From: Mizuhopecten yessoensis
Taxonomy: Eukaryota
DNA length: 64,000 bases
Direction of reading: 5' to 3'
Assembly (NCBI RefSeq): GCF_002113885.1
Contig: NW_018408750.1
Location: 66,168 to 130,167 of the forward strand
The position numbers and the translations under genes were made by a program. A model generated the notes under the pieces. That model was not told the origin of the DNA. It made no database searches and worked only from the letters and a program-made list of their open reading frames with translations. Below are positions 1 through 64,000 of this stretch, one piece after another. Each line of letters opens with the position of its first letter. Position 1 is the stretch's first letter.

Positions 1-660
1 CTGATTCTGGTAGGGGTTTAGTGGGTGGTGTTTTGGGATAGATTGGTGGTGGGTTGATTGAGATGGATGGGTTACTACTGATTCTGGTTGGGGTTTAGTG
101 GGTGGTGTTTTGGGATAGATTGGTGGTGGGTTGATTGAGATGGATGGGTTATTACTGATTCTTGAAGGGGTTTAGTGGGTGGTGTTTTGGGATAGATTGG
201 TGGTGGGTTGATTGAGACGGATGGGTTATTACTGATTCTTGAAGGGGGTTAGTGGGTGGTGTTTTGGGATAGATTGGTGGGGGATTGATTGAGGTGGATG
301 GGTTACTGCTGATTCTGGTTGGGTTTTAGTGGGTTGTGTTTTGGGATAGATTAGGGGTGGGTTGATTGAGATGGATGGGTTACTGCTGATTCTGGTTGGG
401 TTTTAGTGGGTTGTGTTTTGGGATAGATTAGGGGTGGGTTGATTGAGATGGATGGGTTACTACTGATTCTGGTTGGGGTTTAGTGGGTGGTGTTTTGGGA
501 TAGATTGGTGGTGGATTGATTGAGGTGGATGGGTTACTGCTGATTCTGGTTGGGGTTTAGTGGGTTGTGTTTTGGGATAGATTAGTGGTGGGTTGATTGA
601 GATGGATGGGTTACTACTGATTCTGGTAGGGGTTTAGTGGGTGGTTGGTGGTTGAGTGGG
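1..660. repeat. G/T-rich 77-bp tandem repeat (~8.5 copies, degenerate to ~840; truncated by window start)
   Basis: CTGATTC unit starts at 1, 78, 155 and onward; period 77 is not a multiple of 3. Confidence 0.9.
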
Positions 661-845
661 ATTGGTTGCGAATTATTCTGGTGGGGGTTTGTGGGTGATG
701 GTTTGGGGTAGACTGATGGTGTAGTTTAGTAAGTTAGGTCGCAACATATTCTGCTAGGGATTTGTGGATGGTGGTGATGTTCGTAGATGGGTTGCGAGTG
801 AAGCTGATGGGGGTTTGTAGGTGGTGGTGGTGTGTGTTTGTGTTT

Positions 846-870
846 GGGGGGGGGGGGGGGGGGGGGGGGN
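846..870. other. Poly-G run ending in N; probable contig junction
   Basis: G homopolymer followed by a single n and an abrupt change in composition. Confidence 0.7.
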
Positions 871-1363
871 TTTTACACCTTTACACTAGAGGAACATTCT
901 TTATATATTAATTAATCACATTATCTGGTTCTGCATGATAAAACACAAATATTCAATTTTGCTTACATGAGCATTTGTTTGTTTTAAGATTTGACTTTTT
1001 AAGTGATAGGGACAGTTCATATAGTATGCATCTAGTTTACATGTACGTTGTATGTGAAGGGAGGCAACCCGTGTAAGAATGACCAATGTTGTGTTTGACA
1101 GGTTCATCTGATAACGCTTCGATACCATATCCACTACAATATATTCCACTTAGTTTAGTTTTTGACTTTTTATCTACATTAATAAATTGTAATAAACAAT
1201 TGAGATAAAGAGTTTTAAAGCCAGTCTTTGGACCTTTAGTACCACTGATTAGTCTTAAATGGACAAATAATGACCACGTGGGGTTGTGTTTGCTTTGATT
1301 GGTTTATCGGATCAACTTGCTTTTTTTGAACAGACGGTTCCATACTACAGTAAGACTAACATC

Positions 1364-1505
1364 AAGGGAGATAACTGTGACACTTAATAAGGCATGAAGG
1401 GAGATAACTATGACATTTAATAATATATGAAGGGAGATAACTGTGACACTTAATAAGGCATGAAGGGAGATAACTGTAACACTTAATAAGACACGAAGGG
1501 AGATG
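1364..1505. repeat. 33-bp minisatellite, ~4 copies
   Basis: GAAGGGAGATAACTGTGACACTTAATAAGGCAT repeated; explains ORF 1304..1606. Confidence 0.85.
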
Positions 1506-1602
1506 AGTACGCGGACCAGATATTGATCAAATTGACAACGACAAAGAAATGAACGACGCAATGAGTTTATTGGTATATGAATGTGTTTATATGGTTTTCG
1601 CC

Positions 1603-1636
1603 TCATTTACCAACAATAGGCTGAGACACGTTGCTC
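1603..1636 (-). CDS. CTL-1 exon 5 (C-terminal tail SNVSQPIVGK*)
   Basis: tctttttcag acceptor, phase 2 match, similar to paralog tails, downstream AATAAA. Confidence 0.8.
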
Positions 1637-4600
1637 CTGAAAAAGAATGTTCAGAAAAAATAAGGAACATATAGTTGAATTTGTAATTTTGTAAAATTGG
1701 TGTTATTGACTCAGTGACTTTTTTAACGTATTTACATAATAAGTATCTATAAGGATGCTGTTTTTGTGGTAATTATCTATACAAATGTATTTGTTCTTCT
1801 GCTTTTGGTATGTTTTTACAACGACTTTAAGTGCCTGCAGGTAGGGCGTACGAATTGTACCTGCTGCCCCCATTGCCTGATCGTAAGAGGCTACTAAATA
1901 TGGGAATTTATCTTTTCTCTTCTTTCTAAACAACTTTCTTCTTCCTAATGTCTGCTTTGACAATGCCTTCAGTTGAGCGTTCGCCCCTGTCCCCTAGCCG
2001 AGACATACCAGAGTCTGTCAACATGGTAGTTTCTACTCGTGCTTAACGCTCAGCAATTTAGGAGTGGGACGACTGGTTCGCCCGTTGTCAGTATAATGTG
2101 ACCGGGTGTGATGTCCTGCTGGGTGCCTTCGGCAGTGTGTTTAAGTGTGCATGTGGTAGTGCTATAAAGTCGGCATCAGTTCCGCGCTATCACAAGGAGA
2201 CAAACATGAACATATCGCAGCCTCCCAAAACACACACGAATACACTACACGCATGGATCTAGCACACAGGGGAGGCTGTCCTTAAATGACCATAAAAAAC
2301 AAACTAAACCAAACCAAACCAAACAACGACTTTAAACCATTGTTATGTTTATGTGAGTAAGTTATTTATTGTCCATGTCACAGTCAGTATTGAACCTTTA
2401 GGATCTAGTGGGGTATCTTAGCATCAATACATAACAGTAGAATTCGTTTTTGTTTTGTCCTCAGTTTTCAGTATTAACGGTCACCTTCAAAAATATTTTA
2501 ATCTTACGCAATTTAGGCCGCAAAATATGATGGCATATTACATTGATTTGCTTCATATTCGACACTTTTTTGATATAAGTGATATTAGATTAAACTCACA
2601 TAAGCAATTACAGGACATTTAAGTAATAATAGCACGAACAAATTTAAAGCCAGTTTGTTGATGCGATTTGAAATTAAATTATTCTCAATAACTCACATTT
2701 TTTCACATATAAAGTAATGACCGGCGCTGCATCTTTCGTCTTGCCAGACAAGATCATCTCCGTCCCAGTTTAGCATGAGACAGTTTTTGGACCAGTTTCC
2801 ATTCGGGAAGCCCGTATCCCACTTAGTAAAGGGCCCAGCATACTGACCAGTCTCTGCCCATCGGTACTGGCCTTCGAAGATGAAGTCGGTTCCACCAATG
2901 AAAAACGGGAAAATGTTGATGGCTGAGAATATAAATAGATAAAGGTTAAATTATTAGTCTTATTTATTCGACAATTGTATAAAAAAAACCACCCACTTAT
3001 AATCAGTTCTTAAAATAAGACTTCTCAAAGAGTTCAAAACCTCGGCAAATGTCCTCTATATCCTACACCATTATGCACGTGTGATATAGTCGTATAGTCT
3101 TACATAGCTGAAAGAGACTATATTCTATTGGTGAGTCCTCAATGTTGATTTACACTTGTGCTCGTTTATTTATTTTCGTCAATTTATGAAAGCTGTTGGC
3201 TAATGTTCTAATTAGTTATTTTTTTCTGTCAAAATACGAAACCAATATATGTTTTTTTCAAAAATGAATAACGCGACAAAATAGACCCCAAAAAATCATT
3301 TAACTTTGATCGTTCAAGCCTATAAATTCATTAGAAAAAGAAAATTTAGATAACTAGTTTTATTGTACAGAGTCGTGTGGTATTTGATTCTATTTAACGT
3401 TTCTCTAGTTTGACGACTGTTTCTTGTGCAAAACAATTTCTTACTTTTTGAGATTTCCGATAGAACTGTAATATAGATGTTAAGAAAAAATACTTTCCTT
3501 AACCCCAGGAATGCTTTCTAATGAGAAACCTAAAGTTAACGAATTATCTGAAATTCATTAACTTGGGCCTGGGTGAAACGTTGTGTCCCAAAACGGTCCG
3601 TGTATTTCCTATTTTCCTAATAATTTGATAATATTACAGATTAGACGTAATAGGCTGAGGTAATCGTACGTATTTTATCCTCACTGGATAAAAAGTGTAA
3701 CTCAGCCAAACTATTCACTTACTTTTCAGGACATTGGCGATGATATAGAGGAAGTCGTGTTTATCCTGGGTGTCATCAGACGCCAGCCACCCATGTAGCT
3801 TCTTGCACTCTATCTGCAAACAAACGGACACCCATTTCAAGCTTTCAAAGAAGAAATCAGACAATCTGCACAAAATGGGAGCGGCAACATCTGTAGGTGT
3901 GTCGGTGGCATTAACAGATGGCTGGAAGTCTATTATGAATGGTCAATTGATCAACACACATGCATTTATGAAATTGCGTCTGCAAATGGAACAGTAACAA
4001 TTTCACGTATTTCATAAATAATTTTATGACCTCAAATTCTTAATACAATGTACATTAGTTTAGTTTAAACGTATTTTATTGCAATATTATTACAAACGCA
4101 TTGAACAAAAGTTATTGCAACTTGAAAACGTTGTGTATTACTGTTTGCAAAGGCATTGCGGTTTGAGCGTATCCTGCTTGAAAAATCCCCAAGGAAAATA
4201 ATCTTAGTACGAGAAAAGAAGCGGGACTGTTTTATTTTTTTATTGAACACGAGCAAACATATCCCTTTTTATGTAACGGCAGATAGACAAAAAAATCCTC
4301 CCTCGGTTCTTTTAATTTCTTTATAAGCGTTACAAATAGAATATGTGTAATACAAGTGTAAACTCAAAAAAGTTGAGATTCATAAATTGTCATACATAAG
4401 GCTTGTTGAAGATTTTTCTACCCCGAGAGCTGAGATTCATAAATGATCGTATCGAAGGCTTGTACAAGATCGATCTACCCCAAGGGTTGATATTCATGAA
4501 TTGTCATACCCAAGGCTTGCAGGATCTTTAATTGATCCAAATGCTGAGATTTATAAAATGTTTTACCTAAGGTTTACAGATGTGTTTATTTATTCCATGG

Positions 4601-5624
4601 GTTGAAATAATACATTTTTATACCTAAGGCTGGCAGCTGTGTTTATTTATCTATTTATTTTATTTATTTATTAAGGGTTGAGATTATAAATTATCAAACC
4701 TAAAGTTCGTCGAAAAATATGTAATTTAAAAATCTTACTTCTAGGGTCGAGATTATTCCATTTCACGCATTTGTTTTTAAACATTTCAGAGGTAAATTTA
4801 CATAACAAACCTCGGCTGAATTCCAGTTGGTCCTCTGCGCATTGACATGGATGCAATTTTCCTTGAATTCCACCCATCCGTGTTCACATTCAGCGTGTAC
4901 CAAGGAGACCGCTAGTAAAACAATACGTTTGGTAAGTAACGTTGTCAATTCCTTGAAGGAACTACTTTTTGTTTGTAAAAGTTCATCTTAGATAAAGAAC
5001 AAAAATACACAAAACGGAGACGTCACATAGAAATGGACAAACATAAATATTAACCATAAAGAACGAGAAACGGAACTCATTGTCGACACTGAAAGAATAG
5101 AAATAGAATAGATACACCAAAACAAAAGGAAAAGACATGGAATCGATAAACATGACACCAGGTGGTAAGTTAAGCAAGTGTCATCGTCATGCTGTCTCCC
5201 AAAAATCCCTAGGAGAGTTCATGTCTGTCACCAACGATCGATAAAACAGGTAATTTACCGAAATATTCATAACATCACTTCATTCCGAAAATACTGATTA
5301 TTTAAAATCTTCACTCTTGTGATGTAATAATATGGTTAAAGAAAGGTCAATAAATTAAGTTGAAGTAAATACACGTAAGGCTTAACACAAAACAACCTTC
5401 TAGTCAAAAATGTACTAAGTACTAATTAGACTCTGGCCCCGGGATCGTAAACTTCGTCCATATATATCTGGCATATATAGATTAAAACTACTTTCGTTAT
5501 CATTTTTTTGTATATATTTCCATTAAAGTTATCTATTCTATCCGTTCAGACTAAGTCTGTCTAAAGATAGTACAGTATACTTACCGACAATAACACAAAG
5601 TATAACACATTCTTTTATATACAT
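1603..5624 (-). CDS. CTL-1: secreted perlucin-like C-type lectin, 5 exons, 163 aa, FPN/WQD motifs
   Basis: Exons 5624-5585, 4911-4811, 3813-3723, 2922-2697, 1636-1603; all GT-AG and frame-consistent (492 nt). Protein MYIKECVILCVIVAVSLVHAECEHGWVEFKENC...FFIGGTD...WDTGFPNGNWSKNC...WQDERC...FICEKMSNVSQPIVGK*. AATAAA at 1566-1571. Confidence 0.9.
1831..2322 (+). mobile_element. SINE-like retroposon (possibly composite) in CTL-1 intron 4
   Basis: 13-bp direct repeat ACAACGACTTTAA at 1818-1830 and 2323-2335; (CAAAC)n 3' tail; core TGCTTAACGCTCAGCA...GTCAGTATAATGTGACCGGGTG resembles bivalve Meta/Deu-type SINE cores (from memory). Confidence 0.75.
2697..2922 (-). CDS. CTL-1 exon 4 (CTLD core)
   Basis: FFIGGTDFIFEGQYRW...FPNGNWSKNC...WQDERC...FICEK; ttctcag and gtgagt boundaries. 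Confidence 0.95.
3723..3813 (-). CDS. CTL-1 exon 3
   Basis: IECKKLHGWLASDDTQDKHDFL...; 91 nt as in paralogs. Confidence 0.93.
4370..4710. repeat. Degenerate ~57-bp tandem repeat in CTL-1 intron 2
   Basis: Recurrent GTTGAGATTCATAAATTGTCATAC..AAGGCTTG units. Confidence 0.65.
4811..4911 (-). CDS. CTL-1 exon 2
   Basis: CEHGWVEFKENC...WNSAE; 101 nt as in all paralogs. Confidence 0.93.
5585..5624 (-). CDS. CTL-1 exon 1 (signal peptide)
   Basis: aaagATG...MYIKECVILCVIV followed by phase-1 gtaagt donor. Confidence 0.85.
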
Positions 5625-7665
5625 CTTTGCTATATTGTCGTGGCGGGTCTAGTTAGAAGACCTTGATGTCTCTACTATAGGGCACTATCAAACAGACCTA
5701 GATACACCGTTTAGAGCCGACCTCGATAGATAAAACTCTGTTCTTGTTATCAAACCATTTCTTGTGTTCCATTTACATAACAATCCTGTTCAGAACCTTA
5801 TAGATCTCGACATAGGTGACCCCTATTACCAACCATGTAAACCAGGACCCGTATTACTGAAATCGTTCTCATGATCGATCGTGGATTCGGTGCTCTACTA
5901 ACTTTCTTGTAACTTGCCTTTAACATTTGCAACGGTTAAAACTCAAGTATAGATATTACAACTGGTATTCAGCTTCACGCTTTGCAAAATCTTTTCAAAT
6001 CATCGACAAATGTGATTATGGCAGATTTTACAATATTCTTAAAATGAATCTACTATCAACCACCAAATTTTAGAACTCATTTTCTTTCATCAAAACAGAT
6101 TTTGTTTTGAAGTAGCAGTTCTTTGCAATATTTTATATCGTTATTCCTATACATACAATTCTCTTACCACATTTTCTTAAATCATTACCATGACAAGTCG
6201 GCACACACTATTTCAGTTTTTTCTTGACATACTTTCATTTGCTTGTTTTTAACATTCACACGTTCTTAAAACTCTTATTATGGGGTATATATGATAAACC
6301 TAGGTATAATTGGAGCAAAAAATATATCGAAAGTAAAGCATTTTTTTAATCTGCAGTACCTTATATTGTAAAGGACAGAATTTTTATCAAATAAAATATT
6401 TTAAGTTTCTGGTAACAAAATCACTTATATGCAATATGCTAGAACTCATTACATGTTTGCAAAATTAAGAATGGAACATAAGTGAACAACATTGTTAAAA
6501 TAAAACGAAACAAAAATGTCTTAAATTTTGATATTCGAAGTTATGTTGCCAACGTTACATTAGACAGATTATAGCACGACATCAGGACAGAATTATGTTA
6601 GCAACGTTAGGATTGATTACAAATGAATCCCATCAAACCTGTTGACTAATAGTCATAATGTTTGCAGAAGCTAACAAATAGTTAAATTTCAATCTAGTGC
6701 TATTTTTGAGTCAATACAACAAATCATTTTAGCACAGTGCTATGTTAGCAAAATGTGAACAGAACAGCATACACAAATTACATGTTCATCCTAGAAAAGA
6801 CTATTTGTATTTCATTAAAGCTAGGTATCATATATCATGATCTTAATCCAAGTAATGCTTTGTTGAATCTTTACATGTATATGTATTTAACAGATAATAT
6901 TGGAGATTTGAAATAGAATAGTATCCCCTTTGACTGTGTGATGCTACACTTGATGCACAAATTAGCTCTAGGTGATCATGATATTTCATCAAATGAACAA
7001 ATGGCCCTAGATTATACTTTCGCAGCTAAATTAACCATAATCATTTCTCATGACCCTAGCTAATAGGAAACTGATCCTACCTTTTAATTCCAAGATTAAC
7101 AATAGTAGTTATTTTGTAAGTTGTAAATATCTACTACAAATAAACTGTTGTTTATTATATACATAAGTTAAATTCCTCTGAAATAGCAGTTTTCACACTA
7201 GCAACACAATTTATATCTACTAATTAATAGCATAAGAAACATATTCTGTCCTAGTTGTAGTGTTTGAGCGTAATATCTGTCCATATTAGTAACATTAGCA
7301 ACAAATTGCACATAACAGACATCAAGAGTGATAAATAGGTATTGTATTATTTTGACTAACATTTAAATAATTCTTTCGTTTGTTTCAGAAATAAAGAAAA
7401 TTAACGGAGAATAAAAGAGAAATAAAATGTTCCAAACATTCCTTGTTGCTTTCATTACTAAAAGGACAGAAAGTAAATGAATATCAAATAATTTATTAAA
7501 GAAACAAACACTTTTTGTTTTGCTACCATTTGGTCCATATTGACCCTCTATATCAGCTGTGCTTACAGATGCTTACTGCAGGCAGTTTGTATATAATTAA
7601 CACACGGCAACATTTGGTGACATCAAACAGGACAGACGTTTCCAATGTTATGATAGCAACATTTT

Positions 7666-7859
7666 CCAATTCCTTCTTTTCGTAATGCAGAGTTATCTGC
7701 TCTTGTGAGCAGGTATTGATTGTTACGTCATTAGTTTGTGTGAGAAAATTACGTCGTTTTCTCAAAAATTCATGACGTTACTCTCATAAACTAATGACGT
7801 AACAGTCAATACCTGCTCACAAGAGCAGATAACTCTGCAATACGAAAAGACGGAATTGG
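7666..7859. mobile_element. Palindromic MITE / fold-back element
   Basis: ~80-bp inverted arms (GCAGAGTTATCTGCTCTTGTGAGCAGGTATTGA... / ...TCAATACCTGCTCACAAGAGCAGATAACTCTGC). Confidence 0.8.
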
Positions 7860-10800
7860 TACATCTAAATATGACCATAGTTGTAAGGTGTAACAAATGT
7901 ACTTCTGATCACAGGGTGAGCTGTTTGATAGCAAATATGACAGAATGACATGTAAATACTTGATTATTGTGATCATGATTTTGCAAACATGAATTTTCAA
8001 AGAAGGACAGAAAGATGTCATGTTAGCAACATAATTTAAAATCATGTTTTCTTTTTGTATTGAACTAGATTTTTTAACATATAAAAGTGTTAACTGAAAG
8101 GTGAGTAGTCCCCAATATCAATAACATTCACAATGATTGTAGAAAGTGATGATTTCAAGTTTCAACATTAACTTGAAAATGCAATAATGGATGCACAGTA
8201 GATTCCTGAACCAGAAAATATCCTATCCGAGAATAAAAAAAACTCTAAAGCAGCAAAACTATAAAATGATATTGTTTATATTTTTACTTTAATTTATTCA
8301 CCATTAGAAGCAGATCTAATAAAATGATATGATATTTTGCTATGTTCTTGTGCAATTGAATTAAAACAGTTTACTTCCATAAGACAGAAAATGCTGAGTT
8401 ATTGTGAAATCCGCCATATATATAAATTTAATCAAAGGAACAAGAAAGGCTCGAGCACATAATCTGAGCTTGAGCTTAAAATCGGTTTCATGAATACAGG
8501 CCCAAGTCTTTAGTTTGAATCATACGTACCGGGTCCCTATTATTGTCGAGCTGGCATACTCTATTGACGAACACATACCTTATACAATTAAATATCAATA
8601 GAGCATGCACATCTATAGAACACGTACCACGTACCGGTTAGAGACAATGCAAGTCTCTTAAAGAGTACCACATAGTACACACAACAGTAATTTGAGCTTA
8701 AAAGCAATACAACTAGAACGAAATATAAACAATTAAAACAGTTACATGAAGATGATTGGAACATTACAAGGCGAGTATGACCAGGTGTTCCTGAAGGGAA
8801 AGCGTCTTTTGCTTCATCGTAAATCTAGGTAAATTATTTGTAATGTCACATCCTTAATGTGAGAACTGTAGTAGCAGCAACGAAACAACAAGGCACAAGT
8901 TATGAGCGTAAGCAAAAACATCGACTTTATATAACACAATGAACAAGGCAAGGCAATCCATAATAGCCCCCAGTGGCAATGGTTTCTTTAGCCGTATCTC
9001 CCAGGATCAACCTGCTTAAAGGAAGTATCTTGATCCAGAATGATCACTAAAAAAGGAAATTCGAAAACATTCACACAATAAATAATTAACTTGGTAAATT
9101 CTAGTAATTTATATTTCTACCTTTTAAGAAAGATGGCAAACTATTCGTTAGTGAAAGCCTGACTGACATCATCTTACATGAAACATTAATAAATGAATAC
9201 GATAGACATACTATTTTAATACAACTACATGATTGGCCAATATCTGATTTTAAGAAGGTTTCGATATGGTACGCTATCAACATTTTTCATTAGCTGTAGA
9301 AAGATTCATCAACCGGAAGTACGTTTGGTATTAGCATTGGACAGAACATTATATTAGTGGGCGGTTTACAACACACAGAATCCCAGTTGTTTGCTGATAG
9401 GAATGACAATGTTTTATTTTAGAAATATCTTCATTCAACATACAACAGTATATTATATGCATCACAAATACGATGGTCTTTATCAAAATGTATTTAGGTT
9501 TTGTTCATTCATAATACCTTACAATGTCTGTATTCCCATTTTCACGTTTAAGAGATAAATTATTTACTGTGTTGTTAAGAATGTATACTATTTGCACATG
9601 TATCAACAAAGTGAAGCGACTGACAAAATGAACAATGATTATAAAAAATAAATACAAAACTCTCCTCAATTTTTAGAGGTTTCCTGTTTGTTTCTCTGGT
9701 TTTGCCAGATTTGATATTGAGTGTCTAAATATTCGCCTTCTACATACGAGAATCCAAAATATCTAACAAGCGAGCTAGGTTTGTTTTTCTATTTCTTCAT
9801 TTAATATCCTAATAGTTTCCCCCCCCCCCTTGCCTGTTTGCATTTATCTGTTATATTTTCATTTATGTCTGATATTTCAACGTTAGTCATCATATCTGTC
9901 AACATTTAAGTATCCTCTACAAAGGATGACCTTTTTTTGGCCCTGGTATTTTCGGATTGTCTCCTCTTTAGTTTGTCATAAGACATTGAGATGTTATATT
10001 GTATTATATGCGCAAAAACTAAAGCAAAAGTTTGCCCGAAAGTGAGTTTTTTGGGTACCAAAAGGGCTAGGGTAAATCACAAATATAATTTGCTGCTAAA
10101 ACAACTAAAATAATACCATTTCTGATTTTGAAAATATGTATAAATGAAAAAGGTATATATAAAAGAATAAAAAAGTTGCAGAAATTCAATCAAAGATTGT
10201 TATATAAAACGGATGATTAAATCAAGAGGGTCTTTTAGGTCATTTTCAAATGGAAAGTGTTTTGTTTTCTCAACAATTTCCATTCTAACTGATATTTTAG
10301 GTTGACATTTACATTTTTATTCGTTTGAGTAAATTTACACAAAATACATATTTACTACACACTTTCCTTTTTTAAACCGAGGTATGGCTTTTGGACACAT
10401 CTCTTACTTGGAAAATTTCCAATACCTCTATATCTTAAGTGAATTAAAAGGTGCAGGACACCATTTATATGCTATAAGTATAAGATATTAATATTGTATA
10501 TTATTTATATCACATAATATATGCTCAGCACCTGTGGTTGAGTGAGTTCCAGGTCCTTATTTGATTTCTTACAATTAAAAATATGGCATTTGCCACCACA
10601 GTTACAATTAAATGATTAATTTAATGTATGAAGTGTGATTTGCTGGCAGTTTTAGGTATCCTACCCTCAATTGTTAAAGTTTACCCATTCAATGTTTTTC
10701 GTCATTTGTTTTGCCTATTTCCAATATTTAAGCGCTGATTGTACAAAAAGGGCATTGATATTAGTTATATGATGATATTTAAATTTAAAAACTTAAAAAA

Positions 10801-11049
10801 CATCTTTTCTTGTGTTTTGAAATAAAAGGACTAAGTGCATCTCTTTTCTCATCACCAGATATTAAAGTTGCATTAATGACAAAAAAATGGTTGTAAAAGA
10901 TAACCAGTCATATAGATGATTCATACTTCTATCTAGGTTACATTCATTTATTATCTATCCTTGTAACTCAGAGAAAGGCAATTTAAATGTAGATGTGTAG
11001 GTCTTCCAAGATACTCAACTGCCGCTATCAGACTCATCTCTAGTGTCGA

Positions 11050-12260
11050 TTACAGCAGCATTAGTAACACTTTCAAAGTAGGGTACAGATGGCATGGCAG
11101 TAATGGGCTAGTTCACGGAAGTGTCGATAGTAGCCAAGAAACCATAGGACAGTAGGACAGATGTCCTGGGCACAACAGCCAACAACCTGAGCACCCGCTT
11201 TACGCACTGCATGTACAAACGACAAGTATGCTTCGTACATGACACAACTGAACTCATTTATTGGCATCAAACCAATACTGAACTCCACCAAAACATTATA
11301 TCTGTGTAAGGAGGTGTGACGAGATGGTATCTTAAGCTTTATAAATCCAGGCTCTGTACAACATCAGCTCATACCGACCATGCTCGGACAGGTGTTCAGT
11401 AGTGGGGGTTTTGATCTACTTTATTTGGTACAATCCCATAGTGAGGTCTAGCAGTTCCTCCTCTGACAGCTATGGGAATTCAGGGACATCAGTGCCATCA
11501 AAGGATTTCCAGAGCACTCTTTCTTGACCCAACCACTGAGTTCAATTTTGGGTTTTAGCGAGTTTGGGTATTTGACAACGATATCATTATCTTAGGAGTG
11601 ATGTCATCGGTGGGGTAATGAAGTTGCCAGTGGTAGCCGGAAAATATTTCATTATTCCCATACGATCCCAATTTAGTCTCCTCGAAGTAATATGGCTGTT
11701 TGGCATGGTGTTTGCAAGTGCCCTCCACTTTTTTATTCGGCCATTTACTAACTCGATCACCCTACTGACATTTGTAACAAGGTGAAACTCATTTGCCTCT
11801 TCTGCACTGTGTTGCGTCTGCCCTTTGCTGAGGAAGTAAGGATTTTGGAAATTATACCAAAGTCTTCTAACATATCAGTAACGTCACGAAAACCACGGTC
11901 AACAATCAATATAACATTGTCATATAACCAAGTTTGGATACCTTCAGCATTGGTCAGAACCATGTGCTTGGCAAATTTTGGCGTCATTATGTTGACCATT
12001 AGCAGGGAAGGATCCGAAGACAGAATGTAGCCATCAGTTGGTACAATGTACTAAAATCAATGGTTTCACATAAGGTCTACCTTTGTGCATACTATATGAA
12101 CGTCGTTTCAATATAGATAAATGGACCATTTGTATACCGACGGACAAATGTTGTTGTGTGGTCTTTGATTACAGTATCGCGTCCTAGGTGATCGCGACTG
12201 AGATACTTTGGAACAACGTTTTCCAATAAATCGTCTCTAGCAGATTGAATAACTTAACCA
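11050..12260 (-). pseudogene. Decayed ISL2EU/Harbinger-like DDE transposase with C-terminal SWIM-like motif
   Basis: ILIVDRGFRD (DDE_Tnp_4-type) in ORF 11757..11999 and KAGAQVVGCCA..VLWFLGYYRH in ORF 11073..11291; broken by stops and frameshifts. Confidence 0.7.
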
Positions 12261-12949
12261 ACAAGCGAGACCTGTTAAAAAAATCATAGGGAAGATAAAC
12301 ATTGCGTACGTTTAATTGGATATTGTGGAAGGTCAGGGAATATACATGTATAATACATAAGAGACAGCTTTGAGTGTTGGTTCGACGTTTTCCTTGTCAG
12401 ATGGTACGGTGAAATTAAACAGAGTTAATAACAAATGTTTATCTGTTCGATAGGCCCAAAACGATTTCCTTCATCCAGGAAAGGAAAATCGGCTGATTTT
12501 CCTACCGTTCATACCTTTCCTTTTTATTTGAAATATATTGGTTGAGTACTTTATACACTTAACACGTTAACAGTAGTTTGTCTAACTTTTTCTATTCATT
12601 GCATTTGAATGGCATACGGTGTGAACTTAAGAAAACATATTTATGAAGACCTTCTATAGCGTTAAAGTAGACCTGCCTTCTGTTCTTTCTCAGCGTTGAT
12701 TGGGACCTCGCAGGTAGTTACCCCTGGTAAGCTGTACAGCGCAAGGCGTAACGTAGGTAAACAATAAACAAGATGGTAGAATAGATATAATCAGGGTAAA
12801 ACAAAGTTCGAAATTATTTCTTATCTGACTCCAGGGTTAACTTAATTTTACTGTATTTTAATAAAAACAATCAAAATCATAATAGATTTTAAGTTTTCGA
12901 ATTTATTCATACTTTATGCACTACACTTAAACTGGTCCCTATCACTTCC

Positions 12950-12989
12950 TCACCGACGTCCAACAACCATCGATCCTCCATTGCTGACT
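12950..12989 (-). CDS. CTL-2 exon 5 (VSNGGSMVVGRR*)
   Basis: ttgcag acceptor, phase 2, paralog-like tail, AATAAA ~45 nt after the stop. Confidence 0.78.
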
Positions 12990-15900
12990 CTGCAATATAT
13001 GATAAATACATTGTGCAGGAGTAAAATATAATTTTAATATCTTAATAATTTTAACATTCTCCTGTTCCTTTATTAAATTTTAATATGTGCCTTAACATGT
13101 CTAACCTCTAGGCTGTGATATGTTAACAGTAGTTGTCACCCTGTCTTAACAGGTTTAACCTGTAGGCCGTGAAATGTAAACAGTAGTTTATACACTATCT
13201 TCACTTGTTTAACATGTAGGCCGTGAAATGTTAACAGTAGTTTTCACCCTGTCTTAACAGGTTTAACCTGTATGCCGTGAAATGTTAACAGTACTTTTCA
13301 CCCTATCTTCACTGGTTTAACCTGTAAGCCGTGAAATGTTAAAAGTAGTTTTCACCCTATCTTCACTGGTTTAACCTGAAGGCCGTGAAATATTAACAGT
13401 AGTTTTTTAACCTATTATACAGGTTTACTTTCTAGACCGTGAAATTGACAGTAGTGTCTACCCTTTCTTCACAGGTTTAACCTGTAGACCATGAAATGTT
13501 AACAGTAGTTTTCACCCTGTCTTAACAGGTTTAACCTGTAGGCCATGAAATGTTAACAGTAGTTTTCAACCAATTATACAGGTTTAACCTGTATGCCGTG
13601 AAATGTTAACAGTACTTTTCACCCTATCTTTACTGGTTTAACCTGTAGGCTGTGAAATGTAAAAAGTAGTTTTCACCCTATCTTCACTGGTTTAACCTGA
13701 AGGCCGTGAAATATTAACAGTAGTTTTTTAACCTATTATACAGGTTTAATTTCTAGACCGTGAAATTGACAGTAGTGTCTACCCTTTCTTCACAGGTTTA
13801 ACCTGTAGACCATGAAATGTTAACAGTAGTTTTCACCCTGTCTTAACAGGTTTAACCTGTAGGCCATGAAATGTTAACAGTAGTTTTCAACCAATTATAC
13901 TGGTTTAACCTGTATGCCGTGAAATGTTAACAGTACTTTTCACCCTATCTTTACTGGTTTAACCTGTAGGCTGTGAAATGTAAAAAGTAGTTTTCACCCT
14001 ATCTTCACTGGTTTAACCTGAAGGCCGTGAAATATTAACAGTAGTTTTTTAACCTATTATACAGGTTTAATTTCTAGACCGTGAAATTGACAGTAGTGTC
14101 TACCCTTTCTTCACAGGTTTAACCTGTAGACCATGAAATGTTAACAGTAGTTTTCACCCTGTCTTAACAGGTTTAACCTGTAGGCCATGAAATGTTAACA
14201 GTAGTTTTCAACCAATTATACAGGTTTAACCTGTATGCCGTGAAATGTTAACAGTACTTTTCACCCTATCTTTACTGGTTTAACCTGTAGGCTGTGAAAT
14301 GTAAAAAGTAGTTTTCACCCTATCTTCACTGGTTTAACCTGAAGGCCGTGAAATATTAACAGTAGTTTTTTAACCTATTATACAGGTTTAATTTCTAGAC
14401 CGTGAAATTGACAGTAGTGTCTACCCTTTCTTCACAGGTTTAACCTGTAGACCATGAAATGTTAACAGTAGTTTTCACCCTGTCTTAACAGGTTTAACCT
14501 GTAGGCCATGAAATGTTAACAGTAGTTTTCAACCAATTATACAGGTTTAACCTGTATGCCGTGAAATGTTAACAGTACTTTTCACCCTATCTTTACTGGT
14601 TTAACCTGTAGGCTGTGAAATGTAAAAAGTAGTTTTCACCCTATCTTCACTGGTTTAACCTGAAGGCCGTGAAATATTAACAGTAGTTTTTTAACCTATT
14701 ATACAGGTTTAATTTCTAGACCGTGAAATTGACAGTAGTGTCTACCCTTTCTTCACAGGTTTAACCTGTAGACCATGAAATGTTAACAGTAGTTTTCACC
14801 CTGTCTTAACAGGTTTAACCTGTAGGCCATGAAATGTTAACAGTAGTTTTCAACCAATTATACTGGTTTAACCTGTATGCCGTGAAATGTTAACAGTACT
14901 TTTCACCCTATCTTTACTGGTTTAACCTGTAGGCTGTGAAATGTAAAAAGTAGTTTTCACCCTATCTTCACTGGTTTAACCTGAAGGCCGTGAAATATTA
15001 ACAGTAGTTTTTTAACCTATTATACAGGTTTAATTTCTAGACCGTGAAATTGACAGTAGTGTCTACCCTTTCTTCACAGGTTTAACCTGTAGACCATGAA
15101 ATGTTAACAGTAGTTTTCACTCTATCTTCATTGGTTTAACCTGTAGGCCGTGAAATGTTAACAGTAGTTTTCACTCTATCTTCACAGGTTTAACCTGTAG
15201 ACCATGAAATGTTAACAGTTGTTTTCACTTTATTTTCACCGGTTTAACCTGTAGGCCGTGAAATATTAATAGTAGTTTTCACCCTATTTTAACAGATTTA
15301 ACCTGTAGGTTTTTGAAATGTTAACAGTAGTTTTCACACTTTCTTATCTTGTTTAACCTGTATGCAGTGAAATGTTAACAGTAGTTTACACCTTATACTC
15401 TTAACACGTTTAACCTGTAGACCGTAGTATGTTAACAGTAGTTCTCACCCTGTCTTAACAGGTCTAACATGTTCGACATGAAATGTTTACAGTAGTTTTC
15501 ACCTTATCTTCACTTATTTAACCTGTATGCCATGAAGTGTTAACAGTAGTTTTCACCATATTATACTGGTGTAACCTATAGGACGTGATATGTAAACAGT
15601 ACTTTTCACCCTATTGTACTGGTTTAACCTGTAGGCCGTGAAATGTGAACAGTAGTTTTCACCCTGTCTAAACAGTTTTAACCTCTAGACCGTGAAATGT
15701 TAACAGTTGTTTTCACTTTATTTTCACCGGTTGAACCTGTATGCCGTGAAATGTTAACAGTAGTGTTCATCTTTTCTTAACACGTTTAACCTGTATGCCG
15801 TGAAATGTTAACAGTAGTTTTCACCCTATCTTCACTGATTTAACCTGTAGGCAGTGAAATGTTAACAGTAGTTTTAAACCTATTATACAGGTTTAATTTC

Positions 15901-18900
15901 TAGACCTTGAAATTAACAATAGTTTCCATCCTTTCTTCACAGGTTTAACCTGTAGGCCTTGAAATTAACAGTAATTTTCACCCTATCGTCACTGGTTCAA
16001 CTTGTAGGCCGTGATATGTAAACACTAGTTTTCACCCTATCATAACAGGTTTAAGATCTAGACCGTGAAATGTTAACAGTAGTTTTCACCTTATTTTTAC
16101 AGGTTTAACCTGTAGGCCGTGAAGTGTTAGCAGTAGTTTTCACCCTTTTTTCATAGGTTTAACCTGTAGGCCGTTAAATGTAAACAGTAGTTTTCACCCT
16201 TTTTTGACAGTTTTAACCTGTAGGCCATGAGATTAACAGTAGTACTTACCCTATCTGCACACGTTTAACCTGTAGGCCGTGAAATGTTGCCAGTAGTTTT
16301 TACCCTATCGTCACTGGTTTCACGCATAGGAACAATGTAAAAGGATTGTTGAAGTATCAATCAGATACATTATATTTTTGGTTTACATAGGTCCTTTAAT
16401 AAGCGGCACACATGGAAAAATAAATAATTATATATTGTTTATTTTACTTACAGCTTTTCACAGATGTAGTTTTCAGCGCCATGTACGTGAGATTTGTTCC
16501 CGCTTGTTGGCCTGGTCGAAATGTGTCCGCAAGTTTCGTCAGACCATACTAGATTTCGATCATCCTGCCACTTAAGTGATAAGCAGTTCTTGGAGTTGTT
16601 TCCATCCGGTTCCCCAGCACCCCATTTGGAGAATGGACCAACGTGGATACCAGTTTCTAACCAACGCCACTGATTCTCAAAAGCAACGTCATTTCCGCCG
16701 ATGAAGAAATGATTGAAGTGGAAACCTATTATAACATTTGAATAAGAGAAAAAGACTAAGCAAGCCTTTCCCTTTACATGACCAAATGTTTTTGTTACAT
16801 GTTCCAAATTATCTTACTTACAGGGTATTTTTCTGCCGCAGGCCATTATTTATGTTGCCATTTACTTTATGTTCTTTCGGTATCAAATATTATTAAGCAA
16901 TCTTGAAAATGAAAATTCCAAAATATTGTATAATGGCGTCAATTTGAATCAGGGTTGATTTATATATCATAACCAGATAAGAAAATGACAAGATCTTACT
17001 TTTGAAGACATACAAGATATCGGAAATAAAATTGTGTTTATCTTCATTATCATCAGTCATCAGCCAGGCGTTGTGTTTGCGACAGTCCAACTGTAAGATA
17101 GAAAATAGAAAAACGTATACCTAATTGTTTACCGGACAATAATATTAAAAAAACATTTCCCATTTATACTGCAAACTTTAAGAATCGCCATGTCATTATT
17201 AACGCTGAAATTGCTTACTAATGCAACCGATACATTATTTCAGAAAATCGAAAATATAAATAAACTCAGATTCGGGATAGGGCAAATTTGTTTTTATAAT
17301 CCGTTACTTACTATAAATAATAGTAGACAAGCCTTGTACGCACTGATATATACTGACAAGAACAAGCTGTACCATGGACGGAGTGATGGCCAATATTCCA
17401 TTTTACAGTCAAATGTGGTGACAGTTGACATATCATTGGCTATTTCAGTGCAGGAAGAGTTTGTTTTAAATTGACAGTTGCTGATTCTTAGTTTTCCTGC
17501 ATTATCAGATTTACAATATTACTATATTATAACGGTGTCACCATAAGATCATACTGTAGAATGGTTGCTTCCGTTTTCTATATCATTCCGTTTTCTATAT
17601 CATTCCGTTAAGATTGCTAATCCATGTTTTTCAATCGTCCCTATTTGAGAATTATTTATTTTTTAAACACTTTAAAGACAAATTAGAAACAAAGATACTG
17701 ATGGATTCCGTTTGTCATATTTTATTATATACGGATAAATCCTATGCATATAACTGTACTAATGTCAACAATACACTCACAATAAATACCAAGTGCTAAT
17801 TGTAATGGGAGATCCCCAAACACACCCGCAGCTATGTTCGCAGTGCCAAAATACACATACATACCAATTTTGTGCAAAATCGACCAATATCTAAATTCGA
17901 CCAATCAGAGACCGTGGTGGCCATCACGGTTGACAAATCGGAAAATGATAGGTCATTTGCACACCCACTTACCATGATGAAAACTTGTGTAAAGTTTCAT
18001 TATTTTCCGTCCAATAGTTTTTGAGAAATGTGTCGACCAAAATGTTACGGCGGAACAAGAAGAAGAAGGATAATAATAATAAGTACTAATTGGGGACCAT
18101 TACAGAAGTCCCCCATAGTCATAAAGATGCATCAGAAAAGGATCGCAATGCCATAATACTCATACATACTAACTTTGAGTGAAATCGAACACTATATGAA
18201 TTTCGACCAATCAGAAGCCAGAATACCGCAGTAAGATTGTCGAAACAGAAAAAAGATGTCGCAGTTTGGTTCGCAGTGCCAAAAGACACCTACTTGTCTT
18301 ATCTTGTTTGGTATCTTCCTCCTAAAGTAGGAGAACCAGTATTCAGATACTGTATATGTATGTGAACTTACGTGTGTGAATGTAAACTACATACTAAATT
18401 TGAATGATATCAAACAAGGTATATATTTCGACCAATAAGAAGCCAGTATACAGTGGCCATTTTAGATGCGCAGTTGCGAAAATAGAAGAAGATGATAAAG
18501 AAGAAGAAGAAGAAGAAGAAGAAGAAACGGAGTAAAATCAATAATCACCCACTTCGTTTGGGGAACATTATAAACATTGGATAAGCATACGAATTCCTCT
18601 GTTTGCTTTAGGTTTACTTACTTCAGCATCGGTCCAGATCTTTTGAGTGTTACTGAACCAAATGCAGTTTTCTTTAAACTGGGTCCACCCTGGGTCACAT
18701 GCAGGATATACAACGCCCAAACCTGTATGGGACCGAATAAAAATGATAATACATTGTTGCATGTAAATTTGGTGGAGATTTACGAGGCGACTTTGACGGT
18801 CCATGCAACTTCCTCTCTCTGTATTACAAACAATACCAAGGAAATCTAGTAACACTGTTGATATAGATGTTTGGAAATTAGCTTGGAGACGTCATGGAAT

Positions 18901-20680
18901 TAATGATAATGTGACATAAATTCACTAAAAGGCTTTTCATATAAAAACAACTACAACCGCATAACGCATATGACCTTAGCATACCACTCATCCCCATACA
19001 GGTATAGTGGACATAAAGTAACAAGCGATTTAACTATTTTTGATAGTGCAAAATTACGAAAGCTTTCCATAAAGGCTTAACTATGGAGAAACTACCAATT
19101 AGAGTGTGAATTGCAAAATATTGATGAATATTGTTGAAAACTACGCCATAGAAAAGTTTTAAAAGACCACACTGTATAAGGTTCGCTTGAAAAGTGGATT
19201 ATAAATATTAGGTCCATCACTCAAAAAAGAATTAAGTGTTTGAAATATATTTTACTACATGTACGTAATATATTTTTGTCGGTAGTCAAAACGTCAATTT
19301 AATTAATCTTTGTCTGCAGACACTTTTATATTCCTGGTCACAGCAAAAAAATTGGCTTGCATTTTAATCAAAGAAACCCTTCCCAATATTCTCCAAAAGT
19401 GTTCACAAAACCATCATTATATTTGAACTCAAAATCGAAAACAACTATAGAACTCTATTGTTAAAAGAATGATGTGCATACAACAAAGGAGAATAGGACC
19501 AGGTGTTCCGGAAGTGTTCAGCGTCCTATTCAGGTCGTCCAGAAAGGGGTTAAGGGAAACAATTAGTCCAAATAGGAAAACCGCCATTTTCTGAAATGTC
19601 TCGTCTCCTGATGATCAATCTTCAGCATCCTCTCCTCAAACTGTTTCTTCTGTCACAACATTGGGCTTTTCCTTATCAACGCGACCATACCTCCACATGT
19701 ACCAAACCTTTTTTCTCTTATACTGATAGGTTTCCTTTCACGAAAGGCTAACAGAGATATTAATAAGACAGGTAGGTGTTAACATTGCTGACTTGTTTTT
19801 GCTTACATGTGAAACTCAGTTTATTAAAAAAGGTAACCAGGACAAGAAATACGTACCCAGCTGATCTTTATTCAAGAACATTACTGACTACACTTGTCTT
19901 GATTGCAACTTACAATATGACCAACATGGACGGTTTACTCCAGAGCTGTACGATAAACGTGCTGATTTTTAGTAGATATTGTTTTATCATGCTCGCAAGT
20001 TTTGTTATTTCTTTCTCCTTACTCCTCATTCTTCATATTTTGCCCTAGTTTTATCGATTTATGGTTTTGTTTTCACTAGGAAATTCCCTTGTTTTCATGT
20101 AGATGTTCACAGATGATCATATGCTATAACAGTACAATACTAATACATGTTAGGTTACAGATAAAATACATTCACTGATAAAGAAGTTCGAATTTTACAA
20201 TAATATGAAATGTTCTGATACTAAGCTATCATTGTTGTCAATATAGTTATTTATGTTGTTTTAATAGTGTGGATGTATTGTTAAACAGTTATTGTTGCCA
20301 CTTTTGTTCGTATTTCATCCTTGTTAATGTCACCCTGGTAAAATACTAGCCGCTTCCTACCGACTCGGCTAGGGATAATTTCACTTTAAAGCGCATTCGG
20401 TAGAGCGTAAGACTAGTAAGCCAGAGGTCCCGGGTTCGACTCCTGGCGGAGGCACTGGCAAAATTACGACCTCTGTAACTTTAATTTAACCCACATAATC
20501 ACGCGGTTATGATTTAAAGTGAATGTGTGTTGATATTTATATAAACGAGCAGATGAAAGTTCTCAATAAACAATTCGATAACAGCAATATGGATTGCAAA
20601 CGAAAATTAAGTTCATTCAAAAGAAAAGGAACAAGAACAGAAACCTTACCACAAATCAAAAGTGCTATAACTGCCTTCAT
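12950..20680 (-). CDS. CTL-2: secreted C-type lectin, 5 exons, 178 aa, EPD/WSD motifs
   Basis: Exons 20680-20650, 18722-18622, 17090-17000, 16725-16452, 12989-12950; GT-AG, 537 nt. MKAVIALLICGLGVVYPACDPGW...GEPDGNNSKNC...WSDETC...NYICEKLVSNGGSMVVGRR*. AATAAA at 12902-12907. Confidence 0.88.
13095..16320. repeat. 54-bp satellite with 321-bp (6-mer) higher-order repeat, filling CTL-2 intron 4
   Basis: Monomer GGTTTAACCTGTAGGCCGTGAAATGTTAACAGTAGTTTTCACCCTGTCTTAACA; diagnostic TCTAGACCGTGAAATTGAC variant at 13431, 13752, 14073, 14394, 14715 and 15036. Confidence 0.95.
16452..16725 (-). CDS. CTL-2 exon 4 (CTLD core with 15-aa insertion)
   Basis: FFIGGNDVAFENQWRW...EPDGNNSKNC...WSDETC; gtaagt donor. 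Confidence 0.95.
17000..17090 (-). CDS. CTL-2 exon 3
   Basis: LDCRKHNAWLMTDDNEDKHNFI; 91 nt. Confidence 0.93.
17788..18570 (+). mobile_element. Non-autonomous Helentron/HINE-like element(s) in CTL-2 intron 2
   Basis: Internal repeats with TCGACCAAT(C)AGA, (GAA)n tract, 3' short hairpin CCCACTTCGTTTGGGG. Confidence 0.5.
18622..18722 (-). CDS. CTL-2 exon 2
   Basis: CDPGWTQFKENC...WTDAE; 101 nt. Confidence 0.93.
20390..20454 (+). pseudogene. tRNA-Thr(AGT)-like pseudogene or SINE head
   Basis: GGTAGAGCG D-arm, CT-AGT-AA anticodon loop, GGTTCGACTCC T-arm/B box; the 5' acceptor strand does not pair with GGAGGCA. Confidence 0.6.
20650..20680 (-). CDS. CTL-2 exon 1 (signal peptide)
   Basis: MKAVIALLIC followed by phase-1 gtaagg donor. 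Confidence 0.85.
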
Positions 20681-21489
20681 CTTTGGTGTAGACTGGTATG
20701 CCAAATTACGTTTCCAGTCACGTGGTCACTTTCACATGTTTCGATCATGTAACTGTTGGCAGGTTTCAGGTGAGTTGATTTACTTAAAACTGTGTACGTT
20801 TCGATAAGGCTGAATGACCTCCACCTCAATAATGGTAAGACTGTAAACGCTATCAATCGTTATACACTTGGAAGCGTGTGCGTTTGCCTGTGGAAACATG
20901 TATGGAAAGAACAGGAAGGTTCAGGTCATGCCTTATCGTGACGTGAGAGTTTTAACAGGGCCACACTACATCTATACCAGATTTAGGTTACCTACATTAT
21001 GGCACGGTTCTATGTGTCCCATTAGTTCGAGTTTTCAGAGTCCAATTTCTAGTACATACTACATACATGTGAAGAGACGACTAATAAGTGTAATGATACT
21101 CACTTATAGGATGATACATTTTCAGTCACGTGGTTAAATGACGTCATAGATCATTATCCTTTGCCTTGCAGTAAGGAACCAATTCGGAAAAATATATTTC
21201 TTAAGAATTATGTAAACAAAAACCCGCTTAAAATATCTAATGAATAGAAATCTTGTAAATTTGATCAATGGAATTTCAGCTTCCAAAAGTTCGCCGAGCA
21301 CAGCTTCGCCTCTTTGTGTGTGAATTTCTGATGTCTTTCCTTTCCGCCTGATGGTGACCATCCTGAGAAAGAAACATATCTGGAATGCTCTACTTGAACA
21401 ACAATAAAGGGAAAATAGAGTTGTAGTTGATTCTTCTTATATAAAAATAAAATATTTTTAATGCATAGCAGGTTCTTAAAGTATAAAAT

Positions 21490-24400
21490 TAAGTTTAAAT
21501 GTATAAAATGTACGAAAATGTGCTCTCAATTTATAAAAATGTCTAAAAGTGCGCTTAAATGCATAAAATGTACCAGAATGTACTACAATGTATACAATGT
21601 ACTTTACCTAAATGTATCAGAATGTACCACAATGTATGAAATGTACTTTACCTAAATGTATCAGAATGTACCACAATGTATAAAATATACTTTACCTGAA
21701 TATATCAGAATGTACGTAATACAATGTATACAATGTACTTTACCTAAATGTATCAGAATGTACGTAATACAATGTATACAATGTACTTTACCTAAATGTA
21801 TCAGAATGTACCACAATGTATGAAATGTACTTTATTTACCTAAATGTATCAGAATGTACGTAATACAATGTATACAATGTACTTTACCTAAATGTATCAG
21901 AATGTACCACAATGTATGAAATGTACTTTATTTACCTAAATGTATCAGAATGTACGTAATACAATGTATACAATGTACTTTACCTAAATGTATCAGAATG
22001 TACCACAATGTATGAAATGTACTTTATTTACCTAAATGTATCAGAATGTACGTAATACAATGTATACAATGTACTTTACCTAAATGTATCAGAATGTACC
22101 ACAATGTATGAAATGTACTTTATTTACCTAAATGTATCAGAATGTACGTAATACAATGTATACAATGTACTTTACCTAAATGTATCAGAATGTACCACAA
22201 TGTATGAAATGTACTTTATTTACCTAAATGTATCAGAATGTACGACATAGTATGAAATGTACTTTACCTAAATGTACCAGAATGTACCACAATGTATAAA
22301 ATGTACTTGTTTACCTAAATGTATCAGAATGTACTACAATGTATACAATGTTCTTTACCTAAATGTATCAGAATGTACTACAATGTATACAATGTACTTA
22401 ACCTAATTGTATCAGAATGTACCACAATGTATGAAATGTACTTTATTTACCTAAATGTATCAGAATGTACCACATAGTATGAAATGTACTTTACCTAAAT
22501 GTACCAGAATGTACCACAATGTATAAAATGTACTTGTTTACCTAAATGTATCAGAATGTACTACAATGTATACAATGTACTTTACCTAAATGTATCAGAA
22601 TGTACCACATAGTATGAAATGTACTTTACCTAAATGTATCAGAATGTACCACAATGTATGAAATGTACTTTATTTACCTAAATGTATCAGAATGTACTAC
22701 AATGTATAAAAATGTACTTTACCTAAATGTATCAGAATGTACCACAATGTATGAAACGTACTTTATTTACCTAAATGTATCAGAATGAACTACAATGTAT
22801 AAAAATGTACTTTACCTAAATGTATCAGAATGTACTACAATGTATACAATGTACTTTACCTAATTGTATCAGAATGTACCACAATGTATGAAACGTACTT
22901 TATTTACCTAAATGTATCAGAATGTACTACAATGTATAAAATGTACTTTATTTACCTAAGAGTATCAGAATGTACCACAATGTATAAAATGTACTTTACC
23001 TAAATGTATCAGAATGTACCACAATGTATAAAATGTATTTTACCTAAATGTATCAGAATGTACTACAATAAATAAAAATGTACTTTACCTGAATGTATCA
23101 GGATGTATGTACTACAATGTATAAAATGTACTTTACCTGAATGTATCCGAATGTATGAACTACAATGTATAAAATGTACTTTACCTGAATATATCAAAAT
23201 GTATGTACTACAATGTATAAAATGTACTTTATTTACCTAAGTGTATCAGAATGTACTACAATGAATAAAAATGTACTTTACCTGAATGTATAAGAATGTA
23301 TGTACTACAATGTATAAAATGTACTTTACCTGAATATATCAGAATGTATGTACTACAATGTATCAAATGTATTTTACCTAAATGTATCAGAATGTACTAC
23401 AGTGTATAAAATGTACTTTACCTAATTGTATCAGAATGTACGACAATGTATGAAATGTCTTTTACCTAAATGTACCAGAATGTAGTTCAATGTATACAAT
23501 GCATTTTAATATATAGAATGTACTCCCCTCAAATGTATAAAATGTACTTTATTGTATTAAATGTATTTTACCTAATTGTACCAGAATGTACTACAATGTA
23601 TAAAATCTACTTAACCTAATTGTATCAGAATGTACGACAATGTATAAAATGTCTTTTACCTAAATGTAACAGAATGTACTACAATGAAAAAATGTACTTT
23701 ATCTAAATGTACCAGAATGTATTTCAATGTATACAATGCATTTTAATATATAGAATGTACTTCACTCAAATGCATAAAATGTACTTTATTGTATAAAATG
23801 TACTTTACCTAATTGTATCAGAATGTACCACAATGTATAAAATCTACTTAACCTAATTGTATCAGAATGTACCACAATGTATAAAATGTACTTTACCTAA
23901 TTGTATCAAAATGTACCACAATGTATAAAATGTACTTTACCTAAATGTATCAGAATGTACCACATAGTATGAAATGTACTTTACCTAAATGTATCAGAAT
24001 GTACCACAATGTATGAAATGTACTTTACCTGAATATATCAGAATGTATGTACTACAATGTATAAAATCTACTTAACCTAATTGTATCAGAATGCACGACA
24101 ATGTATAAAATGTCTTTTACCTAAATGTATCAGAATGTACCACAATGTAAAATAAAATGTACTTTACCTAAATGTATCAGAATGTATTTACTACAATGAA
24201 TAAAATCTACTTAACCTAATTGTATCAGTATGTACGACAATGTATAAAATGTCTTTTACCTAAATGTATCAGAATGTACGACAATGTATAAAATGTCTTT
24301 TACCTAAATGTATCAGAATGTACCACAATGTATAAAATGTACTTTACCTAAATGTATCAGAATGTATTTACTACAATGAATAAAATCTACTTAACCTAAT

Positions 24401-25350
24401 TGTATCAGAATGTACGACAATGTATAAAATGTCTTTTACCTAAATGTATCAGAATGTACTACAATGAAAAAATGTACTTTATCTAAATGTACCAGAATGT
24501 ACTTTAATGTATACAATGCATTTTAATATATAGAATGTACTTCACTCAAATGTATAAAATGTACTTAATTGTATAAAACGTACTTTACCTAATTGTATCA
24601 GAATGTAAGACAATGTATAAAATGTATTTTACCTAAATGTATCAGAATGTACCACAATGTAAAATAAAATGTACTTTACCTAAATGTACCAGAATGTGCT
24701 ACAATGTATACAATGCATTTTAATATATAGAATGTACTTCACTCAAATGTATAAAATGTACTTTATTGTATAAAATGTACTTTACCTAAATGTATCAGAA
24801 TGTACCACAATGTATACAATGTACTTTGCCTAAATGTATCAGAATGTACCACAATGTAAAATAAAATGTACTTTACCTAAATGTACCAGAATGTACTACA
24901 ATGTATACAATGCATTTTAATATATAGAATGTACTTCACTCAAATGTATAAAATGTACTTTATTGTATAAAATGTACTTTACCTAAATGTATCAGAATGT
25001 ACCACAATGTATACAATGTACTTTGCCTAAATGTATCAGAATGTACGACAATGTATGAAATGTACTTTACCTAAATGTATCAGAATGTACGACAATGTAT
25101 GAAATGTACTTTGCCTAAATGTATCAGAATGTACCACAATGTATACAATGTACTTTGCCTAAATGTATCAGAATGTACCACAATGTATACAATGTACTTT
25201 GCCCAAATGTATCAGAATGTACTACAATGTATAAAATGTACTTTATCTAAATGTACCAGAATGTACTTCAATGTATACAATGCATTTTAATATATAGAAT
25301 GTACTGCACTCAAATGTATAAAATGTACTTTATTGTATAAAATGTACTTT
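21490..25350. repeat. ~44-bp satellite built from AATGTA subrepeats
   Basis: AATGTACTTTACCTAAATGTATCAGAATGTACCACAATGTATGA; local ~96-bp dimer periodicity around 21760-22240. Confidence 0.95.
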
Positions 25351-26519
25351 AGATGTTTACAATGTGCTTTAAATGAATAATCTGTACTTGGATGAATAAA
25401 TTGTACTTATAGCGCGCATTATGATTTGTTTGCTTGCAAAGCTGTGACATTCAAATAGATCATAAATACCATACAAAAACAGTTCAATGCTAATATTTAC
25501 GTTTTCTCTGCCTCTTATGTTCTTTTTTAACTTATAATTTATATTCAAAATTAAAAATGCCCGCCTTATCGACAATCCACACAATTTCGTTCAATAGTTT
25601 GAACAGCGTATTGTCGCGTGTTGATTGGCAAACAAAGTAGTACTTTGAAATATTAACAAACACTTCAATTTTATTCCACAATTCAAAATCAATACAATTG
25701 CGTATGATATGTCTATAGGGTGATTTAAGTTTATCAATAGAACTCTGATCTAAAGTTTAGATTTGAAATTGTTTCGATTTTCCCCCGGAACAAATTTCTC
25801 GCATGGACAAATACAGTGAACACCGTAAATCCGGCCTTGCCCTCCACGAGGGAGTTATTTTTGGAAGTTAATTCGACCTTTTCTCTTTGCTCATTTTGTG
25901 AAGAATCCAGGCGTGAATGTATTTGTTGATTGTATGGGAACCTGACAACAGTCGGTAGATTCTATAACAGCCTCGTTATTTGACATGTCGTCAGAAACTG
26001 AGGAACCGTGGATGCGAGACGCGTGAAACTGATAGCGTTTGAAGTGAGTGATCTTGCGACGGAGCACAGGTTCGTTACAAATGTCTGAAATGTTTATGTG
26101 TGCTGTGACTCATATCAGTAGGTCTGTAACATATGTGTCAGTAGGTCTATAGAATATGTGTATTTAAGACATTTGTAACGAACCCCTGTTGATCAGTGCA
26201 GTGTAACAGACGATATTTCTGATAAATTGCATGAGCGTTAAAATTGTTTCCATTGCCGGCATTGGTGATTTCAACCGATGTATATTTTGTACGATATTGC
26301 AGACCTTGGTCTTGCTTTCGTTGTAATAAAAGTATTTTATTTTTTATTTTGCACAATAATTTACAATGACATTGTCAAATCTCACAATGCCCAGCGATAT
26401 TTCAGCAGCCGTCATGTTTATTTATATTGGATATTGTAGTTCCGGTCAGTGTTGTATTAATACGCTAAGAATTGTGTCTCGTGATGCATGGTCAATGCCA
26501 TGCAAATGTAAATATTTAA

Positions 26520-27500
26520 GGATGTACACCTCAGAGAAGTAGAAAATGTCCTGTATTAAACTTTTAATGATACGGATTTTTGGAAAAGGGAATTCATGAC
26601 ATAGCAGAAAATGCAAAAGGAATTATGTGTCCGTGTGCTCGTTTTTGTGCTATAACTGGTCAAAGATACAAATTTGACATAAAATGTGATTTAAAGAGAA
26701 TTTTGCTGTTTTGACCATTTGCAGAACAAATTCATACAATATCTTCCAAATCTTCCCAGATATGTATGTTGGCAGAGTTGACGAAAACAGTAATTTCTTT
26801 TAAATTATGGAAGTAAAATGTCTTAACTTATTCTTTTAACTTAGAAAAGCAATTTCAATTACTCCTACCCCTTATTTTCTGAAAACAAAATGTTCTTTTT
26901 TTCGTTATTTTGTGTAGATTGAACGCTTGATATAAACGATTCTGCTGCTAAACTTTTTTAATGTTTAACAGATCAAAAGAAAATAGGTGTCTCTTTCTAA
27001 ACAGCCTTAAAAATGGAGCGTCCGTGTGTTTTTTATTTGTCCCGTTATTATTTGTGTTATATTTCAGCATTTCGGGTTCAAAACTAAAAAGTGTTCTAGT
27101 TACATTAAATAGTAAAATAAATACCAAAAATATATTGTGTTCCAGTTTGTTGCAAATTATTTGTCAATATTGGACGTGATAAAGATGTACAGCAAAACCT
27201 AACCTGCTTCAATTAAAAATGGCGGCACAAAGTGAGCAATCAAATTTCAAAAAAGGTGAAATTATGGTCTTTCGTGAAGTTCAAGAAATACACATTTTCA
27301 AAATGACCGCGAAATTGGTCATTTATTTTTTAAATTCATCTAAATTAATTTTTAAAAATAACTGGTATCTATTTTTTTGACACACTTTTCAGCTTCGTGC
27401 TTGCTATTAAATTGATCATAACTTTTTAAATATTACATAAACCTGTTTCACGAGATCAAAACGAGACCTGAACGAGACTGAAATCCAGATGAGTACATCT
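26520..27500. mobile_element. Non-autonomous TTAA-flanked DNA transposon (Kolobok-like)
   Basis: TTAA|GGATGTACACCTCAG ... CAGATGAGTACATCT|TTAA: imperfect TIRs with 5'-RR ends and TTAA TSD. Confidence 0.65.
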
Positions 27501-27509
27501 TTAAATGTG

Positions 27510-30500
27510 TACAGTTATTTGGTGTGGTCATTATAGTCATACTGTAGGTAAATGTTAAAAAGTTAGGTAGCGATGTGGTCATTATTGTCATAATGTAGGT
27601 AAATGTTATAGAGTTAGGTAACGATGTGGTCATTACTGTCATTCTGTAGGTAAATGATATAGAGTTAGGTAGCGATGTGGTCATTATAGTCATACTGTAG
27701 GTAAATGTTATAGAGTTAGGTAACGATGTGGTCATTATTGTCATTCTGTAGGTAAATGATATAGAGTTAGGTAGCGATGTGGTCATTATAGTCATACTGT
27801 AGGTAAATGTTATAGAGTTAGGTAGCGATGTTGTCATTTAAGTCATACTGTAGGTAAATGTTATGTAGTTAGGTAAAGATGTGGTCATTAAAGTCATACT
27901 GAAGGTTAATGTTATAGAGTTAGGTAACGATGTGGTCATTATAGTCATACTGTAGGTAAATGCTATAGAGTTAGGTGGCGATGTGGTCATTATAGTCATA
28001 CTGTAGGTAAGTGTTATAGAGTTAGGTAGCGATGTTGTCATTTAAGTCGTACTGTAGGTAAATGTTATGTAGTTAGGTAAAGATGTGGTCATTAAAGTCA
28101 TACTGAAGGTTAATGTTATAGAGTTAGGTAACGATGTGGTCATTATAGTCATACTGTAGGTAAATGCTAAAGAGTTAGGTAGCGATGTGGTCATTATAGT
28201 CATACTGTAGGGAAATGCTATAGAGTTAGGTAGCGATGTGGTCATTATAGTCATACTGTTGGTAAATGTTATAGAGTTAGGTAGCGATGTGGTCATTATA
28301 GTCATACTGTAGGTAAATGTTAAAAAGTTAGGTAGCGATGTGGCCATTATAGTCATACTGTAGGTTAATGTTAAAGAGTTAGATAGCGATGTGGTCATTA
28401 TAGTCATACTGTAGGTAAATGCTATAGAGTTAGGTAGCGATGTGGTCATTATAGTCATACTGTAGGTAAATGTTATAGAGTTAGGTAGCGATGTGGTCAC
28501 TATAGTCATACTGTAGGTTAATGTTAAAAAGTTAGGTAGCGATGTTGTCATTTTAGTCATGCTGTAGGTACATTTTATAGAGTTAGGTAACGATGTGGTC
28601 ATTATAGTCATACTGTAGGTAAATGGTAAAGAGTTAGGTAGCGATGTTGTCATTTTTGTCATCCTGTAGGGTTAATGTTATAGAGTTAGGTAGCGATGTG
28701 GTCATTATAGTCATACTGTAGGTAAATGGTAAAGAGTTAGGTAGCGATGTTGTCATTTTTGTCATCCTGTAGGGTTAATGTTATAGAGTTAGGTAGCGAT
28801 GTGGTCATTATAGTCATACTGTAGGTAAATGTTAAAGAGTTAGGTAGCGATGTTGTCATTTTTGTCATACTGTAGGGTTAATGTTATAGAGTTAGGTAGC
28901 GATGTTGTCATTATAGTCATACTGTAGGTAAATGTTATAGAGTTAGGTAGCGATGCTGTCATTATAGTCATACTGTAGGTAAATGGTATAGAGTTCGGTA
29001 ACGATGTGGTCATTATGGTCATACTGCAGGTAAATGTTATAGCGTTAGGTAGCGATGTTGTCATTATAGTCATACTGTAGGTAAATGGTATAGAGTTCGG
29101 TAACGATGTGGTCTCATTATAGTCATACTGTAGGTAAATGTTATAGCGTTAGGTAGCGATGTTGTCATTATAGTCATCCTGTAGGTAAATGTTATAGAGT
29201 TAGATAGTGATGTTGTCATTTCAGTCATACTATAGGTAAATGTTATAGAGTTCGGTAACGATGTGGTCATTATAGTCATACTGCAGGTAAATGTTATAGA
29301 GTTAGGTAGCGATGTGGTCATTAGAGTCATACTGTAGGTAAATTTGATAGATTTAGGTAGAGATGTGACCATTATTGTAATGCTGTAGGTAAATTTGATA
29401 GATTTAGGCTGTGAGGTGACCATCATTGTCATGCTGTAGGTAAATTTGATAGATTTATGTACATATGTAGTGAGGTGACCATTTTGTCATGCTGTAGGTA
29501 AATAGTACATAGTTATGTAGTTATATTGCCATAATTGTCATGCTGTAGATAAATATTATAGAGTTAGGGAGAGATGTAACCATTATTTTCATGCTGTAGG
29601 TAAACTTTATAGCGTTAGGTAGATTATAGTCATACTGTAGGTTAATGTTAAAGAGTTAGATAGCGATGTTGTCATTTCAGTCATACTATAGGTAAATGCT
29701 ATAGAGTTAGGTAGGGATGTAACCATTATTTTCATGCTGTAATTAAAGGTTATAGCGTAAGGTAGTGACGTGACTATTATTGTCATGCTGGAGGTACATT
29801 TTATAGCGTTAAGTGGTGAGGTGACCATTTGTGGCCATTATAGTCATACTGTAGGGAAATGTTAAAGAGGCAGGTAGCGATGGGGTCATTATAGTCATAA
29901 TGTAGGTAAATGTTAAAGAGGTAGGTAGCGATGTGGCCATTATAGTCATACTGTAGGTAAATTTGATTGTCACAGAGTTTCGTAGTAAGGTGATCATTAA
30001 TGTTATTATGTAGATACATGTCACAGAGTTTGGTAGTAAGGTGACCATTATTGTGATGCTGTAGTTAAAGGTTATAGAGTAAGGTAGCGAGGTGACCATT
30101 ATTTATTGTCATGCTGTTGGAAATTTTTATGGCGTTAGGTAGTGAGGTAACCATTATTGTCATACTGTAGGTAAATTTGAAAGATTTAGGTACATATGTA
30201 GTGAGGTGACCATAATTGTCATGCTGTAGGCAAATACCTTAGAGTTAGGTAGTTAGATTGCAATTATTGTCATGCTGTTGGAAAATTTTATGCGTTAGGT
30301 AGTGAGGTGACTATTATTGTCATGCTGGAGGTACATTTTATAGCTTTAGGTAGTGAGGTGACAATTATTGGCATGCTGTAGGTACATTTGATAGCGTTAG
30401 TGTCATGCTGTAGGTTTATTTGATAGCGTTAGGTGTTGTTAGACTTATAGAGTTAGGTAACGATGTGTTCATTATAGTCATACTGTAGGGAAATGTTAAA

Positions 30501-33500
30501 GAGGCAGGTAGCGATGGGGTCATTATAGTCATAATGTAGGTAAATGTTAAAGAGGTAGGTAGCGATGTGGGAGTTAGGTAGCGATGTGGGAGTTAGGTAG
30601 CGATGTTGTCATTTCAGTCATACTATAGGTAAATGCTATAGAGTTAGGTAGGGATGTAACCATTATTTTCATGCTGTAATTAAAGGTTATAGCGTTAGGT
30701 AGATTATAGTCATACTGTAGGTAAATTTGATTGTCACAGAGTTTCGTAGTAAGGTGATCATTAATGTTATTATGTAGATACATGTCACAGAGTTTGGTAG
30801 TAAGGTGACCATTATTGTGATGCTGTAGTTAAAGGTTATAGAGTAAGGTAGCGAGGTGACCATTAGTCATACTGTAGGTTAATGTTAAAGAGTTAGATAG
30901 CGATGTTGTCATTTCAGTCATACTATAGGTAAATGCTATAGAGTTAGGTAGTGAGGTTACCATTATTGTCATGCGGTAGGTACATTTTATAGCATTAGGT
31001 AGTGATGTGACCATATGTAGTTATATTGCCATAATTGCCATGCTGTAGGTAAAGGTTATAGCGTAAGGAAGCGAGGTGACAATTATTGGCATGCTGTAGG
31101 TAAATTTTTTAGCGTTAGGTAGTGTGGTGACCATTATTGTGATGCTGTAGTTAAAGGTTATAGCGTTAGGTAGGGAGGGGACCATTATTGTCATTCTGTA
31201 GGTTTATTTGATAGCGTTAGGTAGGGAGGTGACCATTATTTATTGTCATGCTGTCATGCTGTAGGTTTATTTGATAGCGTTAGGTGTTGTTAGACTTATA
31301 GAGTTAGGTAACGATGTGGTCATTTTAGTCATGCTGTAGGTACATGTGGTCATTATAGGCATACTGTAGGCAAATGCTAAAAAGTTAGGTAGCGATGTTG
31401 TCATTTCAGTCATACTATAGGTAAATGCTATAGAGTTAGGTAGTGAGGTGACAATTATTGTCATGCTGGAGGTACATTTTATAGTGTTAGGTAGAGATGT
31501 AACCATTATTGTCATGATGTAGTTAAAGGTTATAGCGTTAGGTAGATTATAGTCATACTGTAGGTTAATGTTAAAGAGTTAGATAGCGATGTTGTCATTT
31601 CAGTCATACTATAGGTAAATGCTATAGAGTTAGGTAGAGATGTGACCATTATTAGGTGACCATTATTGTCAAGATGTAGATTCATTTTATAGCGTTAAGT
31701 GGTGAGGTGACCATTTTTTCATGCTATAGGTAAAGGTTATAGATTTAGGTAGGGAGGTGACCATTATTGTGATGCTGTAGGTACATGTGGTCATTATAGG
31801 CATACTGTAGGCAAATGCTAAAAAGTTAGGTAGCGATGTTGTCATTTCAGTCATACTATAGGTAAATGCTATAGAGTTAGGTAGGGATGTAACCATTATT
31901 TTCATGCTGTAATTAAAGGTTATAGCGTAAACTGTAGGTAAATGTTTTAGAGTTAGGTAACGATGTGTTCATTATAGTCATACTGTAGGTAAATTTGATA
32001 GAAATAGGTAGTGAGTTGACTATTATTGGCATGCTGTTGGTTGATTTGATAGCGTTAGTGTCATGCTGTAGGTAAAGTTTATAGGCTCAAGTACAAAGGT
32101 GACCATTATTGATTATTGTCATGCTGTGAGTTAGGTAGCGATGTGGGAGTTAGGTAGCGATGTTGTCATTTCAGTCATACTATAGGTAAATGCTATAGAG
32201 TTAGGTAGTGAGGTAACCATTATTGTCATGGTGTAGATATATTTTATAGCGTTAGGTAGGGAGGGGACCATTATTGTCATTCTGTAGGTTTATTTGATAG
32301 CGTTAGGTATAAGGTGATAATTTTTGTCATGCTCTAGGTAAATACCTTAGAGTTAGGTAGTTAGATTGCACTTATTGTCATGCTGTAACCATTATTGTCA
32401 TACTGTAGGTAAATTTGATAGATTTAGGTGAGGTGACCATTTTTGTCATGCTGTTGGAAAATTTTATGGCGTTAGGTAGTGAGGTGACCATTATTGTCAT
32501 GTTGTAGGTAAATTTGATAGATTTAGGTAATAAGGTGATAATTTTTGTCATGCTGTAGGTAAATACCTTAGAGTTAGGTAGTTAGATTGCCATTATTGTC
32601 ATGCTGTAGGTACATTTTATAGCTTTAGGTAGTGAGGTGACAATTATTGGCATGCTGTAGGTACATTTTATAGCGTTAAGTAGTGAGGTGACCATTATTG
32701 TCATGCTGTAGGTAAAGTTTATAGGCTCAAGTACTAAGGTGACCATTATTGACATGCTGTAGGTACATTTAATAGCGTTAAGTGGTGAGGTGACCATTAT
32801 TGTCATGCTGTAGGTAAAGTTTATAGCGTTAGGTAGTAAGGTGACCATTATTGTCATGCTGTAGATTCATTTTATAGCGTTAAGTAATGACGTGACCATT
32901 ATTGTCATGCTGTAGGTAAAGGTTATAGATTTAGGTAGTGAGGTGACCATTATTGTCATGCTGGAGGTACATTTTATAGCATTAGGTAGTAAGGTGACCC
33001 TTATTGTCATGCTGTAGGTAAATTTGATGGATTTAGGTGAGGTGACCATTTTTGTCATGCTGTAGGTACATTTTATAGCGTTAGGTAGTGATGTGACCAT
33101 TATTGTCATGCTGTAGGTAAATTTGATAGCGTTAGGTAGTGAGGTGACCATTATTGTCATGCTGTAGGTAAATTTGATGGAATTAGGTGAGGTGACCATT
33201 TTTGTCATGCTGTAGGTACATTTTATAGCGTTAGGTAGTGAGGTGACGAATATTGTCATGCTGTAGGTAAATTTGATAGCGTTAGGTAGTGACGTGAACC
33301 ATTATTGTCATGCTGTAGGTAAAGGTTATAGATTTAGGTAGTGAGGTGACCATTTTTGTCATGCTGTAGGGAAATTTGATAGCGTTAGGTAGTGAGGTGA
33401 CCATTATTGTCATGCTGAAGGTAAATTTGATGGATTTAGGTAGTGAGGTGACCATTATTGTCATGCTGTAGGTACATTTTATAGCGTTAGGTAGTGAGGT

Positions 33501-36500
33501 GACCATTATTGACATGCTGTAGTTAAATTTGATAGTGTTAGGTAGTGAGGTGACCATTATTGTCATGCTGTAGGTAAATTTGATAGAAATAGGTAGTGAG
33601 TTGACTATTATTGGCATGCTGTAGGTAAATGGTATAGTGTTAGGTAGTGAGGTGACTATTATTGTCATGCTGTATGTACATTAGATAGCGTTAGGTAGTC
33701 AGTTGACCATTATTAGCATGCTGTAAGTAAATGGTATAGTGTTAGGTAGTGATGTGACCATTATTGTCATGCTATAGGTAAATTTGATAGCGTTAGGAAG
33801 TGAGGTGACCATTATTGTCATGCTGTAGGTAAATTTGATAGCGTTAGGTAGTGAGGTGACCATTATTGTCATGCTGTAGGTAAATTTGTTAGAACTAGGT
33901 TGTGAGTTGACTATTATTGGCATGCTGTAGGTAAATTTGATAGCGTTAGGTAGTGAGGTGACCATTATTAGCATGCTGTAGGTACATTTTATAGCGTTAG
34001 GTAGTGACGTGACCATTATTGTCATGCTGTAGGTACATTTAATAGAGTTAGGTAACGATGTGGTCATTTTAGTCATGCTGTAGGTACATTTTATAGAGTT
34101 GGGTAACGATGTGGTCATTTTAGTCATGCTGTAGATTATTGTCATGCTGTATGTACATTTTATAGCGTTGGGTAGTGACGTGACCATTATTGTCATGCAT
34201 TTAATAGAGTTAGGTAGCGATGTGGTCATTATAGTCATACTGTAGGTAAATGTTAAAGAGTTAGGTAGCGATGTTGTCATTTTTGTCATACTGTAGGGTT
34301 AATGTTATAGAGTTAGGTAGCGATGTGGTCATTATGAGTCATACTGTAGGTAAATTTGATAGATTTAGGTAGAGATGTGACCATTATTGTAATGCTGTCG
34401 GTAAATTTGATAGATTTAGGCAGTGAGATAACCATCATTGTGACCATTATTGTCATGCTGTAGGTAAATAGCTTAGAGTTAGGTAGTTAGATTGCCATTA
34501 TTGTCATGCTGTAGGTACATTTTATAGCGTTACGATGTGGTCATTATAGTCATACTGTAGGTAAATTTTAAAGAGGTAGGTAGCGATGTGGTCATTATAG
34601 TCATAATGTAGGTAAATGTTATAGAGTTAGGTAACGATGTGGTCATTATAGTCATACTGTAGGTAAATGTTAAAGAGGGAGGTAGCGATGTGGTCATTAT
34701 AGTCATACTGTAGGTAAATTTTAAAGAGGTAGGTAGCGATGTGGTCATTATAGTCATACTGTAGGTAAATTTTAAAGAGGTAGGTAGCGATGTGGTCATT
34801 ATAGTCATACTGTAGGTAAATGTTAAAGAGTTAGGTAGCGATGTGGTCATTATAGTCATACTGTAGGTAAATTTGATAGATTTAGGTAGAGATGTGACCA
34901 TTATTGTAATGCTGTAGGTAAATTTGATAGATTTAGGCAGTGAGATAACCATCATTGTCATGCTGTAGGTAAATTTGATAGATTTATGTACATATGTAGT
35001 GAGGTGACCATTTTGTCATGCTGTAGGTAAATAGTACAGAGTTATGTAGTTATATTGCCATAATTGTCATGCTGTAGATAAATATTATAGAGTTAGGTAG
35101 AGATGTAACCATTATTGTCATACTGTAGGTAAATTTGATAGATTTAGGTGAGGTGACCATTTTTGTCATGCTGTAGGTAAATTTTATAGCGTTAGGTAGT
35201 GAGGTGACCATTATTGTCATGCTGTAGGTAAATAGCTTAGAGTTAGGTAGTTAGATTGCCATTATTTTCATGCTGTAGTTAAAGGTTTTAGCGTAAGGTA
35301 GCGAGGTGACCATTATTGTCATGCTGTAGGTACATTTTAAAGCGTTAAGTAGTGAGGTGACCATTATTGTCATGCTGTAGGTATATAGCTTCGAGTTAGG
35401 TAGTTAGATTGCCATTATTTTCATGCTGTAGTTAAAGGTTTTAGCGTAAGGTAGCGAGGTGACCATTATTGTCATGCTGTAGGTACATTTTTTAGCGTTA
35501 GGTAGTGTGGTGACCATTATTGTCATGCTGTATATATATTTGATAGCGTTTGGTAGTGTCGTGACCATTATTGTCATGCTGTAGGTACATTTTATAGTGT
35601 TAGGTAGTGCCGTGACCATTATTGTCATGCTGTAGGTACATTTTATAGTGTTAGGTAGTGCCGTGACCATTATTGTCATGCTGTAGGTACATTTGATAGC
35701 GTTAGATAGTGATGTGACCATTATTGTCATGCTGTAGGTATATTTGATAGCGTTAGGTAGTGACGTGACCATTATTGTCAAGCTGTAGATTCATTTTATA
35801 GCGTTAAGTAGTGAGGTGACCATTATTGTCATGCTGGAGGTCCATTTTATAGCATTAGGTAGTGAGGTGACCATTATTGTCATGCTGTAGGAAAATAGCT
35901 TAGAGTTAGGTAGTTAGATTGCCATTATTGTCATGCTGTAGGTACATTTTATAGCTTTAGGTAGTGAGGTGACAATTATTGGCATGCTGTAGGTACATTT
36001 TATAGCGTTAGGTAGTAAGGTGACCATTATTGTCATGCTGTAGGTACATTTTATAGCCTTAGGTAGTGAGGTGACCATTATTGTCATGCTGTCGGTAAAT
36101 GGTATAGTGTTAGGTAGAGATGTGACCATAATTGTCATGCTGTAGGTAAAGGTTATAGATTTAGGTAGTGAGCTGACCATTATTGTCATGCTGTAGGTAA
36201 ATATTATAGAGTTAAGTAGAGATGTAACCATTATTGTAGTGTGGTGACCATTATTGTCATGCTGTATATATATTTGATAGCGGTTGGTAGTGTCGTGACC
36301 ATTATTGTCATGCTGTAGGTACATTTTTATAGCGTTAGGTAGTGAGGTGACCATTATTGTCATGTTGTAGGTATATTTGATAGCGTTAGGTAGTGACGTG
36401 ACCATTATTGTCATGCTGTAGGTAAAGGTTATAGCGTTAGGTAGTGACGTGACCATTATTGTCATGCTGTAGATACATTTTATAGCGTTAGGTAGTGACG

Positions 36501-39370
36501 TGACCATTATTGTAATGCTGTAGGTACATTTTATAGCGTAAGGTAGTGACGTGACCATTATTGTCATGCTGTAGATACATTTTATAGCGTTAGGTAGTGA
36601 CGGGACCATTATTGTCATGCTGTAGGTACATTTTATAGTGTTAGGTAGTGCCGTGACCATTATTGTCATGCTGTAGGTACATTTTTATAGCGTTAGGTAG
36701 TGAGGTGACCATTATTGTCATGTTGTAGGTATATTTGATAGCGTTAGGTAGTGACGTGACCATTATTGTCAAGCTGTAGATTCATTTTATAGCGTTAAGT
36801 AGTGAGGTGACCATTATTGTCATGCTGTAGATACATTTTATAGCGTTAATTAGTGACGTGACCATTATTGTCATGCTGTAGGTACATTTGATAGCGTTAG
36901 GTAGTGAGGTGACCATTATTAGCATGCTGTAGGTACATTTTATAGCGTTAGGTAGTGAGGTGACCATTACAGTATGCTGTAGGTATATTTTATAGCGTTA
37001 GGTAGTGACGTGACCGTTATTGTCATGCTGTAGGTACATTTTATAGTGTTAGGTAGTGCCGTGACCATTATTGTCATGCTGTAGGTACATTTTATAGCTT
37101 TAGGTAGTGAGGTGACAATTATTGGCATGCTGTAGGTACATTTTATAGCGTTAGGTAGTGAGGTGACCATTGTTGTCATGCTGTAGGTACATTTTATAGC
37201 GTTAAGTAGTGAGGTGACCATTATTGTCATGCTGGAGGTCCATTTTATAGCATTAGGTAGTGAGGTGACCATTATTGTCATGCTGTAGGAAAATAGCTTA
37301 GAGTTAGGTAGTTAGATTGCCATTATTGTCATGCTGTAGTTAAAGGTTATAGCGTAAGGTAGCGAGGTGACCATTATTGTCATGCTGTAGGTACATTTTA
37401 TAGTGTAAGGTTACGAGGTGACCATTATTGTCATGCTGTAGGTAAATTTGATGGAATTAGGTGAGGTGACCATTTTTGTCATGCTGTAGGTAAATTTTAT
37501 AGCGTTAGGTAGTGAGGCCATTATTGTCATGCTGTAGGTAAATTTGATAGCGTTAGGTAGTGACGTGACCATTATTGTCATGCTGTAGGTACATTTTTAT
37601 AGCGTTAGGTAGTGAGGTGACCATTATTGTCATGTTGTAGGTATATTTGATAGCGTTAGGTAGTGACGTGACCATTATTGTCATGCTGTAGGTAAAGGTT
37701 ATAGCGTTAGGTAGTGACGTGACCATTATTGTCAAGCTGTAGATTCATTTTATAGCGTTAAGTAGTGAGGTGACCATTATTGTCATGCTGTAGATACATT
37801 TTATAGCGTTAATTAGTGACGTGACCATTATTGTCATGCTGTAGGTACATTTGATAGCGTTAGATAGTGATGTGACCATTATTGTCATGCTGTAGGTATA
37901 TTTGATAGCGTTAGGTAGTAAGGTGACCATTATTGTCATGCTGTAGATACATTTTATAGCGTTAGGTAGTGACGGGACCATTATTGTCATGCTGTAGGTA
38001 CATTTTTATAGCGTTAGGTAGTGAGGTGACCATTATTGTCATGTTGTAGGTATATTTGATAGCGTTAGGTAGTGACGTGACCATTATTGTCATGCTGTAG
38101 ATACATTTTATAGCGTTAGGTAGTGAGGTGACCATTACAGTATGCTGTAGGTATATTTTATAGCGTTAGGTAGTGACGTGACCGTTATTGTCATGCTGTA
38201 GGTACATTTTATAGTGTTAGGTAGTGACGTGACCATTATTGTCATGCTGTAGATACATTTTATAGCGTTAGGTAGTGAGGTGACCATTGTTGTCATGCTG
38301 TAGGTACATTTTATAGCGTTAAGTAGTGACGTGACCATTATTGTCATGCTGTAGGTACATTTTATAGCCTTAGGTAGTGAGGTGACCATTATTGTCATGC
38401 TGTAGATACATTTTATAGCGTTAATTAGTGACGTGACCATTATTGTCATGCTGTAGGTAAAGGTTATAGGTAGGTAAATTTGATAGCGTTAGGTAGTGAG
38501 GTGACTATTATTGTCATGCTGTAGGTACATTTTATAGCGTTAGGTAGTGAGGTGACCATTACAGTATGCTGTAGGTATATTTTATAGCGTTAGGTAGTGA
38601 CGTGACCATTATTGTCATGCTGTAGGTAAATGGTATAGTGTTAGGTAGAGATGTGACCATAATTGTCATGCTGTAGGTAAAGGTCATAGATTTAGGTAGT
38701 GAGCTGACCATTATTGTCATGCTGTAGGTAAATATTATAGAGTTAATTAGAGATGTAACCATTATTGTCATGCTGTAGGTATATTTGATAGCGTTAGGTA
38801 GTGACGTGACCATTATTATCATACTGTAGGTACATTTTATAGTGCTAGGTAGTGACGTGACCATTATTGACATCCTGTCGGTAAATTTTATAGCGTTAGG
38901 TAGTGAGGTGACCATTATTGTCATGCTGTAGGTAAATGGTATAGTGTTAGGTAGTGAGGTTACCATTATTGTCATGATGTAGATACATTTTATAGCGTTA
39001 GGTAGTGAGGTGACCATTATTGTCATGCTGTAGGTAACTTTGATAGCGTTAGGTAGTGAGGTGACTATTATTGTCATGCTGTAGGTACATTTTATAGCGT
39101 TAGATAGTGAGGTGACCATTATTGTCATGCTGTAGATAAATCTTATAGAATTAGGTAGTGACGTGACCATAATTGTCATGCTGTAGGTAAATATGATAGA
39201 TTTAGGAAGTGATGTGACCATTATTGTCATGCTGTAGGTACATTTTATAGCGTTAGGTAGTGATGTGACCATTATTGACATGCTATAGGTACATTTTATA
39301 GCGTTAGGTAGTGACGTGACCATAATTGTCATGCTGTAGATAAATTTGATAGATTAAGGTAGTGAGGTGG
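27510..39370. repeat. ~11.9-kb 51-bp satellite array with two subfamilies
   Basis: GTAGGTAAATGTTATAGAGTTAGGTAGCGATGTGGTCATTATAGTCATACT (type A) and ...GTGAGGTGACCATTATTGTCATGCT (type B); source of all MTIM(T/V)TSLPN ORFs. Confidence 0.97.
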
Positions 39371-39976
39371 CGATGATAAAATATCATGATAAAATGATGA
39401 TAAACGATTATTATATATGAATTTGATGTTGGAGTATAAGGATAGTATATCACTTGATGAGTAGCCTATGTATGCATTTTTTTTTTTTGGGATAGAATCA
39501 TATGGGTTAGTAATTGTGCACTGTTCCTCCCAATAGGTTACAAATGTACATGTAAATTGTAATTTGCATTGCCCGAGATCAGGTATTTCTCAACCTTTAA
39601 TAATGATAACGACAATAATGTTTTCAGGATACCTGAAACTATGTAAAACTTTTATTTGTTTTGATGATTTTTTTTTCTTCATGTTTTTTTGCAAAGTGTG
39701 AATGTGTTAGAGAAAAACAGGAGTATGTTTACTGACCAGGGGGCAATGGCATATCAAATAGAATCAAGACATTTTGTTGTCGATATGGCGGACAATGAAT
39801 GTGTCGCTTGTTAGCCTATCATCAGAATATATTCTTGAACATCCGATATTTTGACAAATCTATTTGTTTACACATACAAAGTTCGTAAATGATAGATTGC
39901 ATGGTTTGAATAACAATAAAATACAATTCAAATTCAACGTTTTATTAGATTCGTTCTGATGATAGAGAGAACATGT

Positions 39977-40010
39977 TTATCCTATCACCCCATTTGTCAC
40001 GTCTGTGGCT
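39977..40010 (-). CDS. CTL-3 exon 5 (ATDVTNGVIG*)
   Basis: ttcctttcag acceptor, phase 2, AATAAA downstream. Confidence 0.82.
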
Positions 40011-43000
40011 CTGAAAGGAAGCAGACAAAGTTTATACAAAAGATATTATAAATATAACGTATCTCAAAACAATTCAAACGAACGACACACCCTTTTAACT
40101 TTGGGTTATTTACAGACTGTACAATCAGACATCAGCAAACAATCATATAAATACGATGATTTTCCTGAACGCGTCTCTAACTGATGTTTTTACACGTGAG
40201 AAAGGGAAAACGTCTTTAAATGATGTTTTTACACGTGAAAAAGGGGAAACGTCTTTAAATGATGTTTTTACACGTGAAAAAGGGAAAACGTCTTTCAGAA
40301 AAAGGATTTCGGAACATGATTGTAATTGTTATTCAGTTCAAGTTTCACTTGGTATACATTTGCTTGAAGGGATGATATTACTTTTCAAATAAACTTAAGC
40401 TGACAAGCTCAGAATATTGACAACAAGATATTGTTAAAGCTCGTTATGTACTGTATGAACAAAACGTATTCAGATCCATTGAGATATATATATAAATGTA
40501 AATTCATCCACAAATAAATAAATATTTCCATACCTTTAAATGTACTTTCTTTACATATCTACAGGTAATTAAATCTTCACTTACCTTTTAATAAATTATC
40601 TTTCCATATCCATAGAAAATAAGACTCTATTTTTCCAGTGATGTAATTCGTTATGGATCAATATTTATAAATCCAAATATCGTGAAAAATCACACATTCT
40701 TAGATAAGTTATCTTTTTTTTCTTATGTTAATATAGAAGGCAGTGTATCCAGTGTTGTATAATCTCTACCTTTATCAAATAAAGAAAAAAGATAAAAATA
40801 TTTTCATGAAAAATATAACTTTATACCCAGAAATAAATAATTATACATCCATTGATAAATTATTTACATAGCCATAGACCAATATATCTGTTTAATATCC
40901 TCCAATAAATACTTTCTTATATATCCGTAGGTAAATACATCCTCACAGCGTACCTCTGTTCGCAGATGAAGTTGTATTTATGAGAACATCTGTCATCCTT
41001 CCACACCAGGTCGTTATCCGAGTTCATATGGAAAGCCACACAGTTAGCGCTGCTGTTTCCGTCAGGTTGTCCCTGACCCCAGTACGTTGTCGACCCTATT
41101 GACACACCAGTCTCAACCCATCGCCAATTATTCTCTATAATAAAGTCGCTCCCACCTGTCCAGAAGTGCGCATTGTGCCAGGCTGGACGCGAGGAAACAA
41201 TCGATCATCGAAATGTGATTAGATAGCAGTCAGTAGTAATATAAATAACAAATAGATCCTATATTAATACGTAATGATAATGGGCAACTCGCAAATAGAG
41301 GAACGCTCCATAGTTTTATATATATGCTATATAATTACAATTGCTTTATATTATGTTTGTGAACTCTCCAGGAAGCAGATAAAAAAGAAAAGAGAATAAA
41401 GAGAGATACAGAAGACGAATGACGTGTTTCACATTCCTTCCACAAAAGCCCCAACGCATTAAACCCATGACAATAGTTAGGTTCTAGTAATGTATATTGA
41501 ACTTATATCATTTTTGTCATTTCTTTTTATCTTTTAATGAACTTGGGACTAAATACATGAGTGAACTAGAGTAGAGGACAGGAAATGTTTTAATCACAAA
41601 CAATGTAACAACAGGTTATTGACAAAAACAAAAAAACATCCCGAAGTTCCACTGGCAATTACTAAATTGACGAAATGACCAAAATCTTTACTTAGTTCGG
41701 CTTTCTGAATCGACCAGCTAAATAGATTAATATGCGTTCTATTATTTATTATCTCTAACGGTTACTGTTCGTGTTTGACTATTACCGGTTATAAATATTA
41801 TCATTGCACCTGTTTTATAACACTTGCTGGTTTGATAGTTGAGTTTGCGTTACCAAGACATCGCTCAATTAAACTGTTTCCAAATAAACATTTGTTGTAA
41901 TTTGCTCACATGACTATAAGTCCTTCTAGGGTTGTGCGCGAAGTTTAGCTAACAATAGGTTTAGTTTTTGAGGGAAGTTTAATTGGCCTTTTGTAGCCTT
42001 CAAATACAATGTACACAGTAAAGGAGGTTCAAATGATACGTATCTAATCTACAGATACAGAACTGTCACAGGTTTACCGTCTTGGAGAATAGCCGAGACA
42101 AGAAAGGTTGAGATTTAAATCGTGACGAGTGAGGTCGATATTTAAATCGATCCGCGAGAGATCGAAATTTATATCGTGACGAGTGAGGTCGATATTTAAA
42201 TCGAGACGAGAGAGGTCGATATTTATATCGTGACGAGAGAGGTCGATATTTAAGTCGAGACGAGAGAGGTCGATATTTAAGTCGAGACGAGATAGATCGA
42301 GATTTATATCGTGACGAGAGAGATCGAATATCGTGACGAGAGAGATCGAGATTTAAATCGTGACAAGTGAGGTCGATATTTATATCGTGACAAGAGACAA
42401 GAGAGGTCGATATTTAAGTCGGGACGAGAGAGATCGAGATGTATATCGTGACGAGAGAGGTCGATATTTAAGTCGAGACGAGAGAGATCGAGATTTTTAA
42501 CGTGACGAGTGAGGTCGATATTTAAGTCGAGACGAGAGAGATCGATATTTATATCGTGACGAGAGAGATCGAGATTTATATCGTGACGAGAGAAGTCGAT
42601 CTTTAAGTCAAGACAGGGAGAGATCGAGATTTATAACGTGACGAGAGAGGTCGATATTTGTACCGTGACGAGAGAGATCGGGATTTAGAGGTCGATATTT
42701 AAGTCAAGACGAGAGAGGTCGATATTTAAGTCGAGACGAGAGAGGTCGATATTCAAGTCGAGACGAACAAGCCTGTAATCGGGACATAATGTACGGCCTT
42801 TTTTAACTAACAGGCTCAGTTGTAAAACTCGAAACTGGCGTCGTACTTAAGAGTATCGATCCGTCAATGAATAAGCTACAATCTATATTGAAATCACAAA
42901 TAGCATCAGAAGTTTATACTTGACAGTAAATCACAAATAAAAGTCTTAAAAATAATTACGCACGTTTAAATTGATCAGCAAAGACTATCATGCCGATTAC

Positions 43001-46000
43001 CAATTGGAAAAAACTATGGCAAGCCAACTTAACATTTATTCAAGGAGCAATGTCGATCCTGTATTTCATCGAATTATATAAATGATCTTATATAGCATAT
43101 AAGATATCTAATATATTATATAAGATATCTTATCTATTATATAAGATATCTTATATCGTATATAATATATCTCATATAGTATATGAGATATCTTATAAAT
43201 AGTATATGAGATATCTTATATAATATATAAGATATCTTATATACTATATGAGATATCTTATATAGAAATTAAATGAGATGCTATAAAAGATATCTTATAT
43301 GATATATAAGATATCTTATATCGTATATAAGATATCTCATTCAATTTTCTATATAAGATATCTTATATAATATAAAAGATATCTCATATAGCTATATAAG
43401 ATATCTTATATAATTAAAGTCTCGTTACTAAATAAGATATCTTATATAGGAACGAGATTTTAACAAAATGTCGAAAATGAAGTCTCCCCGTCCGGAATAT
43501 CTCGAGGATCTACGTAGGGACAGTAGGCTTGTTGTAACAACACGTGTTCCTGTCGCCGCCATTATGTCTGAGCCCACTTCAAGAGTGCGGGAAATGGCAG
43601 CCTCTGCTTTGGCCGCTATAAGAGAGACAAGGCGAGCTAGGCCTAGGGAAAATANNNNNNNNNNNNNNNNNNNNNNNNNNNNNNNNNNNNNNNNNNNNNN
43701 NNNNNNNNNNNNNNNNNNNNNNNNNNNNNNNNNNNNNNNNNNNNNNNNNNNNNNNNNNNNNNNNNNNNNNNNNNNNNNNNNNNNNNNNNNNNNNNNNNNN
43801 NNNNNNNNNNNNNNNNNNNNNNNNNNNNNNNNNNNNNNNNNNNNNNNNNNNNNNNNNNNNNNNNNNNNNNNNNNNNNNNNNNNNNNNNNNNNNNNNNNNN
43901 NNNNNNNNNNNNNGAAAAGGAGACGAAACGTGTAATGGATGCAGGGGGGCGATTTAATAATGCTAGTTAATGATACCGAAGCTTTCGTGGAACAAGGAGG
44001 AACAAGGATACATTTCCTCATCTTTCATGAGGAACAAGAATACTGCGAGAAAAACGCAATCCGACATCAAAATTTTCACGGATTATCTGATGTCTCAAAA
44101 TGAGTGGAGATCTCCAGAGTCTATTGACTCGGTTCAGTTGGCGGATTACATGGCCAGGTTCTTCATGAACGTCAGAAAAAACGATAAATCTGAGTACGAA
44201 CCATCAAGTCTGAGGTGTTTACAATCCAGCATTAACCGTTACCTACAGGAGAACACTACGACGTCAATATTTTGACCGATATTAAATTCAATCATTCTCG
44301 TGATGTGCTAAGTGCCAAAATGAAGAATTTGAAGACTCAAGGCAAAGGAAACCGCCCAAATGCTGCTGATTCACTAAATAAGGAAGAAGTGTCAATTCTG
44401 TATGAAAAAGGGGCGCTTGGTTTAGGTAGGTACTGCAGTATTCAAATGAATAGTAAATAGTTCTATAAGCTTGGTAGCTGTTGGTTCTAGTTAGTAATAA
44501 CTGTATTACTGTTATCATTAAGTGAGGAATGCCCAATGGATATTGAAAATTGTATTGTGTTGATGATTGATTCAGACAGTGATTAAATTGAATTCCAACC
44601 AGATCCATTGTGTTATATTGTTAAAACTATTAATAAACATGTTATTTTGTAGGAATTTAGTAATTTCTAAATGTTGACTTTTTATGATAGTTGTTACTGT
44701 TTTGTTTATATACATCATTGTTTTTGTTATCATTTTTATAAATATCAGTAAATAAAATAAAGAAATGATTTGTTTGTGTATGTTTTGTTTATTTTAAAGG
44801 AAAAAAACATATGATAAAAAGTTTATGATATGACCATTTTGATAGCACACCCCATATCAGCCCTCGAGTCCTGATATCAGCCCTCTGGCCTTCGGCCCTC
44901 TGGCTGATATCAGGACTCTCAGGCTGATATGGGGTGTGCTATCAAAATGGTCATATGATAATCTCTAAATAGTATATGAGATATCTTATGTATAGAAAAT
45001 TAAATGAGATATCTTATATGCGATATAAGATATCTTATATAGTATATATGATATCTTATATACTTATATAAGATATCTCATTTAATTTCTATATGAGATA
45101 TCTCATATAGGATATAAGATATCTTATATATTATATAAGATATCTCATATACTATATAAGATATCTCATATACTATATGAGATATCTTATATGCGATATA
45201 AGATATCTTATATAGTATATAAGATATCTCATATGCTATATAAGATATCTTTTTTTTTTTTTGAAATACAGGATCGACATTGCTCCTTGAATAAATGTTA
45301 AGTTGGCTTGCCATAAAAAACCTGTTATAGCATATTCAACATGCAATCATAGTTGACATTTTCGCCTTTCAAAATAGTTTAACAAAATTTCAAAGGAATT
45401 CAAATTGCTCGGCCTTTTTATATTGTTCGATACCTTGTTAATGGAAAGTAAGCCCATTTATAAACTGTGTACGCAAGCTGAGCTGAGTAATTGCTACTTT
45501 TCAAGAATCACAATTATATTGATGGTAAATAGTATCAGATGTTTACAATATGGCAGCTCTATCTATCCCATTATCACGTATTGTTCATAAACAGTCCATT
45601 ATTTATCTTTTCGCTTCGTAATAATTAATCAAGAGATTTTTTATCATTATTTGGTTTATTTAATGTTTGAAATGCATCTTTTTAACATGTATGAGGGTAG
45701 CATCACACTTGCTAACGGGCATCATGGAATATGTTTGAACGGAACTGTGTTGCATACCCTCATAAATGTTAAAAAGATGCATTTCAAACCTTACATTTAC
45801 GATCTATTACATCCACTTTTATTATTTGAAATTTAGAAAAAAATGTCTTTTTTCACGTTAAAATGCAAAACACCGTCATGGAAACAACATTACCAGTACA
45901 GCCTTTATCGCGGGAAAGATGATGCGTTGTCAACGGTGACGAAATACACAGTTGAGCAATAAACAAATAGTTCCACTTTGCATATTTTTTAAGGATTTAA

Positions 46001-49000
46001 TTTATTTTACCAGCATGTTTAACAAGCATTGAAAATCTAAACATTGACAGTAGATCTTAATTTAAAGCAAAAATACCCTGTCAGATATTTGTTCAGAGGT
46101 CATGTAACGGTACATGTAGTACTGTTAATATCATGCAAACATTTTAAGTTGGTACTATCTAGAGGCACTGCAACACAAATGTAAATATTAATGAATAGCT
46201 TTACAATTTGAATGTTAACACCTTGTGAATAATAGTGTTTGATATAAGATAACAAAAACTATGTTATTGTCGATCTACTAAAGAACGATTTATTAAAAAC
46301 TGATTGCTAGTTAACATTTTACTTACCGTTAAAGATGTTGATGTACATCTTGATGAAGTCATGTTTTTCTTGGTTATCGTCGGTAACTAGGTAACTACCT
46401 GTAGGACGATTTCTGCAGTCGTTCTGTTCATATATAATACAGTCTTATAATAACACACATATCAATCAAGTCAACTGAATCTAATTTATTTCATTTACTG
46501 TCAAATACATAACATGCAATATATATGTAATCTTACATGAGTTTCCATTTAATATGAGATTTATGAAACGGGTCTAAGAATTTTTCAATTTAGCGAGCCT
46601 CTGGCGAGCTAAAATAAAATATTCCTGACGAGTTTCATAAATTTCATATGAAATGAAAATGAGTGTTAGATCATTTTTATCACATAATTAAGAGTTGTGG
46701 CATTCATTCGTGTAAAACGACAATTTCCATGCAACCTTGAAATGTAAAAAGCCGCTATTTTGACTCCAGTGCGTAAGTCTGTTGTCATGTACGTGTCCTA
46801 GGCATGACGTAACAATTGACACTTACAAGCAATCACAGGGCTGATAGGTCATATTACATGGGTAATTTTCACTGGATAAAACAGTACATTATATGATAAA
46901 AAAACGTTACAAATAATGGTACAATATTATGTAAAATGTGCCGAGCTATGAATGGCTTAGATAACTAAAATCAGTTGAAGTCTGTAATGTCTATTAACTG
47001 CAATGATAAAACTATTTGACGAATTGTTATGAAATTCCTGGTGCGCTTTATGATGGGAGACACACACGAGTGATTAGGCAGCACCTACGTACAGTATATG
47101 TGTGTCTCTCCCACCCCAGGTCATATTGCTGATTACTTTAGAAATGACATGACCTGCAACCCTGCGCTAATCACGTCATAAACGGGATGTGATACATATG
47201 TATCCACCATAAATAATTGGTAAATTAATCAAACATTGCTTGCATCATTAATTTGTAATATTTGTGTTTGCTTACTTATTACTTTATCATTTTGTTTAAT
47301 TCATGTATATATATATATATATATATATAAGGGGCAAAGCAGTAATTCCAAGTGTTGACAAGTTTAGGTTGTCAAATTTTCGGAGCGTTCCGCTCCTTTT
47401 TCAAGACACAGTGAAACAGAACAGTTACATGTATATATACATCATATTACAAGACGATAGAATCGATATACTATAATTAAAAATATAGCTATTATATAAA
47501 ACCAATAGTCCCCTCGGCTAAAGACAGCCGAAAGCAGCAATTACGCTGAGAGCATCGCGGCAAAGGAACGCTGATGATATATATATACATAAATATATAT
47601 ATAAGGCGCCATCTTTATTCCATAAAAGATAAAAATTATGTGATTATAATTTCGTATAAACATGTACATGTGATTGATTACAAAAGAAAAAGAAACCTCA
47701 ACTTCTTATTCCCAAGTTTTCAAAATACATAAAAATAATATCTAACTCCGGAAAACTTCAGCCGTCAACCGCTTTTTACAGAGGCAAAAGCCACAGGACA
47801 ATCATACCTCAGCTGCATGCCATTCCATCGCATGTGGCGAAAAATAAAGACATTCACCATCATACTCAACCCATTCAGAAGGGCAGGTACTCATCACCAG
47901 CACCAAACCTGTAACACATAAAACAGGTCATAGGTCATAGATCACAGGTCATAAGTCATTGATCACATGTCATGTCATAGATCACAGGTCATAAGTCATT
48001 CTGATTTAAAATCCTTTAAATCAAATATTTGAATTTTCATTTATCTGGAAACTGTTATATATCTCTTATAACTACTACCAAAAAAAATTAACACCGTCAA
48101 CACAACAGAACTATTTCAACGCCGACGTCGTATGGCGGATTTGCCGATAATCGATAAAAGGTCAGAGGTCAAGTATGCAGAAGTGCGTCATGACGTCATT
48201 GCTTTACCGATGGAAAGACTTGTTTTTCTTCTCACGGGTGAATGCATGTCCTACACGGGCGAGCATAGGAGAAGGAAATGTCTTACATTCCTATTTTGGG
48301 AATGAAAGAAAGCGTTTCCAGGACGATATATAACACCCGTCGATAAGTTATTCACCTTTATCATGTATTTAATGTCAATGTATGCACTATTAAAATAAAC
48401 TCGTTTTAGGTCTGACAATATTACCGTTTAAATTTATAAATATGAATATCTTCGAAATGTGACATCTTATAGATTGAATGTTGTAACCACTTGAGCGGAT
48501 CCTTAACCAGGAGATATAACTGAGCGAGCGTACAGTGGTATTTTTTCCAGCTGATATATTATTGGGTGAGGGTACAATGGCTTTCCAATTGCTAACATAA
48601 ATAGGTGATTATTATGAAAAGTTCTTTTTTACACAACCAATAAAAAAAAATCTATGTGACGTTTCGATGACTAGTACGATATGTACACTGTCACCTTCAT
48701 CAGACAAATGGCCAGTGAAGCGTATGCACACAAAGGTGTAACATGTGTACGCGTTGTCCACAAAATCGATGTCGATTTCGGCTACGCTCTCGCACATCTA
48801 TGACCAAGTATTAAACAAAGCGGAGCTGGATCGAGTCATTTCGGTACATATATGACAACTATTGTACATAAGCTTACAGCGTAGCCGAATCGACATCGAT
48901 TTTGTAGACAACTCGTACGCTTCACTGGTCATTTTTCTGATGAAGGTAACAGTGTACATATCGTACTAGTCATCGAAACGTCACATAGATTTATTTTTAT

Positions 49001-49235
49001 TGGTTGTGTAAAAAAGAACTGTTCATAATCCATACTTACCAACCCGAAGAAAATGTTTAGAAATATAAATAGGTGAGCTTTTAATTAACTTATTTCGCCG
49101 ACATTCTTACCGGGTATTAGTTGTCTTTTATTAGATAACATTAATGTAAACATAATGTATAGATGAAATGAAGAAATGCCGATATAAATGAAAGTTACCT
49201 GAACACAGCAGGAGAGGAAGCAGAGTAAAAGCCAT
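39977..49235 (-). CDS. CTL-3: secreted C-type lectin, 5 exons, 165 aa, QPD/WKD motifs
   Basis: Exons 49235-49199, 47908-47808, 46423-46327, 41182-40954, 40010-39977; GT-AG, 498 nt. MAFTLLPLLLCSGLVLVMSTCPSEW...GQPDGNSSANC...WKDDRC...FICEQRATDVTNGVIG*. AATAAA at 39941-39946. Confidence 0.9.
40170..40296. repeat. 39-bp tandem repeat x3 in CTL-3 intron 4
   Basis: TGATGTTTTTACACGTGAAAAGGGGAAACGTCTTTAAA-like units at 40182, 40221 and 40260. Confidence 0.85.
40954..41182 (-). CDS. CTL-3 exon 4
   Basis: FWTGGSDFIIENNWRW...QPDGNSSANC...WKDDRC; 229 nt. Confidence 0.95.
42105..42770. repeat. 27-bp CpG-rich minisatellite in CTL-3 intron 3
   Basis: TCGTGACGAGAGAGGTCGATATTTAAG-like units. Confidence 0.9.
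43655..43913. other. Assembly gap (N run)
   Basis: Run of n. Confidence 0.99.
43970..44430 (+). pseudogene. Crypton-type tyrosine-recombinase fragment (DUF3504/ZMYM-KCTD1-like), frameshifted and truncated
   Basis: NKNTARKT...RFFMNVRKNDKSEYEPSSLRCLQSSINRYL then F..SRDVLSAKMKNLKTQGKGNRPNAADSL...LYEKGALG; frameshift near 44272. Confidence 0.8.
44828..44968. mobile_element. Crypton-type terminal hairpin
   Basis: ~55-bp stem centred on GGCCTTCGGCC followed by TGATAATCTCTA. Confidence 0.7.
46327..46423 (-). CDS. CTL-3 exon 3
   Basis: NDCRNRPTGSYLVTDDNQEKHDFI; 97 nt. Confidence 0.92.
46520..46900. mobile_element. Crypton-like MITE in CTL-3 intron 2
   Basis: Imperfect hairpin ATATGAGATTTATGAAAC...GCGAGCCTCTGGCGAGC...GTTTCATAAATTTCATAT; TTTATCA and TGATAAA ends. 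Confidence 0.55.
47370..47408 (-). ncRNA. Putative minimal type I hammerhead ribozyme (U3-A8 variant), Penelope-like
   Basis: Minus strand UGUC-UUGAAAA-A-GGAGCG(GAA)CGCUCC-GAAA-AUUU-GACA: stems I and II pair perfectly. Confidence 0.55.
47808..47908 (-). CDS. CTL-3 exon 2
   Basis: TCPSEWVEYDGEC...WHAAE; 101 nt. Confidence 0.93.
48655..48706 (-). ncRNA. Putative minimal type I hammerhead ribozyme
   Basis: UGU-CUGAUGA-A-GGUGAC..GUAC(AUAUC)GUAC..GUCAUC-GAAA-CGUC-ACA. Confidence 0.6.
48934..48985 (+). ncRNA. Second, more degenerate hammerhead copy
   Basis: CUGAUGA at 48937-48943 and GAAACGUC at 48975-48982; mismatches in stems I and II. Confidence 0.4.
49199..49235 (-). CDS. CTL-3 exon 1 (signal peptide)
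   Basis: caaacATG MAFTLLPLLLCS followed by phase-1 gtaact donor. Confidence 0.87.
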
Positions 49236-50070
49236 GTTTGTCGTTAGAGAGGTCGGGCTATGTTATCAGCTAGACTTGAACAGAACACGTGTCTGGTTCA
49301 CTACCAGTAAGACAGATAACGCCTAGAAAACGACAGGAAACAACTAACTATATTATGTCAGGAGTTTTGTTTAGAAATATAAAAACAACGTATTTCCTTC
49401 TTATTTTTTTTATAATACATATAAATATTCATTTCAACAAATTTTATTGACAAAGATGATACAAGTCAATTGGATGGAATAACAGGCAAAGCCTATATAA
49501 ATTCTCTCCAGCGGTGGCTAAATTAATGGATTCAATTATTTTTATTTGATTAAGTTAATACATCAATTTTGAAATGAAAATTATAAAAAAAAAAAATTAA
49601 AGGGATGTAACTCCTTCTTAATTAACATAACTGAAATACAAATACATTCACACTTCTCACATCACACACAAAACACTTCCACAGGTATTATTTATTTTTA
49701 TAACATTTTACAATTGTATATAAGCTATATAGCTATCAAATCACACAGATATTGGCAGACATTGACCAAAAGTCCATGTGCAAATATATGCACAGGTCAC
49801 AGTCGCCAAAACTGTTAAGGTATTGTAGTTTAATATGAAAATAGATAGCTAGTCTATGTGTAATTCAATGTATAAGATGGAAACTGTAAAACAAGACAGA
49901 TTGAACAAATCTTACAACAAACAACAACAAACAAACATGCTCAACTTAAAACTCCTATGTCCGTAGAAGAATAACATTTATAGAAAAGTAGGTAAAGTTA
50001 CTTATTTGTGGAGTATAATTGGAATAGGAATAGTAAAGTATAAAAGTATAAAGTATAAGGTCATGGCTGG

Positions 50071-53000
50071 TTAGATCATATAGAGATTAAAACGCCTAGA
50101 TTTACCAATAAATAACTGTACATCATTAAGTAACTGTCTGTTTGTTAGTCCATCACAATCAGGACAGCCTTGTAGAAAAATGTTTGTATCAATATGGTTA
50201 TGATTTCCATAATTATCAACAGAAGTAAATAAAGTAAGTCTGAGATCATTATACAATGGACATTCAAGAAAGTAATGGAAAACTGTTTCATATTCAAAAG
50301 AGCAAGCACAAGAGGGACAGTCAGTTAAATGGTCATTGAATAAATCAAAATTTAAATTGCTACATAAGTTTCTAAGTTGACAAAGAATAATGTTGGCCCG
50401 TCTATCACCTTCAGTTTTAAAAATTAAGGTTGATTCATTATCGATAATAATATCTTTATTTAGTTTGTGTTTAAAGGTTGCAAGAGTTGGGGAGTTTAAG
50501 AGATCATTATCAGTAGTGTTAGTTGTGCGGCACATTAGAGGGAGGAAACTGTCAAAATAATTGTTAGTTCTGCATATTGGTGGATTAAACAGTCTTGTTT
50601 GTCTGAGGAAATAGGGATTATTGTTTTGATTGTTAATGAAAGGATTTAAGACATCTTGTAAGTATTGAGGTGACAGCCCATGCATTATTTTATACATCAT
50701 TATGTGTTTGTGTTTATTTCTTCTTGTTGACAGAGTTTCCCAACCAAGTTCATTATAAAGTTTATTATGAGATGTTCCAGATCGAAGTCCAGTAATGATT
50801 CTGGCTGCTTCTAATTGAATAGATTCTAGAAGTTCTTTAGATTGTTGAGTGCAATTATCCCATACTATGTCTGCATATTCCAAAATTGGCCTGATAAATG
50901 CTATATAAATTTTAATTAATGATTTACGATTGACTTTAGTTTTAATGTAACGAAGAATATTTAATCTACTATAAGCTTTTTCATATATATTCAGAATGTG
51001 TTGATTCCAAGATGCATCATCTTTTAAAGTCAGTCCTAAGTGTGTATGTGCTGTTGAGTCAGTGATTTGGCTGTTTTGGAAAGTTATTGGAGGGTGATGT
51101 TTGTTATGTTTTCTAGAAAATATTACAGATTTAGTTTTGGTAGGGTTGAACTTGATGTCCCATATACCTGCCCATTCACCAATGTTAGAGAGATCATTTG
51201 TCAGAACTTGTGCTGCATGTGCTGGGTTTTCATCTATAATTACATATAAGGAGGTGTCATCTGCAAAAAGCTTAATATTAGTTGAAACATTGTCAGTGAT
51301 GTCATTAATATAAAGGAGAAATAGTAAAGGTCCCAGAACAGATCCCTGAGGTACCCCTGCATTTATACCCTTAAACTGTGAGTGATAACCTTCAGTGGTG
51401 ACTCTTTGCAATCTATCAGAGAGATAATTTTCAAACCATAAAAGTAAATTTCCATCAATTCCATACGTTTTAAGTTTATGTAAGAGACCTTTATGCCACA
51501 CCCTATCAAAAGCTTTGCTAATATCACAAAAAATAAATCTGAGCTCCTTCCCCTGGTCCATATTGCTAACAATTTCATTATAAATAAATAGTAGTTGATT
51601 AACAGTAGAATCACCTGGTATAAAGCCAGACTGGTGCTTAGTTAAGATAGAATTTTCTATTAGATAGTTGTAAAGATTTTTGAAGACAATTTTTTCCATT
51701 ATTTTACTGAAACATGAGGTTATTGAGATTGGTCTATAATTTAAAACATCATTTGATGAACCCTTCCCTTTATATATAGCATTTATATTTGCTTGTTTCC
51801 ATCTATTTGGTAATATTCCTGATTCAAGTGTTTTATTAAATAAAAGACAGAGGGGTAATGCAAGAGAGTTACTCAATTTTTTTACAACTTTAGGGATTAC
51901 ACCATCAGGGCCAGGGGGTTTATTTACATTAAGAATATTAATTTGGTCAGATACATCTTGTTCAGTGATATGAATGTTAGTTAGTGAGTATGGAGTATAG
52001 GGCTGTGCTGTCTGAGGTAATTCAAGGTCAGGGGATGACGAAGAGATATTAGTAAAGTGATTGTTAAGGATTTCTGCTTTGTCAAGAGGATGGTGAATGA
52101 ATTGGTCATCATGTTCAAGAGGAGGAATAGAAGAGGATTTATTGGAGAAATTAGTAATAGATTTTGCAATTTTCCACCATTTGTCTGGGGAGACCATGTT
52201 TTCATTAAGACAATTTTCAAGTTTTTGGATATAATTTGCTTTTGCCTCACGAATCAAGTCAATAGTTTCATTCCTGAGTATACGAAATCTTTCCCAGTAG
52301 TGCGGATTATTTGTTACTTTGGCCTTTCTATGAATTCTATTACGTTGTCTCATTTTCAGCCTAATAATGTTATTCATCCATGGCTTATCATTTGGGCGTA
52401 CAGTAATAACTTTGGTAGGGATGAAACTATTGACTTGTTCTATGATTGAATTAATTATGAATGAGTTAAATGCATCAGAGTCCAGATTTAATGACAAATT
52501 CAACCAATCAATATTAAGAAGAGCATTATTCATACTTTCAAAATCAGCTTCATCATATTTCAAGATAGTTTTCTTATAATTCACTTGTTTAAATACAGTA
52601 AAAGAGATTTGGGCATGAACTGATGAATGGTCACTACAGAATGGTGGTGATACATAAGTATTTTTAATTAAGTTTAGGTTGTTAGTAAAGATGACATCAA
52701 TAGAAGTGGCACTAGCAGGTGTTATTCGTGTAGGTTCCTTAATAAGACTAGTTAAGTTGTGCTTTATAAGGAGTCTTGATAAATGATCATTAAGCGGTAC
52801 ATTAAGCATATTAATATTAATATCACCTGTAAGTATAATATCCAATGAAGTATCAGAAGCTCTTGTTAAGGTATCATCAAGTTTATCCCAGTATTCAATA
52901 TTACTATCTGGTCTATATATACACCCGAGAAGAAATTTATGAGTATTAATTAAAACTTCTAACCAGAGTAATTCAACATCATCCCTTTCCAAGTCCAGCC

Positions 53001-53469
53001 TTCTTTTTGTTACAACAGTATTTTTATGATACACTATAACCCCACCCCCCGGACCAGTAGTTCTATCTTTTCTATGAGGAATTGGATTAAAGGGTTGTAC
53101 TTGAATGTCAAAATCAGATATCAGGGGATTTAGGTGAGATTCAGTTATACATAAAATATCATTATTTTCAAACTCGGCTTCAATAAGTGGGGTTTTATTT
53201 CTGAGAGATCGCACATTGAGATGAACCAGATTCAGATTATGTTTAGGTCCAGGATTACTTTCGATGTCACAACAACAGGATAACACTATAAAATGCGAAA
53301 CAAGAAAGTAAGACATATTGATAAAATAGGTAAACATGTCAATTAAGTGTAAATAAGAGTAATGAAAGCCATGACATAACTCCATACAAATATGTATGCG
53401 CTTAGAAAACTGCCAGTGATCAACCGTTACCATAGTCCAGAAAACCTGGAAATCTAATATATTACCCAT
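50071..53469 (-). CDS. LINE ORF2: 2A-like peptide + APE endonuclease + reverse transcriptase
   Basis: NVRSL, CITESHL, GDIN and SDH (APE); PGPDG, YRPISIT, DISKAFD, GVPQGSVLGP and FADD (RT); C-terminal CxC..H..C; first ATG at 53469. Confidence 0.97.
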   Translation of the reverse strand: MGNILDFQVFWTMVTVDHWQFSKRIHICMELCHGFHYSYLHLIDMFTYFINMSYFLVSHFIVLSCCCDIESNPGPKHNLNLVHLNVRSLRNKTPLIEAEFENNDILCITESHLNPLISDFDIQVQPFNPIPHRKDRTTGPGGGVIVYHKNTVVTKRRLDLERDDVELLWLEVLINTHKFLLGCIYRPDSNIEYWDKLDDTLTRASDTSLDIILTGDININMLNVPLNDHLSRLLIKHNLTSLIKEPTRITPASATSIDVIFTNNLNLIKNTYVSPPFCSDHSSVHAQISFTVFKQVNYKKTILKYDEADFESMNNALLNIDWLNLSLNLDSDAFNSFIINSIIEQVNSFIPTKVITVRPNDKPWMNNIIRLKMRQRNRIHRKAKVTNNPHYWERFRILRNETIDLIREAKANYIQKLENCLNENMVSPDKWWKIAKSITNFSNKSSSIPPLEHDDQFIHHPLDKAEILNNHFTNISSSSPDLELPQTAQPYTPYSLTNIHITEQDVSDQINILNVNKPPGPDGVIPKVVKKLSNSLALPLCLLFNKTLESGILPNRWKQANINAIYKGKGSSNDVLNYRPISITSCFSKIMEKIVFKNLYNYLIENSILTKHQSGFIPGDSTVNQLLFIYNEIVSNMDQGKELRFIFCDISKAFDRVWHKGLLHKLKTYGIDGNLLLWFENYLSDRLQRVTTEGYHSQFKGINAGVPQGSVLGPLLFLLYINDITDNVSTNIKLFADDTSLYVIIDENPAHAAQVLTNDLSNIGEWAGIWDIKFNPTKTKSVIFSRKHNKHHPPITFQNSQITDSTAHTHLGLTLKDDASWNQHILNIYEKAYSRLNILRYIKTKVNRKSLIKIYIAFIRPILEYADIVWDNCTQQSKELLESIQLEAARIITGLRSGTSHNKLYNELGWETLSTRRNKHKHIMMYKIMHGLSPQYLQDVLNPFINNQNNNPYFLRQTRLFNPPICRTNNYFDSFLPLMCRTTNTTDNDLLNSPTLATFKHKLNKDIIIDNESTLIFKTEGDRRANIILCQLRNLCSNLNFDLFNDHLTDCPSCACSFEYETVFHYFLECPLYNDLRLTLFTSVDNYGNHNHIDTNIFLQGCPDCDGLTNRQLLNDVQLFIGKSRRFNLYMI

Positions 53470-55257
53470 TGTCAATGTAGAAAAAGCGGGCAGAGTGGGC
53501 TCGGTCGATCATCCAGCTGTTGAAAATTTCTTCAGGCGGGACATATGAACAGTAGTTGAGCAAGAATGTGAGATAACAATAAAACAGACAGGACAATACA
53601 ACTTCCATACACACACTCACAACAATAACACACAAACACATGTTATTAAACGGAAGCGGAAACGACTCATCAATGTGCTTGAGATGTTTGAAAACATAGG
53701 TCTTCGAGTAATACATATATAATACATCCATCATTTTATGATACACTTGCAATGGTCATTAATATCAATATAGAGCATACATATGCAGAAAAGGTAAAAC
53801 ATTAAAAATAAGAATATTTTGATCGATTAAATAGACATTCCAGTAGTAGAAGTATAAGAGAAAACATGTATGTGAAATATCTATGTTGAACTCCACAAGC
53901 CCCTGTGATCAACACAATAACTATACTAACGAAAAACACCACTAGATTATCATTTGCAACAATTCACAAACGCGTAGTCGTCTTTCTATTGCGAGTGTAT
54001 AGAGATAACGGGCTGTTTTTATAAATTAAATCCAGCCGATCAACAATAGGTAGAGACACGTAAGCAATATCATGGTGTTTGTACAAGCGCACGCGAAAAG
54101 CGATCGTGTTGATTTCACGTGTATTTCATACGTGTAGCTAAATAAAAAATGAGTATAAGAGAAAGAGGATGTGTAGTTGCTATGGATAATTTATTGAAGT
54201 GATAGGATTTTAATATTCACTTGAACGGTAAGTTCCAATAAAATACGTACGTGTACATGAAAAGTACGCGTACGAAATACTATAGTTCAATGCCATGCGA
54301 ATTATTGGTGAGCACATAGTTGCTCATGCATGTAAACTTACAGTGGCAGTAAAGTTGAGATTGCATGCGCCTATAGAAACTAAAAATGAAAAAAAAAAAA
54401 AGTTACTGGATGAATGAGTTTTTTTCTTTTATCAACATTACACCACATACATGTAACTATACATAGTGAAGTTCAGGAAGAGTAAGCAAGATAAGATATA
54501 GAACATCTTAGGCTAGACGTTAAAAATATTAGCATAATGGTTGTTAAATTTCTATGATACCATAGGATATAAATCCTATATTATCTTGGGTCTCTACACG
54601 TGTATAGTGATCTTCATTCTTATTAAATTGACATACATTATAAAGGGTTATATATAACATACAGTGTATATAGTAATATGTTTAAACACAAAGGGCATGT
54701 CATACAACAATAACATATATTACAGATAAGTCATAATGATAATTTCATATAAAATATTATGTATGATAGAATAATTTTATACTGAATGTTCATACCAAAT
54801 AATGAATGTTATAATGTTTTAAATATATATATATATAATGCATGTAGAACATTTATAACCAGTAACACCATGAGCAAAACATGATATTAAAGAGATATTT
54901 TGGTCACTGATTAGATGCACACACGTGCATCAATAGATTCATATTATATCACTTACAGAGTGCTTTTTTATATATTTATATATAGATTTCATTATAAACA
55001 AAGATAAATGCATAATTGCTGAAGTATGTGTTGTATACTTCAGCACACACATTGAAATTACAGTAATACTAATACACAAAATATAGTAAATATACATGTA
55101 CTTGTGTTTTTTGTATAGCGTATCTTCATTTGTCAAAATACAAGTTCCATGTCATCAGCATATACATGTAGCCTACTCAGAATAGTAATATTCATCAAAT
55201 TCATAAAACAAAGACTGATATTTAGTCAAACATAATACTGAATATAAGGTCACATAA

Positions 55258-56079
55258 TTATTTAACTTGGGAAAGAGAGTCAAATCGGTTGCCTGAAGTG
55301 AATGAGGCTGTAGTATCAGGCTTAGGTTTGGGTTTGTTGGATGTACGTTGACCGTGTTGAGAGGCTAGAGTTCTGATACGGGTTGTGGGATCGTGTCGGT
55401 GTTCTTGTTGAGGAGGGTCGGGGTAGGAATCTAACTCGCTAAGGTGGGTGACTTGGGCTTTGGTTCCACTACTATGCCTGATTACAATTCTCCCGTCGTT
55501 GGTCCATGTTCCAGATATGGCTCCTGTTGATTTTAAATAACGGGCTTTAGAAAATACCATCGCTCTCTGCTTCGTTAGGGCCTCGTTGACAAATAATTTG
55601 AATGCACGTTGATTGGAGGGGGAGGATCCATTACTCTTGTCAGAATCTTTGGCAAAAAGTGAGAATCTGGCAGCGTACACGGAAGCACGTACACGGTACG
55701 AGATAAATCGGACAATGATGTCACGAGGGAATTTACCAGACTTGGGACCCACTCTGTGGGATCGGCTTATATCGCTCTCCGTTACCATCACACCAAGAAA
55801 AGAGTTACATACATCAATAATTAGAGTATCAGTGCTTTCGTGTTCTTCCTCAGGAATACCTCGGAACTTAAGACAGTTTCTCCGGGAATATTGTTCTAGA
55901 TCGTCCTGTCTCCTATGGAGATCAGCTAGTTGTTTCTGTATGTCAGGGATCCCAAGTTTAGAAATCAATGTGTCCTTGAAAAGGTCATTACTCAAAAGTT
56001 GAGAAACAACTTCACCAATAACATCAGGGTCAGTGATTGCGTTAATAGTGCTTATACTCTTCTTAATAGCCGAATTCAT
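55258..56079 (-). CDS. LINE ORF1 (coiled-coil + RRM + CTD, Transposase_22/L1-ORF1-like)
   Basis: LEQYSRRNCLKFRGIPE, ISRSHRVG, IIVRF, FVNEALT, TWTNDGRI. Confidence 0.9.
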   Translation of the reverse strand: MNSAIKKSISTINAITDPDVIGEVVSQLLSNDLFKDTLISKLGIPDIQKQLADLHRRQDDLEQYSRRNCLKFRGIPEEEHESTDTLIIDVCNSFLGVMVTESDISRSHRVGPKSGKFPRDIIVRFISYRVRASVYAARFSLFAKDSDKSNGSSPSNQRAFKLFVNEALTKQRAMVFSKARYLKSTGAISGTWTNDGRIVIRHSSGTKAQVTHLSELDSYPDPPQQEHRHDPTTRIRTLASQHGQRTSNKPKPKPDTTASFTSGNRFDSLSQVK

Positions 56080-57694
56080 GATGAATATAGTACAGTATAT
56101 GAAGAATAATGTGGAAAGACACGTATATACACAGTTTGTATTAGCGAAACATGGCGGCTCAAAAAGTGACCACTAGTCGTGTATAGGGTACATATATATA
56201 TATACGGGTATGTGGAGCTTACCCGTATAAGTAGCTAGTTTATATGCTTAATGATGTTCAGCATTATCCGAAGATTAAAAATATCGTGTAGAATGAGTCA
56301 AGCAAACCATGACGAGTCAATATCAATCACATCACATTACGTTACTTGGAGCTGGTCATTTCACGTCCATTCTCTCCGGCCACCGGAAGTACATTTTCAA
56401 TAAATAAATAAATATTCATTAGTATAGCCACTATATCCAGTAAGGGTGGTTATAGCAAAGGTTAAAGGTAAAATCGTTGTAACGTTTGACGCGAGCATAA
56501 GTTCACAATGGCTACACCTTCAATTAGGAAACTTAACATGTATGTTTATCTTTTCCAGAACATGTGTCACGTAACACTGTGAAGTTCGTATACTAAAGGT
56601 CACGCACAGGGCATGAGGTCAAAGGTCACAGCATTCTAAAGTTTGTCCTTTTTCTAAATTGCTAAACTTTTTCATATGTAACTTCCCAGTGAATTTAATG
56701 ACACTTTATCGTTCGTATGAACCATACAGAGGTCAGTACAATGTAGTGTTAGGAATCACAATGAGGTATATCGTTTGGCATGGAACATACCAAAGTGTTT
56801 TTATAAAGCATGAACATGTAACCCTTAGGGTGATATAAGGCATACCGTATATCTCTGTAATGTCAGTGTCAATGCGCATGTGCCTGAACCATGATTTCCC
56901 AAATACACAAGCGTGGAAATAGTGAAACCTGTTTAATTTCGATAAATGCACTGTTACGGTACAGGGGGAAAAAAAGACACCCGGTTCCCTTTTTTCGTCA
57001 TAAGTGTTTTTCTAAAATCGAAATCATTGAAGTTACATTGATTTTGACAACTGTTATATATCATCGAAACAGTCGTTTAACAATGAATTTAAGCAACCTT
57101 TCTTGCCCTCTACTCTTATTTTTACATTAAAATCAATGTTTGAAACAATGTTTAACCTTATGGCCTTTAGTGCCAAATAAGGTCCTGAATGAATGAAATA
57201 GGCACATGATGTAGTAAAAATGTTAACTGTTTGAAGGGGCTTCCTGTATTAACTTCCTAAATTGTTAAATAGGTGTCGCCTAACATCGATTTTTAATGAT
57301 TTCATCGTCCGATTGTTGTTAAGATTTGTAATGTATTAAGTTTATACTGATGTTTATGCAGGAACAACTCTATCAGTACTGTGTGATGGTTTACAAGGTA
57401 TAGAGTACGTCTATATGTCTATACAACCATGTAAATGGCTTTGTATTTCCCCGTCATCTGTTCTTCATTGTGATAACGTATCATAACTCTTGATTGGTTT
57501 ATGATGTGTGAGTGTTAGATGTTTTAGTCAAGCAGTAATGTTCCTGAGCGTTGGATTTCGTAGATGATAGTAATAAGCTATAGATATCCAGGTATCATAT
57601 GTGCGGTTCACATTTGACGCATACGTCACGTTTGCAAACATAGGTATAACCTCGATATACCTGCGTACCGATTACTCACACAGTCTGTCTCAAA

Positions 57695-57737
57695 ATGGCT
57701 GCTTCGTGGCTCCTCTACACCTACCTAGCTTTTTCAG
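57695..57737 (+). CDS. CTL-4 exon 1 (signal peptide)
   Basis: caaaATG...TCAG|gtaaat. Confidence 0.88.
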
Positions 57738-60700
57738 GTAAATTTAACTTGGCATAGAAATAATTCATTACAAACAGGCTTAGAAAAGATCATATTCATT
57801 GTTTACTATGAGAACATTTTTTTCTTGTTTTCATAGAGTAACACTTTTAATTAATAAACAACGCATATATCAAATATTCAAACAGGTGTCCAACTGAAGC
57901 AGATAAGTATTTTGCACACGGCCAAATCAGATTTGTATTTCTGTTCACTACTTTGATTTCGTGCCGTGCTGCATGTATTTCAGGTTGATCTGGATGCTGA
58001 TTTCTTACCGTGTAATTGTCTGGTTGATTAGGAAATTGTTTTCATACCTAGCCATTGTAGGTCGATCTGGATATTATTTTTGAGTTGATGTGGATGTTGA
58101 ATACGTGGTATCGTGACTTTTAAGTCTGAAAAATGTAACATTGACTGAAATATGATAATCGCCATTGCATAGAGTTCGGAGAAATCTCCGTGCTGCAGCA
58201 CGTCGCCTTACAACGCATATTGTGTATCGGTAAGGAAACTTTACATTTTGGTTGCTTTAGAAAGCAATTCTTACTTCTAAATAAACATAAAATCTACTTT
58301 CTCGATTACAATAACATTGGCTATTGATGAAATAACTGTATTTTCAGGCTTCGTTGTTGTTCTCAGCACTTGCCCAGTAGGATGGATAGAGTTTGATCAG
58401 GAATGTTTCTTGTTCGGGTCACACAAGAAAACGTGGAATGATGCAGAGGTAGGACCTCACGCAGTATAACATTATTGTATTAAATTACATGTAATATAAT
58501 GTATGATACATATTATATTGTATTATTATGTATTTATCATATTGTATTACAATTTGATATCTCATTACATGTATAATATAATATGATATCTATTATATTG
58601 TATAATTATGTATTTATCATATTGTATTACAATTTGATATCTCATTACATGTATAATATAGTGTGATACATATTATATTGTATTATTATTATTATATATT
58701 TATCATATATATTGTATTACAATTTTATATTGTATAACATTTATTAATTGTATGAAATCTATTATAATGTATTATGATTATATATATTAAATTGTATTAC
58801 ATGTTTATATTGTATTACATAGTTCTCATAGTATTAACTTTGTATGTTTATGTATGCTATTTTATGTATCACGTGACTTACCACCTGCTAACTTGTAATG
58901 TAATGGCCGATACACTTTCTGTGATGTCATGGTTTCTTTATGTCAAATCGTTTTTGATATTTATGTTATGCTATAATAGCAAATCAATATATCACGTCAA
59001 TATTTCAAGATAAGTACTGAGATTTGCCTTTTCATGTTTTTTTCATATTTTGTTTGTTAACCTGTAAGAGCAGTGTCTGTATGTCAGAGTTTTTCTTCGT
59101 GACTTCCTTTCCTTTCCATAACTGTCCATGCCCTCTTCTTCTGCCTCAAATCTACAGGTATCTGTCACACTCAACAGATCATCCTGACGTCCGTATTCTG
59201 CCTACCATTCCGTTCCTTCCCTCGACTATCGTTTCCCGTCTGATGTCAGGCGGAACCTCGATACTTATAAACACTAATGTTTGTTTTATCTTTACAGTTA
59301 GATTGTAGGAAACACAGCAGCTATCTGACTACAGACGATAATCAAGAAAAACACGACTTCTTTCATAAATTTCTCAACATTTTCCACTGTGAGTGTCACC
59401 TGATTATATAGTTCATCATGTTCGCATAAACTATTTAATAGTTTCTATATGTACATGTAAATGACAGCATAGAACCCGTTTCTTACGATATAGAAGCCAT
59501 GTAATGGTGTTCCGTTACCTACTAAACGCTGCTTAGATATACCAAAACAATAACCTATTTTACCGATGCTTCATCTGTATCTGAACAGAAAATCGGTCAA
59601 TTAGTTTAAACAATATTTATTGAAGAATAAAGAAGTACAATATATATGTACATTTGTATATATCAAGAATACGATTTGGTAGCATCGATGACTTTAAATG
59701 AAGTGAATAGAAAGTGTCGATATTATTGGTCAATACCAAAATTGATATTTTTACACTGTTACAACTATCACTTTTGATATCTGTAACATATTGAAAGACA
59801 TAAGTATTATCCAAATGTTTGAAAATTTTATATTTTTCTGACAAAAATGTAATATAAACATAATTATTATTGATAAAGGAGGCGATCCTGTATCAAAACG
59901 AGTCTGGGTGTTAACTGCATGTAGGTCGTGCATCATTAACCAAAATATATAAAAAATATTTTATAAGCAGACAGTTCTTGTTTTCAACTTCAGAAATATA
60001 ATATTCATACCAAGAAAAAATCGGGAATCTCATAATTATGCTATGAAGTTTTTACAACGTCCATTGAACATATTTTTTCCGAGAATAACTCTATTCGTGT
60101 TTTTGGAAACAGCATGGAGGTTGGGCCACTTCTGGCTAGGAGGGGCTGACCAGGTTATAGAAAATCAATGGCGCTGGTTAGAGACGGGTACAGCAATAGG
60201 GTCCACTACCTACTGGGACCAAGGTCAACCGGACGGCAATTCCTCCGCTAACTGCATGTCGTTCTACATGAACGCTGACAACGACCTTGTATGGAGAGAC
60301 GACCGATGTTCGGGCCATTACAACTACATCTGCGAGCAACCGTCAGTACACTTGGTTTAATGGTTAAGGGTCATCATTATGTCTCTTTGCTGGATATCTC
60401 AAAAATATAACATACCGAGTGAAATTATGTTAGCGCTGTCAAAGCTTATTTATAAATCAAAATAATAACAATTATTTAATAATACAAAACAAAATGTTTT
60501 GCCCAGCCTGAATCGATATTTCATGAACATTTTGGTTTCTTTTTACTGACTTTTCCTAAAGTAGACAATGTGTCCCAGGTATTATCTGTATTAACTCTTC
60601 TACTTAGAGTCAACCACAAAAACACCTTTATATTAACACATAACTGATAATGTGTAACAAAACACAATACTTACCTAGTTCTTAACAGCATATATCCAAA

Positions 60701-61757
60701 AACACGAACAGCTCAAAACACTGTAAACCGAGAGTACCCGACACGACGAAACATCACAAACCATTTATGACATTATCGCCGATCACACCAGAACATGAAA
60801 ACAGTAAAATATACACGTGTTATCACAATAACTCCGGACCTATGATCCCGTATATATATATCTCACCTATTTCCGCTCTTATGATTATGTAAAATTATAA
60901 CTATGGAAAACCTATCTTGGTAAATCTTCGAAGCTATTCGACAACTTATACTAATTATGATATGCATCTTATTACCATTTAAAGATGAAAAAGTTTTCGA
61001 AATTTAAAAAAAATAAAAAATGTTTGTAAGTCTATGAAATTATGTCTATATATTGAAACCTGTTTATTAGTCTATATATTATAAGTGTATAGGTCAATAT
61101 AAAATCTGTTATACAGTGTACGTTCATGTATTCATCTATCATAAAAATGTGTGTATACGTCTACCTTAAATATAATGTGTTATACATATCCATATATGAT
61201 GTAATATGTTTATGCACTCAGGTAAAATATAATGTGTCTATAGGTCTATGTTGTTGCGGGTATTTCGAAAAATGACCTACACTAAGAAAATAAACCTAAG
61301 TGAAAAAAGTAAAAATGATATAAAGCGGTTACGTAACATTATCTTAATTTCTTTTATTCCGATACAAAACCCTTCAGTTCAGAATTGGATAGTCGTTACT
61401 ACACGTAGCAATACCAGTAAAAACTACAAGTACTCGATTTTTGTGCAAAGAAGAAACATTTATTTTATAACAGTTACAAAACACTATATCGGATTACATG
61501 TATTGAAATAAATAGATCACCTTCGACATCATCTTCATATTAAAACAGACTGTCATGCAACTACATGCATAAGATGTTGTTCACTGTAAAACAGGTGTCT
61601 TGTATGATGTCATTTAGACCTTAGATATAAGTAATGCAATAATGTATTTGTTTGTGTGTTAAAATAGTTCCTTTTGCTAAATTGCCAATTTTAGTATATT
61701 TTTTCCTTTTCTAATTACAGCGCCACTAGTAATACATCGTCGCCGGTAATAGGATAA
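57695..61757 (+). CDS. CTL-4: secreted C-type lectin, 5 exons, 166 aa, QPD/WRD motifs
   Basis: Exons 57695-57737, 58348-58448, 59298-59388, 60113-60341, 61721-61757; GT-AG, 501 nt. MAASWLLYTYLAFSGFVVVLSTCPVGW...GQPDGNSSANC...WRDDRC...YICEQPATSNTSSPVIG*. AATAAA at 61807-61812; TATAA at 57645. Confidence 0.92.
58348..58448 (+). CDS. CTL-4 exon 2
   Basis: TCPVGWIEFDQEC...WNDAE; 101 nt. Confidence 0.93.
58483..58740. repeat. AT-rich ~80-bp tandem repeat x3
   Basis: ATTACATGTA.. units at 58483, 58564 and 58644. Confidence 0.7.
59298..59388 (+). CDS. CTL-4 exon 3
   Basis: LDCRKHSSYLTTDDNQEKHDFF; 91 nt. Confidence 0.93.
60113..60341 (+). CDS. CTL-4 exon 4
   Basis: FWLGGADQVIENQWRW...QPD...WRDDRC; 229 nt; gtcagt donor. 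Confidence 0.94.
61721..61757 (+). CDS. CTL-4 exon 5 (ATSNTSSPVIG*)
   Basis: Strong polypyrimidine tract and ctaattacag acceptor; AATAAA downstream. Confidence 0.85.
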
Positions 61758-61904
61758 AGGGGAACATTACAGCAATCAGAAACGGAGAAAAATGTTACAA
61801 CATTTTAATAAATTAACATGTCATTCGTATTCATTGTTGTCATTGCTTGTTTTAATAAATATAGATGAAGGATCAATAGATACTTAATAGTTATACATAA
61901 CTAA

Positions 61905-62440
61905 TGTAATCATCTTAACTGTTGATATCTGTGAAATAATAATAAATTATTAATTTAACCATCTTAACTGTTGATATCTAGGAAAAAAATAGGAATAAAT
62001 ATTGTAACCATCATTAATGTTGATAACTGTGAAATAGTAATTAATCATTAATTTAACCATCTTAACTTTTGATATCTGTGAAATAGTAATAAATTATTAA
62101 TTTAACCATCTTTACTTTTAATATCTGTGAAATAGTAATGAATAAATATTGCAAACATCTCAACTGTTGATATCTGTGAAATAGTAATAAATACATATGT
62201 TAACCATCGTTAATGTTGATATATGTGAAATAGTAATGAATTATTATTTTAACCATTTTTACTTTCAATATCTGTGAAATAGTAATGAATAACTAATGCA
62301 ACCATCTGAACTGGTGATATCTGTGAAATAGTAATAAAAGAGTTTTCCAAACATCTTAACTGTTGATATCTGTGAAAAAGTAATGAATAACTAATGCAAA
62401 TATCTGAATTGTTGATATATGTGAACTAGTAATGAATACA
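61905..62440. repeat. Degenerate ~50-bp tandem repeat
   Basis: AACCATCTTAACTGTTGATATCTGTGAAATAGTAAT units. Confidence 0.8.
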
Positions 62441-63317
62441 AAACAAACGGCGTTCATCCTCATCGTGGATTAAAACTGCACATACGAGAAACATGCAAGT
62501 TGGTTCCCGTATTCATGAAAACGATCCCACGCTCAAGTATGGATTCTGTGCTCAAACCAGCTTTCTTGTTACTTGCCAAACTCATGTAAAATTATCAATA
62601 AGTCAAATGTAAACATTGAAATAGCTTTTTACTGTATTAATGGGGGTTTTCAAATCATTGACGAAATAAAACTTGTGTATGCATTTATAAACGCAAAGGT
62701 TACCTGGCGGACCCAGGTGGTCAGGAAAGGTACGCATTGCCTGTACTACGTATGACAAAGGAATGAGTCATTTTCTGTGGTTTCGGCAAATTAGATAAAT
62801 GTATTAATTGCACAAACCACAGTCATGGAAACAGCCGGCTTCTTAAACTTAATAAGACCGATGCTAAAATAAAATTTGCTGAAGTCATTTCCATTTAAAT
62901 CATACATCTAAGGATCCTTACTGTATACATATTTTTACATGAATATGTCATGTCAATGAATGGTCTGGGACAAGTACAGCGAATGTTCGCATGTTCGAAA
63001 TCAATATCAATATTATCAAATGAGGACATTTAATGTAATTCTTTCAAAATGTGATGCTTGTGCTATTTTTAGCAACCAAGATGAACTAAATATTACATTT
63101 AGGGCACACTGTGCATGAGAACTACCATTTGTTTGCCCCCTTTGTACCACCTACACAATTACACAACCAGAAATCGTGAATAGGTGTTAGATAAGACACG
63201 ACCTAAATGGCTGGTCCTGTATTTGGACAGAATGGTTGACACACGAGAAGATGACGCCATGGGAACAAAAACAGTTGTCGGACGTCTTTACTGGACCAGA
63301 CAGACACAGGAGGGATC

Positions 63318-63348
63318 ATGAAAGCCACCGTTGTCCTTGTATTGTTTG
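63318..63348 (+). CDS. CTL-5 exon 1 (signal peptide); gene continues beyond the window
   Basis: MKATVVLVLF followed by phase-1 gtaagt; same 31-nt length and MKA start as CTL-2 exon 1. Confidence 0.65.
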
Positions 63349-64000
63349 GTAAGTATTATATAATTAATCATAAACAGAACTATAATTGATTAAAACATTT
63401 AGGTTCTGAATTTATCTATGTTATACTGGATCTATACTACTGTTCATGTGCCCACCTGTTACACTAATGTTTTGTTCCATTCAAAAATCATATCATATTT
63501 TTTCCTACTTTTATCGATTTTCTGAAATAAACTAATTGTTTATTAGGGAAATACTCCAATAGTAAACAAAGCCAGTTATAGCAGCCGTTTCTATTAAGCC
63601 GATACACATGATACTATTGTGGTTTAAATACAACGATACATTTATAACCCAATGCTAGATAACACGATGCTGATTAAAACCACATGCAATAGATACATTC
63701 CAGTAAGCTTACACGTTTCGAATTCTTAAAACAGTATTTACCTTACTTTCTGCCCTTACCTGGAGACGGATACTTCATATGTTTGATCTAGTTTTTACTT
63801 ACTCCATTCTGTGTGTTTCTCTTTGATTCCTCCTTGCTGATATTAAATATGCTATTATATTCGTGTATTTGATTGTTCAATAAGAAGTTTGAAAACATAT
63901 TAACAAGTGAACTTGTATTTATCGCCGGTTTATGAAAGGATTGAGCCGGCGTTAAATACTAGTTCACTACTTATGTTTGCAGTTCGTTGACACTTTGATG

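What the first reader, a model, noticed from the sequence alone, without database searches (positions are those of the whole stretch)
1603..61757. All four lectins end in a dedicated micro-exon encoding a putative C-terminal amidation signal
Seen: each gene has a 34-40 nt last coding exon outside the CTLD, ending PIVGK* (1603-1636), MVVGRR* (12950-12989), GVIG* (39977-40010) or PVIG* (61721-61757). The linker diverges freely while hydrophobic-hydrophobic-Gly is kept, followed only by a stop or basic residues. Established: X-Gly-(K/R)n at the C-terminus is the substrate pattern for carboxypeptidase E plus PAM alpha-amidation of secreted peptides. Inference: all four mature lectins would end in [IV][IV]-amide, which suggests a neuropeptide-like modification or a granule-sorting/assembly tag on immune or shell lectins. 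I am not aware of this being described for C-type lectins.
Basis: partly seen in the sequence, partly recalled or inferred. Interest (0 to 1): 0.75.

Follow-up and report, generated by a model that had tools for sequence, protein, structure and literature searches.

The report
Scallop lectins carry an amidation-type tail
Four neighbouring scallop C-type lectin genes, and their relatives in oysters and mussels, end in a tiny separate coding exon whose last residues (Val/Ile-Val/Ile-Gly, then nothing or only Lys/Arg) look exactly like the signal for C-terminal amidation, a modification known from peptide hormones but not described for lectins; the exons are real, the amide itself is still unproven.

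Summary
The window is Yesso scallop (Mizuhopecten yessoensis) DNA. It holds four paralogous five-exon genes for secreted single-CTLD lectins.

- **Gene structure.** In each gene a GT-AG intron splits the codon just after the last-Cys motif C-E-K/Q, leaving two of its bases upstream. The last coding piece is 34-40 nt, with a good acceptor and AATAAA 31-50 nt after the stop.
- **Support.** Public annotated proteins match three genes exactly. An RNA contig shows the fourth gene's junction.
- **Assembly gap.** It lies inside an intron of gene 3 and does not touch the reading frame.
- **Extension beyond the window.** The same intron and tail exon occur in an oyster and a mussel. In 29 tails from scallops, oysters and mussels the end is always [VI][IV]-Gly. 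What follows Gly is a stop (18), K, R, RR, RK, or RR plus a short extension, and never a non-basic residue directly. The linker before it varies freely.
- **Context.** The tail is predicted disordered. The species makes amidated peptides.
- **Prior description.** I found no paper describing this for C-type lectins.

C-terminal amidation is the best explanation (about 0.55), but no protein-level evidence exists. The main rival is a free-acid docking tail. This would be a new variant of a known mechanism, and mass spectrometry can test it.

The parts
1603..1636 (-). gene 1: coding part of the last exon (1 nt completing Met, then 10 codons ending I-V-G-K, then stop)
   Evidence: Spliced to 2697 in RNA contig X2 record 13 (23 nt on this side).
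1566..1571 (-). gene 1: AATAAA, 32 nt after the stop
2697..2922 (-). gene 1: exon 4, the second half of the CTLD. It ends 2 nt into the codon after C-E-K, at donor GTGAGT. Reading through the donor gives a stop at once.
   Evidence: (Lectin_C E 3.3e-5)
3723..3813 (-). gene 1: exon 3
   Evidence: (X2 record 13)
4811..4911 (-). gene 1: exon 2 (101 nt, as in the three paralogs)
5585..5688 (-). gene 1: exon 1 (5' UTR, start codon, hydrophobic signal-like leader)
12950..12989 (-). gene 2: coding part of the last exon, ending V-V-G-R-R then stop
   Evidence: Matches P0006 exactly.
12902..12907 (-). gene 2: AATAAA, 43 nt after the stop
16452..16725 (-). gene 2: exon 4, donor GTAAGT, two bases of the split codon upstream, intron 3462 nt. 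Reading through the donor gives a stop at once.
17000..20680 (-). gene 2: exons 1-3 (20680-20650, 18722-18622, 17090-17000) with their introns
39977..40010 (-). gene 3: coding part of the last exon, ending V-I-G then stop
   Evidence: Matches P0004 exactly.
39941..39946 (-). gene 3: AATAAA, 31 nt after the stop
40954..41182 (-). gene 3: exon 4, donor GTACGC, two bases of the split codon upstream, intron 943 nt
46327..49235 (-). gene 3: exons 1-3 (49235-49199, 47908-47808, 46423-46327). Intron 3, between 46326 and 41183, holds the assembly gap 43655-43913.
57695..59388 (+). gene 4: exons 1-3 (57695-57737, 58348-58448, 59298-59388)
   Evidence: Matches P0001.
60113..60341 (+). gene 4: exon 4, donor GTCAGT, two bases of the split codon upstream, intron 1379 nt
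61721..61757 (+). gene 4: coding part of the last exon, ending P-V-I-G then stop
61807..61812 (+). gene 4: AATAAA, 50 nt after the stop

Best explanation
**Shown.** The four genes encode small secreted C-type lectin-domain proteins of 163-178 residues. Each has a signal-like leader and one CTLD. After the CTLD comes a flexible tail of 10-13 residues, often rich in Ser, Thr and Asn, encoded on its own last exon. The tail ends in Val/Ile-Val/Ile-Gly, followed by a stop or by Lys/Arg only. This architecture is old: oyster and mussel relatives share it.

**Inferred mechanism.**
1. In the late secretory pathway a carboxypeptidase of the E/D type removes the trailing Lys or Arg where present (genes 1 and 2).
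2. Peptidylglycine alpha-amidating monooxygenase (PAM) then converts the exposed C-terminal Gly into an amide on the preceding Val or Ile.
3. The mature lectins therefore end in a neutral, hydrophobic, exopeptidase-resistant Val/Ile-amide on a flexible stalk.

**Weaker inference on purpose.** The capped tip probably serves as a docking or self-association element and protects the tail from carboxypeptidases in mucus, digestive fluid or haemolymph.

**Modularity.** Because the tail sits on a separate last exon, it can be dropped or exchanged. Retaining the intron gives a stop at once in genes 1 and 2. An oyster gene has two alternative last exons.
For: **The exons are real.**
- Exact match of P0001, P0004 and P0006 to five GT-AG exons with identical phases.
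- RNA contig with the gene 1 junction.
- Acceptor and polyA signals at all four.
- The same intron, splitting the same codon, and a 34-55 nt coding tail in Magallana gigas and Mytilus galloprovincialis.

**The motif is under selection.**
- In 29 tails the residue before Gly is I (19) or V (10). The one before that is V (15), I (11), or A, M or L (one each). Positions -3 to -6 are variable.
- After Gly come stop (18), RR (6), R (1), RK (1), K (2) and RRHSRH (1). No non-basic residue ever follows directly.
- The state after Gly changes between close relatives. Gene 1 has G-K, but the Argopecten gene beside the gene 2 ortholog ends V-V-G-stop. Two tandem Mytilus neighbours end I-I-G-stop and I-I-G-R-R-stop.
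- The motif occurs in all major clades of the family tree.
- As background, only 11 of 131 multi-CTLD relatives end in G[KR]0-3.

**Accessibility.** The AlphaFold model has a confident CTLD, and the last six residues score below pLDDT 50.

**Machinery.** The same genome has PHM-like exons whose best solved match is PAM. Amidated peptides were confirmed by MS in this scallop (PMC5996578).

**Precedents.** A folded secreted glycoprotein ending P-G-K becomes Pro-amide, reportedly through PAM (IgG heavy chain, PMC6343775). Tachycitin, a 73-residue chitin-binding haemocyte protein, is amidated (PMC10608444). Gly plus a dibasic site is read as an amidation site in mussel gill peptides (PMC12294457).
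Against: - There is no protein-level evidence for any family member.
- PAM substrates are typically peptides. Amidation of the antibody precedent is a minor variant with no known effect.
- The producing tissue and secretory route of these lectins are unknown. One polyA RNA run did not express gene 1.
- Several relatives lack the motif: tails ending T-S-S, S-K-K or S-S-S, P-V-Y, and I-V-N. It is therefore not essential to the fold or to secretion.
- The 29-tail profile was built from tails chosen for having the motif. The invariance of Gly in that table is circular. The real evidence is the share of gene groups with the motif (about 14 of 18) and what follows Gly.
- The number of independent events behind the 'basic only' pattern is uncertain (about 6-8).
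Confidence: 0.55

Rival explanations
1. The conserved Val/Ile-Val/Ile-Gly is a docking or strand-addition motif that works as a free acid. Trailing Lys/Arg are trimmed by carboxypeptidases or simply tolerated, and Gly stays on the mature protein. No amidation takes place.
For: The hydrophobic pair is as strongly kept as the Gly. Amidation alone does not require that, since as far as I know PAM accepts many penultimate residues. CTLD N- and C-termini lie close together, so a tail could pack on a partner. The tissue and secretory route are unknown.
Against: It gives no reason why Gly is never replaced by Ala or Ser. It also does not explain why only basic residues, or RR plus an extension, follow it. 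AlphaFold does not dock the tail on its own domain, but that says nothing about partners.
Confidence: 0.25
2. The tail is mainly a glycosylated spacer or protease buffer. Its ending is conserved for some other reason, for example efficient termination, RNA processing of a very short last exon, or an unknown sorting receptor.
For: Many linkers are rich in Ser, Thr and Asn, and some carry N-x-S/T sequons. In the triplicated tail exon of a paralog, conservation extends a few bases past the stop.
Against: The Gly codon varies between genes and species (GGT, GGA, GGC), as do the Val and Ile codons. The constraint therefore acts on the protein, not the RNA. The linker itself is not conserved.
Confidence: 0.12
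3. The tail is cut off and acts as a free amidated peptide, making the gene a lectin-peptide hybrid precursor.
For: The ending is neuropeptide-like. One relative has RR plus an extension after the Gly.
Against: No dibasic site separates the CTLD from the tail. The peptide body is not conserved even among scallops. Only the last three residues are kept.
Confidence: 0.04
4. The micro-exons are prediction artefacts, and the proteins really end at the CTLD.
For: Reading through the donor gives an immediate stop in genes 1 and 2. Some database entries end right there. One X1 contig runs unspliced across 1412-1782.
Against: RNA contig with the junction. Conserved intron position, acceptors and polyA signals in scallop, oyster and mussel. 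Conserved tail motif.
Confidence: 0.03

Closest known systems
Glycine-extended precursors of amidated peptides (substrates of carboxypeptidase E/D and PAM; the pattern x-G-[RK]-[RK], which I recall as the PROSITE amidation site)
   Same: Secretory proteins with a C-terminal Gly that is exposed directly or after removal of Lys/Arg. One relative even has G-R-R followed by a short extension. The residue before Gly is hydrophobic, which from memory PAM favours.
   Different: The body is a folded, disulfide-bonded domain of about 16 kDa, not a short peptide. No processing site releases a peptide. Only gene 2 fits the strict dibasic pattern.
IgG heavy chain C-terminus P-G-K (Lys clipping, then Gly loss with Pro-amide; PMC6343775)
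   Same: A large folded secreted glycoprotein whose flexible end, Gly-Lys, is trimmed and amidated, reportedly by PAM. This shows that size is no bar.
   Different: There it is a minor variant with no known effect. Here the motif is conserved across three bivalve orders, which implies function.
Tachycitin and other amidated haemocyte-granule defence proteins of horseshoe crab (PMC10608444)
   Same: A carbohydrate (chitin)-binding, disulfide-rich immune protein with a C-terminal amide that matters for activity.
   Different: It has 73 residues and an unrelated fold, comes from an arthropod, and has no dedicated tail exon known to me.
Myticalins, mussel gill antimicrobial peptides with Gly before a dibasic site (PMC12294457)
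   Same: Bivalve mucosal secreted products in which Gly plus basic residues is read as an amidation signal.
   Different: They are short linear peptides released from a precursor, not lectin domains.
Perlucin (Haliotis nacre CTLD protein), the source of the database label 'perlucin-like'
   Same: A single secreted mollusc CTLD with a short C-terminal extension after the C-E-K motif.
   Different: From memory, perlucin's extension is a pair of 10-residue repeats and does not end in Gly. A role in shell formation is not shown for the scallop genes.

Membership tests
C-type lectin-like domain proteins (Pfam PF00059) | Significant match to the Lectin_C profile over the whole domain | tested here: met
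   P0001 4.6e-14, P0004 6.7e-14, P0006 1.4e-8, gene 1 exon 4 alone 3.3e-5, all above the cut-off; the best solved relatives are Mincle, MCL, mannose receptor and DC-SIGN CRDs.
C-type lectin-like domain proteins (Pfam PF00059) | CTLD fold with the conserved Cys framework | tested here: met
   Cys and Trp columns are invariant; the model is confident over the domain (mean pLDDT 82). I did not run a fold search.
Ca-dependent sugar-binding CTLs | Site-2 tripeptide (EPN or QPD) plus the W-N-D motif | tested here: inconclusive
   QPD in genes 3 and 4, EPD in gene 2, FPN in gene 1. The W-N-D position reads W-R/K/S/Q-D. Binding was not tested.
PAM substrates (amidated secretory proteins) | Entry into the secretory pathway | tested here: inconclusive
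   Hydrophobic N-terminal leaders seen by eye. No signal-peptide predictor was available.
PAM substrates (amidated secretory proteins) | C-terminal Gly, free or followed only by basic residues | tested here: met
   The strict x-G-[RK]-[RK] pattern is met only by gene 2.
PAM substrates (amidated secretory proteins) | Amidating enzyme present in the organism | tested here: met
   Cu2_monooxygenase exons in the same genome, one with PAM as best solved match (E 7e-6, weak). Amidated peptides confirmed by MS in this species (PMC5996578).
PAM substrates (amidated secretory proteins) | Co-expression with PAM and passage through a PAM-containing compartment | not testable with these tools
   Run and tissue labels are coded, and I had no expression atlas.
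PAM substrates (amidated secretory proteins) | Amide on the mature protein | not testable with these tools
   This needs mass spectrometry of native protein.

The most novel reading that the evidence does not exclude
A whole, ancient subfamily of folded C-type lectins in scallops, oysters and mussels is matured to a Val/Ile-amide C-terminus. The tag sits on its own last exon, so cells can add, drop or swap it by intron retention, alternative last exons or duplicated tail exons. This would be the first conserved, functional C-terminal amidation of a lectin domain. It would also tie innate-immune or mucosal lectins to the regulated, granule-type secretory pathway.
Probability: 0.4. Interest if true: 0.75.

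Novelty: new variant of a known kind. Interest (0 to 1): 0.62.

Why it matters
- **A new class of substrate.** Amidation is treated as a hallmark of peptide hormones, toxins and antimicrobial peptides. A conserved amidation-type signal on a 16-kDa lectin domain, kept through the split of scallops, oysters and mussels, would widen the set of PAM substrates to folded recognition proteins.
- **A practical consequence.** Bivalve C-type lectins are usually studied as recombinant bacterial proteins, which could never carry this modification.
- **Clues to cell biology.** It would point to where and how these lectins are stored and released, and it offers a simple handle (the Gly) for experiments.
- **Easy to test.** Existing proteomic data can be searched again with one extra variable modification.

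Tried and rejected
- **Protein searches.** Word-based searches with single exons returned few hits (5, 7 and 14). The exhaustive representative search was dominated by multi-CTLD giants. The family survey therefore rests on about 30 genes, not hundreds.
- **Gene 1.** I did not search its joined protein, because spliced models were to be searched exon by exon. Gene 1 therefore has no database protein id. Its frame was checked exon by exon and in the RNA contig.
- I redid the profile from references.
- **Raw reads.** Run X24 did not cover gene 1 outside an intronic repeat, so I have no read-level count of splicing against intron retention.
- **Paralog without a tail.** For the paralog on L009 I found no convincing tail exon within 6.9 kb.
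- **Lookup failures.** The look-up of encoding contigs could not return the scallop's own gene 5. I fetched it from the genome instead.
- **Literature.** Searches for amidation together with C-type lectin, perlucin, scallop or mollusc found nothing on point. Two recent bivalve CTL reviews do not mention amidation or this tail. Subscription journals are not covered.
- **Earlier scan notes.** They held nothing on this topic.
- **Ideas rejected.** A GPI signal is excluded because nothing hydrophobic follows the Gly. A released neuropeptide is unlikely because there is no cleavage site and the peptide body is not conserved.
Full report
**1. What is in the window**

The window has 34% GC and two N runs: a single N at 870 and the gap at 43655-43913. 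A self-comparison of open frames found four sets of three CTLD-coding pieces, three on the minus strand and one on the plus strand. Searches with single exons, given by reference, returned annotated proteins of the Yesso scallop Mizuhopecten yessoensis. P0001, P0004 and P0006 map residue for residue on genes 4, 3 and 2. The window is contig C5423:66168-130167 of that genome.

**2. Checking the observation**

- **Intron structure.** For genes 2-4 I fixed every exon border by requiring GT-AG introns and an exact match to the annotated protein. All three have five coding exons and intron phases 1,0,1,2. The last intron (943-3462 nt) splits the codon that follows the C-E-K/Q motif after its second base.
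- **Gene 1.** An RNA-seq contig of run X2 (record 13, depth 27.8) carries 5585-5688, 4811-4911, 3723-3813 and 2697-2922. It then jumps to 1636 with CT..AC ends, which is GT..AG on the minus strand.
- **Limit of the RNA evidence.** Only 23 nt lie on the tail side, below the tool's 31-nt bridging rule. The contig stops next to a synonymous variant at 1612, which may explain the break. The jump is exactly the one predicted from the sequence. Translated exon by exon, the frames are consistent, with the same phases and the same 101-nt exon 2.
- **Signals.** All four tail pieces have pyrimidine-rich CAG acceptors and AATAAA 31-50 nt after the stop.
- **Wording.** The 'micro-exon' is the 34-40 nt coding part of a short but ordinary last exon.

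**3. The assembly gap**

The gap lies in intron 3 of gene 3, between 46326 and 41183. The exons on both sides are in the right order and strand. P0004 runs across the intron without losing a residue relative to its paralogs. Nothing in the finding depends on the gap.

**4. Is the tail more than chance? Relatives**

- **Scallop orthologs.** Those from Ylistrum, Argopecten and Pecten keep the ending while the linker changes.
- **Other bivalves.** The exhaustive representative search, cluster look-ups and a profile search added oysters (Magallana, Ostrea, Saccostrea) and mussels (Mytilus edulis and M. galloprovincialis).
- **Same genome.** It holds eight genes of this subfamily. Five are on this contig, including a fifth just right of the window that ends A-I-G-R-R. 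Three are on contig C690.
- **Profile of 29 tails, taken from references.**

| Position | Residues |
|---|---|
| -1 (before Gly) | I 19, V 10 |
| -2 | V 15, I 11, A/M/L 1 each |
| -3 to -6 | variable |
| After Gly | stop 18, RR 6, R 1, RK 1, K 2, RRHSRH 1 |

- **Circularity.** These tails were picked because they have the motif, so the invariant Gly in this table is circular. The non-circular points are the following.
  - About 14 of about 18 gene groups that have an annotated tail carry the motif.
  - Nothing but basic residues ever follows the Gly directly.
  - The state after Gly flips between close relatives. Gene 1 has G-K, but the Argopecten gene beside the gene 2 ortholog ends V-V-G-stop. 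Two tandem Mytilus genes end I-I-G-stop and I-I-G-R-R-stop.
- **Chance estimate.** A stop codon mutating to a sense codon gives K or R in roughly one case in five (my estimate from the codon table). Six to eight such events all giving basic residues is unlikely without selection.
- **Background.** 11 of 131 multi-CTLD relatives end in G[KR]0-3.
- **Tree.** A tree built without the tail columns shows the motif in all major clades, so the tail is probably ancestral to the subfamily.

**5. Gene structure elsewhere**

In Magallana gigas (L001, L003) and Mytilus galloprovincialis (L002) the last intron splits the same codon at the same point. The tail is again a separate 31-55 nt coding piece with its own AATAAA.

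With two bases of the codon upstream, a GTAAGT, GTGAGT or GTAGGT donor reads as x-x-G followed by TAA, TGA or TAG. Intron retention would therefore give a tail-less lectin that ends one residue after C-E-K. This holds for scallop genes 1 and 2 and for the oyster and mussel genes. Several database entries end at exactly that point.

One oyster gene has two annotated alternative last exons, one ending I-I-G-K and one ending P-V-Y. A scallop paralog has three tandem candidate tail exons, each ending I-I-G or V-I-G. The tail behaves as an exchangeable module.

**6. Does amidation fit?**

- **Established knowledge.** A C-terminal Gly, free or uncovered by carboxypeptidase E/D removing K/R, is the substrate of PAM.
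- **Tested here.**
  - The tail is predicted disordered, with the last six residues below pLDDT 50 on a confident CTLD.
  - The genome has Cu2_monooxygenase exons, one with PAM as its best solved match (weak, E 7e-6).
  - Amidated peptides were confirmed by MS in this scallop (PMC5996578).
- **Precedents from papers.**
  - The IgG heavy chain ending P-G-K becomes Pro-amide, reportedly through PAM (PMC6343775).
  - Tachycitin, a 73-residue chitin-binding protein, is amidated and needs the amide for activity (PMC10608444).
  - Gly plus a dibasic site is read as an amidation signal in mussel gill peptides (PMC12294457).
- **From memory.** PAM favours hydrophobic residues before Gly, and several hormones end in Val- or Ile-amide.
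- **Not shown.** That these lectins meet PAM, or that they carry an amide.

**7. Verdict**

I put C-terminal amidation at about 0.55. It alone explains both the invariant Gly and the basic-only residues after it. The main rival, at about 0.25, is a free-acid hydrophobic docking tail whose basic residues are trimmed or tolerated. A glycosylated spacer with some other constraint, a released peptide, and an annotation artefact are less likely.

I found no description of this in the searchable literature, which does not cover subscription journals. It is a new variant of a known mechanism, of moderate to good interest, and directly testable by mass spectrometry.

Noticed in passing
L003:8621-8675 and L003:9417-9447 (Magallana gigas): One oyster gene of this subfamily has two annotated alternative last exons spliced to the same donor. 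One ends I-I-G-K and the other P-V-Y, each with its own AATAAA. This could be a switch between an amidation-type tail and a non-Gly tail.
   Followed up: partly
L008:6150-6192, 5872-5908, 5668-5704 (own genome, contig C690, minus strand): There are three tandem copies of a candidate tail exon downstream of one CTLD exon. The acceptors are near-identical. Each starts with an N-V-T sequon and ends I-I-G or V-I-G then stop. The exon and its immediate flanks are the best-kept part of the repeat unit. Which copies are used is unknown.
   Followed up: partly
window 2696, 16451; L001, L002: Because two bases of the split codon lie upstream, GTAAGT, GTGAGT and GTAGGT donors create an in-frame stop right after the exon. 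Intron retention would give a lectin lacking only the tail. Several database proteins end exactly there.
   Followed up: partly
window about 1790-2380 (last intron of gene 1): This is a repeat with very high depth in RNA runs (up to about 1e5 word depth in X1). It has many variants and loose ends, as expected of a dispersed, transcribed mobile element.
   Followed up: no
window 2762-4931 (run X3, record 19): An 831-nt contig joins the end of gene 2's exon 4 to gene 1 at 4931 and uses odd borders (3894, 4788). The junction has no GT-AG, so an assembly chimera or template switch is more likely than a conjoined transcript.
   Followed up: partly
window about 21400-25300 and 27800-39400: Two large tandem-repeat arrays lie between genes 2 and 3. 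They gave thousands of hits in the self-comparison.
   Followed up: no
window 16452-16725; P0009-P0011, P0100, L009: Many members carry a His-rich insert (runs such as H-H-H-H) between the last two Cys of the CTLD, just before the final strand. It could be a metal-binding loop.
   Followed up: no
window 49235 and 57695: Genes 3 and 4 are head to head. Their start codons are 8.4 kb apart, with the stretch between them noted earlier in the scan as a LINE.
   Followed up: no
window 1612: An A>G variant in run X1 falls on the third base of a Val codon of the gene 1 tail and is synonymous.
   Followed up: no
G000:C5485 (several places): One contig holds a cluster of at least six Cu2_monooxygenase-type exon sets. 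This suggests a tandem expansion of PHM/DBH-like genes in the scallop.
   Followed up: no
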